Source of the DNA: an uncultured Spirochaetota bacterium
Lineage (GTDB): Bacteria; Spirochaetota; Spirochaetia; SZUA-6; Fen-1364
Direction: 5' to 3'
DNA length: 64,000 nt
Assembly (NCBI GenBank): GCA_963781885.1
Contig: CAWAHW010000006.1
Coordinates: 192,001-256,000, forward strand
Below, piece by piece: positions 1 to 64,000 of the stretch; positions within the stretch are counted from its first letter, which is position 1; every line of letters starts with the position of its first letter. Below the pieces are notes generated by a model. That model did not search any database. It saw only the letters and a list, made by a program, of their open reading frames with translations, and had not been told where the DNA came from. The translations under genes were made by a program, and so were the position numbers.

Positions 1-2
1 AT

Positions 3-425
3 CCCGTCCTGACGCTCCTGCTCAGGAAGTGGCCCCTTGCCCGCACGATCTTCCTTGGCGGGCTCCTGTATGCCGTGGGTTTCGGCCTGTGCGGGCTCGC
101 CACGTCCGTGCCCCTGTTTATCCCGTTGTGCTTCGTATTCACGCTCGGCGAAATCGCAAACGCCATTGGCACGATGCCGCTCATCATGGCCAGGACACCG
201 GCCTCCCATCGGGGACGTATGAGCGGCTTCGTGCAGCTCATGCAGGGATCGGGGAGCACCATCGGTCCTCTGGCGGCCGGCAGCGCGCTCGCCGTGCTTC
301 CGATCGGGATTGCCTGGGCGGCGGTGGGCGGCATTGCCCTGGCATTCAGCCTGCTTGCTCTTGTTGCGGGGAAAGCGGAAAGAAAAGGAGCGATGAGCGA
401 CGACAGAATCCCCGCGGCGCGATAG
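3..425 (+). CDS. MFS transporter, C-terminal part (runs off left edge)
   Basis: Frame open from nt 3 (PVLTLLLRKWPLARTIFLGGLLYAVGFG...). Several hydrophobic helices and the MFS loop motif TPASHRGRMSG...GSTIGPLAAG. Confidence 0.8.
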   Translation, partial: PVLTLLLRKWPLARTIFLGGLLYAVGFGLCGLATSVPLFIPLCFVFTLGEIANAIGTMPLIMARTPASHRGRMSGFVQLMQGSGSTIGPLAAGSALAVLPIGIAWAAVGGIALAFSLLALVAGKAERKGAMSDDRIPAAR

Positions 426-436
426 ATCCGCGGCGG

Positions 437-1291
437 CTACTGGGCCGCCATTCGCCGGTAGGCAGCGGGCGTCATGCCGGTCCGGGACCGGAATGCCTCC
501 TCGAAACCGCTCAAGGAAGTGAAGCCGGCCGAAAAGCAGGTGTGGGTGACGTCCTTCCCTGACCGCAGCATGCGCATGGCGGCCTGCACGCGCAGGCGTC
601 GCAGGTGCTCGTGCGGCGTGCATCCCACCTCATTCTTAAACACCGCGATGAAACGCGACACGCTCAGGCACGCCTCCTGCGCGAGATCGCACAGGGAAAG
701 GGGGTCCTCGAGGCGCTCCTCCATCGTGGCGATGGCGCGGCGGATGCCCGCATGATGCGTGTGGTCTTCTTTCTCCTGTTGCTTCCGCGAGAGGAGGCTC
801 CTCAGGTAGTCCACGATGACCAGCGTGGACAGGCTCTCCATAATGTAGTCGGCGTCCGGGGTGCCCCGCAGTCCTTCCGCGAGCAACCGGCCGACGTCCC
901 CGTGCAACCCGCAATCGTCCGCGTACAAACGCGGTTCGGGGGGGGGCGCGCAGGGCAGGTCGAAGACCTGCTGGGCGACCTCCTGGAGCTTGCTTTCCTT
1001 CAGCGCGCACAGCATGTAGGGCTTGACGGACCCGGGAACGCCGCCGGAAACGTCCTGACCCGGCGCCAAGGGAAGCATCTTCTGCGACATGTCAGAGGAG
1101 AAATCCAGGCGCCTGCCCATGGTGACGCAGGGGGTTCTCACGAATGAAGGCGGTAACATGATGAGAAGCCAGGGCAGGCTGACGGAGTCCGCCGAACACG
1201 CGTCCGTCCATGCCACGGCCACGGAGCTCGTCTCAACAATGGGAACCTTGCCAAGAACTGACTCCAGAACGCCCCGGTCAAAACTCGACAT
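437..1291 (-). CDS. AraC family transcriptional regulator
   Basis: C-terminal AraC double HTH: LSLCDLAQEACLSVSRFIAVFKNEVGCTPHEHLRRLRVQAA...AGFTSLSGFEEAFRSRTGMTPAAYRR. Start taken at ATG 1291 after a purine-rich RBS. Confidence 0.9.
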   Translation of the reverse strand: MSSFDRGVLESVLGKVPIVETSSVAVAWTDACSADSVSLPWLLIMLPPSFVRTPCVTMGRRLDFSSDMSQKMLPLAPGQDVSGGVPGSVKPYMLCALKESKLQEVAQQVFDLPCAPPPEPRLYADDCGLHGDVGRLLAEGLRGTPDADYIMESLSTLVIVDYLRSLLSRKQQEKEDHTHHAGIRRAIATMEERLEDPLSLCDLAQEACLSVSRFIAVFKNEVGCTPHEHLRRLRVQAAMRMLRSGKDVTHTCFSAGFTSLSGFEEAFRSRTGMTPAAYRRMAAQ

Positions 1292-1454
1292 TCGGTCTTT
1301 CCCTTTGAGATTTTTTCCAAGGATTCCATTGGAGGCGGTGCTTGTCAAGATGGCGGGTCCGTGGCGGCGTTTCGACTCTCAGAAGACCTCGCGCCCTGTT
1401 TGGCTTGACAGGGACCGGGTATTGCACGATTTTGGTCGAAAGGGGGAGGGCCGT

Positions 1455-2264
1455 TTGCGGCTGAAAAGGCTTTCTGATGGTTCGCAGACGCAAGGCCGTC
1501 ACGGGTTGCCCACGCGGCTGTCCCTTTCCGCCCTGCTTGTCCTGACCCTTCTCACCGGATGCGTGACGGGGAACATGTTCTCCGCCTCATCGTCAGTCCC
1601 GCCCGCGGTGCGCCAGGAATGGATCTACCGGTTTCTCTCTCCGACTGACGAGCAAAAGGTCCGCCGGGCGCTTGACGATGCCCTCCTGCCTGCCGATGCA
1701 AAGGACCGGCTGCGCGCCGTGCTGGGCCGGATCGACCAGGGCTGGATCCCTGACGGCATGAGCCAGTCCCAGATCATGGACAATGCCTTCTGTGCGTGGA
1801 CCGCCGCCCGCACGCGGTCCCTCCTGCTCGGGCTGAGCGGCGATTCGGTCATTGCCGATGGACTTGTGGGGGACGCGTGGACGTTCCAGCTTTCCATACC
1901 GGAGCACGGGGGCAGCGTGGTGTGGAAAAGGGGCGACGGAAACCTCGATGCCTCCCTGCTGGCACCCGGGGACCTGATCGGGGTCTACTACACAAACAGC
2001 CTCTACAACGCGCGCATTGAGACTCCCGAGGCCAGCGCGCGCTGGCCTCTGACCTTCACGCACATCATCTACGTCGCCTTTACCTTCGACGACGATGCCC
2101 TGGTGATCCACGATTTTCGCGCTCCGTGGGCGACGGGCCCGCGGCCCTGGCCCGTGAGGATCGAGCTGCTTTCAAAGGTGCGGGAAAGATTCGCCGGCCA
2201 GTTCGAACCGATGATCGTCATGAGACCAAGATCGTCCCTTGCGCCCGCGGCCCTCGAAGACTGA
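1455..2264 (+). CDS. Hypothetical lipoprotein
   Basis: GGGGAGGG RBS before TTG 1455. Hydrophobic stretch ends in lipobox LLTG-C. The upstream part of ORF 1089..2264 overlaps AraC and is probably not coding. Confidence 0.6.
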   Translation: MRLKRLSDGSQTQGRHGLPTRLSLSALLVLTLLTGCVTGNMFSASSSVPPAVRQEWIYRFLSPTDEQKVRRALDDALLPADAKDRLRAVLGRIDQGWIPDGMSQSQIMDNAFCAWTAARTRSLLLGLSGDSVIADGLVGDAWTFQLSIPEHGGSVVWKRGDGNLDASLLAPGDLIGVYYTNSLYNARIETPEASARWPLTFTHIIYVAFTFDDDALVIHDFRAPWATGPRPWPVRIELLSKVRERFAGQFEPMIVMRPRSSLAPAALED

Positions 2265-2345
2265 CACCTCTTTCTTTTCGTCGAACAGCGGCTTGCCAAA
2301 TACGCCGGACTGTGAGACTTTTCCTTCCGGGAAAAGGAGAGAGCA

Positions 2346-4550
2346 ATGGAAAATTCGCGATTCCTTGTTGTCGGCGCGGCGCTGCTCTTTCTGGCGGCGG
2401 GCGCCTATGCCCAGGTAAAAGCCTTCGGCGTCGTTCAATCCTACGGAAGCGGCTCCATCGTCGTCGGCATGGCGACGTCGACCGGCCACTGGGCGGTCGA
2501 CTCTGCCACCAAGATCGCCGGATCCATCGTCGTCGCGGACTGGGTCTATGTCGAGGTCTCTCCGTCGGGTCACGTCGACCTCCTGAGATTCGAGGAGAGG
2601 CCGACTGTCGGCATGGGCGTGGTCCGACAGGCGGTCGGCGACGTGCTCGTGGTCCAGACGACCATCGCCACGGAAACCTGGAATGTCACGCCCGCCACCA
2701 TGGTGGTGGGGGTGCACCGCGGGGAGTTCCAGCCCGGTCAGACGATCGTGGGAAGGGTCTACAAGAACCACACCCTGGCCCAGGCGGTGTTGATGACAGG
2801 CGTCAACATGCCGGGCCCCGGGGGGTCCATGACGTATGACGGGGTCGTTCAATCCTACGGCAACGGCTCCATTGTCGTCGCGACAACCATGTCCACGGGC
2901 CGCTGGACCGTTGACTCAACGACGCAGATCGTCGGATCCATCGCCGTGGCGGACCGGGTCTCCGCGGACGTCTCCAAGTCGGGCCACGTCGACGTCCTCA
3001 GGTTCATGGAGAAGCCTGTCGCCCGTGAAGGCGTGGTCACGCAGATCAACGGCACCGTCATTGTTGTTCAGACTGCAAAAAACCCCGAGGCATGGGTCGT
3101 GACACCGGCCACCATCCACGTGAGAGTCCAGCGCGGAGAGATCCAGCCGGGCGAAACCCTCATGGGAAGGGTATTCGCGAACCACACGCTTGCGGAGGTC
3201 ACCCTGAAAGGGCCCGCCGTCGCCGCCCCGCAGGCCACGGTCGTTGTGGTGAATGCCACCGCGTACCCGATCGTGCTTGTCTCCGCCTCAAACCAGCCGG
3301 GCGTCAACCTTCTGAAAGAAATCCCGCTCCTGCCGGGAAGAGGCGCGGAAATCAAGGTCAACGCCGGAAGCGCCGCGCTGTTTGCGTCCGTCCAGGTGCC
3401 CGGCTCCGTTGAGAACGTGCCCATGCAAGGAACCTTCATCAGCGGGCGCCTCTACAACTGGACGGTGAAGCAAATGGCGCCGGTGGCGCCCACGGGGGGC
3501 GGCGGATACGGCTACACGCAGGGCTACGGTTACACGCAGCAGGGCTACGGCTATATAAAGCCCGCGGCAAACGAAAATCCGCCGGCAAACCAGCCGCAGA
3601 AGCCGAAGGGCGACGTCGCGACCATTGCCATGGCCGGTACGACACTCCATAATCCCGAAGGGATTGCCGTGGACACTGCCGGTAACCTGTACATCGCCGA
3701 CACCGCCAACAGCATGATCCGCAAGATTGCGGCGAACGGCGCCGTGACGAACCTGGCAGGATCGGGCGCGAAGGGCCTCACCAACGGCAATGGAAGCGCC
3801 GCGTCCTTCAACTTCCCCACCGGCATCGCGGTGGACAGGTCGGGGAACGTCTATGTGGCCGATTCGAGCAACCACGTCATCCGCAAGATAACGCCAAGCG
3901 GCGCCGTGAGCACCCTGGCGGGCTCCGGACAGGTGGGGCGCCTCAACGGCCCGGGAAACATCGCGTCATTCTCCGCTGAGATCGGCGGAGTGGCGGTGGA
4001 TTCCTCCGGGACCGTCTACGTTGCCGACAGCGGCAACAACATCATCCGCAAGATCTCACCGATGGGCGTGGTGACGACGCTGGCAGGGACCGGACTGCCG
4101 ATGCGCATCGACGGCCCCGCGCCTATTGCGTCGTTCTCCCATCCGTGGGGGATCGCCGTGGATTCATCGGGCAACGTCTACGTGGGGGATACCAACAACT
4201 TCCTGATCCGCAAGGTGAGCCCGTCCGGCGTCGTGGCCACCCTTGCAGGGTCGGGCCAGGCGGGGCGCGCTGACGGCCAGGGCGCCGACGCCTCCTTTGG
4301 ACAGCCCTTCGGGGTCGCGGTGGATCGCTCCGGCAACGTCTACGTCGGGGACTACAGGAACCACCAGATCCGCAAGATCGCCCCGGACGGAACGGTGACG
4401 ACCCTCGCCGGGTCGGGTCAAACGGGGAGCGCGGACGGGCCCGCCAACACCGCCTCATTCGTCTATCCAACGGGCGTCGCGGTGGATTCGTTCGGGAATG
4501 TCTACGTCGCAGATACAGGCATCAGCAGAATCCGCAAAGTACAGCCCTAA
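2346..4550 (+). CDS. Secreted NHL-repeat beta-propeller protein with duplicated N-terminal beta module (DUF5666/OB-fold-like)
   Basis: AAGGAG RBS and signal peptide ending AYA-Q. Six repeats of the pattern GIAVDxxGNxYVADxxNxxIRKI. GYG-rich linker. Confidence 0.85.
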   Translation: MENSRFLVVGAALLFLAAGAYAQVKAFGVVQSYGSGSIVVGMATSTGHWAVDSATKIAGSIVVADWVYVEVSPSGHVDLLRFEERPTVGMGVVRQAVGDVLVVQTTIATETWNVTPATMVVGVHRGEFQPGQTIVGRVYKNHTLAQAVLMTGVNMPGPGGSMTYDGVVQSYGNGSIVVATTMSTGRWTVDSTTQIVGSIAVADRVSADVSKSGHVDVLRFMEKPVAREGVVTQINGTVIVVQTAKNPEAWVVTPATIHVRVQRGEIQPGETLMGRVFANHTLAEVTLKGPAVAAPQATVVVVNATAYPIVLVSASNQPGVNLLKEIPLLPGRGAEIKVNAGSAALFASVQVPGSVENVPMQGTFISGRLYNWTVKQMAPVAPTGGGGYGYTQGYGYTQQGYGYIKPAANENPPANQPQKPKGDVATIAMAGTTLHNPEGIAVDTAGNLYIADTANSMIRKIAANGAVTNLAGSGAKGLTNGNGSAASFNFPTGIAVDRSGNVYVADSSNHVIRKITPSGAVSTLAGSGQVGRLNGPGNIASFSAEIGGVAVDSSGTVYVADSGNNIIRKISPMGVVTTLAGTGLPMRIDGPAPIASFSHPWGIAVDSSGNVYVGDTNNFLIRKVSPSGVVATLAGSGQAGRADGQGADASFGQPFGVAVDRSGNVYVGDYRNHQIRKIAPDGTVTTLAGSGQTGSADGPANTASFVYPTGVAVDSFGNVYVADTGISRIRKVQP
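2427..3194 (+). repeat. Intragenic tandem duplication, 414-nt (138-aa) period
   Basis: GGCGTCGTTCAATCCTACGG at 2427 and GGGGTCGTTCAATCCTACGG at 2841. Protein GVVQSYGxGSIVV...GRVxxNHTLA occurs twice. Confidence 0.85.
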
Positions 4551-4569
4551 GGGGAGGCCGACGGGAGGC

Positions 4570-5298
4570 ATGACGCGCAGACGCAAAACCCTGCGCGTCG
4601 TCCTCCTGATCATCGGCATCGTTGTTGCGGCGCACCTGCTGTTCCTCCTGTGGTTCGGGGTGCGCCTCTTCCCCTTGCGCACGCACAACCCCGCGGTGAC
4701 GTCCATCATGCGCATCAGGGGAGACGTGACGCCGCTGGATCCGGCGGGCTTCCTGCCGCTGGCCGAAACGCCGCAGTTCGTCAAGGACCTGATCGTCCTG
4801 ACGGAAGACCCGCACTTTTACGCTCACCACGGAATCGACATCTCCTCCATCCGCCTTGCGCTGAAAGTGAATGCAGAGCAGGGCAGGATCGTGTACGGCG
4901 GATCCACCATCACCCAACAGCTTGCCCGCACGCTCTTTCTCTGGCCCGGCAAGAATCTCCTGCGCAAATACATGGAGATGTGGATTGCGCTGGAGTCCGA
5001 GGTCTTCCTGGGAAAAGGCCGGATACTGGAGCTGTACCTGAACTGCGCGGAGTGGGGTCCCGGGGTCTACGGCATGCAGCGCGCATCCCGCTTCTTCTAC
5101 CTTGAGGACGTCGCGGCGCTCACGCACGACCAGGCGATCCGCCTGGTCACGGTCCTGGCGTCTCCGCGCCGGAGCGGGCCCTGGTCCGTGGACACAGACC
5201 CGCTCCTGGACGTCCGCTACCGGTTCATCGTCAGGGCATCTCGGCGCCTGGAGGGGCGTCAGCCGCAATTCTCATCCACGCTCCAGGAGATACGATAG
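4570..5298 (+). CDS. mtgA: Monofunctional biosynthetic peptidoglycan transglycosylase (GT51)
   Basis: GT51 motifs EDPHFYAHHGID, GGSTITQQLAR, RKYME and ILELYLN. One N-terminal TM helix, no transpeptidase domain. GGAGG RBS before ATG 4570. Confidence 0.9.
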   Translation: MTRRRKTLRVVLLIIGIVVAAHLLFLLWFGVRLFPLRTHNPAVTSIMRIRGDVTPLDPAGFLPLAETPQFVKDLIVLTEDPHFYAHHGIDISSIRLALKVNAEQGRIVYGGSTITQQLARTLFLWPGKNLLRKYMEMWIALESEVFLGKGRILELYLNCAEWGPGVYGMQRASRFFYLEDVAALTHDQAIRLVTVLASPRRSGPWSVDTDPLLDVRYRFIVRASRRLEGRQPQFSSTLQEIR

Positions 5299-5300
5299 AC

Positions 5301-5329
5301 TTGACCGTTCGGCGCCGCCCGGGCAATCT
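5301..5329 (+). promoter_or_regulatory. Putative sigma70 promoter of the truncated DJ-1/PfpI gene
   Basis: TTGACC-N17-CAATCT, followed 5 nt later by ATG 5335. Confidence 0.4.
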
Positions 5330-5334
5330 TGGCC

Positions 5335-5388
5335 ATGGTCAAGAACCCGCGCAATGTCGCCATCCTCATCTTCGACGAGGCGGAGGTG
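5335..5388 (+). pseudogene. Truncated DJ-1/PfpI family gene (first 18 codons only)
   Basis: MVKNPRNVAILIFDEAEV matches the typical DJ-1/PfpI N-terminus (xNVAILIFDxxEVLDFxGP). The sequence then switches abruptly to G-rich DNA, with a stop at 5464-5466. Confidence 0.6.
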
Positions 5389-5395
5389 AAGTCCA

Positions 5396-5443
5396 GGGGG
5401 TGGGTTCCAGGGAGGGGAAGCGGGTGGGGAGACGTGGTGGGGG
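5396..5443 (+). other. Cluster of seven G-tracts (potential G-quadruplex)
   Basis: GGGGG-T-GGG-TTCCA-GGG-A-GGGG-AAGC-GGG-T-GGGG-N9-GGGGG. Confidence 0.5.
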
Positions 5444-5527
5444 ACGAGCGAAGCCTAAGCCTATAGTGTCTACGCGCAACGCAAGTATGCGTACGGTATT
5501 CGGGCGCGACCTTGTTCTGACTCTCGC

Positions 5528-6694
5528 CTATTGAATTCCGTTGGGGCTTCGAAGTGCTTGCCGGTATGTCAAAGCTCTTTGGATCTCCGCCTTTGAGAAC
5601 GATCCATAACGCTGCTCAAACATCCGATTGATCTCGTCCGTCTTTCCCGCATGTTTGAAGTCGTCATATACTCCGCGAAAGTAGTAAAAGAATAGCAAAT
5701 CAAGAAAGGCCGGCGAGTAGTCCGACCGTTCAGTCGACGAATCACGAAGAACGACCAGCGTGGAAGAAGAGTTTCTGATCAGTTCGCCGAACACGCGCAT
5801 GCTTTCGTCGATTTTTCCAAGCTTCAATAGGGACGCTACGAGCATTTCGTCACGATCGTCGTACGACGGATGACGATAGGAATACCACTGCACGAACTCA
5901 TCATAGTGGCCGGAGAAATATAGTACTGGGCAAATTCGCACGCTGTCTATCGTTTGTTTCGGATCAAACAGTCTTCTGTGAGAATCAAAAACAGCATATG
6001 CTTCCGCAAAGCGTAGCTGAAATTTCAGTGTCAAGAAGAGATCTTCTACCGCATTCTTCTTGACCAAGTTTTTTTGAAATCTTCTCACGGCTTCAACTGC
6101 AGGAATCTCTCGCTTCGTCAACCCGTCGATGAAAGCGCTGAGCGTATCATACGCCTTCCAATTCGACGGGACACTCTGCTCTACATGGTTTCTCTCAAAT
6201 ACCAAGGTGTCGAACCGGGTAAGTCTTGGGTCAAACTCGGCCAATTCGTAAGGAGTGAAAGTGCTCGCTCGAGCGATCAAGTCGTCATAGTACTTCATGC
6301 CGTCCATGAATTCTGAATCCGGAGAATCCACCAAATATCCGTGACTTGCGTATAGAAAAATTCTGGTATCGTCGCCCGTAGCATCGAAATATGTCTTGAA
6401 CCCTTTGAATATTTTCAGCAAGTCGCCGTCTCTCCAGCAAAGCAGCGCCCGATCGAAGAGCGCCGACTTCGTGCCCCGTGCAACAAGAGCATCAATTTGT
6501 TTATTGAGTCCCTCTGTCTCTTCGGGAGTGTACGAACTCTTCAGAAGACCTATCCGCTTTCGCACCGCATTCTGGGCGGGGCTGAAAACCTGCGCCCTCT
6601 GTTGCTGCCCACTACTGCACTCCGTGAACAGAAGCAGTTGGCTGAGAAAGGTGAGGACCAGAATTGCTATTTTCCGAAAGTCTTTTGAATCCAT
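5528..6694 (-). CDS. Hypothetical helical lipoprotein; candidate immunity protein
   Basis: 388 aa. Basic N-terminus and hydrophobic core ending LFTE-C (lipobox-like). Start overlaps the giant gene's end by 28 nt. Visibly AT-richer than flanking genes. Confidence 0.7.
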   Translation of the reverse strand: MDSKDFRKIAILVLTFLSQLLLFTECSSGQQQRAQVFSPAQNAVRKRIGLLKSSYTPEETEGLNKQIDALVARGTKSALFDRALLCWRDGDLLKIFKGFKTYFDATGDDTRIFLYASHGYLVDSPDSEFMDGMKYYDDLIARASTFTPYELAEFDPRLTRFDTLVFERNHVEQSVPSNWKAYDTLSAFIDGLTKREIPAVEAVRRFQKNLVKKNAVEDLFLTLKFQLRFAEAYAVFDSHRRLFDPKQTIDSVRICPVLYFSGHYDEFVQWYSYRHPSYDDRDEMLVASLLKLGKIDESMRVFGELIRNSSSTLVVLRDSSTERSDYSPAFLDLLFFYYFRGVYDDFKHAGKTDEINRMFEQRYGSFSKAEIQRALTYRQALRSPNGIQ

Positions 6695-9600
6695 GCGTTG
6701 TAGCTTGCGCTTTCGTTGTTGAGGTAATTACGCCAGTATTCATACTGACCCGGTTTCCGATTCCAGTAGTCGTTGGCATTAATAACTTTCGACAAGTAGT
6801 CTGAACTATAAGACAGACTTTTCTGTGCGGATATGTCATAAGCGTTCTCAAGATTGACCTTTCTCAGCAATTCCTTGTCAAATGCATCTCCTGCAGTGAA
6901 TTCAGGTGGCAGATCCCAGAATCTCTTTCTTTGCGCATCGAACATCCCAGGGTCTTCTTGTACAAACTGCATGACCTTCGCTCCGGGAGACCCATCGATG
7001 CCCTGGCCAACGACCAATTCTTTCGACTGGATGCCACCAAAGAAGTACTGCTTTACCAAATCATCCGGGGTCCCCATCTTTATGAACTCCGCCATTACAA
7101 CGTACCGCTCCTTGGCCGCGTCTTGAATTTGTCCGATGGTCTCAGGGTCATACGCAATATTCTGGGTATTCAATGGAACTCCCAAGGCATCCGCTTTGCT
7201 GAATACTGCTTTGTCCATGTTCTCCATGCCTTTAATGCCCTTCATCATCTCGGGCAAATTCGCCTCCAAACTGTCGTACAAGTCTCTCCCACTGGCGACA
7301 AAGTCCTCCGCAGCCAATCCCGTGAGCATCGCAGCTCCGAACGAGCTCTTTTCCCACAAGTTCTCTTTCATAACCGACGCAGGGTTCACCATGTCGAGAA
7401 GGACTTCCGCCCCGCTCACGCCAGCTTTGATACCCTGAGACAGCGCACTCCCCATAAGGATCATGCTAATCAGACCTTGCGCGGGGTTGTAGTCACGCTC
7501 GTCAAAGATGTCCTTCCCCGTCCGATTAGCATACCACCATTCTGACAACTGCCCACCGCTAATAGTATCCGCAGCATCAGCAAAACCGCCAGTTGAAAGC
7601 TTCAGGGCTGGCCCTAAAAGTCCCTTCCACGCCGAGTCCCAAAGGTTATCTGGCACTATGCCAACCGGGTCGTTGCTTCCTTCATTTCCACTGAATTTAG
7701 CATGCTCTTCGCCCCCGGCACCGATCTCCCAGTTGCCAGCAACCATTGCTTGTCTGGCGATGCTATTGCTAAAAGCCGAATCACTTACACCCCATGCCTT
7801 GCTAATTGTGTACATCGCGTCCATTTGCATGATGTATGCAATGCCCTCAACACGATTGCCAGAAGCATGTGTTCCCTCATGACTAAGGACCGAAGCCATC
7901 TCGGCAGCGCCCAGTGCTCCCTTTGCGTTCAACATGTCGGCATTAAGGGTGATGGTATTCGGCGATTCGGTAGAATACGATCCCCACTCGTTCTGCGCCA
8001 TCTGACTACTGAATTGCACGGCCAGGTCCCGAGAGAATATCCTCTGGGCAACATTCCAGTTTTGCTCGCTGTCGGTGTATCCAAGCCCGTTGACGGCGTT
8101 CAGCACCGCCCTGTCATCCGAACTCCCGTATTTCCACTTCGATATCGCGGCGCTTTCAGAAACTCCTTGTATCGCGCTTGCGATGTTTCCCAAGCTGAAG
8201 TCAGCCCCGCCGGTTCCCAAATTCATGCTGAATCCATTTGAGCCTCCCAGATGCATTTCCAAAAGCCCGTTTTGCACGATCTCCCCATCAGCGCCTTTGA
8301 TCCCAAGCATGCTGAAGTTTGCGACGTTTAGAGTTGCCTCTCCTGTCATTCCGTATTGGATCCCGGCCGAGACCGCACTTCCCATTAGTCCATTGAAGCT
8401 CTGAATGCTCTGCGTATCGAATACATGTCCGTTGAGTGTGATTCCGTTGCCGTCTTTGAGGTTCCACTGCCCGAGACTACTACTTGTTGCTGTGCTAGCC
8501 ATCCCTCCCAGATATCCCGCCAGCGCTTGCTGGCCTACCACTGATTGCGCAAACGCCTGGCCGTCGAATCCAAATCCTTTATTGCTGGAGTAGGTTATGT
8601 TATTGATCAGCCCCTGGCCCATGTTTGTCGTAAAGCCTTGAGCGCCGCTCCATATGGTCTTGCCGATTATCCCGCTCAGCCCACCCACGGCGTCCAGGCC
8701 CTTCGTGACCGTGTCCCCCAATCCCCCCATGGCCATGCTGAATGCCGTGCTGAGTATGTCCTTGCCAAGGCTCACCAGACCTTCGCCCAACGACATCTGC
8801 CTGTTGGCCAGATCGGCCACGGTGAAGAGACCTTTCTCCACCAGCCCTGCGATCGCAGCTCCCGCCGGCCCGGCGATCACCGTCCCCACCACCGAGACGC
8901 CGATATCTGCCACGCTGCGCAGGGTCGGCGCCTTTACCCAGGAGTTGCGGTCATCCCAGAGCTTCTGATCGTAAGCGGGGCGGGCCGCCATCGCCCAGCC
9001 CATGCCTGCCTTCATCTGGCTCCACATGAAGGGGGTCAGCACTCTGCCGAGCTCGCCGCTGCCCGTGGCGCTCAGGTATTTGCTGTATTCAGTCTCTTCG
9101 GCAGTGGCGTCGAGGTTCTCCGATTCCATTTTGGGGGCGATCCCAACGTAGAGCCCGAACTTGCCGGCCCCAATGCTTGCGGCGGTACTTGACGCGTCGC
9201 GCCTGGTTGACTCCCTGACGGTCGTCACCTGCGACGTGTGGCGGTTTCCCTCTGAATCTACTGTCGAAACGGTGTCAGTCACCTCAGTATGAACCGTGAC
9301 ATTTTTCCAGGAGGTGATTTCCGTCGTCCCTGTGTCACCTTGTTTGCCGAAGATTCCTTCCAGCTGACCCCGCATGTCCTTGATCGCCAGCTCCACCTGC
9401 GCCTGGATTCCGGCGGCGGAGAGCTGCAACAAGGTTGCGTCACTGAGATCGACTTTCGAGGCAATTTCCGCATCAGGCACAAAAGGCCTGTATGCCGGCA
9501 CGACGTGCGTTTCCGTCAGCGGACCGTTTATCGTCGAATCAACGACGGTCTGGCGTTGGAAATCACCACCGCTCCTGACGAATCCCGCCTCAAGCAAGCT

Positions 9601-11595
9601 TCTCTCCAAACCATCGGCAACGCTCTGATTGGCGTCGTCGATTTGTCGGTTCATCTCCACCGCGGCATCGGCGACCGCCTTGCGTGCTTCGGCAGCCGTG
9701 ATCATCAGGACGTGCTTGTCGATCTCTTCCATGCTCAGGCCGTTCATTTCTCTGATGAGGCTGAGGACGTGCGAGCTGTCAAAGACGTCAGGTCCGAGCT
9801 GGGCGAAGACCACGGAGCCTGCGCTGCTGATCCCCCGGTTGAGCAGCTTCCCGCTTGCCAGCAGGCTCGCAAAATCCTTGCCCTCAAGAATTCCCGCCAC
9901 CGCCGCGCGGGCGTCCGGCGCGGAAATCCCCAGATCGCTCACCACAATGCTTCTTGCATCCCTGATCGCGCCTTCGGCACTCTGGCCGAGCTGGCCAAGA
10001 ACGGCTTCGGAGCCGATTGAAGCCGCCTTCGTTGCCGCGTCCTGAACCCACCCGGCCTTGCCGGTCTCGAGCTTGGCATACGAGGCATCCCAGGCCGCCG
10101 CGCGATCCTGATAAGCCGTGGCGAAAGCGCTCTGCCAGTTTGTATGCTGCGTCTCAAGGGCGTCAAATGCCGTCTCCCATTGGGTCTCGGCTCGTTTCAG
10201 GATGGTCTCCATTGAAGCCTGCCACTGGCTCTGTTGGGTTTGCAGGTCCTCCTGCATCAACGCCCAGCGCTGCTCCTGGACCGCCATGTAGCTTTTCATC
10301 CGGTCCTGCCATAGCGCGGCAAGCGCCTGACCTTGAGAGCTCAGAAGATCCTGCTGGGCCCGATCAAGCTCAGGGTGTTTGCGCGGGTCTACTTCAGCCT
10401 GAAGCGACTGCTCAAGACCCAAGAGTCGATTCACATGATCGGAGGTTCGATATGCGGGATTGAGGTAGGCGCGCCGTGCGGCCTCCTGGAGCGCCGTCTC
10501 TGCGGCACGATAGGCATCCGATGGATGCTCGGGATCTGCCAAAGGGACTTGGCGGAGATCGTTGAGCGCTTTCTGATACGCCTGCTCGTTCGCAAGCTGC
10601 GTTGCCGCCAAGGCGCCGGCGCCTTGTTCGAGATCGGCGCTCGCGGCTTCACGTCTGGTCTGCGCGTCATAGAGCATGTCATTGAGGGCCGTCGCGGCGT
10701 CAGTTGCCGGGTGCGCCGCACTCGTCGCGGAACCGAGGTAGCGATCGATGAGCCCGGGAAGGTCCAACCTCTGCGACGGATCGGCTATTCCGGTATTCGC
10801 AAGGGCGAGAATATCCGCCAGGTCCTGCTTGCTCACTGCCGCGAGTATCGCGCTCGTGATTGCTGTGGTCGTTACCGCCGCTCCAGAGGTGCGACCAAGC
10901 ATGGCATCAAGAGTAGCTATCTCATTGTCCAGATTCGCCCGCAATCTCGAATACCCGCCGCTTCCCACGGTTGCATCTGAAAGAGCCTGGGCAGCCGTGG
11001 TCACGAGTCCGCTGGTGCCGAATGCATTCGTAATCTGGGTATTCAGATTTGTCTGGTAGTCATTATCAACCGTGGCCATGTGTCTTTGGTTGCCCGACTC
11101 GATTCCCAAACCTATCGCCAAAGCGTCAAGCATCGCGGCCGCAGCCCAACCACCAGGAATTGCCCAGAAGAAGAGGGAAGACAAGTAATACCCTGTGGCA
11201 ACTGATGCAGCAGTTTGTGCCGCGGCCTTGTGCGTTTGCTCTTGCTTCTCAAGCAGGTCCACCAGATACTGCTTCGCGTCGGCGACGTAGCTGCTCTTGA
11301 GCATGTCGGAATTGGCGTGGGATTGGTTGCTCGTCATACCCAGGATATTCATTGCGATGAAGAACTCGTAGAGATTCTTCTGCTGCGCGTCACTCATAAT
11401 ATTGTTGTACGCGTCCAGTCCTCGGGTCCTGAACTCCTGCGTATCATAGTCGACGCCATCTGGGACGCTGTTCTGTAATGACCTGGCCCTCATTGACTTG
11501 ATATGTTGCGAACAGTTTCTTGATGTCCTTGTCTCCTGACCCGGAAGGATTGATGACCGAAATCTGGTATTGAAACGCGAGGCCCCAGTTTTCAA
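6667..11595 (-). CDS. C-terminal part of giant exported protein (candidate polymorphic toxin): Trp-ladder helix, Gly-rich hydrophobic helices, HExxH motif, variable C-terminal tip
   Basis: 1642-codon ORF overlapping the upstream ORF in the +1 frame. It has no signal peptide of its own. HEGTH at 7867-7881. Probably one gene with 11444..18487. Confidence 0.8.
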   Translation of the reverse strand: MKTGASRFNTRFRSSILPGQETRTSRNCSQHIKSMRARSLQNSVPDGVDYDTQEFRTRGLDAYNNIMSDAQQKNLYEFFIAMNILGMTSNQSHANSDMLKSSYVADAKQYLVDLLEKQEQTHKAAAQTAASVATGYYLSSLFFWAIPGGWAAAAMLDALAIGLGIESGNQRHMATVDNDYQTNLNTQITNAFGTSGLVTTAAQALSDATVGSGGYSRLRANLDNEIATLDAMLGRTSGAAVTTTAITSAILAAVSKQDLADILALANTGIADPSQRLDLPGLIDRYLGSATSAAHPATDAATALNDMLYDAQTRREAASADLEQGAGALAATQLANEQAYQKALNDLRQVPLADPEHPSDAYRAAETALQEAARRAYLNPAYRTSDHVNRLLGLEQSLQAEVDPRKHPELDRAQQDLLSSQGQALAALWQDRMKSYMAVQEQRWALMQEDLQTQQSQWQASMETILKRAETQWETAFDALETQHTNWQSAFATAYQDRAAAWDASYAKLETGKAGWVQDAATKAASIGSEAVLGQLGQSAEGAIRDARSIVVSDLGISAPDARAAVAGILEGKDFASLLASGKLLNRGISSAGSVVFAQLGPDVFDSSHVLSLIREMNGLSMEEIDKHVLMITAAEARKAVADAAVEMNRQIDDANQSVADGLERSLLEAGFVRSGGDFQRQTVVDSTINGPLTETHVVPAYRPFVPDAEIASKVDLSDATLLQLSAAGIQAQVELAIKDMRGQLEGIFGKQGDTGTTEITSWKNVTVHTEVTDTVSTVDSEGNRHTSQVTTVRESTRRDASSTAASIGAGKFGLYVGIAPKMESENLDATAEETEYSKYLSATGSGELGRVLTPFMWSQMKAGMGWAMAARPAYDQKLWDDRNSWVKAPTLRSVADIGVSVVGTVIAGPAGAAIAGLVEKGLFTVADLANRQMSLGEGLVSLGKDILSTAFSMAMGGLGDTVTKGLDAVGGLSGIIGKTIWSGAQGFTTNMGQGLINNITYSSNKGFGFDGQAFAQSVVGQQALAGYLGGMASTATSSSLGQWNLKDGNGITLNGHVFDTQSIQSFNGLMGSAVSAGIQYGMTGEATLNVANFSMLGIKGADGEIVQNGLLEMHLGGSNGFSMNLGTGGADFSLGNIASAIQGVSESAAISKWKYGSSDDRAVLNAVNGLGYTDSEQNWNVAQRIFSRDLAVQFSSQMAQNEWGSYSTESPNTITLNADMLNAKGALGAAEMASVLSHEGTHASGNRVEGIAYIMQMDAMYTISKAWGVSDSAFSNSIARQAMVAGNWEIGAGGEEHAKFSGNEGSNDPVGIVPDNLWDSAWKGLLGPALKLSTGGFADAADTISGGQLSEWWYANRTGKDIFDERDYNPAQGLISMILMGSALSQGIKAGVSGAEVLLDMVNPASVMKENLWEKSSFGAAMLTGLAAEDFVASGRDLYDSLEANLPEMMKGIKGMENMDKAVFSKADALGVPLNTQNIAYDPETIGQIQDAAKERYVVMAEFIKMGTPDDLVKQYFFGGIQSKELVVGQGIDGSPGAKVMQFVQEDPGMFDAQRKRFWDLPPEFTAGDAFDKELLRKVNLENAYDISAQKSLSYSSDYLSKVINANDYWNRKPGQYEYWRNYLNNESASYNAWIQKTFGK

Positions 11596-14500
11596 TGAAA
11601 TCGGTGTGATGGTCGGTGATATACGCTGCCATCTCTCTCAACCAGGTCTCTCGATCCGACGCATAAGTGTGGGAAGCTTTGCCGGTGAGATAGTCCTTCA
11701 ACGCGCTCTGCTGTGCAGCCGTGGAAGCGGTTCCGTAGCTGAAATCGGGCAAGCCTTCTGCATTGAACGTCACCTGCACGAATGCTTTTGTATTGGCCGC
11801 GCCGGCATCTGCAAACGTCACATCCCCTGGTGCGTCAACGAATAGCTCGCTAATCTTGGAGTCCAGCGCGTCTTGCGCGTCGGCGACTTTCTGTTGCTGT
11901 TTCGCCGTGGCAGAGCCCAGGAGCGACGACAACCTCTCGAAAGCAAGATATGCGCCGTACTGTTCTTGGTACTGCTCGAAGGCGTTGCGATATGCGACTT
12001 GTTCCGGACCATTGCCCTGCGCAAAGTCGGCCGGTTGATCGGTGCCGCCGTACAGGCTGCGCAAAGCATCGAGGGCGGCCTGCGCCCGCAGAAGCCCGGC
12101 CTTGGCTGCGGTGACACGTTGGTCGGGATCCACGGCGAGACTCGCGGAATCCTGTCCATCGGATCCTTCGGGCGCGCTCGTCACCTGACCGGTACTTGTA
12201 TCGAGATAGCCGGTTGATGCAAAGGTTGTAATGGCCTCGGCTTTCTGCAGCTCGAAACGCGCCGTCTCCAGACCCGCGGCGGCGTCCCGCGCCTGACTGT
12301 AAAGCCCATCATAGGTGCCGCTTGTTGCGGAGAAAGCCGCCACGGCGGCAGTGTAAGCTGTGTTCAAGGAATCCCGTGCAGCAACCAATTGGTCCAACTT
12401 GTCTTTGAGCGGCGCGGCCGCTGCCGCCGAGCTTTTCTGGCCATCTATCAAGCGCTGCGAGAGGGCCGAGCCAAGGAGGGATATCTGTCGTTTCAGCGAT
12501 GCAATCGACGCCTGGAGGCCATTCAAGACACGGGTCGAAGAGTCTACCGCGGCCTTTGCTGCTCCGGTTGCATCGAAGCTGTTGAGCTGAATCCCTTCCC
12601 AATCGGCAAGAAGTGCGGAGGAACGTCCGCTGCTTGCGTCGGCGAAAACTGGAGACAGAGTGGTTGAAAAAGCATTCAGCCGGGATCGATCCATGCTCCG
12701 GTCCGCGGCCACCGTCGTATTGAATCGCTCTGCCTGCCCTCGAAACTGATTTGTCGCTTCCAGGACTGCATTCTCATAAAGCGGTCCTGGGGTGCCCGAT
12801 CCAGCGCCGACCCCCGGTGCAACCTCATAAATCCCCGCGGCATCGTCGACCTGCGTCGTCACCTGACCGGCCGACGTTGCGGGAGCAAGATGCTGTTCTG
12901 TATTATCCTTATCCGTCGCATCATCGCTTTTGACTTGCATGAGAAGGTCGCTGAGGTAGGCACGGTATGCGAGGGGTGAGCCCGCCATCCCGCCAGCGAG
13001 GTCTTCCGCCTGCTTCTCAAAGCTCAGGCGCGCTGCCAGACCCGGCTGCGCGTGCGTCATGGCGGTGAGATCCTTGACGAGGATGTTTGAGATGTAGTCC
13101 AGGGCAGTCTTTGTCTGAGCGGATTGATTTTCGGCCGTCTTGTCGATGATGTCATTCGCGGAAGCGCTCAACGGGGAGGCGAAAACAGGGTCCTGCCACG
13201 CCTTCATTGAGGCAAGGGCTCCGTCCCTTACCGCGATTGTGAATGAATCCGTTCCCGCGCGCTCGGCGCCGTATGGAACGGGACCTGATTCCGCCGCGGC
13301 CACATAGCCGTTCTCAAGCGAATAGTCCGTTTGAAACGCCTGGGTCTGCTCCCGGACTGAAGGCGACACGCTGCCTGCGTCGGCATCCGTCTTTTTGCCC
13401 GCAAGTATCTTTCGCTTTAGGATCCACAAGGCAGCCTCGGGTGAGCCGAGGAGCAGGAGGAGAGCGTCTGTCGAAGGCGGCGGCGTATCATTCGAGCCAT
13501 CGGCAGACTTGATGAGGGAGTCGATTGCCGAAGGGCAGCCGACGCCAGAGATGGACAGCATCCATCCGGCGAGATCGACCCGCTCCGCCTCGTCGATTGA
13601 CAATTGCGCCAGATCGTAGTTGAGACCAAGCGCAAGCGCTTTTTCGTTGGCATCGATCCCCACCCTTCCCGAGAGATTGGTCGAGACGATGGCCGAGGCC
13701 CGGTCACGGCCGGCGTCCGAAAGTGCCTGCTGAGCGAACCACGCTTCCCGAGCAGCAGAGCCGAGCGTGCGAAGGCTGTCCTCATATCCTCGCGCGACGT
13801 CGAGTCCCTTCAGGCTGCCCGAGAGATAGCGCCCACGGAAGAGCTCGCGCCAATTGCCCTGCGCGTCCGCGTTGCCGTTGCACGCAAGGTAGCCCTGGGT
13901 GTAGAGACGCGCCAGCTCGAAGCTCCTGTCGGTCGAATCGCCATTCAGAGCGATGCCGTTCTCCGTCATGGTCGCCAGGTAATCGTTCAAAGAGGCATTC
14001 ACGCCGGCGGATGTTCCCGCGCTCAACACGGCCTGTTCGGCCGCCGTCATCGACTGGTCAATGAGCACCTCTTTCAGGAGCCCGAAGTCGCAGCCTGTCA
14101 GGCCATCGTCGGCAAGACCGCCGCAGACCGCGGCCAGAAGATCTGCCGCTGCGACGACCTTGAAGCTCGTCGTGGTTGAAAGAGCGGACAGGGTGCTCCC
14201 GTCCAGTTCGCCGCGAAGGAGCTGAAGCCAGGAATCCCTTCGGGAGTTCACGTCGACGGTCCCCGTCGCTCCGCGGAAAAGATCGAGATAAGCTCCCATG
14301 AATGAAGACAGCACGGACGAGTCGGCATCCGGATGCGAGGCGATGTAGGCGCGCGCGGCGCCTTGCGCCTTTTGCTCGTCATAGCTTTGACCGTCGATGG
14401 CAGCGTCTATGGCCGCCTTCATTCCCGCCGCATTGAAGTACCGTGACAGAAGCGAATGTTCCGTCGGCGTCGATGAAAGGAAGGATCGATTGATTCCCGT

Positions 14501-17500
14501 ATATGCCGTTGCCATCGCGGCATTCGATTCGATGGAGGCTTCGAGCAACGGAATCTCCTGATCGAATGCGAGCGAGGTCTTTTTCCCGCCGTAGTAGGTG
14601 CTCAGCAGGTACTCATTCCACGACGCGGCGTCAATGCCCTGCGCGCCCCATCGAGCGGAAAGGGAAGAATCAATCGAATGAAGCACGGAAAGTTGCGTGG
14701 CTCCTGTCGCGACGAGGACATCGCGGCTGCCGTCATCTTTCGCTCCGGCAAACCAGGCGGGGCTGTACGTGTTCCACACGGCGTTCGCATACTCCGTGCA
14801 TACATCCTCTCCCAGTGCATTCCAGTCAGCGTGCGACGGGTCGGTGAGCGCCGCGACCCGAAGAAGGAGAGAGGCCGTTTCTGTTTCCAGAGAGCTCCTG
14901 ATCCCCGCCACAAGAGGCGCGATCCAAGGGTCTCCCACGAGCTCGCGCAGCCCATCTGAGGACAGGAAGGCGCTCACGGCGCTATGGATGGCGGTGGAAT
15001 CGGGGGCAACGCTGCCGCATTCCCCGATCAGGGATCGGGCGATGCCGACCGCGGACTGGGCGACGAAACGCGCGCTCACGTCGCCGGCGGAAAGGGAAAC
15101 AGCGAGCCCGACGGAAGAATCGAATCCGCCTGTGCCTTGAATCGTTTGGACGTCGCGAAGAACCAGTAGCAGTGACACGGGGTCATTGGCGGTGCTCTCC
15201 GCATTGCCTTGCAGCTTTGCGAGGTCCTCCTGGAGGCTCTCCATGCGGTCGGAAAGACGGCCCAGCGCGCCTTGCGTCTCTTGCGATGCCCCGACGGCGC
15301 CGCCGAGATTCACCACGTGCAGCGCGAACAGATCACTCAGGGATTGGAGCAGGGATTGGAGCTGGGCGGCAACCGGCTGGGGAAGATTCAACGACACGGA
15401 TGCAATGCCATCCTCCACCTGCTGCAGCCACGTCTCCACGAACGCCGCGTTCGGGTGCGCGCTCCAGATGTCGCGCCACACATCCTCGGGGTTGCGGAAG
15501 ACAACCGTGTCCGCCGATGCGGCAGTGGCAATTCCGCGCTCAACGAGGAGAACCTGTGCCTGGGAGATCGCTTGGCGCGCGAGCCCTTCCCGCACCGCGG
15601 GGGCGACAGCCGCGTCCTTTGTCATGAGAGAGGCGATGGAGCCTCGCGGCGCGTCCGAAGGGGATGCCCCCCCAAGCACCAGAGAACCGTAGTCTGCTCC
15701 TGCAAAAGCGAACATGCTCGATCCTGAGAGGAATTGGCGCGCGAGCTCGTCACTTTCCGCCAGGTTCCTGATCTCAGCTCCATGGGCCGTCAGGTCCGGG
15801 TTTGACGAATGCAGGACTGCTTCCATCACATCGATGATTTTCTGGAGAGCGGCCGACCTGCGCGAAGCTTCTGTTCCGAGATCTCCTGCCGAAAGGCCGG
15901 TTTCCGTCTTGAATATCGCCGAGAGGATCTGTGTCCGTGAATCAACAATATCCTTTGGCTGCGTCACCGCGGCGATCGTCTGGAAGCCGCCAACATTTAA
16001 CGGATCGGCGGCGAGAGAGTCGAGGATCTGTTTTTGCGCCGTTGCGTCGTCCAGGAACGCCTGCGCGACGGACCCCTTCGCGCACTCAATCACTTTGCCT
16101 TCCGTATCTTCAAAATCTGCGCCGACGGTGATTCCTTCGGCTGCCGCCCATGTCTGAAGGTCAGGGCTTGTCAGGAGCGCGATTTCGGCAAGGCGACATT
16201 GCAGGTCGTCCTCTCTTTGCGCGGAAAGCTGCCGAACGAATCCGACGATGCTCAGTCGCGCGAGTGCCTGCTGCTCCGGCGTCTTGTCAGAGTCTGCGTC
16301 GGAATCGTGGAACTCGAGCGTCAACTGGTTGATGACCTCAGGTGCGAGTGCCAGCGTCTCCAGCGAAGCCGTGAAAGACGCCGAATCCGTGCTGAATTTC
16401 CACTGGCTCGCTTTTCGCGCAGAGTCGGAAAGATCCTGCAGTGAGCTCTGTCCTGAGTCCGTGTCACCGAGCACGAGCTGTGACACCGTTTGCGCGGCCC
16501 CATTCACTTCTTGTTCCAGTCCCATTTCATTGACTGCAGCGAGATATTCTCCGTAGGCGACCGCTTCATTTTTCTGCATATCGTCGGCTGCAGGGCCGAG
16601 TCCGGTGTCCTTCAGCAGCTCCTGGTAGTAGCCTTGCAGCTGTTGCCGGAACGGCGTGGAATCCTTTGTGCTCCAGATGTCCAGGGTGTCCTGGTAGCTC
16701 TCCCTCGCTTCCTTGAGCTTGCCGTCGAGCTCTTGGAGTTGATCGTTGAGGTCGGCGACCTTCTGCCTGTTCGTCGGCAGGTCATTCCCGCACGCCGTGA
16801 GCGCGGCCAGCGCCTGTTGATAGGCGGTCTGCCGCGTCTGGAAAACGCGCAGCGCCTCTTCATAGCCCTGCTCCGTCTGCGCTTCGGTTGGCCGGAGGGA
16901 ACTGTTTTCATGCGCATATGCGGCGACGGCCGCCGCAATGGTGACTTGCTTTTGCCAGTAGCCTTGCGTGGCCTGGGCCGCCAGCAGTGCCACCTGGTAG
17001 TCGTCGAGATAGTGAGTATCCACCGCGTCGGTGCCAAAGATGTCCGTGTAGGAGGTGCTGCCGGGCTCGCCACCGTTGATTTCGGTCGCCGTGTCCGCGA
17101 GGAATGTCAGCGCGCTGGCATAGTACGCTTGATACGTGTCCCGAGTGCTGGTCCAGAATGCGATCTCTCCGTTCACGTCGTCGTTGGCGGTTTGCTCTTT
17201 CCAATAGGCGAGCGACGAGTCCGCCGTGCGCAAGATGTTCGCCGCTTGGCTGTATACCTGGGTGACGTTTGCAATTTGCGTGTCGAGCGATGTCGAGCGC
17301 TCATCCACGGCATGATTCAAGTCCAGCCGCGCCTGGTCTATGGCTGCCGAAAGGTCGCTCTGCTTGACTTGCCAACTCGCCTTTCCGGTGTCCAGGATGT
17401 TTCGCAGCTCGCTTTCCCACGCCACGCGCGCGGCCTGGAGCTGCTGGTACGCGTCCGCCCACTCGCGTTCCCCGGCCTGGAATTGATCGGTTACACTCTT

Positions 17501-18487
17501 TTCCCACTGCGCCCGCTCAATGAGCAGATCCTGCTCCGCCTTTGTCCAGCGCGCCATGCCTTTGTCGAACTCGCGGCGGAAGCTTTCCTGCCATGCCGCC
17601 GGGTCGATCGCGACCTCACCTTCCGGGGTGGCAGCATGCGACGTCGAAAGAGAATCGCGCAACGAGACCAGACCGGCGGCCATGTCCGCATTCGCTCCCG
17701 CAATGATCTGGGAAACGACGGACGTGGCGGTCTCATCTTCACTCTTTTTGCGCAGGCTCAACTGGTCGCGCGTGCGGGCGTTCAGGAAGCGCGCCTCGTC
17801 ACGCTGGAAAGCAGTGTTCAGCTCGCGCGCGTAGGCTGCCCGATATTGCGCCTCGGTCGCGGTGAACTGGCCGTCAAACGCCGTCCCTTCCGGCAAAGAC
17901 CCGAGCAGATCGGTTCGGATTGCAGCGGCATGATCGTCCCATGCGGACAGCTCGGTTTGCAGCGTTTCGGAGACCGTGGCCTCCCAATCGGCCGTGTCGG
18001 TTTCCAGGTTGGCAGTCTGGTACATCTCCGGGTCGCCTGCGGTATCGTAGATGATCCCGTTCTCATCCGTCCGGTAAAGCTTCGACAAGTCGGCCTGGAG
18101 CACCGACCGTGCGAGCGCGGCGCTCTCTGCGGGCGCTTGAGCCGAGAACGCATCCTGGATAAGCCATTGGGCGTACCGCTGTTGCAGGAGGGCGTCAAAG
18201 TCGTCCTGCACGCGATCCCGCTCGGCGCGGAGGTCGATGCCCTGATCGACAAGGGCTGCTGCGCTTGACTCCCACCTGGCGACCACGGTCTGGACGCCGA
18301 ACTGGGCGATACGCAGCCAGTCTTGCTGGGACTGCGCCCTATCCGCATAGTCGAAGTAGATCTCAAGCTGGCTGCGCTGCTGGTCTTCGAGCTTGTCGAG
18401 GCCGAGGTTTTGCGCAATTGCCGTGCCAGTGGCCCAAAGCATCGCCACAGCGGCAATGCCGGCGACGAGAATCTTGTGCCCACGCAT
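11444..18487 (-). CDS. N-terminal part of giant exported alpha-helical protein (reminiscent of Leptospira TIGR04388-type giant proteins; unverified)
   Basis: AGAGGA RBS and ATG 18487. Signal peptide MRGHKILVAGIAAVAMLWATGTAIA-Q. Ala/Gln/Asp-rich helical sequence. The frame ends in junk (QRPRWRRL) where the +1 frame takes over. Span 18487-6667 is 3n+1 nt. Confidence 0.8.
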   Translation of the reverse strand: MRGHKILVAGIAAVAMLWATGTAIAQNLGLDKLEDQQRSQLEIYFDYADRAQSQQDWLRIAQFGVQTVVARWESSAAALVDQGIDLRAERDRVQDDFDALLQQRYAQWLIQDAFSAQAPAESAALARSVLQADLSKLYRTDENGIIYDTAGDPEMYQTANLETDTADWEATVSETLQTELSAWDDHAAAIRTDLLGSLPEGTAFDGQFTATEAQYRAAYARELNTAFQRDEARFLNARTRDQLSLRKKSEDETATSVVSQIIAGANADMAAGLVSLRDSLSTSHAATPEGEVAIDPAAWQESFRREFDKGMARWTKAEQDLLIERAQWEKSVTDQFQAGEREWADAYQQLQAARVAWESELRNILDTGKASWQVKQSDLSAAIDQARLDLNHAVDERSTSLDTQIANVTQVYSQAANILRTADSSLAYWKEQTANDDVNGEIAFWTSTRDTYQAYYASALTFLADTATEINGGEPGSTSYTDIFGTDAVDTHYLDDYQVALLAAQATQGYWQKQVTIAAAVAAYAHENSSLRPTEAQTEQGYEEALRVFQTRQTAYQQALAALTACGNDLPTNRQKVADLNDQLQELDGKLKEARESYQDTLDIWSTKDSTPFRQQLQGYYQELLKDTGLGPAADDMQKNEAVAYGEYLAAVNEMGLEQEVNGAAQTVSQLVLGDTDSGQSSLQDLSDSARKASQWKFSTDSASFTASLETLALAPEVINQLTLEFHDSDADSDKTPEQQALARLSIVGFVRQLSAQREDDLQCRLAEIALLTSPDLQTWAAAEGITVGADFEDTEGKVIECAKGSVAQAFLDDATAQKQILDSLAADPLNVGGFQTIAAVTQPKDIVDSRTQILSAIFKTETGLSAGDLGTEASRRSAALQKIIDVMEAVLHSSNPDLTAHGAEIRNLAESDELARQFLSGSSMFAFAGADYGSLVLGGASPSDAPRGSIASLMTKDAAVAPAVREGLARQAISQAQVLLVERGIATAASADTVVFRNPEDVWRDIWSAHPNAAFVETWLQQVEDGIASVSLNLPQPVAAQLQSLLQSLSDLFALHVVNLGGAVGASQETQGALGRLSDRMESLQEDLAKLQGNAESTANDPVSLLLVLRDVQTIQGTGGFDSSVGLAVSLSAGDVSARFVAQSAVGIARSLIGECGSVAPDSTAIHSAVSAFLSSDGLRELVGDPWIAPLVAGIRSSLETETASLLLRVAALTDPSHADWNALGEDVCTEYANAVWNTYSPAWFAGAKDDGSRDVLVATGATQLSVLHSIDSSLSARWGAQGIDAASWNEYLLSTYYGGKKTSLAFDQEIPLLEASIESNAAMATAYTGINRSFLSSTPTEHSLLSRYFNAAGMKAAIDAAIDGQSYDEQKAQGAARAYIASHPDADSSVLSSFMGAYLDLFRGATGTVDVNSRRDSWLQLLRGELDGSTLSALSTTTSFKVVAAADLLAAVCGGLADDGLTGCDFGLLKEVLIDQSMTAAEQAVLSAGTSAGVNASLNDYLATMTENGIALNGDSTDRSFELARLYTQGYLACNGNADAQGNWRELFRGRYLSGSLKGLDVARGYEDSLRTLGSAAREAWFAQQALSDAGRDRASAIVSTNLSGRVGIDANEKALALGLNYDLAQLSIDEAERVDLAGWMLSISGVGCPSAIDSLIKSADGSNDTPPPSTDALLLLLGSPEAALWILKRKILAGKKTDADAGSVSPSVREQTQAFQTDYSLENGYVAAAESGPVPYGAERAGTDSFTIAVRDGALASMKAWQDPVFASPLSASANDIIDKTAENQSAQTKTALDYISNILVKDLTAMTHAQPGLAARLSFEKQAEDLAGGMAGSPLAYRAYLSDLLMQVKSDDATDKDNTEQHLAPATSAGQVTTQVDDAAGIYEVAPGVGAGSGTPGPLYENAVLEATNQFRGQAERFNTTVAADRSMDRSRLNAFSTTLSPVFADASSGRSSALLADWEGIQLNSFDATGAAKAAVDSSTRVLNGLQASIASLKRQISLLGSALSQRLIDGQKSSAAAAAPLKDKLDQLVAARDSLNTAYTAAVAAFSATSGTYDGLYSQARDAAAGLETARFELQKAEAITTFASTGYLDTSTGQVTSAPEGSDGQDSASLAVDPDQRVTAAKAGLLRAQAALDALRSLYGGTDQPADFAQGNGPEQVAYRNAFEQYQEQYGAYLAFERLSSLLGSATAKQQQKVADAQDALDSKISELFVDAPGDVTFADAGAANTKAFVQVTFNAEGLPDFSYGTASTAAQQSALKDYLTGKASHTYASDRETWLREMAAYITDHHTDFIENWGLAFQYQISVINPSGSGDKDIKKLFATYQVNEGQVITEQRPRWRRL

Positions 18488-18803
18488 TTTCAATCCTCTG
18501 AACGTTTTCATTTGCTCTTTCGCCAAAGCACAAACGAAGGAGCTTGTAGAAATTCGTATCACAGGTATCTGCAACCGTCAAGGATTCCAACGGGCTATCC
18601 TTGAAGAAGGAGGATTGAATATCAGCAGTTCGACTCGCAGGGGAGGAATAGATATGGAATCACCTTCGGTTCACATTTCCTCTGCGACCATGGCGTATTG
18701 GATTACGGGTGGCGTAAGAAGGGTTTGGTCCGAAGATTGTGGAAAAGACCACCAAGAATCCGGCCTTGAGCTTCTGCTGGTCTTCTTTCATTTCGCTTCT
18801 AGC

Positions 18804-19160
18804 CTACTGAGACGCTTCTTGGAGTATCTGATAAGCGTCACTTCCTTTCAGAAAGGCATTGTATTGTGCGTAGTCAAAAGCAGTCCTTCCCCAATTGTCT
18901 TTCGCTCTGCCATCTGCGCCAGCCTCCAGAAGCATCATGACGACAACAGGGTCCAAATTACTTTCGGCGGCGGCCATCAGCGGTGTCATGCCATCCAGGT
19001 CTCGAGCATTTACATCGGCTCCATGCTCTATTGCAGCCTGTATTTTCTGTGGCGTTTGGCATTTTACCAGTTCAAAAAAAACCACCGACTGCGCGTATGT
19101 CGATCCCACAGTAATCAAGAATAGAATCGTGACAAATAGCCGTTTCGAATGGGCAGACAT
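18804..19160 (-). CDS. Small secreted ankyrin-repeat protein
   Basis: Signal peptide ending TYA-Q. Ankyrin motifs GADVNARDLDGMTPLMAAA and LLEAGADGRAKDNWGRTAFDYA. AAGGAG RBS. Confidence 0.85.
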   Translation of the reverse strand: MSAHSKRLFVTILFLITVGSTYAQSVVFFELVKCQTPQKIQAAIEHGADVNARDLDGMTPLMAAAESNLDPVVVMMLLEAGADGRAKDNWGRTAFDYAQYNAFLKGSDAYQILQEASQ

Positions 19161-19175
19161 CGCCTCACACTCCTT

Positions 19176-19430
19176 TCAGAGAAACCGAACCCCTGTCCAG
19201 ATGTTTTCGCCAGACGCCATTGCGACGAGATGGGTGCCGTCAGAGCAGGAGGCGATTGAAAAACGTGTCCTTGCCCTGCGGTGATTTGGCAGTCCAGACA
19301 AACGACAGAGAGGATGCGCTTCAAATAGGAGTGCGACTGACTATTCTCCCCACATGGGGGCTGCAAAAAGTGGGACATCTCGAAAATCCGCGAGAATGAT
19401 CGTTATGGCCAGGGCGGGAAGCTTTTTCAT
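19176..19430 (-). pseudogene. Degenerate remnant of a secreted beta-propeller-repeat protein
   Basis: AGGAGG RBS and ATG 19430, MKKLPALAITIILA signal-like start, in-frame TAG at 19341-19343. The same frame later reads SIASCSDGTHLVAMASGENIWTG, which resembles a propeller-blade repeat (SIASSSDGTKLxAxxxGGxIYTS). Confidence 0.45.
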
Positions 19431-19677
19431 TTTACCTCCTGAATATTATCAATCTTCGAAATAAGATACCACATCGCTATTATGTACAAGCAATTCTGTC
19501 AAGGCAATCGCCAGTCAAGCTCTAGCGAGAGAAAACCCCATGCACGCGAAAAAGGCCTCCTGCTGATGTGACTGGCCATTTCAAGGTGCAGGACCGGATC
19601 CACAGAATAGCTAGGTGATATAAAAATCCCACTTGCGCCGCGGTTCGAGTCGTGATATGTAGTGATCAGTCTGAAAA

Positions 19678-20373
19678 GTGAGATTTAGAAACGTGAAGTG
19701 TTGCGCGGGCTCTGCGACTTTTTCTGCCCGGATACTCCTCATTGCCGGCGCGATGTGCGCGCCTCTCATCTTGCTCGCCTGTCCGTCCCCGGGCATACCC
19801 CAAGAGGCGCTTTCACAGTACATGCAGGGCGAAGACTTCTACGTGCGGGGCCAGATTGAAGCGGGGCTTGCAATCTTCAGCCGTGTTGCGCGTCAGCAGC
19901 CGCGCTTCTATCAGGCGCGTTTCATGCAGGGCAAATCGTTGTACATGCTCAATCGGCCCGCGGAAGCCGAGCAGGTGCTCGATGATCTGCTCCGTCGCGA
20001 GCCCCGCTATCACGAGGCAAGTATCTGGCTGGCGCGAATAGAAATCCAACGTGGAGAAACGGCTGCCGCGGAAAAGGGGCTCGTGGATCTCCTGAGCTAC
20101 GATTCACAGGACGCGCGCCTGCTGTACCTCCTTGCTCTCGTGAAAACAGACCAAGGCAGGCTGCAGGAGGCCTTGACGCTCCTCGAGCGGGCAGGCGCAA
20201 CCGAGGAGGATCTCGCGCAGGTCCATCTCGAGCTCGGCCGTCTGTATTACCGGTTCGGGCTCAACGACAAGGCGCACGAGGAGCTCGCGAGGGTCCTGCT
20301 GTTCCTGCCCCCGACGAGTCCTTTGCACCGAGCCGTCGGTGAGCTGCTCTCCCAGGTCAAGGCAAAGGAGTGA
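19678..20373 (+). CDS. TPR-repeat lipoprotein
   Basis: Lipobox ILLA-C. TPR helices such as ARFMQGKSLYMLNRPAEAEQVL and VHLELGRLYYRFGLNDKAHEEL. Exact start uncertain. Confidence 0.8.
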   Translation: MRFRNVKCCAGSATFSARILLIAGAMCAPLILLACPSPGIPQEALSQYMQGEDFYVRGQIEAGLAIFSRVARQQPRFYQARFMQGKSLYMLNRPAEAEQVLDDLLRREPRYHEASIWLARIEIQRGETAAAEKGLVDLLSYDSQDARLLYLLALVKTDQGRLQEALTLLERAGATEEDLAQVHLELGRLYYRFGLNDKAHEELARVLLFLPPTSPLHRAVGELLSQVKAKE

Positions 20374-20376
20374 CGC

Positions 20377-20931
20377 ATGATCAAACAGATTGGGGTGCGA
20401 TGGATCGTCCTTCTCTGCATGATGCCGGCAGCGCTCATTTCCTGTGCGACGGTACGGGAGAAAACCGAGTCGTACATCCTGGCGGACGAGCCGCCCCTTA
20501 CGCGGCCCATGGATGCATGGCTGCGGACGCTAGAGATCGTGTCGGACAATCTCCCGCTCTCGGAGGACTATGCCCTCATCCGCGACTCACTTGCGGCCAT
20601 CGCTTCCCGGCATGGGTTTCTCCTGTCATCGATGCAGGCAAGCCAGCCGTACGTGTTTGACCTCGTGGTCCACGAGCGCTCCTATGCGGTGGACCTCGAG
20701 TCAAAAAGCTCGGTCATGGCGGTCCTGAATGTGACCTCTTCATCCGACGGCATTCACCCCAAGGCGCGTGTGGTCTATTCAGCAGTGACGGGGGATTCCA
20801 TCGTGTCGCTGTACCAGGTCGGGGAAGTTGCGGAAAAGATATTCAGCTCCCTGGCTGCGACGCTCGCCGACGGGGAGGCAAAAGCAAAGAGCAAGGCCCT
20901 GGCGGACGCGCGGGCCGGCTCGGCTCCGTGA
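20377..20931 (+). CDS. Hypothetical lipoprotein
   Basis: AAGGAG RBS and lipobox ALIS-C. Starts 3 nt after the TPR gene. Confidence 0.7.
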   Translation: MIKQIGVRWIVLLCMMPAALISCATVREKTESYILADEPPLTRPMDAWLRTLEIVSDNLPLSEDYALIRDSLAAIASRHGFLLSSMQASQPYVFDLVVHERSYAVDLESKSSVMAVLNVTSSSDGIHPKARVVYSAVTGDSIVSLYQVGEVAEKIFSSLAATLADGEAKAKSKALADARAGSAP

Positions 20932-20941
20932 GCGCTCCACG

Positions 20942-22330
20942 ATGAGGGTCGGTTGCATGCTGCTTCTGCTGGTGTCGATCGACGCACTGCTTTCCGCGCA
21001 ATCGGCACCCCCGCTGTCCCTGACACTGGCGCAGGCGGAGAATCTCGCCCTTTCGAGCGCGGATGCCCTTCGCATTCAGGACTTGAAGATACGGTCGTCG
21101 GCCCGACGACTGGCGCTCGGCGTCCGAGACTACCTTCCGCAGATTGAGCTCGGCTTCTCCACCGCGGACACCGTGAATCTTGTCGCGCAGGACGCCCTGT
21201 CGAAACAACTGAGCCTCACCGTGCGGGAGCCGATCTACAACGGCGGTCGCGCCTCGTCTCAAAGATCGCTCGCCCGCGTGCAGCTCATTCTGACGCAGCA
21301 TGGTGCAGCCGTCGCCCGTGAAGACGTCTTGAATGATGTCTGGGACAAATTTCACCAGGTTCTCGTGCTCCAATCCCAGCGCGCGGTAAAGCTGGACGCC
21401 CTGACGCAATCGCGGCAACAGCTCGCGATCGCCCGAACGGAGCGCGGCCTGGGAATGATCCGCGAGATCGACTTGCTGGACGTCGAGCTTACCGTGAGCA
21501 ATCAGGAGATCGATCTCCAGTCAACCGAAACAGATATCGACAACGCGTTGTATGCGTTGAAAAAAGCCATCGGATTGTCCCCGGGCCAGGACCTCTCGCT
21601 GGAAGGCAGGATCGACTCCGATTATGAAGGAATTTCGATCGAGCAGCCGGTGTCGGAGCTCTTTGCGATCGCGCAGCGGAACAACCTCGACGTGCAGTCG
21701 GCCGGGTACAAGGTGAACCAGATGGAGGCCCAGCTTGCCCTGGCGCGCAGCAGTTTCCTTCCGCAGATTGCTGCAAATCTCTCACTCTCGGTCGCTGGGC
21801 CCGACTTCCCCCTTCAAACCCCGTCCGTGATGCTCGGCTTGGATATCTCGTTCCCCGACGCCGCCGCGCCCGTGAAGGGGAGTGCCTCGGGCGGCGTCAC
21901 AGGTCCCACGGCCACGACGCGCGACACTTCCGTCACGATTGATCCCCTGCAGGCGGTGACGGGAGGCCTCGATGAGCGCGACGCGCGGCTGCAGTTGGAG
22001 GAAGCGCGTGTGGCAATGCGGGCGCTCACCCGGGACCTGGACTTCCAGATCGGCCAGTCGATCTCCACCTACCGGCGTCACGCGACGACCATTGCGCTAG
22101 AGCGTCAGGCTCGGGATCTGCAGCAGAGGAAGCTCAAGGTCCTCGCGCAGCAGGTGTCAGACGGATCGGCGACGCGCGTGGACTATTTGAAGCAGCAGAC
22201 GGAAGCCGCAGACCAGGAAGTGCAACTGCTGTCGGACATCCTCTCGCTCATTCGAGACGAAAGGACCCTGGAACGTCTCATCGGTCTGGAACCGGGTGGA
22301 CTTGACCAGCCGGCGCGGAGTGGGTCATGA
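20942..22330 (+). CDS. TolC family outer-membrane channel
   Basis: Signal peptide, LSLTLAQAENLAL, YLPQIELGFS, LTVREPIYNGGR and a second OEP repeat (ARSSFLPQIAANLS). Confidence 0.9.
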   Translation: MRVGCMLLLLVSIDALLSAQSAPPLSLTLAQAENLALSSADALRIQDLKIRSSARRLALGVRDYLPQIELGFSTADTVNLVAQDALSKQLSLTVREPIYNGGRASSQRSLARVQLILTQHGAAVAREDVLNDVWDKFHQVLVLQSQRAVKLDALTQSRQQLAIARTERGLGMIREIDLLDVELTVSNQEIDLQSTETDIDNALYALKKAIGLSPGQDLSLEGRIDSDYEGISIEQPVSELFAIAQRNNLDVQSAGYKVNQMEAQLALARSSFLPQIAANLSLSVAGPDFPLQTPSVMLGLDISFPDAAAPVKGSASGGVTGPTATTRDTSVTIDPLQAVTGGLDERDARLQLEEARVAMRALTRDLDFQIGQSISTYRRHATTIALERQARDLQQRKLKVLAQQVSDGSATRVDYLKQQTEAADQEVQLLSDILSLIRDERTLERLIGLEPGGLDQPARSGS

Positions 22331-23706
22331 GAACGGGCGCCGCGGCGGTGGGCTTCCTTGCGTGCAGCCTGGTGACTTTCTTCGCTCTCCTGTCGTGCAG
22401 CAGGGGAAATACGCGCAATGCCGACCCGGCCGCGGCGCAGACAATTCCGGTGAAAGTCCTTGTCGCGGTCAAGGAGCCTTTCACGCCCGAGCTGCGCAGC
22501 TTTGGCAGCATTTCCTACCGATCCAAGGCCGACATTGCAACGACGGTGGACGGTACGGTGAATAGTCTTGCCGTCGATGAAGGGGATCACGTCAAGGCAG
22601 GCGCCCTGCTTGCCCAATTGGAGAATGTGCAGCTTTCCATCAGGAAGAGCCAGGCGGAATCGCAGCTGGTCGCCGCGCAGGCGGCCGTGGAGCTTGCCCG
22701 CGCGCAGCTTTGGGAAGGAAAGCAACAGGTCGAGGCGCGGATGCTCTCGCTGAAAAAGACGCAGCTCGACATCGACCAGAAGAAGCGCGAATGCGACGAT
22801 CTCGGTGCCACCCTGGCGAGCCGGGAGGAGCTCTTCAAGGTGGACGGCATCAGTGAAGAGCAGCTTCAGTCGCTTCGCCTTCAACATCAATCTGCAGAGA
22901 CGACCTACGAGGGGTTGCTCACCGACTACGCCATCAACAACATCGGGCTGCGCGACCAGGACATCCTCGCGGCCGGCATGGCGGTTCCGACCCGGGAGCC
23001 CGATCGCGTCGCCCTTCTCGTCACGATCAACGTCCAGACGCTCCAGGCGCAGCTGGATTCTGCGACGGCTGGCCTGCAAACGGCGAAGTCGGATCTCCAG
23101 GCCGCGAGCGCTCTCGTGGATGAGATGAGCATTACCTCCCCGGTTGCGGGCATCATCGGCGCCCGTCAGTGCGGAGTGGGGGAGAGGCTGCGGACGGGCG
23201 ACAAGCTTTTCACGATAATCGACGATGCCCAGCTCTATGCCGTTTTTCTCGCTGCAGAAGACCGCGCCATGGGACTGAGCGAAGGGATGCCCGTCGAAGT
23301 CGAAGTGCCCGCGCTGGGAAATCGTCTCTATCGATCCCGCATCTCCATCGTCTCGCCATTGCTCGATCCGCAGTCCGGCAACCTCACCGTTCGCGCGCTC
23401 CTCGCCAATCAGGCCGGCGGCCTGAAGCCCGGCCTTTTCATTCGGGTGCGTGTTCAGACGGGAGAAACGCGTCAGGCCATCCTCATTCCCCTTTCGGCCA
23501 TCGTAGGGAGGAACGGAAAGGACGGCTCTGTCTATGTCGTCCGCGATGGACGCAGCTTCCGCCGGCCTGTCGTGCTCCGGCTCGACACGGAAGGTCAGTC
23601 GCCGGGCAAGCTGGAGGTTGAAAGCGGAATCGGCGCCGGGGATCGGGTGGTCGATGAGCCGTCGCCAATGCTCCAGGACGGGGGAGACGTCCGTGAGACA
23701 CAGTGA
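22327..23706 (+). CDS. RND/HlyD family periplasmic adaptor (membrane fusion protein) with long alpha-hairpin
   Basis: Lipobox LLS-C. Lipoyl halves VDGTVNSLAVDEGDHVKAGALLAQL and ITSPVAGII. Also LDPQSGNLTVRA and LKPGLF. ATGA overlap with TolC. Confidence 0.9.
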   Translation: MRTGAAAVGFLACSLVTFFALLSCSRGNTRNADPAAAQTIPVKVLVAVKEPFTPELRSFGSISYRSKADIATTVDGTVNSLAVDEGDHVKAGALLAQLENVQLSIRKSQAESQLVAAQAAVELARAQLWEGKQQVEARMLSLKKTQLDIDQKKRECDDLGATLASREELFKVDGISEEQLQSLRLQHQSAETTYEGLLTDYAINNIGLRDQDILAAGMAVPTREPDRVALLVTINVQTLQAQLDSATAGLQTAKSDLQAASALVDEMSITSPVAGIIGARQCGVGERLRTGDKLFTIIDDAQLYAVFLAAEDRAMGLSEGMPVEVEVPALGNRLYRSRISIVSPLLDPQSGNLTVRALLANQAGGLKPGLFIRVRVQTGETRQAILIPLSAIVGRNGKDGSVYVVRDGRSFRRPVVLRLDTEGQSPGKLEVESGIGAGDRVVDEPSPMLQDGGDVRETQ

Positions 23707-23739
23707 AGACGCGATGATGCGTCCGCGGAGGCGGTAACG

Positions 23740-25224
23740 GTGAAAGGAAAGGCGGCGCTTTTTGCACGAGTGGCGATGCTCGCGCTTGCGGTCTTCACCT
23801 TCGCCGACTGCGCCCTGATCGACCTGCGCGGATTTCCTGTCACGACATGGCCCGCCGTCCCGGAAGCCGTTGTGCCATCGGCGCAGAACGTGTGGGTGCA
23901 ATTCTCAGAACCGGTCGACCATGCGGTTGTCGAGCCGCTCATCGCGGTAACAGCGGCTGGGCAGAGCGTGGCGGGGGACTTTGCATGGAATTCCAACCAG
24001 GTGATCTTCACCCCCGTCAAGCCCTTCGCGCCCGGCGTGCGCCACGTTCTCAGCCTCCAGGGAACAATCAGGACAATCGCCGGACGTATGTTCGACGAGA
24101 GAATCATCGTCCCTTTCTATGTCGGCACCGACGCCCCGCCGCCGATCATTTCAGCCGTCACGCCGGCGGAGGGCGCCATCATCGGACGGTCCGCAACGCT
24201 GTCGCTGGGATTCTCCGAACCGATGGACAAGGAATGTTTCCGCGACGCCTTCAGCGTGAGCCCGGCGTCGGATTTTACGCTGGCGTGGAATGCGGATTGC
24301 ACGACCGTCACGATTTCTCCCCGCGAGCGCTGGATCGCGGAGACCCTCTACGCTTGGAGCGTCGCGAGCGCATGCAAGTCTCTGACAGGAGTCGCTGTCG
24401 CGAGGGTCTGGTCCGGCACCTTCCTTGTCCAGAACGACCCTTCCTCTCCTTCCGTGCTCCCGCCGGGGCGAGCCCTGGTTTCGGCCTCCCTGGTCTCGCC
24501 GCTGCCGGGGGGCCTCTCCGATCTGCTCCGCGGGGACTGCATCATGCTCGCCTTCTCAAAAGACGTCGATCTTTCGACCCTTGAAGCCGCCTTCTCGCTC
24601 TCTCCGGCCGTCATCGGAAGCTTGCGGAAGGTCTCAGCCGGTATTTTTGTCTTCGTGCCGGCAGAGGATTGGAGGATGGGGCAGGAGTATGTCCTGACCA
24701 TCACCACGGATCTGGAAGATCTGGCGGGCAATCCCCTTCCGTCCCCCTTTCGGCAGGTGTTCACCCCTGCCATTCCTGCGCAGACGGTTTGCGAAATCGA
24801 TCTGGTGGGCAACCTGACCGATACGCCCGTCTACGCAACCTCGGCGTTGAACAACAGCGTCCCTTATCTCCTCCATTGGACGGTGGGAGCGCCGCCGGAC
24901 GACGCGCTGGCGCTCACGATCACGTTACGCTTCAGCGAGCCTTATGATGACGCTCACAAGCCGATCATTGCGGGTGCGATCCGTCTCGACGGCTTTTTCC
25001 CCGAGTCCGTCATCAGCCCCCAGGTGACACAGGTGGGCTGGACCGGCCCGCGGACGGTGAACATTTCCTATACCGGTTTTACTCGCAGCGCAGACAGCCC
25101 TTCGCGTGAACGCATCTACTATCGGCTCAGCATACCGTCGGGGCCCGAGCAGACAGGCACCTTTGACGGCTCGTTTCTGTCGGATCCGGTCACGCTCCTG
25201 CTCGAATCGGGGTCCGACTCATGA
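23740..25224 (+). CDS. Ig-like (Big_5/SbsA-type) multi-domain lipoprotein
   Basis: Signal ending FAD-C. Repeated Big_5 motifs VQFSEPVD, LGFSEPMD, LAFSKDVD and DLEDLAGNPL. Confidence 0.8.
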   Translation: MKGKAALFARVAMLALAVFTFADCALIDLRGFPVTTWPAVPEAVVPSAQNVWVQFSEPVDHAVVEPLIAVTAAGQSVAGDFAWNSNQVIFTPVKPFAPGVRHVLSLQGTIRTIAGRMFDERIIVPFYVGTDAPPPIISAVTPAEGAIIGRSATLSLGFSEPMDKECFRDAFSVSPASDFTLAWNADCTTVTISPRERWIAETLYAWSVASACKSLTGVAVARVWSGTFLVQNDPSSPSVLPPGRALVSASLVSPLPGGLSDLLRGDCIMLAFSKDVDLSTLEAAFSLSPAVIGSLRKVSAGIFVFVPAEDWRMGQEYVLTITTDLEDLAGNPLPSPFRQVFTPAIPAQTVCEIDLVGNLTDTPVYATSALNNSVPYLLHWTVGAPPDDALALTITLRFSEPYDDAHKPIIAGAIRLDGFFPESVISPQVTQVGWTGPRTVNISYTGFTRSADSPSRERIYYRLSIPSGPEQTGTFDGSFLSDPVTLLLESGSDS

Positions 25225-26744
25225 GCATGCCGCGGACGGCCCGCTCTCTCATCGTCTCTATCGTTCTGGCTGTCGTTCTTCTCCTCCTGCAGACGGGCAC
25301 TTCTTGCGTCCTCCTGGACATGAGCCCGCTCACCATTACGTCCTGGACACCGCAGGATGAACGGCTTGGCACCGTGAGCGGCGTGACGATACAAGTCCGC
25401 TTTTCACGGCTCGCCAACAAGCAGCTCGCCCAACAGGCCTTTTCAATCACGGGGGACGGCCAAAATGTCGAGGGTCGCTTCCTCTGGCCGGATGACCAGA
25501 CACTCCAGTTCGTTCCCGATGAGCCGCTGGAAGATTTCGTCATTTATCAGATGCGAGTTTCAGGGCAGGCTGAGGATACCCAGGGCCGGGACCTTCGCCC
25601 GGAGTTCGCGCATACATTCACCACAAAGAGCGACTACACACGCCCGACGGTATCCGCGATTGCCCCTGTCGACTATCAGAGCGTCGCGGACCAGCTGACC
25701 CCCGTTTCGATTGTCTTCAGCGAGCCAATGGATCGCGCCTCCCTGATCGCGGCATTCGCCATCGCCCCCGCGGTCCGTGGTCTCCTTTCTTTGAGCCCCG
25801 ACGGCAGAACGCTCACATTCACGCCGACCGAGCGGCTGCAATGGCAAACACGCTACATGATCACCATCGCCCGGAGCGCCGCCGACATTCAACGCAACGC
25901 GTTGGGAGCGGACTATACCTCGCATCTGTTCGTCGGAACAGAAAGCGTCGCCCCTTCAATCCTCTCTCTGCAGAGCGCTGATGGCACGCTCATCCTTTCG
26001 GCCGACGACCCAACCGACGCTGTGATGACCGTTGCATCCGGCTGGGAATCCACGGAGGGGCTCGTCGTGACATTCTCGGAGCCGGTGCTCACGAGCAGCG
26101 CATCCGCTGCCGTTCAGATTTCTCCGAGCGTTCCCAGCACGATCCGCGAGGCGAACAGCGAGTTTACCTCCACGCTTACGTACTCCTTCCCCGACCGGCT
26201 TGTCTACGGTGTCACCTACACCGTAAGCACCGTGCCGGGGGTGCAGGACGCCCAGGGAAACAAATCGATCGGGCAGGCTGCGTACCATTTCCTCGTTGAT
26301 GGGGCCGCAACAACGCCTCCAGTGATTACCCGCATATGCTACCCGGAAGGGACGGGAGACCCCGCGAATAATGTCACGCTTGTCGCGTACGACTCCCTTA
26401 CGCTTCCTCCCCTCACGGCGGGGGAGGTGGATTCCTTCTTCGATGTGTACGTCGACCTGGCACCGGGAGCGGCGCTCGATCCTTTTTCGATCGCGAAGGC
26501 CTTCAGCGTGTCGACGACGAACAACGCGGCGACGTTCGCTTCCTTTGCGGTCGAGGTGGGCCCCGCGCAGACGAACCCCGCTCCGAGGGCAACCGTGAAC
26601 GAGCTTGTTGCCCGGGTCTGGGTCCACGTCACGAACAATGCCTCATCGGGGCAGGTCGTGATCCATGTTTCGACCGATCTCAAGGACAACCGGGGAACGG
26701 CGCTCGCGCGGGAGCTCCTCCTGCCCTTGAACGATCCCGACTGA
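25221..26744 (+). CDS. Ig-like (Big_5/SbsA-type) multi-domain lipoprotein
   Basis: Signal ending GTS-C. Motifs IVFSEPMD, SPDGRTLTFTP, AADIQRNAL, VTFSEPV and VQDAQGN. ATGA overlap with the previous gene. Confidence 0.8.
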   Translation: MSMPRTARSLIVSIVLAVVLLLLQTGTSCVLLDMSPLTITSWTPQDERLGTVSGVTIQVRFSRLANKQLAQQAFSITGDGQNVEGRFLWPDDQTLQFVPDEPLEDFVIYQMRVSGQAEDTQGRDLRPEFAHTFTTKSDYTRPTVSAIAPVDYQSVADQLTPVSIVFSEPMDRASLIAAFAIAPAVRGLLSLSPDGRTLTFTPTERLQWQTRYMITIARSAADIQRNALGADYTSHLFVGTESVAPSILSLQSADGTLILSADDPTDAVMTVASGWESTEGLVVTFSEPVLTSSASAAVQISPSVPSTIREANSEFTSTLTYSFPDRLVYGVTYTVSTVPGVQDAQGNKSIGQAAYHFLVDGAATTPPVITRICYPEGTGDPANNVTLVAYDSLTLPPLTAGEVDSFFDVYVDLAPGAALDPFSIAKAFSVSTTNNAATFASFAVEVGPAQTNPAPRATVNELVARVWVHVTNNASSGQVVIHVSTDLKDNRGTALARELLLPLNDPD

Positions 26745-26745
26745 G

Positions 26746-29700
26746 ATGAAAGCGAGCGCGAACGGCACGGCCTTGCTGGAGACGTGGTTCCGACGGAAGG
26801 CGACGATTGTCTCCGTCCTGCTTATCCTCCTCGTCCTCCTGGTTGCCGCGTTGCGCTCGCTCCAGTTTGGTCCCTCCTGCGCCGTCGGACCGGCTGTTTT
26901 CTCCGTGTCGATGGAATACTTCGGTGTCGATGCGGAGGAGATGGAGCGCCTGGTCACCGTGCCACTGGAAGATGCGATTGCCGCCCTTTCCGGAATGCAG
27001 CGCCTGCGTTCCACCTCGGAATACGGCAAAAGCGTCGTGGAGGTGACCCTTTCTCCGACAACGGCTCCTGACCGTTTCTACCTTGCATTGCGCGACGCGG
27101 TGAACGGCCTCTCGGCCACGCTGCCGAAGGCGGTACAACGGCCGGAAATCCAGAGCGCCGCCAACGACCAGCGGCCTTTTTTCATCGCAACGGTTCTCGC
27201 TCCGGGGGCTACCCTCGATGAAACCCGCGACCTCGTCGAGTTGACGGTGAAGCCTGCCCTCAAGCGGATCGACGGGGTGGGGGAGCTGGAGGTCGGCGGG
27301 GGAAGCCAGCTCGAGGTCCACCTCGTCGTCGACCAGAAAAAGGCGGTCGCCGCCGGCCTTTCCTTCGACGCGATCGCGTCGGCGCTCCAGGCCGCCTATG
27401 TCTCTCGACCCATCGGTCGGCTGCGCGCGGCCGGGTTCGACACGCCCATCATCCTCGATGGCCGCTTCGACTCGCTTTGCGCGCTCGCCGATCTCTGCCT
27501 CAGTCTTGGAGACGACAGATTCGTCCGCCTGGGGGATATTGCCGACGTCACGTACGGCGGCCGCGAGCAGGACACCATCAGCCGCATCGACCAGGAGCAG
27601 AGGGTGACGCTTTTCATCAAGAGCGCCGGGACCGCCAACGTCGTCGCGGTGAGCAAAGCTCTCAGACGCAGGATCGCGGAACTGTCCTCTCGCCATCTGT
27701 CCTTTGACATCATCTACGATCTCGGTGCGGATCTCTCGGCGTCCATCGACGATGTGCTCTGGTCGCTTGCGGTCGCGATGGGGATCGTCGCGTTTTTTGT
27801 CGGTGTCGCTTTACGCCCCTTGCGGAATGCATGTCTCCTCACGGCATTCCTGCCGGTCGTTGTCCTGGCAGCTGCCGCCATCCTCTCATCGCTTGGCATC
27901 AGTGTGGACCACAACATTCTCGCCGGCATCGGCGTCGGGATCGGGATGATCGTGGATCCCGGCATCATCGTGCTGTCTTCGCTCGTGGCTGCGGGGCGAC
28001 CCGACGGCTCGCCCGCACGGGTCGTCAAGGAGCTGTTTTCCCCGCTTGTCGCCTCCACGGCCACAATGCTGATCGTCCTCATTCCCCTTCTCACCATGGG
28101 GCGCTCCATCAGCGGGCTGTCAGAAGTGTCGTACGCGCTTGCCCTCATGCTGGTCATTTCACTTTCACTCGCGGTTTTCTTCCTGCCGGCTTTTGCGAAA
28201 CGACGCGTCGTGACCGAGGGTGCGTGGTTTTCGACGGGCGGGCGGATCCCGTTCCTCGACCCTGAAAAGCTCCGACATCTGTCGCGTCGCGCGCGTCACA
28301 GCCTGGACGCGGTGGTTCTCTGGGCGGGCCTGCATTGCGGTGCCGTCCTGGCGGCAACGGCGCTCGTCTGCGGATTGGGGGTATTCGCCGCGTTCCGGAT
28401 GGACCTCGTCCTCACGCCGACCCCGGACGCGCATTCGATATTCGCGCACATTGAGTTCAAGAGCGGCACGAGCATCGACACGATTGACGAGCGCACGACC
28501 GCTTTGGCGCGCGTCATCGGCGCGATGCCGGGGGTGCGGCACGTGGAGTCAATTGCGCGCCGGGAAAGCAGCCAATTGACGATCACAACGACAGGCAGTC
28601 CGTCTGAGAATGCCGCCGTGCGTGCCGGCCTGACCCGGGCCGGCCTCCAGATGACCGACGCGTTCGTCTATCTGCCGGAAGGCATGGGTGACACCGACCA
28701 GGCGCTCGAGGTGAGCATCACGGGCGCGGACAACAACATGCTCCGGGAATGCGCGCGAAAAGTTGCGGAAATCCTCCGAGGCGCCTCCTGGGTGAGCCAG
28801 GTCGTCTTGAACTTCAAGGAGGGACCTCCGGCCTACGTCCTTTCCGTCGACCAGGAAGAGGTCTCTACCTATGGCCTCAGCACCGCCGACATCGCCGGCA
28901 CTTTGCGATGGAGCATGTATGGACCGGTGGCGTTGAAGTGGCTGGAACGCGATTCCCGCGAGATCGACCTGCGCATCCGAAGCCGCGCCGACGAACACGG
29001 AGATCTTGCCGCGATTCAACGAACGTCGATACTCGGCGCAGGGGGCCGGGCGGTCTCCGTGGCGAGACTCGGCACATTCGTGGCGGAACAGCCGCCGTCG
29101 CGGATTTTCCGTGCCGACCGACAGCGCGCCGTCTCGCTCACCGTCCACAGCGGGCTGCGCGACACAGGCCTCGTCCTGCGCAGTCTGGAATCGGCCCTCG
29201 CCGCCTTTCCCTTGCCTGCCGGGTATGCATTCCGCGTGGACAGGCTCATCTACGAACGACTCCGCCAGTTCCAGACCCTCGCAATGTTGCTGCTTGGCGC
29301 TTTGATGCTGGTCTTCATCACCCTCGCCACGCAAATGGAGTCCCTTTCGTCGCCGGTCCTCGTCATGTCGATCGTCCCGGTCTCGTTGTCCGTCCCCGTC
29401 GCATTCCTCTGGCTGATCCACGTCGGGATCGGCGTGTCGGTCATCGTCTCACTCATCATCATGACGGGCATCATCGTCAACAATGCCATCCTCATCCTGG
29501 ACCGGACACTCCGCCGCTGCGCCGCCCTGGAGAGCTTCAGCGCGGGGGAGGTGCGCCGGTCGCTGCGCTTCGCGGTGCGGCATCGCACCCGAGCGCTCCT
29601 CCTGACTTCGGCGGCCACAATTCTCGGCGTCACGCCATTTCTTTTCGGCGCCGTCGTCGGATCCGAGCTTTTCCGTCCCTTGGCTATCGTCGTTTTCTGG

Positions 29701-29799
29701 GGGACGATCGCGTCCCTCTGCGCAACATTTCTGGTGCTTCCGGCTGTCGCATCGGCCGTTCCCGTCTTTGCCCGCCGCTTTCCCGAGGTGAGGAGATGA
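26746..29799 (+). CDS. RND permease (AcrB/AcrD/AcrF family), degenerate proton-relay site
   Basis: 1017 aa. GVDAEEMERLVTVPLEDAI. TM4 is GIGMIVDPGIIV, TM10 is GIIVNNAILILD and TM11 is RTRALLLTS. Confidence 0.9.
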   Translation: MKASANGTALLETWFRRKATIVSVLLILLVLLVAALRSLQFGPSCAVGPAVFSVSMEYFGVDAEEMERLVTVPLEDAIAALSGMQRLRSTSEYGKSVVEVTLSPTTAPDRFYLALRDAVNGLSATLPKAVQRPEIQSAANDQRPFFIATVLAPGATLDETRDLVELTVKPALKRIDGVGELEVGGGSQLEVHLVVDQKKAVAAGLSFDAIASALQAAYVSRPIGRLRAAGFDTPIILDGRFDSLCALADLCLSLGDDRFVRLGDIADVTYGGREQDTISRIDQEQRVTLFIKSAGTANVVAVSKALRRRIAELSSRHLSFDIIYDLGADLSASIDDVLWSLAVAMGIVAFFVGVALRPLRNACLLTAFLPVVVLAAAAILSSLGISVDHNILAGIGVGIGMIVDPGIIVLSSLVAAGRPDGSPARVVKELFSPLVASTATMLIVLIPLLTMGRSISGLSEVSYALALMLVISLSLAVFFLPAFAKRRVVTEGAWFSTGGRIPFLDPEKLRHLSRRARHSLDAVVLWAGLHCGAVLAATALVCGLGVFAAFRMDLVLTPTPDAHSIFAHIEFKSGTSIDTIDERTTALARVIGAMPGVRHVESIARRESSQLTITTTGSPSENAAVRAGLTRAGLQMTDAFVYLPEGMGDTDQALEVSITGADNNMLRECARKVAEILRGASWVSQVVLNFKEGPPAYVLSVDQEEVSTYGLSTADIAGTLRWSMYGPVALKWLERDSREIDLRIRSRADEHGDLAAIQRTSILGAGGRAVSVARLGTFVAEQPPSRIFRADRQRAVSLTVHSGLRDTGLVLRSLESALAAFPLPAGYAFRVDRLIYERLRQFQTLAMLLLGALMLVFITLATQMESLSSPVLVMSIVPVSLSVPVAFLWLIHVGIGVSVIVSLIIMTGIIVNNAILILDRTLRRCAALESFSAGEVRRSLRFAVRHRTRALLLTSAATILGVTPFLFGAVVGSELFRPLAIVVFWGTIASLCATFLVLPAVASAVPVFARRFPEVRR

Positions 29800-30653
29800 C
29801 GAAGCTGCGCGGCTTTGCATGCCTTGTACTCGTTCCATCCCTCCTGGTCACGCTTGCCTCTTGTGCGGCCCGACAAGATTCGGTCGCCCTTGTCCTTTCC
29901 CTTGCCCCCGGCATGGAGAGGACGATGCAATTCACGACGGAGCAGCATTTCACGAGCTCACGCTTCGACGGCGCAGCGGACCCCTCGTCGACGCTCTCCC
30001 TCACGTACCGGTTCCGCGTCGAATCGGTGAGCGCAGCGGGAGTGGCAAAGGTCGAATCGTTGGTGCTCGACATCACGACGGCGAAAGGCGTTCCGGGAAT
30101 TGGTGCCCTTGCCGACAAGCTCCGTCGCCGGACGTACGTGGCGACAGTCGATGCATCAGGCCGTGTTCTCGATCTGCAGGCGGACAAGCCCGACGCGCTT
30201 GCTTTGCCGGGGGTGCCGCTTGCTCCCGCGGGCGGCACGGAGGGCGTTCCGTCAGGGGGTGATCTGGGGGTCCTTTTCGTTGGGCTGAATGGAGAGAAGG
30301 TATCCGTGGGCCAGACCTGGACGACAGCGCTGCCGCATCAGGGCTCGGGGCTCCGCGGGACTCTTCGCTGGACGCTCGCCTCGGTCGGCAGGTCCACGAC
30401 GCGCCTCGACTACACCGGCGTGCTGGAGAAACAGCGGGTGCCCATTTCCAACCTGCCCGCCGGCGCCGAGGCTATCCTGGCCGGCGATTGTTCCGGTTTT
30501 GTCGAGCTTGAAAGGGATACCGGCTGGCCGCGACGCGGCGCCATGGTGATCCGCGCGGACGTCTCCCTTGGCGCGTCAGAGACGGAGGCAGGCCCCGGCG
30601 CGGCATTCGTTTCGATGCGAATCGTCACTCGATTCGACGCGGTGCGCCGATGA
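29796..30653 (+). CDS. Beta-rich lipoprotein (DUF6263-like)
   Basis: AGGAG RBS with ATGA overlap on the RND stop. Lipobox LAS-C, plus VSVGQTWT and LERDTGWP motifs. The upstream part of ORF 28749..30653 is shadow. Confidence 0.65.
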   Translation: MTKLRGFACLVLVPSLLVTLASCAARQDSVALVLSLAPGMERTMQFTTEQHFTSSRFDGAADPSSTLSLTYRFRVESVSAAGVAKVESLVLDITTAKGVPGIGALADKLRRRTYVATVDASGRVLDLQADKPDALALPGVPLAPAGGTEGVPSGGDLGVLFVGLNGEKVSVGQTWTTALPHQGSGLRGTLRWTLASVGRSTTRLDYTGVLEKQRVPISNLPAGAEAILAGDCSGFVELERDTGWPRRGAMVIRADVSLGASETEAGPGAAFVSMRIVTRFDAVRR

Positions 30654-30679
30654 TGCACGCTGTTGAGCCCGACGAAAGA

Positions 30680-32080
30680 CTACAGAAGCTGCGACAGGCG
30701 CTCCTTGAGCGGCCCGCTTGCTTTCTTCGACTGGTCAGCGAGGTAGGCGGCAACCGTGGGCGTCTTGAGGGCGGACTTCAGCATGAGCACGCCATCCGAT
30801 GTGTAGACATTTTCATGGCTGATCGACAGCAGGCCAAGCACCGGCGGAAGCACTGTCTGCGGATCGCCTCCGGCCAGAAGCCGTGCAAGAATGACGTCGA
30901 GCTCCGGCCGCAGCAGGATGAAGCGGGCCTCGGCCGCTGCAATGTCGTTGAGCCTGCCGAGCTCGATGCGTGTCTCCCGCGCTGCGTCGGATGCGGGTGC
31001 GAGCAGGATCGTCTTTTCAAGCACGCTTCGCACATTCGCCAAGGTGTAGGCGCCGGGTCCCCTCTTCATCGCGCGCCAGAGGTGGTAGTAGAAGGCGGGA
31101 TAGCTGCGATAGCGCCCCTCCAGGGATGTGTAGTCGGTCAACAGACTGACGGTGACATTCTGCTTCTCCAGCGAGCAGGACAGAAGCAGAAATCGTGCAA
31201 ATGGATCGTCGACTCCCTGCAGCGCTCCGGTCAGGGCACCGAGCGCGTCCGACCAACGGGCATGCAGGTACGCCGAAAGCCCGCGCAGCAAGGCTTGCGC
31301 ATTCATGCTTCCCAAGCCTGCCACGTCGGTGCGGCGGGAAAGGGCGTCGAGATTCAGATCCAATTGCTCGATCGTGATCGCCCCCTGGGATTGCTGATAC
31401 AGCGTTTCCTTGAATGCTGCCAGCACACTGGTGACGGTCTGGCCCGTCTTCTCCCGCAACGCCGATTCAAGGAGCCCGGTGCCCGGCTGGTAGCCGAGGC
31501 TTTCTTCGCAGTCCTCGAGCACTTTCAAAGCATCGGCATCACGCGCCGCGGCGCCCAGCGCCTGCGCGTACACCGCATAGTCCACGGCGGACTTCTGGAC
31601 ATTTTTCTTTTCCCAGGCGGCCTGGAAATCCGCGATCGCTGCAGCGGCGTTTCCCGCCTGCGCAAACGCCCTTGCACGAACGATGAGCGCGGCAGGATCC
31701 CCCGCCCGGGCCGCGGGTGTGACCACGGGAAGAGCGTCTGCGGGCTTGCCCTGCAGGAGGAGCGTTCGCGCGTATTCGAGACGGGCCGCCTGCGCCGCGT
31801 CCGGGGAAACGCCCGGCCTTTCGTTCAGGCTTTGCGCGCTGTGAAGATACACGGCAGCGACGTCGAGCTGTCCCAAGGCGAGATAAAGCTCGCCCAGGCG
31901 GTATTTGACCCCAAAAGAATCGGGATTCTCCTGATCCAGCTCAATAAGGGCGGCGAGCCGCTCGGAGGGAATCGTCATGGCGTCGATGCGGGTCAATCGA
32001 TCCTGCACGATTGCATTTTCCCCCTCACAGGCAGCGAGCAACGATACCGCGATCGCGCAGAACAGCATCAGTCGCCTCAT
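30680..32080 (-). CDS. TPR-repeat lipoprotein
   Basis: GGAGG RBS and lipobox LLAA-C. TPR helices KYRLGELYLALGQLDVAAVYL and ALIVRARAFAQAGNAAAAIADF. Confidence 0.8.
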   Translation of the reverse strand: MRRLMLFCAIAVSLLAACEGENAIVQDRLTRIDAMTIPSERLAALIELDQENPDSFGVKYRLGELYLALGQLDVAAVYLHSAQSLNERPGVSPDAAQAARLEYARTLLLQGKPADALPVVTPAARAGDPAALIVRARAFAQAGNAAAAIADFQAAWEKKNVQKSAVDYAVYAQALGAAARDADALKVLEDCEESLGYQPGTGLLESALREKTGQTVTSVLAAFKETLYQQSQGAITIEQLDLNLDALSRRTDVAGLGSMNAQALLRGLSAYLHARWSDALGALTGALQGVDDPFARFLLLSCSLEKQNVTVSLLTDYTSLEGRYRSYPAFYYHLWRAMKRGPGAYTLANVRSVLEKTILLAPASDAARETRIELGRLNDIAAAEARFILLRPELDVILARLLAGGDPQTVLPPVLGLLSISHENVYTSDGVLMLKSALKTPTVAAYLADQSKKASGPLKERLSQLL

Positions 32081-32168
32081 CTGACGCCTCCCGTTCGTCA
32101 GTGTACAGGATTTCGCTCTCGAAGCGAAGCATGATTCCGCATCGCCACCAGAAAGGAGAAAGCCGAAC

Positions 32169-35100
32169 GTGCCTTACCGCCTTGCCGTGCGACGACCCGT
32201 CGGAACCCTGATGCTGTACGTGGGCCTCCTGTTTTTCGGTCTCTTTGCCTCGGCGAATCTGCCGTTGGATTTCCTGCCGGCCATTTCGATGCCGACCCTC
32301 GTCGTTTCGGCCTCCTATCCCGGCGCCTCCGCAGAGGAGGTCCGTCAACTCATCACGATCCCGCTCGAAGATGCCTTTGCTTCGATAAAGGGAGTCTACG
32401 CGATGCGCTCGATCTCGCGCCGAGGCGTCGCGACGCTCACGCTGGACTTCCAATGGGGGGCGAACATGACCGTCGCCGGCGTTGAGACGCGCGAAGTCAT
32501 CGACACGACCTTTCCGCTTCTTCCTCAGGAAGCGGAAAGGCCGCAGGTGTTGCCCGTCGATCCCAACGCCCAACCGGTCCTGATCATCGGGGTCCGGTCG
32601 AAGGACGGCAGCTTGGGAACGGCGCGCAGGCTTGCCGATCGAGAGATCAAGACGGCGCTCCAGCAGGTCGACGGCGTCGGCTCCGTGACGCTCGTGGGAG
32701 GAAGCGAAGACGAAGTGCAGGTGCAGGTCGATCAATCCCGTCTGCAGGCAGCAGGCCTCACCATCGATGATGTCGCATCATTTTTGGCCGGCGCAAATGT
32801 CGATCTCCCCGCAGGGGCCTTTATCGAAGCCAACAGCGAGTTCCTTGTCCGGACAAAGGGACGAGTCACCACACCGGAGGATCTGGCCGATCTTCGCATT
32901 CCCCTGCAGAGCGGCGGGGGGATCCGTATCCGCGATCTGGCGGACGTCGCCTGGCATCCGAAAGAGCAGATCTCGCTCTTTACAGCCAACGCACTGGAGT
33001 ACGTCGGTCTCGAAGTCCGTGCCCGCAATGGCGAGAGTCCCGTCCGGCTTTCCCAGCGTCTGCGCACGGAGGTGGACCGTCTCTCACACGCGTACGGCAG
33101 CAGCCTCGAGGTCGAGGTGATGGAAGACAGCGCGACCACCATCGTGCAGTCTATTGGCGGACTGGTCTTGGCAGGCGGCGTCGGAGGAGCGGCCGCTTTC
33201 CTCATCATGTTTCTCTTCTTGCGCCGCCTGCGTCCTTCCGCGATCCTCATCAGCGCGGTACCCTGCTCCGTGCTCTTCTGCTTGCTCCTTCTATGGATCG
33301 CAGGCCGCACGATCAACGTGATGTCGCTGGGCGGAATCGCGCTTTCCATCGGCATGCTGGTGGATGACGGCGTGGTGGTCCTCGAGAACCTCCAGAGACG
33401 CATCGGCGGCGCCGCGGAGGGAAGGCTGCGGGAGATGGTCGTGCGCGCGTGCGCCGAAGTGGCGGGATCCATCCTGGGGTCCACCCTCACCACGATCGTC
33501 GTCTTCGTGCCCGTGATCTTCCTCCCCGGGCTGATCGGCGCGCTCTATGCCGATCTTGCACTCGCCGTCATTTTCTCCCTCTTCGCCTCACTCATCGTCT
33601 CCATGACGCTCATTCCCGTCCTGTTCCTCCTCACCTATCCCCGCCGGCCCGATTGGACGGGAGAGCATGCGTTGCGCGCGGGCCCGCTGGAGCGGGGATA
33701 TCGCAAGATGCTCGCCGCGGCGCTCCGGCGCCCGCTTGTCGTCGGGCTCGGGCTGCTGGGCATCGTGGCCCTCACCGTGCCCCTGGTGCCGGCGACGCGC
33801 ATGGAGCTTGTCGCGCCGTATGACGGAGGGACGATCGCGGTGCGGATCGTCGCCGCGCCGTCGACGAGCATGGAGCAGCTGAAGCGGATTGCGTTTTCCG
33901 CCTCTGCGCGCGTCCTGTCCGTGCCCGGCGTTGCCTCGGTGTGGAGCCGGGCCGGCGGGGAAAGCGAAGATACCTTCTATCTTGCCGACCCCGACACGAG
34001 CAGGGAAACCATCACCCTGTCGGTCCACACCCGCTACGGCCGGCGCCCCGCATCCCTTCCCATTGTCGCCGAGCTGCGCAAGGCGCTGACCGTGGAGGGC
34101 GCCGACGTCTCGGTGTCGCTTCCCCGCTCGAGTCTCGCGCAGCTTCTCGGTCTGCGGGGCGCCGGCTACGAGCTTTCCAGCCTGGGGCAGGCGCCGCAGG
34201 ACGCGCGCGCCCGAGCCGACCAGGTCGTGGACGAGCTTCGGGCGGCGGACCCCGCGGCGGCGGTCCACGTGGCCGAGGCCGCGCGCGTGCAGGAGCTGCA
34301 CTACACGCCCAACCGGGAGTCCCTTGCCCGCAGCGGGGCGAGCGTTGCGACGGTGGCGCAGACGACCTGGGAGGGCCTGGAGGGCGCCGTCTCCACGAGG
34401 CTCAGCTCTGGCGGGCGCGACTACGACGTGCGGATCATCCTTTCGCAAGCCGACCGGTCCGACCGCAAATCCCTTTCCGCCCTGCGCGTGCGCACGCCCG
34501 CAGGAAGCCTCGTGGAGACGGGTGAGGTCGTCCAGATCGATGAGGGAAGCTCGCCGTCCGCGCTCGTGCGCGAAAACCGCCAGGACGTTTCCCGCGTGGT
34601 TGTCGAGCAGGGGGCGATGTCATCCCGCCTGCGCACGGCAATCGCGCATGCGGCGGCGTCACCCGACGTCCGGGATGCCGCCCAGAGCATCTTCTCCCAG
34701 CACGCGGGGGAGATCGCGCTGATCCTCGTCATCGCGCTTGTCCTCCTCTACCTGCTCCTGGGCGCGCAATTCGAGTCTTTCATCCAGCCGCTCATCATCC
34801 TCGTCGCCGTTCCCCTGGCGACGACGGGAGTCCTTGCCGCGCTTCTCCTTGCCGGACAATCGCTGAATCTCAGCTCGGGGCTGGGGGTGCTGGTGCTCTT
34901 TGGGACCGTGGTGAAGACCTCCATCATCCTTTTTGCGAACTACCGCCGGCGCATCGATGCGGGCTCCCATTCGTCATTCGCCGTCTACACGGGAACGTCG
35001 GAGCGCCTGAGGCCAATCCTCATCAGCACCGTTGCGACGATTGCCGGGCTTCTGCCCATCGCCGTGAACCTCAACGGGCTTTCCACGGAGGACGGGATTG

Positions 35101-35198
35101 CCATCGCAATCATCGGCGGGCTTGTCGTCTCGACCGTGCTCACGCTTTTTGTCGTGCCGCTCATCACGTGGCGGTACTACAGGGCAAGGGGAAGGTAG
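32169..35198 (+). CDS. RND permease (AcrB/AcrD/AcrF family), canonical proton-relay site
   Basis: AAGGAG RBS, AVRRPV and YPGASAEEV. TM4 is IGMLVDDGVVVLEN, TM10 is GTVVKTSI and TM11 is RLRPILIST. Confidence 0.92.
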   Translation: MPYRLAVRRPVGTLMLYVGLLFFGLFASANLPLDFLPAISMPTLVVSASYPGASAEEVRQLITIPLEDAFASIKGVYAMRSISRRGVATLTLDFQWGANMTVAGVETREVIDTTFPLLPQEAERPQVLPVDPNAQPVLIIGVRSKDGSLGTARRLADREIKTALQQVDGVGSVTLVGGSEDEVQVQVDQSRLQAAGLTIDDVASFLAGANVDLPAGAFIEANSEFLVRTKGRVTTPEDLADLRIPLQSGGGIRIRDLADVAWHPKEQISLFTANALEYVGLEVRARNGESPVRLSQRLRTEVDRLSHAYGSSLEVEVMEDSATTIVQSIGGLVLAGGVGGAAAFLIMFLFLRRLRPSAILISAVPCSVLFCLLLLWIAGRTINVMSLGGIALSIGMLVDDGVVVLENLQRRIGGAAEGRLREMVVRACAEVAGSILGSTLTTIVVFVPVIFLPGLIGALYADLALAVIFSLFASLIVSMTLIPVLFLLTYPRRPDWTGEHALRAGPLERGYRKMLAAALRRPLVVGLGLLGIVALTVPLVPATRMELVAPYDGGTIAVRIVAAPSTSMEQLKRIAFSASARVLSVPGVASVWSRAGGESEDTFYLADPDTSRETITLSVHTRYGRRPASLPIVAELRKALTVEGADVSVSLPRSSLAQLLGLRGAGYELSSLGQAPQDARARADQVVDELRAADPAAAVHVAEAARVQELHYTPNRESLARSGASVATVAQTTWEGLEGAVSTRLSSGGRDYDVRIILSQADRSDRKSLSALRVRTPAGSLVETGEVVQIDEGSSPSALVRENRQDVSRVVVEQGAMSSRLRTAIAHAAASPDVRDAAQSIFSQHAGEIALILVIALVLLYLLLGAQFESFIQPLIILVAVPLATTGVLAALLLAGQSLNLSSGLGVLVLFGTVVKTSIILFANYRRRIDAGSHSSFAVYTGTSERLRPILISTVATIAGLLPIAVNLNGLSTEDGIAIAIIGGLVVSTVLTLFVVPLITWRYYRARGR

Positions 35199-35295
35199 GC
35201 CTGGCCGCGGGAAAGCACGCACGATTTGCATTTGCCTCGTCTCCCCTGTACATTGTTGTCGGGCCCGAATGGCATTCTTGCGAGGAACCTTGGTA

Positions 35296-35889
35296 ATGAT
35301 GCGAACAAGCTTCGTCTGGATTTCGCTCGTGATCGCAGCCATGACTGTGTCTCTTTGCGGATGCATTTCCCCGCAGGTCCCGCCCGTTGCCCTGAAGATT
35401 GAATATCCGATCACCGTCAATTACGACCGGACCGTTGGTGATTCCTTAAGTGCAGGACACTACAAATGGGCATATCATGAAATATCGGCCAGGAACTTTT
35501 CCAGCAGCGAGTCTGGAACCAAGAGTCTTCAAGCGGTCCTTGTGAAGCTCAATTCATATACCGCCGTGCCGGAGATCGTGAAAGAGCAAGCCAAAATGGG
35601 ACTCACGCCGGCCACCTTGGGAGAGCTTCTGGCATTTGGAGAGGCCTATCCCGACGTACAATCCGCGGTCTCCGTCATTGCGCTAGGATCGTATTCCGAT
35701 TTGTATGAATCGTATTTCGTATACAATCGGCACACCATGCAAATGATGTCCGTGCGATCCCTGGAGCGTCTTTACCCCTATCTGTCAACGAATATTTTCG
35801 GGCGCATGGCCAATATGATGGAATCGGAATTGGTGCCAACGTATCATAATCCAGGACTGTATGGGCTTTTTATCAAGCCCCAGCCATAG
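35296..35889 (+). CDS. Hypothetical lipoprotein
   Basis: GAGGA RBS and lipobox SLCG-C. Contains GLTPATLGELLAFGEAYPDVQ...VIALGS. AT-richer than neighbours. Confidence 0.65.
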   Translation: MMRTSFVWISLVIAAMTVSLCGCISPQVPPVALKIEYPITVNYDRTVGDSLSAGHYKWAYHEISARNFSSSESGTKSLQAVLVKLNSYTAVPEIVKEQAKMGLTPATLGELLAFGEAYPDVQSAVSVIALGSYSDLYESYFVYNRHTMQMMSVRSLERLYPYLSTNIFGRMANMMESELVPTYHNPGLYGLFIKPQP

Positions 35890-35989
35890 ATTGGCCTTTG
35901 ACTTATTCAGCCCACGACGGATACGGTTCCAGCGATCAGGGTGCAGCTGATCGAATTTGGTGTTAGTGTCAGGAGTCGTGGATTCACCA

Positions 35990-36853
35990 ATGACACGAGA
36001 GATGAGCACGGAAGGCTTGACGCTCATCGCCCACGGAGGGCAGGCAGAGATTTTCGACTGTGGAGACGGCAAGATCCTCAGGGTCGCCAAGCGACCGCAG
36101 GATTTCGACCGAATACTATTTGAATACACCGTGTATGCGTCCTTGTCCGGCAGAGGGCTATCCGTTCCTCACGCCTACGAGCTGGTACGTGTTGATGGTG
36201 CGCCGGCCATCATCATGGAAAAGATCCCTGGCGACTCGATGATGAGCATTATTGCGAGGAACCCATTCAAGGCAGGCAGGATGGCACGCCAGCTTGCCCG
36301 GCTTCATCTGGAGCTGAGCAAGGTTCGGGCGTCACCAACCATCACATCCACAAAAGCAAAGGCGGAGTTTTGCATCAAGGCGTCGCAGGTGCTCTCGGAG
36401 AGGACAAAGGAAAGGGTTTTCGAAGTGCTCAAAGAGCTGCCGGACGGAAGTGCTCTCTGCCATGGTGATTTCCACCCGGGAAACATCATCTGTCACGATG
36501 GAAGCAACTACTTGATTGATTGGGTCGGTGCCTCACGGGGCGACTTCCGTGCCGACGTTGCGCACACGTACATCCTGCTCCGCGTCGTTCCGAGAGTACC
36601 GCACCTCAATGGATTCATCTATTTCATGCAGAAACGGATAGGACGCGCCATGGCGAATCGCTATTTGGCAGGCGTTGGTCTGGGCTCTACGATAGACAGC
36701 GCAATGTTCTCGAAATGGGTCCTCGTAAATGCCGCGGAGCGCACCTACCACGGTATGCAATCCGAGAAGGCACGCCTCAGCGCATTCATCGATAGATACC
36801 TCGGCGTCTTGGACAAGGGCGGGAATCAGCGGTTGCTGTACAAAGCCCTTTGA
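35990..36853 (+). CDS. APH/choline-kinase-like phosphotransferase
   Basis: Brenner motif LCHGDFHPGNII followed by LIDW. N-terminal GGQAEIF. Start uncertain (35978/35990/36002). Confidence 0.85.
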   Translation: MTREMSTEGLTLIAHGGQAEIFDCGDGKILRVAKRPQDFDRILFEYTVYASLSGRGLSVPHAYELVRVDGAPAIIMEKIPGDSMMSIIARNPFKAGRMARQLARLHLELSKVRASPTITSTKAKAEFCIKASQVLSERTKERVFEVLKELPDGSALCHGDFHPGNIICHDGSNYLIDWVGASRGDFRADVAHTYILLRVVPRVPHLNGFIYFMQKRIGRAMANRYLAGVGLGSTIDSAMFSKWVLVNAAERTYHGMQSEKARLSAFIDRYLGVLDKGGNQRLLYKAL

Positions 36854-36944
36854 ACGCGGATGACAACTCCGGGACGGGTGCTGAGCTCCCTGTTGGGTCC
36901 TTGACGTCTGTCGCCGCGGCGCACGAGCCTCCGTGTCGTCTCCG

Positions 36945-37334
36945 TCAAGCGCGCGCGGGCCTTTTGGTTGCCGTCTTCTTCCTATTCTTCTCCAGCCGGA
37001 ATTGGACAATCCGCTTTATCAGGTCCAACGGGAGCGGTTCATCCATGGGAAACTGGACGGAGCCTTTCCCGTTTTTGTATCGAGAGAGCTCTTTTTGAAA
37101 CGCGCTGACGCCGCGTGGCGTCGGATAAAACCCGATGTGGTTCTTGAACGCGGCAAAATGGACGAGGTTGCCGTTGAGATAGAAAGTCGGTATCTGGTAG
37201 GAGATTTTCTCCTGCGCCTCGGGAGCCAGCTTCTTGACGAGCCGCCTGATTGATTCAAGCTTCTTTTGCACGTCCACCGGAAATGACTTGATGTAGTCGT
37301 CAATCGTCTGCTTTCCCTGCTTTGCTTTTTCCAC
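36945..37334 (-). CDS. DUF1801 (YdhG-like) protein
   Basis: TIDDYIKSFP...APEAQEKISYQIPTF...VHFAAFKNHIGFYP...KGSVQFPMDEPLP. Confidence 0.88.
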   Translation of the reverse strand: MEKAKQGKQTIDDYIKSFPVDVQKKLESIRRLVKKLAPEAQEKISYQIPTFYLNGNLVHFAAFKNHIGFYPTPRGVSAFQKELSRYKNGKGSVQFPMDEPLPLDLIKRIVQFRLEKNRKKTATKRPARA

Positions 37335-37344
37335 GGATTCCCCC

Positions 37345-37377
37345 AAAAAGAAGCGGGGACCCGCCACGGGTCCCCGC
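37345..37377 (-). terminator. Rho-independent terminator
   Basis: GCGGGGACCCG-CCA-CGGGTCCCCGC hairpin followed on the minus strand by TTCTTTTT, just downstream of the two small helical genes. Confidence 0.75.
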
Positions 37378-37400
37378 ATGTCCGTTGCCGGTCCGTCGCG

Positions 37401-37676
37401 CTACTTTGCGTTGGCTGCTTCCGCGGCGAGCTTGACCTCCACGTAGGCCTGGTTGAGGAGCGCCTTGGCCTTCTGCGCGTGGCCGCCCATGTCGAACTCA
37501 TTTGCTGATTGCGCCGCGTCGATCTTGGCGATTGCATGCTCGATGGCAGTCTGCGCATCCGCGAGGTTCGGGTGGCGACTTTGGCTCACCTTCATGGAAG
37601 GGGCCGACATGCAGCCGGCGAGAAGAAAGACCACGGCGCAGCCGATGATGAAATGCTTCAGGTGCGAAGATTTCAT
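37401..37676 (-). CDS. Small helical-hairpin lipoprotein (paralogue of next gene)
   Basis: Lipobox LLAG-C and RHPNLADAQ...ANEFDMGGHAQKAK...KLAAEAAN. Confidence 0.75.
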   Translation of the reverse strand: MKSSHLKHFIIGCAVVFLLAGCMSAPSMKVSQSRHPNLADAQTAIEHAIAKIDAAQSANEFDMGGHAQKAKALLNQAYVEVKLAAEAANAK

Positions 37677-37686
37677 ATCGATTTTC

Positions 37687-37959
37687 TCAGTTATTGGCTG
37701 CTTCCGCCGCGAGCTTGATTTCAACATAAGCCTGGTCAAGAAGATCTTTCGCCTTCTTGGCGTGGCCGCCCATATCGAACTCGTTCGCCTCCTGTGCAGC
37801 CGACACCTTGTTGATGGCTCTCTGGATGAACTCCTGCGCAGCCGCAAGATTCGGATGGCGCGCCTTGCTCACCTGCTGCCCGAAAGCCGCTACACCGAGG
37901 GACAGCGTGCCAACGACCATAAAGCCGATGACGAGGTTCCGAAAGAAACGTCGGTTCAT
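37687..37959 (-). CDS. Small secreted helical-hairpin protein
   Basis: AGGAGG RBS, signal peptide and RHPNLAAAQ...ANEFDMGGHAKKAK...KLAAEAAN. Confidence 0.8.
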   Translation of the reverse strand: MNRRFFRNLVIGFMVVGTLSLGVAAFGQQVSKARHPNLAAAQEFIQRAINKVSAAQEANEFDMGGHAKKAKDLLDQAYVEIKLAAEAANN

Positions 37960-38065
37960 GAGTGCCTCCTAGAGAAAGATACTATAGGAAGTCGGAGCGT
38001 CCGGGAATAGAAATCTTGCAGCGGTTCGGCAGGATGCGATCCGCGCGGCAAAGGCGCCCCGGGCG

Positions 38066-38536
38066 CTATTTCGCGTCCTGGAGGAAATGTTCCAACCCGC
38101 GCCGCGCCTCCGTCCTGACCCTACCGCGGACAAGCGGCGTCCAGCCGAGAAGGAGACCTGTGGGTCCCAGCGCCATGCCGGCCCATTTCCAGAGGTTGAA
38201 CCGGTCCACGTGCCGCACGATCTTGTCGTCCTGAAAGGTGAATGACGCATCAATGACGTTGTGGACCGAACGGCCCGTCTGTGAAAAAGTGTAATCTGCT
38301 TCCCAATGCGCAGTAACTTCTGTGCCGTGGGCCTCGACATCGGAGAAGCTGATTTTCAGCTCCTTCGCACGCGCGCAGAGCATGCGCCACATGCCCATCG
38401 CCTCATTCCCCGAAAGCACGCCGAACACCGGATCGGAGAAGACGACGTGGGGGTGATAGCAGGCGCACATGCCCTCCGCATCCAGGGAGCGGAAGCTTTC
38501 ATAGAAGCGGTTGATGGTCTTCTCGCGGGGGTTCAC
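38066..38536 (-). CDS. NTF2/SnoaL-like family protein
   Basis: FYESFRSLDAEGMCACYHPHVVFSDPVFG...MWRML...HWEADYTFSQTGRSVHNVIDASF. GGAGG RBS before GTG 38536. Confidence 0.88.
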   Translation of the reverse strand: MNPREKTINRFYESFRSLDAEGMCACYHPHVVFSDPVFGVLSGNEAMGMWRMLCARAKELKISFSDVEAHGTEVTAHWEADYTFSQTGRSVHNVIDASFTFQDDKIVRHVDRFNLWKWAGMALGPTGLLLGWTPLVRGRVRTEARRGLEHFLQDAK

Positions 38537-38584
38537 GGGTTCCTCCGCCTCGAATCTACTCACGCGGCCAGCCGGAGGCGACCC

Positions 38585-39250
38585 TCAGAAATAAAAAAAC
38601 AGCGCGTCGAGCGTGCTCCTCAGATCCACGTCGAAATCCCGGACCGAGAGCGCGTCCCATGAGGAAGCCCGCGTGAAAGGATTGTGTGAGATGGCCTCCC
38701 GCGGTATCCAGCCAAGCACGCTGTACAGGTGCCAGGTGCCCTGGCGCACGATCATCTCGTGCACGAATGAAAGCTTCTCTGCCATGGTGCAGAGGTAGAG
38801 GCCGCACGCGTAGGGGCGATGTTCATGGAATGAGCACAGCTTGTCCTTCAGAAAGCGGCACGTGCCATCGTCGTTCCTGGACAGAATGGCGGGCTCGGCA
38901 TTGTTGTATTCATACAGAAGTGTCGCATTCAGCTCTGAGAAGCCGTGCTCCCGGATGAGGTCCCGGATTGCCTTTTCCCTGCGCTCCAGGCTCGGCGCTT
39001 CCGGCAGCACGAGCATCGATTGCGGGAGCTCGTCGATGGTGAGCGATGTCCCCGCCATGAGCCGCGGCAGGTCGAAGCCGAGGACGGGGATATCGTCCCC
39101 GCAGCATTCACCGCAGCCGCGGCAGTGTTTCGTCTTGAGCTCGCAGGTGCCTCTGAAGGCCTCAAGTGTTGCGGCAAGCTCCGGCAGGGTGGCATCGTCG
39201 GAGTATTCTTCAAGCTCGATCTGGTTATCCAGGACGGAGAAGCGAATCAT
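38585..39250 (-). CDS. YkgJ family CxxCxxCC Zn/Fe-chelating protein
   Basis: CRGCGECC and CRFLKDKLCSFHEHRPYACGLYLC motifs. Confidence 0.85.
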   Translation of the reverse strand: MIRFSVLDNQIELEEYSDDATLPELAATLEAFRGTCELKTKHCRGCGECCGDDIPVLGFDLPRLMAGTSLTIDELPQSMLVLPEAPSLERREKAIRDLIREHGFSELNATLLYEYNNAEPAILSRNDDGTCRFLKDKLCSFHEHRPYACGLYLCTMAEKLSFVHEMIVRQGTWHLYSVLGWIPREAISHNPFTRASSWDALSVRDFDVDLRSTLDALFFYF

Positions 39251-39374
39251 GAGCGGCTCATTATGACAGCTTCTGACCAGCGTGGTCAAACGCAGGTGGC
39301 TGTCCGCCTGTTTTGCGCGTTGGCGGTGACAACTGCACTGTTTCAGGGTACTATGGGGCGCGGAGGCGCCGCGC

Positions 39375-39876
39375 ATGACGAAAAAGAGGCTTCTTGTTGT
39401 CGCGATGCTCATCTGTGCCGTCGGAGGGCTTCTTGCCGCCGACCAGAAGCAGATGTACGTCACGGTGAAGACAACCCAGATGCGGGCCACGCCGGGCTAC
39501 CTTGGAAAGCCGCTGGCAAACCTGAACTATGGCGACAAGGTCACCTTGCTCGACCAGCCCGCCGATGCGCCGAAGGACTGGCTGAAGGTCACCGGGCCGG
39601 ACGGGAAGCTCCAGGGCTGGATCAACGCGGCCTCTGTCAGCTCGAAGCAGGTGGCGCTGAAAACGGGCGGCAGCGCCGCGTCGCAATCGGCGTCCAGTGG
39701 TGATGTCGCGCTTGCCGGCAAGGGATTCAACTCCGACGTGGAGCAGCAGTATAAGGACCACGCAGCACCTGGACTACACGTGGGTGGACATGATGGAAAC
39801 ATTCGATGTCACGCCGGCGCAGGTGGCGGCGTTCCTTTCCCAGGGCGGGCTCTCCGAGCAGGGAGGTGCGCAATGA
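39375..39876 (+). CDS. Secreted SH3b-domain protein (one extra base near 39759)
   Basis: Signal peptide and SH3b-like MRATPGYLGK...LNYGDKV...WLKV...GWI. VALAGKGFNSDVEQQYKD continues in the +1 frame as TQHLDYTWVDMME...GGAQ*. Span is 3n+1. Confidence 0.75.
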
Positions 39877-40815
39877 AAGCGTTGCATCGTACCGCGGCGC
39901 TTCTCGGCATATTCTTACTCCTTGCCGGGTGCAGCACCCTCTTCAGCGGCTTCACGCCAAGCAACATACTCGACACCGCCATCGGCGCCGCGGAGGGCAA
40001 CCCTTCCGATACGGCGAAAGTGAACCAGGCCATGCAGGCGGGCAAGGCCGTCCAAAGCGCCGCCACCGATATCACGCCCGACCAGGAGTACTACATCGGG
40101 CGGGCGGTTGCGGCGACCGTGCTCACGACCTACAGCGCCTGGGACAATCCGGCCGCCAATGCCTACCTCAACCGGCTCGGCACGCGGTCTTGCGCTGGCC
40201 TCCGTTCTTCCCGAGACCTACGCGGGGTATCACGTCCTCATCATGGACACCGACGACATCAACGCCTTCGGCGCCCCCAGCGGCTTCATCCTCGTGAGCC
40301 GCGGGCTCCTGCGCTGCGCGACGTCGGAGGACGAGGTGGCAGCCATCCTTGCCCACGAGATCGGGCACGTGTCGCTGAAGCATGGTCTGCACGCCATCAG
40401 CGCCGCCCGCTGGACGGATGCCCTCCTGCAGATCGGCAAGCTCGCCGCGCAGAACTCGGACTCCCAGGTTCTCCGCGATCTCACCAACTCCTTCGGCGGC
40501 GTCATCTCCGACATCGTGAAGACAATGGTGAGCACGGGCTATTCGCGCGAGCTGGAGAAGCAGGCGGACCTGGAGTGCGTGCGGATTCTCCACGACGTCG
40601 GCTACGACCCGATGGCGATGGTGCGCATGCTCACCGCCATGAAGGCGCGGCTGAAACCCGACGGCAAGGACTTCGCGAAGACGCACCCGGCTCCCGACAC
40701 GCGTATTGCCTACATCATGCCGGCCATCGAGGCCCAGACACCCGTTGCGTCACCGACCGCCGCCCAGGCCCGGGCCCGCCAGGTGAGGTACCAGGCGGCC
40801 CTCACCGGCATCTGA
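39873..40815 (+). CDS. M48 family metallopeptidase lipoprotein (one extra base near 40182)
   Basis: Lipobox LAG-C and ITPDQEYYIGRAVAA. Then in the +1 frame INAFGAPSG, LAHEIGH (HExxH), YSRELEKQAD and THPAP. Confidence 0.85.
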
Positions 40816-42979
40816 GTGAGCGACAACCCCGACTCCGCGCGCCGGCTGCGGAAGATCCTCCTCGGGGCCGGCATCGGGGCGGCGGCGGCGCTCCTTGCCG
40901 CGGCCCTCTGGCTGCCGGGCGCGCTCGAGCTCTTCGAGGCCAAGACGTGGGACCTGCGCGCGCGGCTCCTGGCCCGGCCCGGGGCGGCCACGGCGCAGAT
41001 CGTGACCGTCATGATCGATCAGGGCAGCCTCAACTGGGCGAAGGACAACCAGCAGTGGCCGTGGCCGTGGCCGCGGACGGCGTACGCCGCCATCGCCTCG
41101 TTCTGCGCGCGCGGCGGGGCGAAAGCCGTCGTCTTCGACCTGATCTTCACGGAACCATCGGCATTCGGCGTCTCCGACGATGAAACCTTTGCTTCCGGCC
41201 TGAAGGACAACGGGCGGGCCGTCGGTGCCATGAACCTTGCGCGCCTGCAGGGGGAGGGCTCCGCCACCGCATGGCAGGCGGATGTGCCGGCACCCGCCCT
41301 GACCATCGACGGGCTCGACGAATGGGTGAAGCAGGCGCACCCGAAGCGTCTCGCGTTCACCCGCGCCCAGTTCCCGATCCCCGAGCTGTATCTCAATGCC
41401 CGCATGCTCGCGAATACCAATCTTCCTCCCGATCCCGGGGACGGCGTCTATCGTCGCGAGCCGCTCTTCAACACGTTCGACAACCGCATCATGCCCTCTG
41501 AAGCACTTGCCGCGTGGGCGATCGGCGTCGGGGGCCGCGTCAGCATCCGCCCGGGCGCGCTCACCGTCGGGGGGACCACCGTTCCCATCGACCGGGAGGG
41601 GAAGTGCGATCATCCGCTACCGCGGTCCGACGCAGACGCACAAATCGGTAGGCGCGTCGTGGGTCATTTCGGAGGAGGCGCAGATCGAGGCCGGAGCGGA
41701 TATGGCCAAGGACGCGGCCCTGTTCAAGGACAAGTACGTGTTCGTCGGCGTGACCGCACCGGGCGCCCTGGACCTGAAGCCCACCCCGATGTCGGGAAGC
41801 TACCCGGGCATGGAAGTCAATGCGACGATGCTCGACAATCTGCTGTCCGGTGACTTCATGAGCTCCGTTCCCGTCCTGCCGACCATCCTGCTCCTCCTGG
41901 TCCTTTGCCTGGGCGCGGGCATCGCGGTGTCGCTCGTGTCCGGGGCGGGGAGAAACGCCATTGTCTACGTCATCTTCCTGCCGCTCGCACCCGCTCTCGG
42001 CATCGCCGCCTATGCCCTGGGCTCCTGGCTGCAGATGGTGGTGCTGGAGCTCGGGGTCGTGGTCTCCCTGGTGGGATCGAGCCTTGGCAGTTACGCCACC
42101 GAGGGCCAGCAGAAGCGCTACATCAAGAATGCCTTCAAGCAGTACCTGAGCCCCGCGGTGATCGAGCAGCTCATCGCCCATCCCGACCGCCTGACGCTCG
42201 GCGGGGAGAAGCGCGAGCTCACGATCTTCTTCTCCGACGTGCAGGGCTTCACCGGCATCTCGGAAGCCCTCACGCCGGAAGACCTCACGGCGCTCCTGAA
42301 CGAGTACCTCTCCGCGATGGTCGACATCATTCAGGAAGAGGGCGGCACGATCGACAAGTTCGAAGGAGATGCCATCATCGCCTTCTGGAACGCCCCTCTT
42401 GCCCTGGAGGACCACGCCCTGCGCGGCGTGCGCGCGGCCTTGCGCTGCCAGGCGAAGCTCGCCGAGATGCGGCCGTCCGTCAAGGCGCGCATCGGCAAGG
42501 ACATGCGCATGCGCGTCGGCATGAATACGGGGTTTGCCGTTGTCGGCAACATGGGCTCGAAGACCCGATTCGACTACACGATGCTCGGCGACCAGGTGAA
42601 TCTTGCCGCACGACTTGAAGGCATCAACAAGCAGTTCGGAACCTATACGATGATCTCCGGCCCCGTCGTGGCGAAAATCGGGGGGGCCTTTCCCGCGCGC
42701 GAGCTTTCGCGGGTCGCGGTGGTGGGGCGCAAGGAGCCGGTGACGGTCTATGAGCCGATGCTCGCGGAAGAGTACGCGGCGCGCAGGTCGCAGCTTGAGA
42801 CATTCGCCGCCGGTCTTGCGCAGTATTACGCGGGCAGCTTCGTCGAGGCGGAACGCATCTTTGCCAGCGTGGCCGCTGCCGATCCCGCCGCGGAGTCCTA
42901 TGCGCGAAAGTGCAGGCTCCTGGCCGCCGCGCCGCCCGAGGAGGCATGGAACGGCGTCTGGGTCATGACGGAGAAATAG
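40816..42979 (+). CDS. CHASE2-domain class III adenylate cyclase (one extra base near 41600)
   Basis: CHASE2 motifs WPWPRTAYA, VFDLIFTEPS, DGVYRR and YPGMEVNAT. Three TMs. Cyclase motifs FFSDVQGFT, IDKFEGDAI and DYTMLGDQVNLAARLEG. Frameshift at a G-run. Confidence 0.88.
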
Positions 42980-42988
42980 GATCGACGC

Positions 42989-44743
42989 ATGAGAATGTCG
43001 CAGCTCTTCGGCACCACCCTGCGGGAAGCACCCGCGGGAGCGGAAAGCGCCAGCCACGCGCTCCTGGTGCGCGCGGGATTCGTGCGCCAGCTCGGCCAGG
43101 GCCTCTTTTCGTCGCTCCCGCTCGGACGGCGCTCCATGGCGCGCATCGAGGCGATGCTCCGCCGGATGATGGACGGCATCGGCGGCCAGGAGATTTCAAT
43201 GCCCGTGGTGCAGCCCGCGGAGCTCTGGAAGACGTCAGGACGGTGGGACTCCATCGGCCCGGAGATGGCGCGGTTCCGCGATCGGCGCGACCGGGACATG
43301 GCGCTTGCCATGACGCACGAGGAAGCCGTGGTGGACCTCTGCCGCACGGAGATACGCTCCTGGCGCCAGCTTCCGAAGCTCGTCTACCAGATCCAGACGA
43401 AGTTCCGCGACGATCCGCGGCCGCGGGCCGGTCTCATCCGGGTCCGCGAGTTCACCATGAAGGACTCCTACAGCCTCGACGCGGACGAGGCGGGCCTGGA
43501 CGCGCAGTATCGCGCGCATCATGCGGCGTACCTCGCCTTCTATGCACGGTGCGGCCTGCCCGTTGTCGCGGTGGGCTCGGACACCGGCATGATGGGCGGG
43601 AGCATGGCGCACGAGTTCATGTACCTGACGCCGGTGGGCGAGGACACGATCGTACGGTGCGCCGCCTGCGGCTATGCCGCCAACCGACAGGTCGCCCGTT
43701 TCCAGCGCGCCGCCGTGCCGGCCGGCACCGCGCGTCCCGTTGAGAAAATCGCCACGCCGGGATGCACGACGATCGACGACCTTGCGAAGCTGCTCGGCGT
43801 CTCCCGGGCTGCCACGGCAAAGGCGGTTTTCATGGTGGCCTCGGGCGATGCCGAACGCTTCGTTTTCGCCGTGGTGCGCGGCGACAGCGAATGCAGCGAG
43901 ACCAAGCTTGCCGCGGCGGTGCATGCCGATGCCCTGCGCCCTGCCACGGAGGAGGAGATACGCGCCGCGGGCGCCGTGCCGGGCTACGCCTCACCCATCG
44001 GGCTTCCTGCATCCACCCTTGTCGTCGTGGATGAGGCGGTCGCCGGGACGCCCAACCTGGTGGCCGGCGCGAATGAGGAGGGCTACCACCTTCTCCATAC
44101 AAACGTTCCGCGCGACTACAGTCCCACCCTGATCTGCGACATCGCCGCCGCCGCGGAAGGGGATGCCTGCGAGCAGTGCGGGGCGCCGCTTTCACTGGTC
44201 CGCGGGGTGGAGGTGGGCAACATTTTCAAGCTGGGCACCCGCTACAGCACCGCCGCCGGGGCGACATACCAGGACCCCGAGGGGCGGGAGAAGCCCGTCG
44301 TCATGGGCTCCTACGGCATCGGTGTCGGGCGACTGCTTGCCTGCATCGCGGAGGAGCACCACGACGAGCAGGGCTTGTGCTGGCCGGTGAGCGTCGCGCC
44401 ATTCGTGGTGCACGTCATCGCCCTGGGCGCCGCGGGAACGGAGGCGGGCACGGAAGCCGCCCGGTTCACCGACGAGCTGCAAGGCCGCGGCATCGACGTC
44501 CTTTTCGACGACCGTGAGGAGAGCCCCGGCGTGAAGTTCGCCGACGCCGATCTTGTGGGCATCCCGATCCGCATCACCGTGAGCGCCCGCTCCCTCAAAT
44601 CAGGCGGCGTGGAGATGAAGTTGCGCACAGGGCCTGAGAAGATTGTCGTTCCGTCGGCTGAGGCACCGGAGCGTGTCGCCCGCGAGCTGCGTGTGATGCA
44701 GGAAGCACTCGATGCGGCGGCGGAGCGGGCAGGGAAGGCCTGA
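42989..44743 (+). CDS. proS: Proline--tRNA ligase (bacterial type with editing insertion)
   Basis: MRMSQLFGTTLRE, THEE, QIQTKFRD...RVREFTMKDSYS, EVGNIFKLG, MGSYGIGVGR and GVKFADADLVG. Confidence 0.97.
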   Translation: MRMSQLFGTTLREAPAGAESASHALLVRAGFVRQLGQGLFSSLPLGRRSMARIEAMLRRMMDGIGGQEISMPVVQPAELWKTSGRWDSIGPEMARFRDRRDRDMALAMTHEEAVVDLCRTEIRSWRQLPKLVYQIQTKFRDDPRPRAGLIRVREFTMKDSYSLDADEAGLDAQYRAHHAAYLAFYARCGLPVVAVGSDTGMMGGSMAHEFMYLTPVGEDTIVRCAACGYAANRQVARFQRAAVPAGTARPVEKIATPGCTTIDDLAKLLGVSRAATAKAVFMVASGDAERFVFAVVRGDSECSETKLAAAVHADALRPATEEEIRAAGAVPGYASPIGLPASTLVVVDEAVAGTPNLVAGANEEGYHLLHTNVPRDYSPTLICDIAAAAEGDACEQCGAPLSLVRGVEVGNIFKLGTRYSTAAGATYQDPEGREKPVVMGSYGIGVGRLLACIAEEHHDEQGLCWPVSVAPFVVHVIALGAAGTEAGTEAARFTDELQGRGIDVLFDDREESPGVKFADADLVGIPIRITVSARSLKSGGVEMKLRTGPEKIVVPSAEAPERVARELRVMQEALDAAAERAGKA

Positions 44744-44816
44744 GCCCGTCGCGCCTCTTCCGGGACGCGGGGCACCGGCCGACCGCCCGCAAATGCCACG
44801 CGGTACCGTGGCCGCC

Positions 44817-45710
44817 CTAGTGGTTCTGGAGCAGCCCCGCGGCGGTCGTGCCCAGATTGCTTGTGCCTTCCAGGGTCACCACCTTCTGCAGGCTTGCAGT
44901 TGCCTTCTGCTCGTCCCCTGCCCCGCGATAGCCGAGCCCGAGGAGGAAGTAGTAGAGCGACGCCCGTTGCGCATCGTTTGACAGGTCGTTCCCGGGCTGA
45001 TTCAGCCACTGAACCGCCTGTGCGAATGCGAAGGTGTCCTGGTACAACTTCGCCTGCAGCAGGACATAGTCGCCGGACCACGAAGCGCCACCGGCGGGTT
45101 TTGCGCCGGCGATTTGCCTGACCGCGTCAGGCGTGTCGCCGTTCAACGAGTACGCAGAGGCAAGGTAATAGTGCGTTTCAGCGACCTCGTCCCCGGTCGC
45201 GTCATCCAGGGCCTCCGTGAGCTTGCCGACGGCGGCCGTGTAGTCCCCGGATTGGATGTCATCTTTTGCCTGGTCGATGTTTTCCTGGGCGTTTGATTCC
45301 ACCCACTCGGAATCCAGGCTGGCGCTCTCATCCGCCCCGCGCGCGCCCGCCGCCGTGCTCTGATTCTTCACCCTTCCCGCGAGCAGGTAGACAAGCGACG
45401 CCGAGATCGCTTGGACGACGCCTGCCGAACCCAGCTTCTGACGTGCGGCGAGGAGGTCTCCGACGGCATACGTGCCTTTCTGCGTCAGGTAGATGTCCGC
45501 CCCGGCACCCTTGAGCTGCATGGCGGCTCCGGCATCGAGACGCACGCTCGCATCTGAAGAGACCGTGTCTCCGATTGCAAGCGCCTGCCACGAGGAACCG
45601 CTGCGGAGATAGGCAGCACCCTCGACGTAGGACACGCTGAAGGCGGGAGCGGCAAAGACGAAGCCGCGCAGAGTGAAGAACATCACCAGGGAGAAAATGG
45701 ACAATTTCAT
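44817..45710 (-). CDS. Secreted FecR-like/TPR protein
   Basis: Signal peptide and FecR-like beta region (VSYVEG...WQALAIGDTV). AAGARG motif. C-terminal TPRs (YYLASAYSLNG, YFLLGLGYRGAG). Confidence 0.7.
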   Translation of the reverse strand: MKLSIFSLVMFFTLRGFVFAAPAFSVSYVEGAAYLRSGSSWQALAIGDTVSSDASVRLDAGAAMQLKGAGADIYLTQKGTYAVGDLLAARQKLGSAGVVQAISASLVYLLAGRVKNQSTAAGARGADESASLDSEWVESNAQENIDQAKDDIQSGDYTAAVGKLTEALDDATGDEVAETHYYLASAYSLNGDTPDAVRQIAGAKPAGGASWSGDYVLLQAKLYQDTFAFAQAVQWLNQPGNDLSNDAQRASLYYFLLGLGYRGAGDEQKATASLQKVVTLEGTSNLGTTAAGLLQNH

Positions 45711-45833
45711 TTGCTTCCTCGCACTGAAGCCATTGTACACCCCTATCGCCTTCTCCGACAGTGGGGTCAGAGTCTTCTTTCGCGCGCTATTTTGCCGTGC
45801 CTTCGAAAGGCTCGGCGGGGTGGATTGCGTCGT

Positions 45834-46985
45834 TCAATTGAGCGGGGCGACGGCCGTGCGGCACGGCGAAGAGATACCCAGCAGGCGGCATGCGGCATCG
45901 GAGGCGTGCTCGGCCATGAGGCGGAAGGTCGTCAGCTTGCCGCCAACGACCGTGATGAGCCCGTCGATGCCATTCTCCGCCTGGTGATCGATGACATTGA
46001 AATCCCTGCTCCAGAGATGCGGGTCCCCGCCGTCCGGTCCTGGGACCTCTCCGTTATAAAGGGGGCGCACGCCGGCCCAGGAATGCTTGAGGGGGAGCCG
46101 CGCAAGCCCCGGAAGGATCATCGCGACCTGCTCCCGGATGCGGCGGGTCTCCTCCTCCGTCACCTGCGCGTCGTCCGGGTCATCCGTGGGGATGATGGTC
46201 GTCCCGGCAATGCTCACCGAGCCGCGGGGCAGCACGATGTCGCCGTCACCCGGAGGCTGCAGCCGGTTGACCACCCCGCGCACGTGCCGGCCCGCAAAGG
46301 CGAGCATCGCGCCACGAGCGAGCGACAGGCGCATGGCGACCCCCGCGCGACGGGCAAGCTGCGCGGTCCAGGGGCCCGCGGCGATGATCGTCACCCGGCC
46401 GCGCAGCTCGACGGCCGCGCCGGTCCGGGCGTCTTTCAGGCAAGCGCCGACGATGCCGTTCTCATTCAACAATAACCGCTCCACGCCGTGATGGGTGAGT
46501 ATCGATGCACCGTGCGCCTCGGCGCCGCGGGCAAGGAGGGCGCAGAGCGTGAAGGAATTGCAGACGGCGTTGGGAACCTCGAAGGCCTGCACGATGGCGG
46601 GGTTGAGCCCCGGCTCGCGCCGCAGGGCCTCTTCCCGCGGGATGTCGCGGACCGTCACGCCCGCCGCGGCGCACGCGTGCACCCAGGCATCGACGTAGCC
46701 GGGGTCATCGCCGGGAGCAAGGACGAAAAGGCCCGCCGTGTCCGTCACGGCGGCCGCGGCCATTGCCTTCACCGTCGCGCTTTCCCGGGCGCATTCCCGG
46801 GCCGTCTCGGGATCCGTCACCGCATAGCGGCCGCCCGAATGCAGGAGGCCGTGGTAGCGGCCGGTCGTTCCGGCTCCCAGGCCGCCGCGGTCGACGAGCG
46901 TGACGCGCACGCCGCGCAGGCTCAAGTCCCACGCGATGCCGCAACCCGTGGCGCCCCCCCCGATGACAATGGCATCCGTCTGCAT
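45834..46985 (-). CDS. FAD-dependent oxidoreductase, glycerol-3-phosphate dehydrogenase GlpA-like
   Basis: IGGGATG, GTTGRYHGLLHSGGRYAV, WAGVRPL and ITVVGGKLTTFRLMAE. Lacks the C-terminal BFD-like Fe-S extension. Confidence 0.85.
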   Translation of the reverse strand: MQTDAIVIGGGATGCGIAWDLSLRGVRVTLVDRGGLGAGTTGRYHGLLHSGGRYAVTDPETARECARESATVKAMAAAAVTDTAGLFVLAPGDDPGYVDAWVHACAAAGVTVRDIPREEALRREPGLNPAIVQAFEVPNAVCNSFTLCALLARGAEAHGASILTHHGVERLLLNENGIVGACLKDARTGAAVELRGRVTIIAAGPWTAQLARRAGVAMRLSLARGAMLAFAGRHVRGVVNRLQPPGDGDIVLPRGSVSIAGTTIIPTDDPDDAQVTEEETRRIREQVAMILPGLARLPLKHSWAGVRPLYNGEVPGPDGGDPHLWSRDFNVIDHQAENGIDGLITVVGGKLTTFRLMAEHASDAACRLLGISSPCRTAVAPLN

Positions 46986-47098
46986 CCGCCGCCCGTCCCG
47001 CGACGGTCTATCCTTTCTCCGCGGTGAGGGTCAACCCGTTGATGCGAAGGTCCCGGATCGCTACAGTGTCCCCCACCTCGAAAGGAAGGAGCAGGGAA

Positions 47099-48184
47099 AT
47101 GGCGCAAAAGCTCAGGGTCGGTATCGTCGGCGCGACTGGCATGGTGGGCCAGCGATTCGTGACGCTCCTGGCGGATCACCCCTGGTTCGAGGTCGTGACG
47201 GTCGCCGCGAGCGAGCGCTCGGCCGGACGCAGCTACGCGGAGGCCGCGGCGGCGCGGTGGGCAATGAGCGCGCCGGTTCCCGCCTCGATCGGCAGGCTCA
47301 CGGTGAAGAACGCCGCGGCCGTGGAGGAGGTGGCCGCCGGGGTGGACTTCATCTTCTGCGCCGTGGACATGCCGAAGGAGGAGACGCGCGCGCTGGAGGA
47401 CGCCTACGCGAAGGCGGAGACGCCCGTTGTCTCCAACAACTCGGCGCATCGCCTGACGCCCGACGTTCCCATGGTCCTTCCCGAGGTGAACGCGGAGCAC
47501 CTCAGCGTCATTCCCCAGCAGAGAAAGAGGCTGGGCACTACGCGTGGATTCATCACGGTGAAGCCCAACTGCTCCATCCAGAGCTACGTCCCCGCGCTGC
47601 ACGCCCTGCGCGAGTTCGGCATCGAGAAGGTGTTCGTGAGCACCTACCAGGCGATATCGGGCGCCGGCAAGACTTTCAAGGACTGGCCGGAGATGACGGA
47701 CAACGTGATTCCTTACATCGGCGGGGAGGAAGAGAAGAGCGAGAAGGAGCCGTTGAAGGTCTGGGGATCCGTGCACGGCGACGGCATCGTGAACGCGGCG
47801 GGTCCCACGATCAGTAGCCAGTGCATCCGCGTGCCGGTGACCGACGGGCATCTGGCTGCCGTATTTGTCTCCTTCGCGCGCACGCCGACGAAGGAAAGAA
47901 TCCTGGAGCTCTGGAAATGCTGCGAGGGCAAGCCGCAGAAGCTGGGTCTGCCCAGCGCGCCGAAGCCCTTTCTCACGTACTTCACGGACGAAAGCCGGCC
48001 GCAGACGAGGCTTGATCGGGACAACGCGGGGGGAATGGGCATCACCATCGGCAGGCTGCGGGAGGACAAGATCCTCGACTATCGTTTCGTATGCCTGTCG
48101 CACAACACGATCCGCGGCGCCGCGGGAGGGGCCGTCCTGACCGCGGAGCTCCTGAAAGCCGAAGGCTACATCGTTCCAAAATAG
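47099..48184 (+). CDS. asd: Aspartate-semialdehyde dehydrogenase (archaeal/eukaryote-like subtype)
   Basis: GATGMVGQRF, SNNSAHR, KPNCS (catalytic Cys), QAISGAG, RVPVTDGH and SHNTIRGAAGG. Confidence 0.95.
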   Translation: MAQKLRVGIVGATGMVGQRFVTLLADHPWFEVVTVAASERSAGRSYAEAAAARWAMSAPVPASIGRLTVKNAAAVEEVAAGVDFIFCAVDMPKEETRALEDAYAKAETPVVSNNSAHRLTPDVPMVLPEVNAEHLSVIPQQRKRLGTTRGFITVKPNCSIQSYVPALHALREFGIEKVFVSTYQAISGAGKTFKDWPEMTDNVIPYIGGEEEKSEKEPLKVWGSVHGDGIVNAAGPTISSQCIRVPVTDGHLAAVFVSFARTPTKERILELWKCCEGKPQKLGLPSAPKPFLTYFTDESRPQTRLDRDNAGGMGITIGRLREDKILDYRFVCLSHNTIRGAAGGAVLTAELLKAEGYIVPK

Positions 48185-48208
48185 GCCGGAAATTTTTTCC
48201 CAGAGCGC

Positions 48209-48245
48209 TTGACTAGTCTGATATTTTTGTATACTGATATATCAG
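48209..48245 (+). promoter_or_regulatory. Putative promoter with palindromic operator upstream of GntR gene
   Basis: TTGACT 48209 and TATACT 48230 (short 15-nt spacer), overlapped by the perfect palindrome CTGATATATCAG at 48234-48245. Confidence 0.5.
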
Positions 48246-48354
48246 ATTATCATCTGGCGTTTGAACCCGCTCCACCGCATTGGCAGCACTCAGCAGCTAC
48301 AACGGGGCGGGTTTTTTTATTTGCGCGGCCGTGGTACTATCGGCTTCTTGTATC

Positions 48355-49053
48355 ATGGGTGAAACACTGAGCGATCGCCGCAAAAACCCACAGGATCCCC
48401 GCAGCCTCGTCGACAAGGTGTACGACTATCTGCTGGATCGCATCATCACCGGCGCCATCAAGTACGGTGATGCGATCAATATCAAGAAGGTCGCCGCCGA
48501 GCTTTCCGTGAGCAGCATGCCCGCCCGCGAGGCGGTGAAGAGGCTGGAGCTGGAAGGGGTGGTCACCATCAAGCCGCGCAGCGCCTGCCGCGTGCGCATC
48601 CCCTCCCGACGGATGATCCTGGAAGTCTACGAGCTGCGGGAAGCCCTGGAGGTGTTCGCGGTGACACGCTGCGGCGGCGCGGTTCCCCCCGACACGCTGC
48701 GGAGGATGCAGGACATCGTCGAAGGGATGCGGAACGTCTCCACGCAGCAGGACGCGGTGGCGCGCGCGCACACGGCGGCCGATCTCGATCGGCGCTTTCA
48801 CGAGGAGATCATCGGTCTCGTGGGGAACGAGCTCCTGAGCATCTTCTCCCGCCAGCTCAGCCTCCACGTGAATATGACCCTCATGCACGAGAGGACCTAC
48901 AACACGCTGGAAAAGGAGTGGCCCGACATGCACGCCGAGGTCCTCCGCTGCATCCAGACCGATCCGCCGCAGGCGGTGGGCCTGCTGCGCGAGCATTTCG
49001 CCCGGGCAACGGCCCTCTGGAAGGCGAACGGCGACGATTTCCCGGCGGGATGA
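48355..49053 (+). CDS. GntR family regulator (FCD domain)
   Basis: SLVDKVYDYLLDRI...VSSMPAREAVKRLELEGVV, EVYELREALE and DRRFHEEI. Confidence 0.92.
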   Translation: MGETLSDRRKNPQDPRSLVDKVYDYLLDRIITGAIKYGDAINIKKVAAELSVSSMPAREAVKRLELEGVVTIKPRSACRVRIPSRRMILEVYELREALEVFAVTRCGGAVPPDTLRRMQDIVEGMRNVSTQQDAVARAHTAADLDRRFHEEIIGLVGNELLSIFSRQLSLHVNMTLMHERTYNTLEKEWPDMHAEVLRCIQTDPPQAVGLLREHFARATALWKANGDDFPAG

Positions 49054-49059
49054 ACCGGC

Positions 49060-49716
49060 TTACAATGGCTCCCTCACTCCCCGCACGTGATGGGGGAAGC
49101 GGACGGCGGCCTTTGCGATCTGTCGGACCTGAAAATCCTGCATCGCGCTGAATGACGCAAGGAGCCTGTCCTTGTCGGGATAGACGTCAAGACCGCCCGC
49201 GTCGAGGGCAAGGAGAAGCTCGTGCGCAGCCTCGATGGTGGAAAGACACCACGCCGCGGGCTGGCGCTTGATCGTGAAAAGGCTGGGCGCGCGAGGCTCG
49301 ATCGTCACGCGGGGCAGGCGCATGAGGGACGGGCTTTCCCGCACGATCGTTCGCGCGCCGTGCCACGTCGCATCGACGAGAAAGACGACAAGCCTTCGCT
49401 CGCCGAGCGGAAGGGCCGGCAGCGCCCCTCCGCGCAGGCTGATCGCGCCGTCCCCCGGATACAGCAGGACGGGGAAGTTCAGAGGATCGTCCACAAGGGC
49501 GCGAACCCTCGCGTTGTCGTCGAAGCCGACACCCGGGACGATCTCGCTGTTGGCGAGGTTCAGGCACGTGAGCCGCCCCGTCGTGCATTTCTGGTGACGG
49601 AACTCCTTCGGGTGCATGAGGAGGACGATCCGCGTCCGCGTTTCCATCGGCGGCTCTGACGGGCAGAGGCAGCAGGAGGCGGGACGCCAGCATCGGTAAC
49701 AGGTCTCTCGGGGCAT
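49060..49716 (-). CDS. DTW-domain tRNA-uridine aminocarboxypropyltransferase (TapT/YfiP family)
   Basis: CYRCWRP..CLC, LMHPKE, TTGRL, LLYPG, DATW and LSTIEA. Confidence 0.9.
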   Translation of the reverse strand: MPRETCYRCWRPASCCLCPSEPPMETRTRIVLLMHPKEFRHQKCTTGRLTCLNLANSEIVPGVGFDDNARVRALVDDPLNFPVLLYPGDGAISLRGGALPALPLGERRLVVFLVDATWHGARTIVRESPSLMRLPRVTIEPRAPSLFTIKRQPAAWCLSTIEAAHELLLALDAGGLDVYPDKDRLLASFSAMQDFQVRQIAKAAVRFPHHVRGVREPL

Positions 49717-49735
49717 GGGCGACGCCCGGCGCGCT

Positions 49736-50224
49736 TTAGAACTTGTAGCCGAACTTCTTGAGCATTGCGCGGCGGTCCGCCTTGTCGGCGTCCCCTTCCA
49801 CGCCCTTGGGGGATGCGCCGTCGATCACACCGATGATGCCTCTGCCCTGCTCTGTTCCGGCCACGAGCACCTGCAGCGGGTTTCCCGTCGCGCAGAAGAT
49901 GCGGCAGACCTCGGGGCAGGCCTTTATCTGTGCGAGCACGTTGATGGGGAATGCCCCTGAAAGCACGAGGAAGAAGGTATGCCCCGCCGCCACCGCCTGC
50001 GCGGCGCGCACCGCGTCGGCAACCAGGGTCGTGTCATTCCCCTCCGTGCGGACCAGGCAGGGGCCGGAGGCTTCGCAGAAAGCAAGGCCGTATTTCGCGC
50101 CGGGCACCGTGGAGGCCATGATCTCCGCGACATCCTCCGCGGTCTTGATGAAGTGCGACTGCCCGACGATGATGTTCGCCCCGTCCTGCCACGTCACGGG
50201 AACGACGCTAATGCGCGCGTCCAT
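49736..50224 (-). CDS. Adenosine-specific kinase family (DUF355)
   Basis: NIIVGQSHFIKTAED, FCEASGPCLVR, GHTF, PEVCRIFCATGNP and GRGIIGVIDG. Confidence 0.9.
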   Translation of the reverse strand: MDARISVVPVTWQDGANIIVGQSHFIKTAEDVAEIMASTVPGAKYGLAFCEASGPCLVRTEGNDTTLVADAVRAAQAVAAGHTFFLVLSGAFPINVLAQIKACPEVCRIFCATGNPLQVLVAGTEQGRGIIGVIDGASPKGVEGDADKADRRAMLKKFGYKF

Positions 50225-50226
50225 GC

Positions 50227-51927
50227 TCACCCCCCTCGGAGCGCATCCACGCGCAGCTCCACCACCGCGCAGGGCATCTCGATGCCCCAGTTGGCAAGGC
50301 ACTGCGGATGGATCTCTCCCATGATGCCGATGCTCTTCCCTCCCACCATGATCTGCGCCGCCCGACCGGCGATGAACCGCACGTCGTCCGCGGGCACGAG
50401 CTTCGGCTCCACGGACAGGTAATAGAACAGCGCAAGGGCGTGCGCGTCCACCTCGTTGAAGCCAGCCTCGCGGTCGGCCACCAGGAATGCAAGCGCGTCC
50501 CAGGTGTGCGAGCCCTCATTTGCCGACGGGTCGCGCACAACGATCTTTCCCACCTCGAAGATGCGATGGGGGTAGACCGCGTGCGCCGAGGCAGCCTCCG
50601 AGGCGAGCAGGTTCGGGATGATGGAGTTGCGCACGACGTCGAAGCTCTCCGTCATGGGGTTGGCGATCTCCAGCACCTCCGTGCCGTCGATGCCCATCTT
50701 CTCCACGATGTCGCGTCGGGAGCCCAGGTAGCCGTAGATCATCTCCTGGTAGCCCAGGCCGACCATGATCTCCCGCACCTTTCGGCCGTACTCTTCTCCG
50801 GGCGACACGCGGCCGACGGTGAAATCCCGCGGCATGATCGGCGTAAAAGACTGCATGCCCCTGCCGATCATGATCTCTTCTATCGCATCCACCGGGTGGA
50901 TGAAGTCGTTCCTGTACGCGGGCGGGGTGACAACGAGGCGGCTTCCGTCGATGCGCACGCGGTTTCCCATTTTCCGGATGCAGGCGGCTGCCTGCTCGGG
51001 CGTGAACGCATCCCCGAGCTTCCTCTCCGCGTCGGCCACCTCCAGCGTCGTCTCTTTCTGGAAATAGTAGGGCGTGGAAATGGTGCGGCCGTAGCGCGTG
51101 TCGGTTTCGTATTCCACCGACACAGGCAGGATCGTGAATCCCATGTCGGCAAAATCGCAGGCGGCGATGGCGCAGGCGGTGAGAATGATGTCGAGGTCGG
51201 GACCCGTGAGGTCGATGAAGAGGCGGCGGTCCCCCGGCTTCACGCCGCCAATGCGCGCGGAGTTGATGACGGGCGGGAAGGTGAGGACCTCCCCCTTGTC
51301 GTCGGAGAGGAGCGGGAACCTCTTGTACCGGGAAACAATGTGGCCGTAATCCTTGCCCTTGGGATGCTGCGTGAGGATCTCCCGCAGGGAAAGGGATTTC
51401 GGGAAATCAAGCGGCACGAAACGGGTCGCATCGGGGTCCGCGGCGGTGTAGTGCACGGGCCACGTGATCAGGTCCGCGCGGGAGACGCCCATTGCGATCG
51501 TTGCGCGCTTCCTGCCGAAGTTGCCGCAGAGCTTCTCCTGGGACTGGATGATCTCACGCAGGAGCGCATCCGTGACTTCCTTGCCCTCAGCCACGAATGA
51601 GGCGATGGACGGGCGTATGCCGGCGAGCCCCGCATCAACGAGCACCCGGCGCTCCCCCGTCTCCTGCATGGCGCCGGCGCGCGAGAAAAAGGGATAGGAG
51701 GGCGTCTTGCCCGTGAGGTAGATGGAGAGCTGGCGCGCAAGCCCCAGCGTGGACCAAAGGTCGGGCCGATTGGTGTCGTTCAGCTCGACGCGCATGACAC
51801 CGCTGCCGGGCGTCCACTCGTCCAGCTCCGCTTTGGCAACGACCAGGAGCTCGTCCAGCTCGGGCTTGCTGTATTTCCTGCCCAAAGCCGCAAAGAACAG
51901 GTTTTCGTTCACGTCGATTTTCGGCAT
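50227..51927 (-). CDS. pheT: Phenylalanine--tRNA ligase beta subunit (short archaeal/eukaryote type)
   Basis: DTNRPDLWS, QEKLCGNFGRKR, FPPVINS, PAYRNDFIHPVDAIEE and GEIHP. 566 aa, without the bacterial tRNA-binding and FDX-ACB domains. Confidence 0.95.
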   Translation of the reverse strand: MPKIDVNENLFFAALGRKYSKPELDELLVVAKAELDEWTPGSGVMRVELNDTNRPDLWSTLGLARQLSIYLTGKTPSYPFFSRAGAMQETGERRVLVDAGLAGIRPSIASFVAEGKEVTDALLREIIQSQEKLCGNFGRKRATIAMGVSRADLITWPVHYTAADPDATRFVPLDFPKSLSLREILTQHPKGKDYGHIVSRYKRFPLLSDDKGEVLTFPPVINSARIGGVKPGDRRLFIDLTGPDLDIILTACAIAACDFADMGFTILPVSVEYETDTRYGRTISTPYYFQKETTLEVADAERKLGDAFTPEQAAACIRKMGNRVRIDGSRLVVTPPAYRNDFIHPVDAIEEIMIGRGMQSFTPIMPRDFTVGRVSPGEEYGRKVREIMVGLGYQEMIYGYLGSRRDIVEKMGIDGTEVLEIANPMTESFDVVRNSIIPNLLASEAASAHAVYPHRIFEVGKIVVRDPSANEGSHTWDALAFLVADREAGFNEVDAHALALFYYLSVEPKLVPADDVRFIAGRAAQIMVGGKSIGIMGEIHPQCLANWGIEMPCAVVELRVDALRGG

Positions 51928-51929
51928 GG

Positions 51930-53474
51930 CTACCTGCTCCTCCGGGCACGCACATCTTCTATTGAAGTGGTGAAGAGGTCGCGGATGTCCCGCACTCCCA
52001 TGGAGGACATGGCCATCCTGTCGATGCCCAGCCCCCATGCGAGCACGGGCACCTTGATTCCCAGGGGCTCGGTCACCTCGGGTCGGAAGATCCCGGAGCC
52101 TCCCAGCTCGAACCATCCCAGGCTGGGATGCTTGATGTGCACTTCCACGGACGGCTCCGTGAAGGGGAAGAAGCCCGGCACGTACTTCACTTCCTTTGCC
52201 ATGGCAACCTCTTCCGCGAACATCTTCAGGAGCCCCAGGAGCGTGCGAAGGTTCACCTCCTCTCCAAGCACGATGCCTTCCGTCTGGTAGAAATCGGCAA
52301 GATGCGTGGCATCCACCTGGTCGTAGCGGAAGCAGCGCACGACCCCGAAGTACTTTCCGGGAACGCGCGCGTGGGGAAGGGTCTTCGCGGAGAGGACCGT
52401 GCCCTGGCTGCGGAGGATCAGCCGGCGCGTGAAGTCGCGGTCGAACGTGTATTCCCAGCCGCGGCTGCCGGTCTTCCAGCCGTTCTCATGCGTGGCAGCC
52501 ACCTGGTCCAGCCACGGCTGCTCGATCTGCTTTGCATGCGTGGGGTCCTTGATGTAATAGACGTCGTGGATGTCGCGCGCGGCATGGAACTGGGGCATGA
52601 AAAGCGCATCCCCGTTCCAGAACTCGGTCTCCACCAGCGGGCCGTCGAACTCTTCGAAGCCCAGCGACGCGAGCTTGTTCTTCAGCATTTCCAGGAACGT
52701 GCAGTACGGGTTTCGCCTGCCCAGGAGCACGCGCGTCGGGGGCACGTCGATATTGTAGCGGCGGAACTGCGCCGTCTTCCAGGCTCCCGTCTTCAGCATT
52801 TCCACCGTCAGGGCGCCGGTTTCTTCACCGGTCGCGCCGGACAGGTGCAGCTTCGCGGCCGCGGCAACCCCGTCCGGAGTAAGGGCGTAGGTGACGTCTT
52901 CCCGCTCGACGAGACGGAACAGGCTTCCCGCTGCCCCGCGCTTCTTCGCCTGGGACGCGGCGAGCTCGCGGTCCGCGGCGCCAAGCGCGGCTTCATCCAG
53001 CGGCTCGGTCTGCGCCTTTGCAAGCAGGGCCTGGACGGCCATTTGCCGGAGGGCGAGTGCTTCCTTTCCGCCCGGGGCAACCGCGGCGCGCTTTTCCGCG
53101 TCCATCGCCAGCACTCTGTCCTTCGACAGGCCGCCGAAAGCCGAGCCGACGTCCTTCGCCTCGATGCCGAGTCGCTTTGAAATCTCGGGGAGCGGCAGCG
53201 GCCCCGCGGATTCAAGCAGGTCGAAGATGCGCTGCTCGAAGGTGCCCTTCTGCATGCATTCCCGGCCGAACTCGGTGATCTCATACAGCACGCGCGGGAC
53301 GCGCGCCGTCTCCGCCACGAAGCCCTTTGCCGCGAGCCAGCTCAGCGCCTGACCGGACTGGCCCGTGTTGTAGCCGAGGTCTGCCGCAAGCCGCGTGGTG
53401 CCCAGCGCATCGCCTGCCTGGTAATGCAGCAACACTTTGATCTCGAGGGGATGGAGCTCGCGGTCGGATGACAT
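51930..53474 (-). CDS. pheS: Phenylalanine--tRNA ligase alpha subunit (long archaeal/eukaryote type)
   Basis: FWNGDALFMPQFHAARDIHD, FRYDQVDATH, FPFTEPS, GIFRPE and AWGLGIDR, with a winged-helix-like N-terminal extension. Confidence 0.96.
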   Translation of the reverse strand: MSSDRELHPLEIKVLLHYQAGDALGTTRLAADLGYNTGQSGQALSWLAAKGFVAETARVPRVLYEITEFGRECMQKGTFEQRIFDLLESAGPLPLPEISKRLGIEAKDVGSAFGGLSKDRVLAMDAEKRAAVAPGGKEALALRQMAVQALLAKAQTEPLDEAALGAADRELAASQAKKRGAAGSLFRLVEREDVTYALTPDGVAAAAKLHLSGATGEETGALTVEMLKTGAWKTAQFRRYNIDVPPTRVLLGRRNPYCTFLEMLKNKLASLGFEEFDGPLVETEFWNGDALFMPQFHAARDIHDVYYIKDPTHAKQIEQPWLDQVAATHENGWKTGSRGWEYTFDRDFTRRLILRSQGTVLSAKTLPHARVPGKYFGVVRCFRYDQVDATHLADFYQTEGIVLGEEVNLRTLLGLLKMFAEEVAMAKEVKYVPGFFPFTEPSVEVHIKHPSLGWFELGGSGIFRPEVTEPLGIKVPVLAWGLGIDRMAMSSMGVRDIRDLFTTSIEDVRARRSR

Positions 53475-53479
53475 GACGA

Positions 53480-54695
53480 TTACCTCTGGAGTTTTTCTGC
53501 GAGGGATCTCAGGAACAGCCCGACGTCCGTCACGATGCCGATGGTCTGGCCCGAGCCCCTGTCGGACAGTTTAGTCACGACCGCGGGGTTGATGTCAACG
53601 CAGATCGTCTTCGTCCACGCGGGGATCATGTTCCCCGTGGCAATGGAATGCAGCATCGTGGAGAGCATGATCACCATGCTGCAGCCCTTCACGAGCGCGC
53701 CGTAGGCGCGCTGCGCGGCGAGCATGTCCATCTCGGTGTCGGGCAGGGGGCCGTCGTCGCGCAGCGATCCGGCGAGCACGTAGGGGACGCCTGCCCGGAT
53801 GCACTCGTACATGATGCCGGTCTTCAACGCGCCCGCTTCCACGGCGGCCGGAAGCGAACCGTGTGCGAATATCGCGTTGATCGCCCGGATGTGGTTCCGG
53901 TGGCCTTCAAAGACGGGCCGCGCCGTCTCCAGCGCGATGCCCAGTGACGTGCCGAAAAGGGCGCTCTCCACGTCGTGGACGCCCAGCGCGTTGCCCGCAA
54001 GAAGCGCGGAGACGTAGCCGCCGCGGATGAGGGTCGCGAGTGCCGGGCCGCCACCGGTGTGGATGACCACGGGGCCGGCCACCACGGCCACCCTTCCACC
54101 GTCCCGCTTCTGCCGGGCAAGCTCGTCGGCAACCCGTGAGATCGCCACGTCGACGCTGCGCTCGGAGGAGACGTCGTTCGCCATGAAGCCGAACTCTTCG
54201 CTCTCCTGCTCCTTGAACGACGGGATGACGCGCACCGACCTGCTCGTGCAGACAATCGGGTCACCGGCCTTCACGCTGCGGATCGAGCCGGCAGACGAGG
54301 CTTCGGCCCTGCACGACGATCACGCCGTCCATGCGCATGTCGGCCACGTCCCGCCACGCGCCCTCCCGGTACACCTGCGTCCGCCGGTTGCTCGTCGCGT
54401 AGAAGTCGTCGGGCACGCACGAATCCCGGGGCGCGGGCCGGAGGATCGCTTCGCCCACCTCTTTTTCATAGCAGCCCTGGTTCACGAGCAGGCCGGTGAG
54501 GGCGGCGAGCTTCTCCCCGTCCGCGCAGCTCACCTCGATCTCCAGGCAGGAGGGATCGGTGCGCACCTTGCCCATGGAGAAGGCGATGACGCGGTAGTCG
54601 GCGCCGGCGTCGACGATCGCATTCAGCATGCGCGTGAGGATCCCGGAGTCGATGAGATGGCCTTCGGCCAGGAAGCGGCGGGCGACTGCGGGCAT
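53480..54695 (-). CDS. TIGR00300 family (LOR/SDH-related, ornithine cyclodeaminase-like) protein (one extra base near 54284)
   Basis: EGHLIDSG, PDDFYATSN and MRMDG. Then in the +1 frame FGFM, VAGPVVIHTG, LAGSLRDDGPLPD, MLHSIATGN and TKLSDRGS. Confidence 0.88.
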
Positions 54696-54701
54696 GCGGA
54701 G

Positions 54702-55250
54702 CTAGAGGTGAAGCTCTTTGGAGAACTGGTCGATTGCCATGCGGGTGAAGGCGATCTTGTCGCGCGCGAGCTCCCTGCTCTTCTCGAAGTGGAACTTCTC
54801 CGTAAAGGACAGCTCGCGCGAGATGTACTGGAGGATCTCCTGCATGGTCTTCATGTTGTACCAGATGAAGGCGCCCACGGAGAGCCGCGCGAAGCCGACC
54901 GCCCCGATGGAGTCGAGCAGGTTGGCGTCGAAGAGCAGCTTTGCTTCCACCGAGCCGGGGTTGCCATTCGGCATGTGGTTCACGATCGCGTCGACCACGA
55001 TGGGGATCTTCTCCGGGATGAATCCCGTCTCATGGAGGATCGCTTCGGCCCGGTCCGCCGAGCTCTGCGGGTGTCCGACCGACATCTCGATGTCGTGCAG
55101 GAAACAGGCGGCGTGGAGGACCTCCTCGTCATGCTCGACGCCCTCCGCGATCTCGCGCGCGAGGTGGTAGACGCGGAAGGAATGCTCGTACCCCGACCCC
55201 AACCTGCCTGACGTCAGGTCCTTGGCATACTGTTGGATGAGCTTTCGCAT
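54702..55250 (-). CDS. HD-domain protein
   Basis: HSFRVY...AACFLHDI...IVNH...FDANLLDSIGAVGFAR. Confidence 0.85.
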   Translation of the reverse strand: MRKLIQQYAKDLTSGRLGSGYEHSFRVYHLAREIAEGVEHDEEVLHAACFLHDIEMSVGHPQSSADRAEAILHETGFIPEKIPIVVDAIVNHMPNGNPGSVEAKLLFDANLLDSIGAVGFARLSVGAFIWYNMKTMQEILQYISRELSFTEKFHFEKSRELARDKIAFTRMAIDQFSKELHL

Positions 55251-55383
55251 GGGCGAAGTCTAATCGAGTCGCTGGGCCTGCGCAAGCCGAACGACGCATT
55301 CCGTCATGGCATTCCGGTTGTTCAAAAATTCTGGACGTTTATGATATTTTATATGGCAATTAGCCAATATAAACGAAAAATAT

Positions 55384-55412
55384 TTGACGTTTATTGATTT
55401 TCACAATATTAT
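55384..55412 (+). promoter_or_regulatory. Sigma70 promoter of Lrp gene (probably leaderless)
   Basis: TTGACG-N17-TATTAT in an AT-rich spacer, 6 nt before ATG 55419, with no RBS. Confidence 0.7.
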
Positions 55413-55418
55413 TTATGT

Positions 55419-55889
55419 ATGATCGACGCCACAGATATGAAACTTCTCGACATGCTGCAAAAGGACGGGAGGCTGTCCAATGCGGAAATGGCCGCCGCGG
55501 TTGGTCTGACTGTTTCCTCGGTCCACGAGCGCGTCAAGAAGATGGAGCGCAAGGGCATCATCAAGGGGTACGTCGCAATGGTGGATTCGGAGAAGCTTTC
55601 AAAACCGCTTCTCGCATTCATCAGGTTGACGGTGAACCCGGCGGAGCCGGGGACAGCGGCCATCGTGTCGCTCTGTCTGGCGGAGCCCGACATCCTGGAA
55701 TGTCACAATGTGGCCGGGGAGGACTGCCTGATCATCAAGGCGCGGGCGGAAAGCCCGAAGAAGCTCGAGACGCTTCTCTCCGCCATCAAGGCAAGCGTTC
55801 CGGCGACGCGCTCGGTCACCAGCATCGTGCTTTCAACGTACAAGGAATCATCACTCATTGTTCCCGCGGCTGTGGAAGAAGGAGACTGA
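55419..55889 (+). CDS. Lrp/AsnC family regulator
   Basis: MIDATDMKLLDMLQKDGRLSNAEMA..VGLT..SVHERVKKMERKGIIKGY and ECHNVAGED. Confidence 0.93.
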   Translation: MIDATDMKLLDMLQKDGRLSNAEMAAAVGLTVSSVHERVKKMERKGIIKGYVAMVDSEKLSKPLLAFIRLTVNPAEPGTAAIVSLCLAEPDILECHNVAGEDCLIIKARAESPKKLETLLSAIKASVPATRSVTSIVLSTYKESSLIVPAAVEEGD

Positions 55890-55890
55890 C

Positions 55891-56172
55891 ATGAGCTCGC
55901 TTGACATATCGCTTTCGCTGAACGGCATCGAGCGCCGCGCGCGCGTCATCCCGTCGGAGACCCCCCTCCGCATCGTGCTGTGCGAAGGTGAAACCATGCG
56001 GCTGCCGCGTCGGCCGTCGGAGATCACGGTCCTGGCGGGCAAGGCCTGGATCAGCGAAGGCGGCAGGGACCTGCTGCTGGTTGCCGGCGGCTGCGTGCGC
56101 GTTGGAACCGCGGCAGATTGCCCCCTCATTTCCGCGGTGGGAAAAGAGGCGCTGCTCTTCCAGTCGATCTGA
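55891..56172 (+). CDS. Small cupin-like protein (DUF2917-like)
   Basis: AAGGAG RBS and ITVLAGKAWISEGGRDLLLVAG. Confidence 0.55.
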   Translation: MSSLDISLSLNGIERRARVIPSETPLRIVLCEGETMRLPRRPSEITVLAGKAWISEGGRDLLLVAGGCVRVGTAADCPLISAVGKEALLFQSI

Positions 56173-56228
56173 AGCGGGGCTCCCCGACGCCGCGATAGCC
56201 GCCCGTCACCGCGGCACCACCAGCCGCC

Positions 56229-56744
56229 TCAGGAAAGCTGCAGGTCGTATCGCTCCTCGGTGCGCTCCTTGCCCCAGATGCTGCTTGTCTTTGTCTCGAC
56301 ACGCACGAAACCGCATCGGCAGTACAGCGTGGTGGCAATGGAAAGGGAGCCCTCGGTCCAGAGGGTGACGGTGGAATAGCCGTTTTCCCGGCAGAAGGCA
56401 AGCGCGTCGTTGACCAGAGCGCGGCCCAGGCCGCATCCCCTCAGATCGGAAAGGAGGAGCAGCCATCGCAGCTGGGCCGTCGTCTCGGCGGCCTTCATGA
56501 TGGCGATGCAGCCCCGCAGATCGCCGGCTTTTTCCACCAGCCACAGCCGTTCGCGGCTCGACGGCGGCCAGGCGTAGCCGGCGAATGTTTTCGCGACGTA
56601 ACCTTCAAAGTCGAGACTGTAGCCGTGTTCTGCTGCGTACAGGAGCCCGTGCAGCCTGATGATGGCGCCGATGTCGCCGGGCCGCTGGTCGAATCTCACC
56701 GTCGCCCCCGCGGCGGCGAGGGCACGCTTCAGTTCTTCGGTCAC
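56229..56744 (-). CDS. GNAT N-acetyltransferase
   Basis: PGDIGAIIRLHGLLYAAEHGY, AQLRWLLL..DLRGCGLGRALV and LWT...A..LY...GF. GAGGAG RBS before GTG 56744. Confidence 0.88.
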   Translation of the reverse strand: MTEELKRALAAAGATVRFDQRPGDIGAIIRLHGLLYAAEHGYSLDFEGYVAKTFAGYAWPPSSRERLWLVEKAGDLRGCIAIMKAAETTAQLRWLLLLSDLRGCGLGRALVNDALAFCRENGYSTVTLWTEGSLSIATTLYCRCGFVRVETKTSSIWGKERTEERYDLQLS

Positions 56745-56778
56745 CCCTCTTCTCCTCATCCATGATAGTATGCGTGTC

Positions 56779-57891
56779 ATGGAGATTTTTGAAGCCGTCA
56801 CCCGCGCCGACCGGCGACGATTCATCTTTTACCCCCGCAGCGCCTATGCCGCGGATCCGCGGTGGGCTCCCCCTCTCTGGATGGACGAGCGCGGCGCGTA
56901 TAGCGCGAAGAAAAATGCCATTCTCGCGCATTCCGACTACACGCTGCTCCTTGCGGAAGAGAACGGCCGGATCTGCGGCCGCAGCCTCGTGTACGTGGAC
57001 CGGGCCTTCAACGATTTCTACAAGACCCACACGGGCTTTTTCGGCGCATTCGAATGCGCGCAGGACGTCAATGTCGCGCGCGCGCTGGACGACGCCGCTG
57101 TCGGGTGGCTGCGCGCGCGCGGCATCGACCGGGTGCGCGGACCGATACACCCCGTGGCGGAAAGCTGGGGGTTCCTCCTGCGGGGATTCGAGAGCCCGCC
57201 CGTCTTCATGGCGCCCTACAACCCGCCCTGGTACAACGACTTCATCGAGCAGCTGGGCTACGCCAAGGTGAAGGACCTGCTTGCCTACGAGGCGAGCACC
57301 GACCGGGGGTACAGGATACCCGAGCGCTTCTCGCGCTTCAGCGAGAAGATGCTCGCTCCCGAGACGGGCCTCACCGTGCGGCCGCTCTCGATGAAGGACC
57401 TCGTGCGCGACGCCGACGCGATCTATGAGATCTCCAACGTGGCGCTCAGGGACAACTGGGGATACGTCCCGCTCAACCGCGGCGAGATGCAGGACATGTT
57501 CCGCCGGCTGAAGCCCATCGCCGATCCGCAGGCGATATGGTTCGTGGAGGACCGGGGCAGGCCCGTGGGATTCGCGCTCGGCTTCCCGGACCTCAATATC
57601 GTGCTGAAGAGAATCGGGGGAAGGATGCTGCCATTCGGCTTCATCGACCTTCTCCTGGGCATCCGCAAGGTGAAGGACTACCGGCTTTTCGGGCTTGCCG
57701 TCCTCCCTGAATATCACGGCAAGGGCCTGGACGTCCTGCTCTACATGGAGATATACCGCGCGCTTTCCCCGCGAATCCGCCGGCTGGAGGCAAACTACAT
57801 CCTGGAGGACAATGCGAACATCCGCAATGCGCTGGAGAAACTGTGCCTGGAGCTCGTGAAGGTCTACAGGATATACGAGAAGGCGATCTAG
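56779..57891 (+). CDS. GNAT-like protein (YghO-like, tandem GNAT fold)
   Basis: DPRWAPPL, GFFGAFEC, MAPYNPPWY, NWGYVP, PDLN, LAVLPEYHGKG and YILEDN. Confidence 0.82.
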   Translation: MEIFEAVTRADRRRFIFYPRSAYAADPRWAPPLWMDERGAYSAKKNAILAHSDYTLLLAEENGRICGRSLVYVDRAFNDFYKTHTGFFGAFECAQDVNVARALDDAAVGWLRARGIDRVRGPIHPVAESWGFLLRGFESPPVFMAPYNPPWYNDFIEQLGYAKVKDLLAYEASTDRGYRIPERFSRFSEKMLAPETGLTVRPLSMKDLVRDADAIYEISNVALRDNWGYVPLNRGEMQDMFRRLKPIADPQAIWFVEDRGRPVGFALGFPDLNIVLKRIGGRMLPFGFIDLLLGIRKVKDYRLFGLAVLPEYHGKGLDVLLYMEIYRALSPRIRRLEANYILEDNANIRNALEKLCLELVKVYRIYEKAI

Positions 57892-58512
57892 TTCATCGAA
57901 GGCTTGAAGCCCGTCTGGAGAATGATCTGGTAGAGGGGCCCCTTGCGCGCAAACGCATCGGCCCAGGCGCCCGCCGCGTCGCGGGTGAACACGATCTCCC
58001 GTTTCGCGGGTATCACCACCCAGGTCTCGGCCTTGAGCTCCCCTTCCACCTGCCCGGGGCCCCAGCCGGAATCAGCCGGCGTAGACGCGCACCTCGGGAC
58101 GCTCATCCTCGGGCATGCTGCCCCAGTCGTCCCGAAGATAATCCACGAGCATCCGCGTCGCGGGCTCTGAGAACACTCCCTCGATCGGCTCGTCCGGCTG
58201 CCCCTGCGGACCGTCGGAGGGAAGGGCGGAATGCAGCACGAAGAGCACCTCCTGCTGCACGGGGCCGCCCACGAAGACGGGGATGGAGGCCGCGGCCGTT
58301 CCGTCCAGCCCATCGATCAGGTCTCCCAGCGTGAAGGGGGAAGGACGATTAACGACAAGGCCGAAGGCGCCCTTGTCGTCGTGCGTGATCATGAGCACGA
58401 CCGTATTCCTGAAGTTGGGGTCTCCCAGCTCGATCTCCGAGACGAGGAAGCAGCCGGTCAGCCTTTCCGGGTCGCCCGTGGGGTGTGTGTCGGCCTCGCT
58501 CCCGCCGCTCAT
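57888..58512 (-). CDS. YqgE/AlgH family protein (one extra base near 58073)
   Basis: DPNFRNTVVL..HD..GAFGLVVNRP and GGPV. YAG continues as (Y)SGWGPGQVEGE after removing one G. Confidence 0.88.
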
Positions 58513-58564
58513 TGAGTGAAATCTACAGCAGGGTCGCGTGCATGACAACTGCGCCGCGCCGGTC

Positions 58565-59991
58565 TCATGCCCGCATCCGCCTGAGGATGTCCCACCATGC
58601 TCCGCGGGCGCCGTCTGCGATAGCCTTCACGAGCGCCTTGTTGTCGTTGTAGTTGGAAGTGTCTGCCCGGCCGTCATCCGGTGCGCGGGCAGGAAGAAGC
58701 GCGTGTCATCCCCGACGAGCTTCTTCAAGAGGGCCTCGGGGCGGGGGCCGAGCGCAGGGGCAACGAAGAAAATCGGGCGGAGGAATCCGTCGTTGTCCAG
58801 GCGCGCGCCGCGCAGCGCGGGGTTTGCCTCCAGGGGCCCCATGCCGCGCACCTGGTCGGCGATCGCGGTGCCCTCGAAGACGCGCACGCCCAGCGAGACG
58901 CCGATGCAGTCCGGACCCGCACGTCGCACCACCTCCAGGGATTCCTGCACCGTCTCCGGCGTCTCCCCGGGACCGCCCACAAGCAGATCGTACATGAAGG
59001 GGATGCCAGCCTCCCGGCAGACCCGGGCCGTTTCTTCGACGTCGGCGGGCGTGAAATGCCTTCCGAGCCTCCGCAGCATCTCGGCGCTGCCGCTGTCGGC
59101 GCCGAAGTCGATGCCGACGCAGCCCGCGCGGCGCATGAGACCCGCGGTCTCCGCGTCGAAGGGCACCACCGAGCAATAGGCGTACCAGCGGATTGCATCG
59201 CCCAGGCCCGCGTCGATGATGGCGCGGCAGACCTCCTGGGCGTGGAGGAGCGGGATGTTGAACTCGCAGTCGCAGGTGTGCAGGACGTCGATGCCCTGGC
59301 CGCGCAAGGCCTGCAGCTCCTCCACGACCCGGCGCGGCGACAGGAGCCGGCTGCGCTTTCCCTTGGACACGGGGTCGGCGCAGTAGATGCACGTCATGGG
59401 GCATCCGCGCTTCGTCTCGAAGCCGGCCTGGCCGCCGCGCGCGAAGTACCACCCGTTGTCCACGAAGGACCGGGTGCGCGGCGGCAGCCGGTCGAGCACC
59501 ACGTCGACGGGTCGGTTGCGCTGCAGCCCGCCTTCATCCCAGAACACGAGACCCGGCACCTGCTCGAGCTCCGCCGCGCCGCCCATCGCCGCCAGGAGCT
59601 GGACGAAAGCCTCCTCACCTTCGCCGGCGATGCCGAAATCCGCGCCGCAGTATTCCACGATGCCCTCCGGCATGAGGGACAGCCCGACGCCGCCGAGTGA
59701 AATCGGCGCTTCCGAGCGGTCGCGGAGCTCGTGGACGATTTCCCGGATGCCGGGGAGGAAGGAGGAGCCACCCGCGAGAAAGCAGTCGTCGGTGTTCCGG
59801 ACCGTGCAGCCGATGATGTCGGGCATGGCGGCGCAGGCTTTGTCGATGTCGCTGTCGCGATTCTCCGAGATGCAAAGGTCGAGGAGGGATGCGTCGTGCC
59901 CCGCAGCGAGAATGCTCCCCGCCAGGTAGTCCAGGCCGATCGGGGCGACGGGAGGCTGCATGCGGTTGGTATTGACCAGGAGCACTTTCAT
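58565..59991 (-). CDS. Cobalamin-binding radical SAM protein (class B type); -1 frameshift near 58682
   Basis: MKVLLVNTNR..PPVAPIGLDYLA B12-binding start and ETKRGCPMTCIYC (CxxxCxxC). The C-terminus NYNDNKALVKAIADGARGAWWDILRR lies in another frame, ending at TGA 58565. Confidence 0.85.
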
Positions 59992-60067
59992 GCAAACGGA
60001 TCGTGAACCACGTGCAGGTGCCCTGTCAATGCGGCTTCGCGTGCGCCGTGGCGCCGCGGCCGGGAGC

Positions 60068-60298
60068 TCCATGGCGGGCCTCCTTTCGGCGGCTCTCGCC
60101 GCGCAAGCGCGCCCAAATGTCGCCAGGAGCGACAGGGCTGCCGCCCTCCGCACGGGGTACCGTGCTACGCGTCCATGGCGGGCCTCCTTTCGGCGGCTCT
60201 CGCCGCGCAAGCGCGCCCAAATGTCGCCAGGAGCGACAGGGCTGCCGCCCTCCGCACGGGGTACCGTGCTACGCGTCCATGGCGGGCCTCCTTTCGGC
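60068..60298. repeat. Perfect tandem repeat, 104-bp unit x 2.2, with internal hairpins (REP/BIME-like)
   Basis: Unit TCCATGGCGGGCCTCCTTTCGGC... starts at 60068, 60172 and 60276. Hairpins TGTCGC-CAGGA-GCGACA and GCACGG-GGTA-CCGTGC. Confidence 0.9.
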
Positions 60299-60339
60299 CA
60301 TCCGTGGCCTCGTCGGCCCTCGCCTTCCATGGCTATGCC

Positions 60340-60368
60340 TTGACCCCCGGCGGCATTCGCCTTACTGT
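60340..60368 (+). promoter_or_regulatory. Putative sigma70 promoter
   Basis: TTGACC-N17-TACTGT upstream of AAGGAG RBS and GTG 60391. Confidence 0.55.
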
Positions 60369-60390
60369 GCCTCCACAAGGAGCATCGCCC

Positions 60391-61758
60391 GTGCCCGACC
60401 GCATCAACGACGTGCGTCCTTTCCGCGCGCTGCACTACGACCCGAGCGTCGTGCCGGACCTCGGCCTGTGCCTCTCCCAGCCCTACGACGTGATATCCCC
60501 CGCCCAGCAGGACGCCTACTACGCGCAGCACCCCTGCAACGTGATCAGGCTCATCCTCAACAAGGAGGAGCGGGACGACGCAGACTCCCACAACCGCTAC
60601 ACGCGGGCGCGCACTCTTCTTGCCCAGTGGCGTGCGAGCGGCGTCCTGCGCGCCACGGCACGGCCCTCGTTCTGGGTCTACGAGCAGGAGTTCGACCTGC
60701 CGGAGATCGGGCGCAAGAAGGTGAAGGGCTTCATCGGCCTGGTGCGCCTGCGCGACTATGCGGAGCGCCGCGTGCTGCCCCACGAGAAGGTGCTGAAGGG
60801 ACCGCTGGCGGACCGCATCCGGCTCACCGAGACGACGAATACGCAGTTCGAGTACATCTGGGGTCTCTACCAGGACAAGGCGTACGTGATCGACAATGTG
60901 CTGGACCGGCAGGAGAAGGAAGACGCCATCGTCGACTTCCGCGAGGAGCCGATCGGGGTCCGGCATCGCATGTGGCGGCTCACCGATCCCGCCCTCTGCG
61001 ACATCGTGCGGCGCACGATGGCACGGCTGAAGATCTACATCGCCGACGGCCACCATCGCTACCAGACCATGCTCACCATCCGCGACCAGATGCGGAAGCG
61101 TTTCCCCGACGCCGGACCCGATGCGCCGTGGGAGTTCATCATGATGTTCCTGGTCAACTCGGAGCACGAGGGGCTCACGATCCTCCCGACGCATCGCATG
61201 CTCCACGGCATCCAGGTGGAAAGCATCTTCAAGCTGGGCGCCGACATCCTGGAGCATTTCCACGTGAAGAAATACGTCTTCCGCGACGGGGACGAGGGGG
61301 AGATCCGCCGGCGCTGGCTGCGCGACCTGCGCGACGTCGGGCCGGGCGAGCACACCTTCGGCGCCTACATCACGAACACGAACGGCTACTACCTGCTCAC
61401 GCTCCGCGACGAGGAGGCCTATGAGGAGCTCGTACGGCTGGACACGTCGTCGGAATGGAAGCTGCTCGACGTGAACATCCTCAACACGCTCATCCTCGAA
61501 CAGATCCTCGGCATCACGGAGGAGCAGCTGAGCCTCTCCACGAGCATTGCCTATACGAAGGACGTCGACGAGGCGCTGGCCAAGGTGCGGTCCGGCGAGA
61601 TGCAGGTCGCGCTCATCCTCAACCCCACGGCGCTCCGCGACGTGATCACCATCGCGGAGAACGACGAGAAGATGCCGCGGAAGTCCACCCACTTCTATCC
61701 CAAGCCCGTTTCCGGACTGGTTTTCTATCCCATGGATCCGGAGTTCCACGCGGTCTAA
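60391..61758 (+). CDS. DUF1015 family protein
   Basis: VRPFRALHY, QPYDVIS, VLPHEKVL, YIADGHHRY, ILPTHR and MPRKSTHFYPKPVSGL. Confidence 0.92.
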   Translation: MPDRINDVRPFRALHYDPSVVPDLGLCLSQPYDVISPAQQDAYYAQHPCNVIRLILNKEERDDADSHNRYTRARTLLAQWRASGVLRATARPSFWVYEQEFDLPEIGRKKVKGFIGLVRLRDYAERRVLPHEKVLKGPLADRIRLTETTNTQFEYIWGLYQDKAYVIDNVLDRQEKEDAIVDFREEPIGVRHRMWRLTDPALCDIVRRTMARLKIYIADGHHRYQTMLTIRDQMRKRFPDAGPDAPWEFIMMFLVNSEHEGLTILPTHRMLHGIQVESIFKLGADILEHFHVKKYVFRDGDEGEIRRRWLRDLRDVGPGEHTFGAYITNTNGYYLLTLRDEEAYEELVRLDTSSEWKLLDVNILNTLILEQILGITEEQLSLSTSIAYTKDVDEALAKVRSGEMQVALILNPTALRDVITIAENDEKMPRKSTHFYPKPVSGLVFYPMDPEFHAV

Positions 61759-61786
61759 CAGGGGGCGGCGGCGCGTCTTTCAATTC

Positions 61787-61815
61787 TTGGCAAGACCCCT
61801 TCGGCAGAGTATACT
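61787..61815 (+). promoter_or_regulatory. Sigma70 promoter (probably leaderless)
   Basis: TTGGCA-N17-TATACT, 8 nt before ATG 61824, with no RBS. Confidence 0.7.
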
Positions 61816-61823
61816 CGTTCGCT

Positions 61824-62882
61824 ATGAGCAGCGGACTTGTCGACGAGCTTCAGGAAGTGCCGCTTGATCGGGAAAACCAGGACCTGAAAGAGATCCTGGA
61901 GATCGCCTTCCAGATCACTGCCCAGCTCGAGATCGAAAACGTCATCAAGAACGTCGTCTGGAGCTTCGTGTCCAAGTACCAGATCGAAACGGCGACATTT
62001 GCCCTGCCCGGTGAGATGGATGAGAGCGCCGTGCAGGTCATCTCCTACAAGGGGGTGAAGAAGGAGGACCTCGGTTTCTCCCTCCCGACCCTCCAGCCGG
62101 TGTTCGCGTTCCTGGACAAGGACGAATACAGCCAGATCCCCTTCTCCTACTTCCGGGAGAACTTTCCCGACAAGGACGTCGCGGACAGCATGGCGAAGCT
62201 CGGCACCGAGGTGATCGTGCCGCTGCGCACCGACAAGGGATCGATGGGCATCCTCCTGCTCCCCCGCATGGGCACGGGGCAGGCCTACGGTCTTTCCGAG
62301 GTGCAGTACATCACGCGGATCGTGCGGTTCGCGTCGATCGCCATAGAGAACGCCAGTCTCTTCCGCCAGGCCACCACGGACCGCATGACCGGCCTTTTCT
62401 CCCATCACTTCTTCGAAAAGACCCTCGACGAGGAGCTGGAGCGCGCGCGGCGGTACAAATCGACATTCTCACTCGTCATGTTCGACATCGACCATTTCAA
62501 GATATTCAACGACACCTACGGCCACCTCCAGGGTGACAGGATCATCCGCGAGATCTCACGCCTGCTGTGCAAGTCCATCCGGCAGGTGGATTTTCCCGCC
62601 CGCTACGGCGGGGAAGAGTTCGCCGTGATCCTGCCCGCCGTCGACACGAAGGGCGCCCTTGTCGTGGCCGAGCGCCTGCGCAAGCGGGTGGAAGGATTCG
62701 CTTTCCCCAGCTCGGACGGCGGAGCGTCCCTCCACGTCACGATATCGGTGGGGGTCACGGAGTTCGATCCCGAATCCGCGTACGCCCCCTCGGAGATCAT
62801 CCGCGAAGCCGACCGCGCGCTGTACCAATCGAAGGAAAATGGCAGGAACAGGGTCACCATCGGCAACCCCCGCTCTGCCTGA
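61824..62882 (+). CDS. GAF-GGDEF diguanylate cyclase
   Basis: GAF-like N-terminus (IAIENASLF), TTDRMTGL, DIDHFKIFNDTYGH, RxxD I-site (RQVD) and RYGGEEF. Confidence 0.93.
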   Translation: MSSGLVDELQEVPLDRENQDLKEILEIAFQITAQLEIENVIKNVVWSFVSKYQIETATFALPGEMDESAVQVISYKGVKKEDLGFSLPTLQPVFAFLDKDEYSQIPFSYFRENFPDKDVADSMAKLGTEVIVPLRTDKGSMGILLLPRMGTGQAYGLSEVQYITRIVRFASIAIENASLFRQATTDRMTGLFSHHFFEKTLDEELERARRYKSTFSLVMFDIDHFKIFNDTYGHLQGDRIIREISRLLCKSIRQVDFPARYGGEEFAVILPAVDTKGALVVAERLRKRVEGFAFPSSDGGASLHVTISVGVTEFDPESAYAPSEIIREADRALYQSKENGRNRVTIGNPRSA

Positions 62883-62900
62883 CCGAAGCAAGGAGCTCCC

Positions 62901-64000
62901 GTGGTCATAGTGCTCGAGCGCACGATCCAGGACCAGGACAAGGCCCGCATCCGGGACTTTCTCGTCTCGCGCGGCTACACGATCCGCGAGATCGTCGGCG
63001 AGGAGGAAACGATACTCGGCGCCGTGGGCAAGGGCAGCGTCGACCTCCGTGAGGTCGAGATGCTCGCCGGCGTCGCCCGCGTCATCCCGATCAGCTCCCC
63101 GTACAAGCTGGCGTCGCGCGAGTTCCGACGCGACGACACGATCATCAGCCTGGGCGACCCGGCGCACCCGGTGCGCGTCGGTGGGCTTCGCATCGTTGTG
63201 ATCGCGGGGCCCTGCGCGGTGGAGTCCCGCGCGCAGACGATGGAGATTGCGGCGCTCGTGCGGGAGTCCGGGGCCGTGCTCTTCCGCGGCGGCGCGTGGA
63301 AGCCGCGCACCTCCCCTTACGCCTTCCAGGGTCTCGGCGAGGAGGCCCTGGCCTACCTCAAGGAGGCCGGGGAGGCGGAGGGCATGCCGGTCGTGTCGGA
63401 GATCGTCTCCCCCGAGCACGCCGACCTCATGAAGGACTACGTCGACATATTGCAGATCGGCGCGCGCAATATGCAGAACTTCGAGCTGCTGAAACGCGTC
63501 GGCAGCATGGGAAAGCCCGTGCTGCTCAAGCGCGGCCTTGCCGCGACCATCCAGGACCTCCTCATGTCCGCGGAATACCTTCTGGCGGCGGGCACGGACA
63601 ACGTCATCCTCTGCGAGCGGGGGATCCGCACCTTCGAGACCTCCACGCGCAACACGCTCGACCTTTCCGCCATCCCGGTGGTGAAGAAGCTCAGCCATCT
63701 TCCCATGATCGTCGATCCCAGCCACGGCACGGGCATCCGCGCAAAGGTGAGCCCGATGGCGCTCGCGGCCGTGGCCGCCGGGGCGGACGGGATCACCGTG
63801 GAGGTGCACTCCGACCCTGAGAAGGCCCTGTCCGACGGGCCGCAGTCGCTGTATCCCGACCAGTTCGAAAAGCTCATGCGCGATATCGAGGCCCTTGCGC
63901 CCGTTCTGGGCAAGGAGCTCGCGCGCCTGCCCGCGGATGAGAAGACACAGTCTCATGCGACCCTGGCCGGCTTCCGGGGAAAAGGGAAGCCCGCGCGCGG
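62901..64000 (+). CDS. aroF: DAHP synthase type I-beta with N-terminal regulatory domain (runs off right edge, possibly fused)
   Basis: AAGGAG RBS and GTG 62901. IAGPCAVES, KPRTSPYAFQG, IGARNMQN, CERGIRTFE, DPSHGTG and ALSDGPQSL. No stop before the window ends. Confidence 0.93.
   Translation, partial: MVIVLERTIQDQDKARIRDFLVSRGYTIREIVGEEETILGAVGKGSVDLREVEMLAGVARVIPISSPYKLASREFRRDDTIISLGDPAHPVRVGGLRIVVIAGPCAVESRAQTMEIAALVRESGAVLFRGGAWKPRTSPYAFQGLGEEALAYLKEAGEAEGMPVVSEIVSPEHADLMKDYVDILQIGARNMQNFELLKRVGSMGKPVLLKRGLAATIQDLLMSAEYLLAAGTDNVILCERGIRTFETSTRNTLDLSAIPVVKKLSHLPMIVDPSHGTGIRAKVSPMALAAVAAGADGITVEVHSDPEKALSDGPQSLYPDQFEKLMRDIEALAPVLGKELARLPADEKTQSHATLAGFRGKGKPAR

Follow-up and report, generated by a model that had tools for sequence, protein, structure and literature searches.

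Giant, probably polymorphic-toxin proteins of Spirochaetota and a co-occurring RND/TolC/Big_5 lipoprotein gene cluster

AcrAB-TolC and MdtABC/MuxABC are RND tripartite efflux pumps, the MdtABC/MuxABC type being characterized by hetero-oligomers of paired permeases. In type 1 secretion of the LapA/RTX type, giant adhesins and toxins leave through TolC-like channels. To our knowledge, RND pumps move small molecules, not polypeptides. For polymorphic toxins, Zhang, de Souza, Anantharaman, Iyer & Aravind (2012, PMC3482391) describe a trafficking region conserved at the N-terminus, an extended body, a C-terminal toxin domain that varies, and an immunity gene immediately downstream, along with signs of cassette replacement; some members also have a domain for pretoxin processing. 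TANFOR-domain toxins of Bacteroidetes (PMC7073777) are large, mostly carry a signal peptide, and combine a lineage-specific N-domain with swappable tips; the T9SS, a two-step outer-membrane system, was put forward as their export route on the strength of gene neighbourhood and co-occurrence.

Here, we studied a 64,000-nt window (the whole stretch of DNA analysed; contig CAWAHW010000006.1, positions 192,001-256,000) from an uncultured Spirochaetota bacterium (GCA_963781885.1). The locus at 5528-35198 of the window consists of a giant signal-peptide gene on the minus strand and, facing it head-to-head, a pump-type gene set in the order TPR lipoprotein, small lipoprotein, TolC, MFP, two Big_5 proteins, RND, lipoprotein, TPR lipoprotein (minus strand), and RND (Table 1). 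The giant gene and its relatives have all of the polymorphic-toxin traits listed above, the processing domain being PT-HINT in two homologues. They differ from the toxins described by Zhang et al. (2012, PMC3482391; RND and TolC absent from the 300,000 characters of text searched) in having an N-domain that belongs to no Pfam or NCBIfam family, no RHS, haemagglutinin, LXG, PAAR, or TPS modules, an RND/MFP/TolC set as associated machinery and, in the window, an unclassified tip. Size, a signal peptide, a lineage-specific N-domain, swappable tips, and the grounds on which an export route is proposed are shared with TANFOR toxins, whereas the N-domain and the phylum are different, the proposed machine is an RND tripartite set rather than T9SS, and the machine genes directly adjoin the toxin gene or share an operon with it.

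The cluster, for its part, resembles RND tripartite pumps in its outer-membrane factor, lipoprotein adaptor, and 12-helix RND proteins of ~1,010 aa, and resembles MdtBC in having two different RND genes together. It departs from them in that the window's RND proteins score far under every NCBIfam subfamily cut-off (RND 1, 344 bits; RND 2, 551 bits; NF033617 cut-off, 1250 bits), in that two Big_5 proteins and one or two TPR lipoproteins are always present, and in being co-inherited with a giant secreted protein. Type 1 secretion likewise has very large substrates, a channel of the TolC family, and a membrane-fusion protein, but here neither an ABC transporter nor RTX repeats nor a secretion signal at the C-terminus turned up. 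Since the substrate carries a Sec signal at its N-terminus, export, if it occurs, would take two steps and be driven by the RNDs.

Table 1. Features of the locus, with positions in the 64,000-nt window
Feature	Position	Strand	Description
388-aa signal-peptide protein	5528..6694	-	helical repeats; candidate immunity protein; overlaps end of giant gene by 28 nt
Low-GC patch	5600..8400	.	candidate swapped-in cassette; GC 0.47-0.56 vs ~0.62
Variable C-terminal tip part, ~350 aa	6667..7725	-	no known family; low-confidence model
Zincin-like metallopeptidase domain	7726..8160	-	invariant HExxH...E; HEGTH at 7881..7867; adjoins variable end
Giant ORF B, C-terminal frame, 1,642 aa	11595..6667	-	helical body through tip
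Frame-change zone of giant gene	~11412-11491	-	three-frame translation and collinearity with P0002
Giant ORF A, N-terminal frame, 2,347 aa	18487..11444	-	signal peptide, Trp-rich helical N-domain, helical body
Conserved Trp-rich helical N-domain of ORF A	~18409-17138	-	
Signal-peptide-like N-terminus of ORF A	~18487-18410	-	
Divergent intergenic region, 1.1 kb	18575..19677	.	GC ~0.50
TPR lipoprotein 1	19678..20373	+	Pfam TPR_16 E 4.5e-21
184-aa lipoprotein	20377..20931	+	no family
TolC-like outer-membrane factor	20942..22330	+	OEP PF02321 E 1e-28; under TIGR01844 cut-off
Membrane-fusion (periplasmic adaptor) lipoprotein	22327..23706	+	HlyD_D23 E 1e-25
Big_5 Ig-like lipoprotein a	23740..25224	+	PF13205 E 2e-25, 3 stretches
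Big_5 Ig-like lipoprotein b (Big_5b)	25221..26744	+	PF13205 E 5e-34; cluster marker
RND permease 1	26746..29799	+	ACR_tran PF00873 E 1e-125; the more divergent one
285-aa lipoprotein	29796..30653	+	weakly DUF6263-like; PF19777 24.5 bits, under 26.7 cut-off
TPR lipoprotein 2	30680..32080	-	weak TPR matches
RND permease 2	32169..35198	+	ACR_tran PF00873 E 8e-196

All of the genes named in a preliminary description of this DNA were found in place, with two corrections. The coupled run of pump-type genes is present but is not entirely co-directional, since the second TPR lipoprotein gene lies on the minus strand. The giant gene had been read as a single gene of ~3,940 codons (18487-6667); its signal peptide and extent were borne out but its single open frame was not. 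We place a frame change in the zone given in Table 1 because ORFs A and B are collinear with one intact homologue, the 3,940-aa P0002 (ORF A 1-2332 with P0002 1-2335; ORF B 62-1145 with 2369-3439). The frameshift rests on this assembly, as public contigs over its surroundings cover 11552-11965 only, and the giant gene may thus be inactive here or the frameshift may be an assembly error; split giant genes also occur in the loci of four of nine relatives. On visual inspection, seven cluster proteins have lipobox-like Cys motifs, and the MFP exceeds the TIGR01730 cut-off (195 vs 94.9 bits). Neither giant ORF, nor the 184-aa or the 388-aa protein, has a Pfam or NCBIfam family. In line with the first description, no canonical toxin export route was detected among the window proteins scanned: families of ABC exporters, POTRA/TpsB, RHS, haemagglutinin repeats, and T6SS/T7SS were all missing from them, and those outside the locus have housekeeping or unrelated domains. 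In the divergent intergenic region, a promoter scan scored no better than shuffled sequence, and no Rfam family was found. Membership of the giant gene in TIGR04388, suggested earlier, is not supported by profile matches: the model finds nothing in the genome of the window, and among Leptospira-like genomes it picks genes other than the giant one.

The N-domain, in which W72, E73, W168, W314, W343, and W357 are invariant in the alignment, was detected in 77 of 401 Spirochaetota genomes searched. Family members have this helical domain and a helical body in common, and their tips vary. The alignment of ORFs A and B with close homologues (3,940 and 4,008 aa) is collinear up to ORF B residues 1145-1173, beyond which the sequences diverge; over the last 700 aa of 29 complete homologues, homology mostly gives out 250-350 aa short of the end. 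The C-terminus is not invariant among homologues. Tips comprise M23 peptidases, PT-HINT plus Ntox8 followed by DUF2750/Imm16, and ends with no recognised domain (Pfam on 20 tips: M23 in two, PT-HINT plus Ntox8 in one, PT-HINT alone in one, none in 16); P0003 also carries PF01551. Leptospira-like homologues (~4,100-4,500 aa) are hydrophobic in an N-terminal segment and carry PT-HINT close to their end. By description, not by sequence, they can be likened to a large L. interrogans protein (LA_3725 / LIC10502) to which PMC4751964 assigns an N-terminal TM segment and PT-HINT; no pump is mentioned there (RND and efflux, 0 occurrences).

In the window, ORF B runs from the helical body through two hydrophobic stretches and a Gly-rich region to a zincin-like HExxH domain and a rare C-terminus. 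The zincin domain (model pLDDT ~90; invariant H94, E95, H98, and E105 in alignment A3) has as best fold matches the M35 aspzincins 2x3a (Z 7.7), 1g12 (Z 7.5), and 1eb6 (Z 7.4), and nearly all of its 101 representatives at E<=1e-3 align to the zincin part alone. The variable part beyond it is common only to P0012, P0013, P0029, and P0036 among 1.84 billion representatives; the model is mostly below pLDDT 50 from tip residue 174 on, except for ~64-74 at tip residues 310-370, and no recognised toxin family was found in the window's own tip. Homology to all homologues stops at ~nt 8160 (ORF B 1145-1173), matching a low-GC patch (profile computed in 400-nt windows) that spans the tip together with the gene for the 388-aa protein.

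The 388-aa protein is a candidate for the cognate immunity protein of the giant tip. It had been called an overlapping lipoprotein gene; the overlap holds and a signal peptide is present, but the lipobox ('FTEC') that follows is atypical, so its lipoprotein status is uncertain. It has only two homologues in 5.8 billion proteins, was found in none of 40 relatives' genomes searched, matches no PHROG family, and gives a weak PPR-like repeat signal against PDB sequences. In the window and the four homologues examined, the downstream gene differs together with the tip: the Ntox8 tip is followed by DUF2750 (E 3e-22), which is Imm16, the partner of Ntox8 in Zhang et al. (2012, PMC3482391), the M23 tip by a 257-aa LRR lipoprotein gene, and two others by 143- and 155-aa lipoproteins. 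The downstream product is an exported (lipo)protein in the window and in three of the four homologues, which points to tips that act in the periplasm, for example, as M23 peptidoglycan peptidases. On this layout, we consider it highly probable that the giant family consists of polymorphic toxins.

The polymorphic-toxin reading, and a functional coupling of the family to the pump cluster, which we regard with equal confidence, are well supported because the family has this layout and the pump set tracks the giant gene. A Big_5b match, our marker for the cluster, occurred at E<=1e-8 in 74 of the 77 giant-positive genomes. At E<=1e-18, the 401 genomes, which are related and not independent samples, divided into 63 with both, 14 with the giant gene only, 17 with Big_5 only, and 307 with neither; the two are not widely found apart. 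The E-value threshold that makes a match 'cluster-type' was set after inspection of the data. A profile search recovered the N-domain in four of the 17 Big_5-only genomes and not in the other 13, in two of which (G164 and G373) no giant ORF was found beside the cluster. Within one genus (g8), marker and giant gene are in the same 8 of 24 genomes. Among 41 close relatives, nine have both, two the giant gene only, and two Big_5 only, all four single-marker genomes being 60%-87% complete.

Gene neighbourhoods agree with these distributions. TolC, MFP, and both Big_5 genes lie within 20 kb of the 5' side of the giant gene in 23 of 40 cases, with an RND gene in 22; for 16 of the other 17, the marker is elsewhere in the genome. 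TPR lipoprotein 1 is kept at the cluster head in 19 of the 40 flanks and TPR lipoprotein 2 has homologues in 10, while the 184-aa lipoprotein had no tblastn match in any. Adjacency is kept across Spirochaetota classes at 20%-30% protein identity, and the Big_5, TPR, and twin RND genes move as one set. In three genus-mates (G402, G408, and G415), the last RND gene is followed on the same strand, at a distance of ~0.1 kb, by the start of the giant gene. For G419, the closest homologue (53% identity), the 20 kb upstream of the giant gene are free of cluster genes, and the cluster is on a different contig; in family f55, giant gene and cluster are as a rule not linked. Our searches of the literature yielded no account of an association between a giant toxin and such a pump cluster.

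Whether the locus is a spirochaete-specific polymorphic toxin system with a dedicated envelope machine we judge to be evenly balanced, and that the cluster is the export or display route of the giant protein has, in our estimate, an even chance at best. In this model, the signal peptide would take the giant protein into the periplasm via Sec, where the Trp-rich N-domain may serve as a trafficking domain that engages the two TPR and two Big_5 accessory lipoproteins. A proton-gradient-driven assembly of the TolC-like channel, the lipoprotein adaptor, and the two divergent RNDs, probably a hetero-oligomer, would then move or thread the helical body across the outer membrane, leaving the C-terminus exposed or released. 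Judging from its position, the zincin-like domain, or PT-HINT in relatives, probably processes or releases the variable toxic end, and the overlapping downstream gene would encode the matching protector.

It is also conceivable, if unlikely, that the cluster is coupled to the toxin without exporting it, the giant protein leaving by lysis, vesicles, or an unlinked system. The cluster may then protect or service the producer's envelope, for instance by clearing pieces of toxin or damaged envelope material from the periplasm, or may carry a small-molecule partner. This would suit the established RND substrates, which are small molecules and lipids, the full-length alignment of both RNDs to multidrug and metal RND models (below cut-offs), the 13 genomes with a cluster and no detectable giant gene, and the lineages in which the two are unlinked. 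However, a protective function should change from tip to tip in the manner of the downstream genes, whereas the cluster is constant over M23, Ntox8, and unclassified tips. What is conserved along with it is the N-domain, on which the trafficking route of a polymorphic toxin usually depends, and the operon-like spacing in the three genus-mates puts the giant gene last in a pump operon.

We think it rather improbable that the giant protein is mainly a structural or adhesive part of the envelope, for example, a long helical periplasmic or surface tether with end domains that reshape the wall of the cell itself; in that case, the cluster would be an envelope-biogenesis machine with Big_5 and TPR lipoproteins as scaffolds, and toxin-like tips would be secondary. 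In favour of this, the N-domain model consists of long helices throughout (pLDDT 78.7), the helices of N-domain and body have generic spectrin-like fold matches only, and the cluster is rich in lipoproteins. M23 and zincin domains are known from housekeeping wall enzymes as well, but a tip with PT-HINT and Ntox8 and a DUF2750/Imm16 gene behind it bears the signature of toxin and immunity, and close relatives swap tips and downstream genes with a compositional break. The patchy distribution within genera (4 of 20 genomes in g1, 8 of 24 in g8) is also more in keeping with an accessory weapon than with a core part of the envelope. It is very improbable that an ordinary efflux pump stands in odd company through historical accident or shared regulation, with no physical or functional link: gene order and orientation do vary (divergent, co-directional, or unlinked) and many Leptospira-like genomes have weaker Big_5 matches and no giant gene (64 'Big_5 only' at E<=1e-8), but within genera the same genomes have or lack both, adjacency is conserved, and the set moves jointly. 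The coupling of a probable polymorphic toxin family to this pump-type cluster hints that giant toxins may be exported or displayed in a manner not described before.

The architecture of the locus, the variation of its tips and immunity-type genes, and the co-inheritance of its giant gene and pump cluster can be observed directly; we read it as a polymorphic toxin system in which a twin-RND/adaptor/TolC set, with Big_5 and TPR lipoproteins, would serve as the trafficking machine, all steps of transport being inferred. The genes named in the preliminary description are all present, with two corrections: the giant gene occupies two frames here, and the second TPR lipoprotein gene lies on the minus strand.

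Genes of the giant-toxin locus and the pump cluster, in window coordinates
Feature	Position	Strand	Remarks
Giant gene, both frames	18487-6667	minus	two reading frames in this assembly
ORF A (N-terminal frame)	18487..11444	minus	2,347 aa; Sec-type signal peptide at start
ORF B (C-terminal frame)	11595..6667	minus	1,642 aa
388-codon gene	6694..5528	minus	overlaps giant gene end by 28 nt; signal peptide, then Cys in atypical lipobox
TPR lipoprotein	19678-20373	plus	Pfam; across 1.1-kb gap from giant gene
184-aa lipoprotein	20377-20931	plus	no family
TolC-like factor	20942-22330	plus	PF02321
Lipoprotein membrane-fusion adaptor	22327-23706	plus	HlyD_D23; TIGR01730 above cut-off
Big_5 lipoprotein a	23740-25224	plus	
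Big_5 lipoprotein b	25221-26744	plus	
RND permease 1	26746-29799	plus	PF00873
Lipoprotein	29796-30653	plus	weakly DUF6263-like
Second TPR lipoprotein	32080..30680	minus	
RND permease 2	32169-35198	plus	PF00873

The two frames are collinear with P0002, an intact 3,940-aa homolog from a related MAG (residues 1-2332 of ORF A align to 1-2335 at 53% identity, and residues 62-1145 of ORF B to 2369-3439 at 52% identity), which places the change of frame at about 11412-11491. The frameshift is either a real mutation or an assembly error; public contigs from the sole study holding this DNA (3 DNA runs) span 11552-11965, outside the frame-change zone. Giant genes are split into at least two long frames at 4/9 loci of close relatives (L082 in G408, L083 in G415, L084 in G424, and L088 in G421), for instance as 1,223 + 1,953 aa or 2,188 + 1,746 aa and, in G415, in many pieces, reflecting either frequent gene decay or indel errors in MAG assemblies. 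By eye, the signal peptide of ORF A passes from a basic start through a hydrophobic core to AIA/QN. Two hydrophobic, Gly/Ala-rich stretches of ORF B, also found by eye (residues ∼130-165 and ∼880-910; window 11100-11200 and 8870-8960), are kept in P0002 and are candidate membrane-inserting segments within an otherwise soluble helical protein. The giant protein at another locus, L102, carries about ten S-x-x-x-G-[FY]-G repeats ahead of a PT-HINT domain, and in the window protein the matching position is taken by a shorter Gly-rich stretch (ORF B ∼930-1140); this region is possibly a beta-rich module.

Neither ORF A nor ORF B matches a Pfam, NCBIfam, or PHROG family. A phage tape-measure protein was considered and set aside: ORF A, ORF B, and the 388-aa protein matched 0 PHROG families, and the window proteins that were scanned included none of a phage-type family. 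A word-indexed protein search returned just 7 relatives (3,149-4,056 aa). Six-frame genome searches were more productive, and the first 430-570 residues of the giant protein match in 77 of 401 Spirochaetota genomes, in open frames mostly 3,000-4,500 aa long. Such N-terminal matches occur in 11/41 close relatives, among them 4/20 genus-mates, and a single-protein scan for loci with this N-terminal domain gave two named loci, from the MAGs Spirochaetia bacterium and Treponema sp. Six residues (W72, E73, W168, W314, W343, and W357) are invariant in an alignment of 18 N-domains. The domain is modeled as long helices (pLDDT 78.7), for which a Foldseek search of the PDB returned generic long-helix proteins alone, none at E ≤ 1e-3, and the ESM Atlas gave no usable match. 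The family libraries searched hold no counterpart of the N-domain, which is new to them. A complex prediction pairing it (residues 27-450, alignment A1) with TPR lipoprotein 1 (residues 36-231, A2) scored 0.00, which counts neither way.

Membership of TIGR04388, the Leptospira proteins whose layout was earlier called similar, had to be abandoned, as NCBIfam gives no match for either frame. The TIGR04388 model (Lepto_longest, cut-off 45 bits) likewise finds nothing in two homologs or in the window's own genome (G000). In Leptospira-like genomes it matches other ORFs, of 2,139-2,315 aa, and hhalign of the N-domain profile against two TIGR04388 proteins gave probabilities of 4% and 24%. TIGR04388 ORFs are mostly ∼2,000-2,350 aa in these genomes (some matched frames are shorter), with about nine matches in G114, several of them clustered (sites at G114:C1:1343252-1388847 and 368917-411142, and at G282:C7:64687-67410). 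TIGR04388 is thus a large-protein family of its own, with paralog arrays.

The proposed polymorphic-toxin layout is borne out, both in the giant protein and in the genes downstream, which vary with the tip. For every homolog, P0002 and P0003 among them, homology to the window protein ends at residues 1145-1173 of ORF B. When the last 700 residues of 29 homologs with complete 3′ ends are compared, similarity is mostly lost 250-350 aa before the end, even in proteins that are 77% identical up to the break point. Pfam assigns Peptidase_M23 to two of 20 tips, PT-HINT with Ntox8 to one, PT-HINT alone to one, and no family to 16; P0003 also has M23. Sequence comparison shows a conserved N-terminal region and body joined to a C-terminal domain that differs between close homologs, as in polymorphic toxins.

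The window's own tip has no Pfam match and 0 PDB-sequence matches. Its last 497 residues, searched against 1.84 billion representatives, gave 101 matches at E ≤ 1e-3, nearly all confined to the first 150-170 residues; the remainder is common only to P0012 (46%), P0013, P0029, and P0036, and the 100% match, P0011, is the window's own ORF. Within the shared part, H94, E95, H98, and E105 (HExxH plus Glu) are invariant in 20 sequences, the model reaches a pLDDT of ∼90, and a zincin-like fold is seen for the first 140 residues of the tip. The top structural matches are M35 aspzincins (2x3a, Z 7.7; 1g12, Z 7.5; 1eb6, Z 7.4; 97-110 residues superposed at rmsd 2.5-3.2), and zincins fill most of the top 30 rows. 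Because Z scores below 8 are not decisive alone, the call rests on the invariant motif and the structural matches together, and the domain is read, at the level of fold, as a putative zincin-like metallopeptidase. The domain lies directly before the variable end, and Leptospira-like homologs have PT-HINT near the same end; this position and counterpart suggest a role in processing, although the domain could itself be toxic. In some relatives, by eye in the alignment, it is followed by M23-like motifs. The last ∼350 residues of the window tip are unclassified and poorly modeled.

By position and variation, the gene directly downstream is a candidate immunity gene that changes with the tip. In the Leptospira-like genome G282, a tip with PT-HINT and Ntox8 is followed after 12 nt by a gene for a 128-aa DUF2750 protein (E 3e-22), a family given as Imm16, partner of Ntox8, in the tables of Zhang et al. 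2012 (PMC3482391). The M23 tip of G402 is followed by an overlapping gene for a 257-aa LRR lipoprotein, and the tips of G419 and G323, both without a Pfam family, by genes for unrelated lipoproteins of 143 and 155 aa, respectively. The window's 388-aa protein has 2 homologs in 5.8 billion proteins and occurs in 0/40 relatives' genomes, and metagenome scans with this protein or with alignment A4 found no other locus with the tip and 388-aa pair. Further, GC content falls from ∼0.62 to 0.47-0.56 over 5600-8400, exactly the tip and the 388-aa gene. Together, tip-matched downstream genes, a rare 388-aa protein, and a drop in GC are signs that the cassette of a polymorphic toxin locus has been replaced. 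At the start of the L102 contig, a fragment after the DUF2750 gene (L102:1-193) resembles, by eye, the end of a transposase or integrase, so a mobile element may adjoin the toxin cassette there. Beside the window's cassette, two genes at 2346-5298 converge on the low-GC region, encoding a 734-aa beta-propeller protein with NHL repeats and a protein of the monofunctional transglycosylase type (PF00912); having normal GC, they are probably ordinary flank genes.

Across from the giant gene, the pump cluster encodes an RND permease, an adaptor, and an outer-membrane factor together, the complete set of an RND tripartite machine (PF00873 twice, HlyD_D23 with TIGR01730, and PF02321). RND permeases 1 and 2 fall in no curated subfamily, the best being NF033617 (344/551 bits, respectively, vs. 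a cut-off of 1250), with TIGR00914 and TIGR00915 below cut-off too. Known kinds of export route were looked for without success: for type 1 secretion, no ABC or RTX family turned up when the giant ORFs, the cluster, and 17 flanking proteins of the window were scanned; for two-partner secretion/CDI and Rhs systems, no TPS, hemagglutinin-repeat, TpsB/POTRA, or RHS/YD Pfam family was found in ORF A, ORF B, or their neighbors. Rfam gave 0 families over the whole window, and in the divergent region, scanning for promoters and terminators did no better than on shuffles. The flank genes are unrelated (an NHL-repeat protein, a transglycosylase, an APH-type kinase, tRNA synthetases, and a radical-SAM protein). 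Two downstream genes, also unrelated to the locus, encode a CHASE2-sensor adenylate/guanylate cyclase (41396-42979) and a 1,040-aa B12-binding radical-SAM protein (58627-61749). In G323, the giant gene and a small lipoprotein gene are followed by a 1,010-aa ORF, as long as an RND permease (L089:12103-15135).

The coupling of cluster and giant gene, also foreseen in the preliminary description, holds both in gene content and in position. With Big_5 protein b as the cluster marker, strong matches (E < 1e-40) were found in 11 of the 41 relatives, 9 of which also have the giant gene; two giant-only and two Big_5-only genomes are all 60-87% complete. Among the 401 genomes, 74 of the 77 with a giant gene have the marker at E ≤ 1e-8 (both 74, giant only 3, Big_5 only 64, neither 260), a threshold that also catches generic Big_5 proteins. 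Stricter thresholds, set like the looser one after the data had been seen, gave 63, 14, 17, and 307 genomes, in the same order, at E ≤ 1e-18 and 57, 20, 16, and 308 at E ≤ 1e-22; all of these counts ignore kinship and treat related genomes, which are non-independent samples, as separate. A search with the N-domain profile found the giant gene in 4/17 genomes of the Big_5-only group, directly adjoining the cluster in two, and none in the other 13 cluster-positive genomes. Within genus g8, the same 8/24 genomes carry both features, and likewise in g13 (2/3) and g3 (1/2).

For 40 giant genes, as much as 20 kb of 5′ flank was searched with the window's cluster proteins, and 23 flanks contained TolC, the adaptor, and both Big_5 proteins (22 of these also RND, and most TPR1), at identities of 20-40%. 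Four of the 17 negative flanks are shortened by contig ends, and 16 of the 17 have the marker elsewhere in the genome. The arrangement is divergent in the window, G431, and G129; in G402, G408, and G415, the giant gene is co-directional, ∼0.1 kb after the last RND gene. There are counter-examples: in G419, which holds the closest homolog, the cluster is on another contig and the 20 kb upstream of the giant gene is unrelated; cluster and giant gene lie apart in family f55; and the two cluster-without-giant genomes inspected, G164 and G373, have no giant ORF beside the cluster. G288 has a second Big_5 gene pair on another contig (G288:C26:7501-10241), besides the pair adjoining its giant gene, and may thus carry the cluster twice.

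In the mechanism that we envisage, the giant protein would be exported by Sec to the periplasm, where its conserved N-domain would be recognized and its helical body passed or threaded through the TolC-type channel at the cost of the proton gradient; after processing at the zincin or HINT domain, the tip would act, with the downstream protein giving self-protection. Most often this downstream protein is a lipoprotein that is exported, an indication of periplasmic targets. We tentatively propose that a proton-driven twin-RND/adaptor/TolC machine, aided by Big_5 and TPR lipoproteins, takes giant helical polymorphic toxins (3,000-4,500 aa), once exported by Sec, across the outer membrane, with the N-domain as address label, by a spirochete pathway unrecognized before, a reading that we consider possible but somewhat short of probable. 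The pump may instead protect or service the producer, with the toxin not exported by it. This less likely alternative stands, but the cluster is constant across unlike tips and is co-conserved with the N-terminal domain, which determines how other polymorphic toxins are trafficked. A chiefly structural giant protein is also less likely, in view of the toxin-immunity signatures and the patchy distribution within genera. An accidental link between cluster and giant gene, the least likely of these, is opposed by their co-variation.

RND pumps are regarded as small-molecule exporters, and we know of no polymorphic-toxin trafficking mode that uses an RND/TolC tripartite machine. To our knowledge, protein export across the outer membrane of spirochetes is poorly understood. 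The window locus appears to work in the way of the polymorphic toxin systems described by Zhang et al. 2012 (PMC3482391), but its partner machinery lies outside the described routes, and the text of that paper, as examined, mentions neither RND nor TolC. In logic it is similar to the TANFOR toxins of Bacteroidetes (PMC7073777). Leptospira interrogans LA_3725 is presented as a large protein that has PT-HINT and, near its N terminus, a membrane segment (PMC4751964); it resembles the giant family by description, and the paper makes no mention of a pump. A literature search, which left out supplements and subscription journals, found no description of a pump and giant toxin pairing; no paper on TIGR04388 was found in the literature.

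A phylum-wide, tightly inherited pairing of machine and giant toxin offers a specific candidate, open to testing, for a new route of translocation across the outer membrane. The locus defines two new domains, a Trp-rich helical N-domain proposed to direct trafficking and a pretoxin zincin domain with a probable role in processing, and toxin tips and immunity proteins yet to be classified form a reservoir in the family. A pump that proved protective and not an exporter would still be a new kind of toxin-system accessory. If the export reading is true, the machine would be the first RND-powered protein exporter, and the system would be a weapon common to free-living, Treponema-like, and Leptospira-like lineages.

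Follow-up and report, generated by a model that had tools for sequence, protein, structure and literature searches.

Paired tryptophan ladders in an apparently exported giant protein family of Spirochaetota and their probable arrangement as a two-helix stalk

Sequence-distant helices fold back on each other in the arms of SMC, Rad50 and RecN proteins and in the MCP hairpin, where the N- and C-terminal parts meet and a module is carried at the far end. In chemoreceptors, insertions or deletions need to be matched in both arms. In colicin Ia, a very long antiparallel helical hairpin separates the tip from the N- and C-terminal functional domains located at the base. Killing is carried out by the C-terminal domain, and a gene for a protective protein is present. 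Flagellin and hook proteins contain conserved N- and C-terminal helices (D0/D1) that pair in antiparallel orientation, with a hypervariable middle looped out. Tape measure proteins of phages contain (PMC5099701) Trp/Phe repeats with a spacing of 11 or 18 residues, hydrophobic segments and often C-terminal peptidase domains.

Two open reading frames in the minus strand, ORF1 (11444-18574, 2376 aa) and ORF2 (6667-11595, 1642 aa), are listed in the window, which is the whole stretch of 64,000 nucleotides analyzed from an uncultured Spirochaetota bacterium. Together they make up one gene, for a protein of about 3,950 aa, whose reading frame changes at 11413-11479. Their treatment as a single unit in the original prediction was borne out, most directly by relatives that are encoded as single proteins of 2,282-4,086 aa. 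The frame-change zone (11413..11479, minus strand) was delimited by tblastn with the closest relative, P0006, for which the match in frame -1 extends to 11480 and the match in frame -2 begins at 11412. The change may be a true frameshift or an error of the assembly, and the contigs of two public runs that contain parts of the stretch cover only positions 11552-11800, outside the zone. If the frameshift were real, the ORF2 product would be devoid of a signal peptide. The upstream part of the gene, in the ORF1 frame, is located at 11444..18487 (minus strand) and the downstream part, in the ORF2 frame, at 6667..11412 (minus strand), according to the ORF list and the translation, and also to the tblastn search with P0006 for the latter. 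The start codon is likely Met30 of the listed ORF1, at position 18487, because the database copy of the ORF1 protein has 2347 aa, 29 residues less than ORF1. At this N-terminus a probable Sec signal peptide, MRGHKILVAGIAAVAMLWATGTAIAQ, can be read (18410..18487, minus strand), and 55 of 88 full-length relatives have a hydrophobic segment somewhere in their first 40 residues. The genes around the giant gene code for an AraC regulator, a NHL-repeat protein, a transglycosylase, ankyrin and TPR proteins, and TolC/HlyD/AcrB-type efflux components.

Two matching ladders of tryptophan residues with strictly alternating spacings of 15 and 14 residues had been predicted, and both were confirmed in sequence and position. 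Ladder 1 (17372..17593, minus strand, ORF1 residues 328-401) is formed by six Trp at ORF1 positions 328, 343, 357, 372, 386 and 401, with gaps of 15, 14, 15, 14 and 15 residues. Ladder 2 (10048..10311, minus strand, ORF2 residues 429-516) is formed by seven Trp at ORF2 positions 429, 444, 458, 473, 487, 502 and 516, with gaps of 15, 14, 15, 14, 15 and 14 residues. The translations obtained, WQESFRREFDKGMARW...DTGKASW for 17372-17593 and WQDRMKSYMAVQEQRW...ETGKAGW for 10048-10311 (both in the minus strand), were identical to those originally reported. The two ladders together with the stretch between them span about 2,515 codons, counted between the outermost Trp, and about 2,354 codons separate the end of ladder 1 from the start of ladder 2. 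When each ORF was shuffled 20,000 times, no more than 3 gaps of 14/15 occurred in succession, compared with the 5 and 6 observed, and a run of at least 4 ladder gaps appeared in 0 of the 20,000 shuffles for either ORF; analytic chance expectations for the two ladders were 3.8e-7 and 1.6e-8. Chance or a compositional artefact was therefore ruled out as the origin of the ladders by the shuffles of both ORFs. The shared TGKAxW ending, also part of the prediction, holds for the studied protein and its close relatives but not across the whole family, in which only the Gly at -4 (ladder 1) and the Lys at -3 (ladder 2) are conserved near the last Trp.

The analysis of homologues revealed that the spacing is conserved and that both ladders recur without insertions or deletions. 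Both ladders were present in the 14/15 phase in 12 of the first 12 homologues, 10 of them with the full six-Trp ladder 1, and of 29 homologue loci, 27 had the six-position ladder 1, complete (6/6 Trp) in 24 and with 5/6 in 3. Of 40 genes retrieved, 37 contained both ladders, and in these 37 genes the outermost ladder Trp (first of ladder 1, last of ladder 2) were 816 to 2,749 aa apart. Among 96 representatives of at least 2,000 aa, exactly two ladders were found in 88, one in 7, none in 1 and more than two in 0. Gaps of 12, 13, 16 or 17 residues flanked by ladder gaps were absent from these 96 representatives, and in their histogram of Trp-Trp gaps the values at 14 (455) and at 15 (542) stood out sharply, the background being about 20-90. 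In 128 pairs of ladders the Trp occupancy was 0.96, 1.0, 0.99, 0.98, 0.99 and 0.64 for ladder 1, and 0.93, 0.98, 0.98, 0.98 and 1.0 for the last five positions of ladder 2, which are near-invariant across the family. The family occurs across the phylum Spirochaetota (87 of 401 sampled genomes, 46 of 153 genera) and, at 50% identity, accounts for 363 clusters in a set of 1.84 billion representatives. With 2,000-4,600 aa, the members rank with the largest proteins encoded in their genomes, and from the sequence they appear to constitute an exported giant protein family of spirochaetes. Searches of both ORFs against Pfam, NCBIfam and PHROGs gave nothing meaningful, and NCBIfam assigned 0 families to 12 large representatives. 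A PDB profile search with alignment A1 yielded 0 matches, Foldseek with the N-terminal model found nothing in the PDB at E<=0.001, and the protein atlas search gave no usable match. The family is undescribed in the literature consulted on large spirochaete proteins, Trp or hendecad coiled coils and Trp ladders or zippers.

Ladder 1 and ladder 2 are similar in sequence. Their alignments matched in hhalign with a probability of 95.5% (E 1.5e-8, 64 columns, equal 15/14 phase) and in BLASTP with an E value of 3e-6, and the ladder 2 query also matched ladder 1 sites in about 10 genomes. These matches support the internal duplication that had been proposed as one origin of the ladders, although the profile likeness of two Trp-periodic helices could be convergent. 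Duplication and zipping together of the segments are compatible, and both may hold. The hydrophobic period across homologues was 3.62 residues for ladder 1 and 3.65 for ladder 2. The spectral power at 3.5 was 0.24 versus 1.76 in ladder 1 and 0.09 versus about 1.0-1.1 in ladder 2, and neither ladder displays the period of 3.5 with a/d heptads of a canonical, left-handed heptad coiled coil. With AlphaFold2, each ladder was predicted inside one unbroken helix of 129-143 residues. These periods, the little power at 3.5 and the unbroken predicted helices support the nearly unsupercoiled helix suggested by the 15/14 spacing. Helix-turn-helix repeats broken at periodic Gly were rejected on the basis of the continuity of the AlphaFold2 helices.

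The structural models were obtained from two different proteins. In the model of the N-terminal part of the studied protein (alignment A1), ladder 1 is included in a single long helix (17195..17602, minus strand, ORF1 residues 325-460; model residues 268-403) predicted with pLDDT 72-87. A natural 917-aa fragment that contains both ladders, G286, was modeled with a fold alignment of 15 sequences out of 37 long fragments, giving a mean pLDDT of 82.8 and a pTM of 0.57, and the helices at residues 38-180 and 752-880 were mostly at pLDDT 87-95. The pLDDT of ladder 1 was higher in the presence of ladder 2, a comparison made between two different proteins and alignments. The ladder 2 helix of G286 runs from 105 residues before to 23 residues after the last Trp; its transfer to the studied protein would place the long ladder 2 helix at 9979..10365 (minus strand, ORF2 residues 411-539). 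The solved chains that superpose across both G286 helices are antiparallel hairpins, with Z scores of 9-10 in a range that is common for helical models: the chemoreceptor 2ch7_A (Z 9.5, 303 residues aligned, model range 30..883), the Smc coiled coil 5xg2_A (Z 9.4, 235 aligned, 57..849), the RecN coiled coil 4abx_A (Z 8.9, 153 aligned, 109..804) and the Tsr fusion 3zx6_B (Z 8.8, 273 aligned, 35..856). Read indirectly from these superposing hairpins, both ladder helices are predicted to be antiparallel in the G286 model.

The two helices of the stretch itself were also co-folded, with a 38-row alignment for each helix. The ipSAE values were 0.56, 0.57 and 0.57, versus 0.00 for the best of three controls, which were unrelated proteins and not long amphipathic helices; at least 81% of the contacts agreed between runs, and the partner pLDDT was at least 81. 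Of 157 solved complexes used as a benchmark of the co-fold, 116 attained this mark, as did 2 of 215 mismatched pairs, and an ipSAE of 0.60 or under was obtained for only 18 of the 157 solved complexes. The co-fold gives weak support to the pairing, and its score could reflect a generic stickiness between helices, since the controls were unrelated proteins. Covariation was analyzed by mutual information in 38 pairs and by mean-field DCA in 113 pairs (Meff 90), and the signals were noisy. The top intra-helix couplings in DCA were not concentrated at i+3/i+4 at this Meff of 90, and the top 40 inter-helix pairs placed at most 5 in any antidiagonal band 7 positions wide, the band near 131 being tied with that near 119. 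In this noisy DCA, the strongest inter-helix coupling links an acidic and a basic residue in about 40 of the 113 sequences and two hydrophobic residues in others. It lies on the antidiagonal i+j = 132, which adjoins i+j = 134, the register in which five Trp face five Trp. A hairpin stalk that loops out the middle of the protein, the other possibility raised originally, has gained support from the co-occurrence of both ladders, the variable spacer and the antiparallel model, as well as the weak support of the co-fold. Support was thus gained for each of the three original proposals, and none was refuted by the test put forward with them.

Ahead of ladder 2, the ORF2 part contains a 44-residue hydrophobic stretch that has a Pro/Gly/Trp turn at its center (11092..11223, minus strand, ORF2 residues 125-168) that, as read from the translation, may be a membrane hairpin. 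A hydrophobic segment at 247-342 aa ahead of ladder 2 was detected in 21 of 88 relatives at KD>=1.6, a threshold below which the stretch 11092..11223 itself falls. After ladder 2, a conserved Gly-rich and partly hydrophobic region (8164..8916, minus strand, ORF2 residues 894-1144), with a KD hydrophobic segment at residues 898-916, precedes a variable C-terminal domain with lower G+C (6670..8160, minus strand, ORF2 residues 1146-1642). P0006 shares 52% identity with ORF2 over residues 62-1145, and this similarity stops at residue 1145 of 1642, with none found beyond it in this closest relative. The G+C content is 0.44-0.55 over positions 5400-8700, versus 0.60-0.65 in the flanks. A similar C-terminal domain shows a patchy distribution, in 12 of 401 genomes, and that of the studied protein is absent from the same-genus genome G329, which has the giant gene. 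The variable domain contains a HEGTH motif (7867-7881, minus strand) and shows a weak SprT-like match (E 0.041). When the PDB was searched by sequence with the last 540 aa, 0 matches were obtained. Peptidase M23 (PF01551) was not found above the gathering score in the studied protein. It was found at the C-terminus of 3 of 13 relatives scanned, with 59.3 bits in P0007 and 35 in P0015, above the Pfam cut-off of 28.7, and 20.2 in P0066, below it; one of these 13 relatives showed a match to NlpC/P60 below threshold. A long shared N-terminal part followed by unrelated C-terminal domains, as in polymorphic toxins, was observed in the comparisons with P0006 and G329 and in the G+C profile, and suggests that the variable domain is a polymorphic effector. 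A role of the giant protein as a polymorphic cell-wall-active effector or scaffold is put forward tentatively, at somewhat less than even confidence. The giant gene's stop is overlapped by a downstream gene (5528..6694, minus strand) for a 388-aa protein with a hydrophobic or lipoprotein-like N-terminal leader, which shares the low-GC block with the variable domain and gave no Pfam match. In the loci with a similar C-terminal domain, this gene produced a single weak tblastn match (L105, E 0.002). A partner or immunity role was considered for it, and conservation gives no support to such a role.

Taken as a whole, we favor the reading that both ladders are probably the strands of one intramolecular, antiparallel and essentially unsupercoiled two-helix stalk within a single, apparently exported protein of about 3,950 aa. 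A helix about 140 residues (about 21 nm) long, with ladder 1 at its start, would leave a compact N-terminal helical domain and lead into a distal module that is mostly helical and differs greatly in length among relatives. The chain would return through a helix of about 130 residues bearing ladder 2, packed against the ladder 1 helix. Both helices are predicted to be continuous and paired in antiparallel orientation. This fold-back would set the C-terminal module, consisting of the Gly-rich hydrophobic region and a swappable enzyme-like domain, beside the N-terminal domain. Because 15+14 = 29 residues correspond to 8 helical turns, the hydrophobic stripe would be straight, with a Trp every fourth turn. 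The alternation of Trp 2-6 of ladder 1, once reversed, coincides exactly with the one formed by the five conserved Trp in ladder 2, so that the Trp of both helices can meet. On this basis we infer a rung register in which they would meet or lie within one turn of each other, forming regular rungs about 2.2 nm apart. The lack of indels in the ladders would be explained because a single indel would shift every rung out of register.

The same periodicity could be read in other ways. The pairing of the ladders may be intermolecular instead, in a domain-swapped or oligomeric form. The ladders could also be duplicated helical modules that work independently, either as homo-oligomeric straight coiled coils or by binding the same outside partner, for which a candidate is a cell-wall glycan strand read by a Trp stripe with a pitch of 2.2 nm. 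Trp stacks on sugars, the ladders are alike in the same, parallel phase, the ladder 1 helix remained unbroken (pLDDT 72-87) when the N-terminal part was folded alone, and some relatives carry C-terminal cell-wall peptidase domains (M23 and sub-threshold NlpC/P60). However, exactly two ladders were found in 88 of the 96 large representatives and three or more in none, so a pair fits better than a free-standing module; moreover, the natural-fragment model sets the two helices side by side, and the co-fold scored 0.57 against 0.00 in the controls. Independent modules are considered unlikely on balance. An amphipathic arrangement, with the ladder helices lying flat on a membrane surface and the Trp stripe as interfacial anchors, would agree with the preference of Trp for membrane interfaces and with the hydrophobic segments found elsewhere in the protein. 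It is very improbable, considering that the stripe is one residue wide with many charged neighbors, including conserved Glu, Arg and Lys beside the Trp, and that in the models both helices are packed against one another.

A relationship with phage tape measure proteins or another tail-like ruler, in which the periodic Trp would be length marks, finds its arguments in the aromatic repeat spacings (PMC5099701), for which 11+18 = 29, and in P0007, whose C-terminal M23 domain matches tape-measure PHROGs and whose residues 40-573 match phrog_22272 (E 1.5e-11), a viral family of 4080 positions with no function assigned. Nevertheless, the PHROG tape-measure matches come from the M23 domain alone, both ORFs match 0 PHROGs and no Pfam tape-measure model, and the neighbors belong to the ordinary gene content of a chromosome, tail, head and chaperone genes being absent. 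The N-terminus is signal-peptide-like and the Trp periodicity is limited to two stretches of 60-90 residues. A ruler of this kind is very improbable.

The double ladder provides a first structural handle on the family, as it defines which parts of the protein come together and predicts a stalk that might be visible by electron microscopy. The two indel-free 15/14 Trp ladders are also a simple signature to find and orient family members, and to the study of coiled coils they would offer a natural case of 29/8 periodicity in which the stripe contains Trp. The family would constitute a new delivery scaffold in spirochaetes if its variable C-terminal domains were effectors. More speculatively, and with rather low confidence, the stalk could be an undescribed kind of coiled coil, a straight zipper of two antiparallel helices whose period is 29 residues and whose register is locked by Trp-Trp rungs placed every 2.2 nm. 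This zipper would serve as a rigid spacer of fixed length, about 20 nm, in giant exported proteins present throughout the phylum. The proteins would carry a variable module at the tip and, at the opposite end, a swappable C-terminal domain with cell-wall or toxic activity, in a colicin-Ia-like delivery architecture on a giant scale.

Compared with known systems, the proposed stalk would share with the SMC, Rad50 and RecN arms and with the MCP hairpin the fold-back of sequence-distant helices, the meeting of N- and C-terminal parts and the module at the far end. It differs from them in that no ABC ATPase head, hinge, zinc hook or MCP signaling domain was found with Pfam and NCBIfam. SMC_N or AAA gave no match in Pfam and the NCBIfam archaeal SMC-related ASRP model reached 12 bits versus a cut-off of 300, while for MCP there was no Pfam signaling-domain match and the likeness to 2ch7_A is only geometric. 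In addition, the giant protein shows a 29-residue period (3.62-3.65 residues per turn) in place of a heptad-based one, with a Trp in each fourth turn, and is apparently exported. The likeness to colicin Ia would be one of architecture, with no sequence or fold match obtained; the giant protein is about 6 times larger, and the C-terminal domains are peptidase-like instead of pore-forming. With the flagellin/hook family there is no homology, the ladders are internal and not terminal, and there is no sign of filament assembly. The aromatic repeats of tape measure proteins (PMC5099701) are similar in forming long helices with a fixed non-heptad spacing near the natural helix period, and the C-terminal M23 domain and hydrophobic segments of these proteins are also present in some members of the giant family. 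They differ from the strict 15/14 alternation in two short paired stretches observed here, with no phage context or family match.

A stacked Trp stripe that staples two segments is found in the Trp-Arg ladders of thrombospondin repeats and WSXWS cytokine receptors and in synthetic tryptophan zippers, and in the giant family an Arg at -3 is conserved before several ladder Trp. In those systems the stripe is built on beta-strands with a Trp every 2-3 residues, whereas in the giant family it would run along alpha-helices with the Trp 14-15 residues apart.

The two tryptophan ladders lie on the minus strand of the window, ladder 1 in ORF1 (11444-18574, 2376 aa) and ladder 2 in ORF2 (6667-11595, 1642 aa). 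After translation, the ORF1 tryptophans were located at residues 328, 343, 357, 372, 386 and 401 (gaps of 15, 14, 15, 14, 15) and those of ORF2 at residues 429, 444, 458, 473, 487, 502 and 516 (gaps of 15, 14, 15, 14, 15, 14), and the peptides quoted in the original prediction were reproduced exactly. Tryptophan accounts for 1.6-1.8% of the two proteins, and the longest run of 14/15 gaps did not exceed 3 in 20,000 shuffles per ORF, against the 5 and 6 observed; the expected values calculated analytically were 3.8e-7 and 1.6e-8. A chance origin of the ladders was ruled out by these shuffles and expectations. Two more pairs of ORF1 tryptophans, 86/101 (window 18271-18318) and 197/212 (17938-17985), are exactly 15 residues apart and sit in N-terminal-domain helices that were modelled confidently, and some relatives (P0012, P0015 and P0017) carry a 15,15 triplet at the N-terminal pair region. 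A spacing rule of the 15/14 type seems to be used also outside the two main ladders. The plus strand opposite ORF1, ladder 1 included, also has an open frame of 592 aa (16490-18268), which most likely arises from the high G+C content and from codon bias in the giant gene.

ORF1 and ORF2 overlap, each in its own frame. When ORF1 residues 60-660 were searched against a database, 12 relatives were returned besides the protein of the window itself, each of them a single protein (2,282-4,086 aa). The closest (P0006, 65% identical, 3,940 aa, from a Spirochaetia metagenome bin) was followed by tblastn in frame -1 of the window down to position 11480 and in frame -2 from 11412. Because this match crosses both frames, the two ORFs are taken as a single gene, about 3,950 codons long, whose frame changes within 11413-11479, and the view of both ORFs as one unit is backed by the single-protein relatives. 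The frame change could be a real mutation or stem from a faulty assembly; in its vicinity, the public contigs of two runs span only 11552-11800. From Met30 onwards the N-terminus reads like a Sec signal peptide, and a hydrophobic segment was found within the first 40 residues of 55 of the 88 full-length relatives.

The tryptophan spacing, whose conservation in homologues was part of the refutation test of the original prediction, was found to be strongly conserved. Both ladders were present in matching 14/15 phase in all of the first 12 homologues, 10 of them with the full six-tryptophan ladder 1. Among 401 genomes of the class, 93 (in 50 of 155 genera) contained the ladder-1 region and 78 (in 45 of 155 genera) the ladder-2 region, on common contigs and in common giant frames. 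The exact six-position ladder 1 was observed in 27 of 29 homologue loci (24 with six tryptophans and 3 with five), the other two being L025 and L030. When 40 complete stretches that reach across the two ladder sites were examined with a tryptophan-only rule, 37 carried both ladders, two (L066 and L100) only one and L098 none. An exhaustive search of 1.84 billion representatives with the ladder-1-helix profile gave 363 clusters at E<=0.001, 317 of them also at E<=1e-10. Exactly two ladders were found in 88 of the 96 listed representatives of at least 2,000 aa, one ladder in 7, none in 1 and more than two in no case. In these 96 proteins, Trp-Trp gaps of 14 and 15 occurred 455 and 542 times, where the background for any one gap length was about 20-90, neighbouring gaps failed to alternate in only one pair, and no gap of 12, 13, 16 or 17 flanked by ladder gaps was found. 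Tryptophan occupancies in 128 paired sequences were 0.96, 1.0, 0.99, 0.98, 0.99 and 0.64 for positions 1-6 of ladder 1, the sixth being mostly Phe where it is not Trp, and 0.93, 0.98, 0.98, 0.98 and 1.0 for the last five of ladder 2. In a phylum-wide sample, the ladder-1 profile was present in 87 of 401 genomes, which represent 46 of 153 genera and include other classes; the frames are up to 4,582 aa long. The start of ladder 1 is always close to residue 300 (median 299); unlike the rigid ladders, the distance from the first ladder-1 tryptophan to the last of ladder 2 varies from 816 to 2,749 aa. Some genomes contain two to four paralogous giant genes of the family, such as G326 (contig C1, at about 1.34, 4.16 and 4.32 Mb), and likewise G160, G523, G586, G609 and G667.

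Across homologues, both ladders show a hydrophobic stripe of one residue per turn, with spectral peaks at 3.62 (ladder 1, where the periodicity runs on for 70 residues past the ladder) and 3.65 residues (ladder 2) and low power at the heptad value of 3.5. These values agree with the 29/8 repeat (3.625 residues per turn) from which a nearly straight helix had been proposed. An AlphaFold2 model of the N-terminal 543 residues (28 sequences, mean pLDDT 76.9) contains a compact helical domain with pLDDT of about 90, followed by ORF1 residues 325-460 as one continuous helix that opens with ladder 1 (pLDDT 72-87). The Gly four residues ahead of every second tryptophan causes no helix break in the models. 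Neither this model, searched with Foldseek, nor the alignment profile matched any solved structure.

The ladders of the window are too far apart to be folded together, and therefore the shortest natural gene, from genome G286 (locus L063), was modelled as a 917-aa fragment with 40 residues in front of ladder 1 and 60 behind ladder 2; 14 further natural fragments were aligned with it, so that 15 of 37 were used. The AlphaFold2 model (mean pLDDT 82.8, pTM 0.57) contains a helix at 38-180 with ladder 1 and another at 752-880 with ladder 2, mostly at pLDDT 87-95. Helix geometry was read from the solved chains that superpose on the model, and those aligned across both helices were all antiparallel hairpins: the chemoreceptor cytoplasmic domain 2ch7_A (Z 9.5, 303 of 309 residues, model range 30..883), the Smc coiled coil 5xg2_A (Z 9.4, 235 residues, 57..849), the RecN coiled coil 4abx_A (Z 8.9, 153 residues, 109..804) and the Tsr fusion 3zx6_B (Z 8.8, 273 residues, 35..856). 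Such Z values are no sign of homology, since helical models easily reach them. The superpositions do show that the model has both ladder helices next to each other and running antiparallel. The helices of the window itself (ORF1 320-470 and ORF2 405-545) were co-folded with 38-row alignments matched by genome order, and gave ipSAE values of 0.56, 0.57 and 0.57, against 0.00 for the best of three controls, which were unrelated proteins and not other long helices. The runs shared at least 81% of their contacts, with a partner pLDDT of at least 81. Of 157 solved complexes, 116 reached this mark, as did 2 of 215 mismatches; only 18 solved complexes were at or below 0.60, and the result was graded as weak support by the tool. 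Of the proposed hairpin stalk that loops out the middle of the protein, the antiparallel arrangement appears in the G286 model and the variable middle in the homologues, while co-folding points to the pairing at that grade.

Covariation between the segments, another proposed check, gave a noisy signal. Direct-coupling analysis of 113 non-redundant pairs (Meff 90, without a permutation null) placed the strongest inter-helix coupling between ladder-1 column 89 and ladder-2 column 43 (i+j = 132), where Glu-Arg occurs in 31 of 113 pairs, Asp-Lys, Asp-Arg and Glu-Lys in 3 each, and hydrophobic-hydrophobic combinations are otherwise frequent, a swap pattern that direct contact would produce. In the same noisy analysis, the pair 78/54 also falls at i+j = 132, antidiagonals 133-135 have the highest mean coupling, and the top couplings inside ladder 1 are not concentrated at i+3/i+4; no 7-wide band holds more than 5 of the top 40 pairs, with a tie between the bands near 131 and at 119. 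At i+j = 134, the five conserved tryptophans of ladder 2 are exactly opposite tryptophans 2-6 of ladder 1, because the 14,15,14,15 series of one helix is the reversed series of the other. We infer that the ladder tryptophans meet face to face or interdigitate within one turn.

The likeness of the two ladders may reflect convergence under one packing rule. An old internal duplication, as originally suggested, is nevertheless likely from sequence comparison, because the profile match, the shared features, the BLASTP match and the cross-matches all favour it. The two alignments were matched by hhalign with a probability of 95.5% (E 1.5e-8, 64 columns), tryptophans 1-5 of ladder 1 aligning with the last five of ladder 2 with the 15/14 phase kept. 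Both ladders have in common a Gly at -4 of one Trp, Leu at +7, Arg at +11 and the next Trp at +14. Pairwise BLASTP gave an E value of 3e-6, a ladder-2 query cross-matched ladder-1 sites in about ten genomes, and ladder 2 of the window matched ladder 1 of P0006 and of another relative, P0007.

About 260 residues ahead of ladder 2 there is a hydrophobic stretch of 44 residues that turns at its centre and stays below the threshold used (KD>=1.6); 21 of 88 relatives have a segment over this threshold 247-342 aa ahead of ladder 2. C-terminal of ladder 2 lies a conserved region that is rich in Gly and hydrophobic in part. Similarity to P0006, whose C-terminus is unrelated, ends at ORF2 residue 1145, and the last 497 residues of ORF2 include an HEGTH motif (7867-7881). 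The G+C content drops to 0.44-0.55 at window positions 5400-8700 (ORF2 from about residue 965 to 1642, and the gene after it), against 0.60-0.65 in the flanks, a block that takes in the variable C-terminal domain and the overlapping downstream gene (5528-6694), which encodes 388 aa with a leader peptide. The first ~160 residues of this domain are patchily distributed (12 of 401 genomes), and the domain is absent from a genome of the same genus that has the giant gene. Window-like C-terminal domains were found at the ends of giant frames in some genomes and in short frames in others; in G326, a 550-aa frame with such a domain, about 11 kb from a giant gene, is possibly an orphan cassette. Of 13 relatives scanned, 3 have an M23 peptidase match at the C-terminus (two above the Pfam cut-off) and one has a sub-threshold NlpC/P60 match. 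This mosaic C-terminus resembles polymorphic effector systems, and the low-G+C domain with the 388-aa gene looks like a swapped effector cassette; no conserved immunity partner gene was found at the loci with a similar C-terminal domain. The neighbours are ordinary chromosomal genes, none of them phage-like, coding for an AraC-type regulator, NHL-repeat, ankyrin and TPR proteins, TolC, HlyD and AcrB-type efflux components and a monofunctional peptidoglycan transglycosylase (4498-5298, plus strand, PF00912, E 8e-41). The latter gene is on the opposite strand ~230 bases past the end of the 388-aa gene, which may or may not be coincidence, given the cell-wall peptidase domains of the relatives.

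Taken at the level of prediction, these results support the original interpretation of the ladders. It is reasonably probable that a straight, antiparallel, Trp-marked two-helix stalk is formed within one giant exported protein by two segments that probably arose by duplication. Tape measure proteins have periodic Trp/Phe at 11 or 18 residues (PMC5099701) and share periodic tryptophan with the ladders, but the window has neither their family matches nor a phage context. Residues 40-573 of P0007 match phrog_22272, a 4080-position viral family of unknown function (E 1.5e-11), and therefore some giant relative has been binned as viral or prophage somewhere; the ORFs of the window did not reach E 0.01 with this family. 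No description of the giant family or of a 15/14 tryptophan ladder was found in the literature outside subscription journals. The stalk would be of the long antiparallel coiled-coil type, in a phylum-wide family for which no description was found. As modelled, it would work in the manner of the antiparallel arms found in SMC-type proteins and in chemoreceptors. The giant protein is no member of the SMC, chemoreceptor, colicin Ia or flagellin families, because their defining domains are absent. In overall layout, the giant protein as modelled resembles colicin Ia and flagellin, whose conserved helices pair with each other and let the variable middle loop out.
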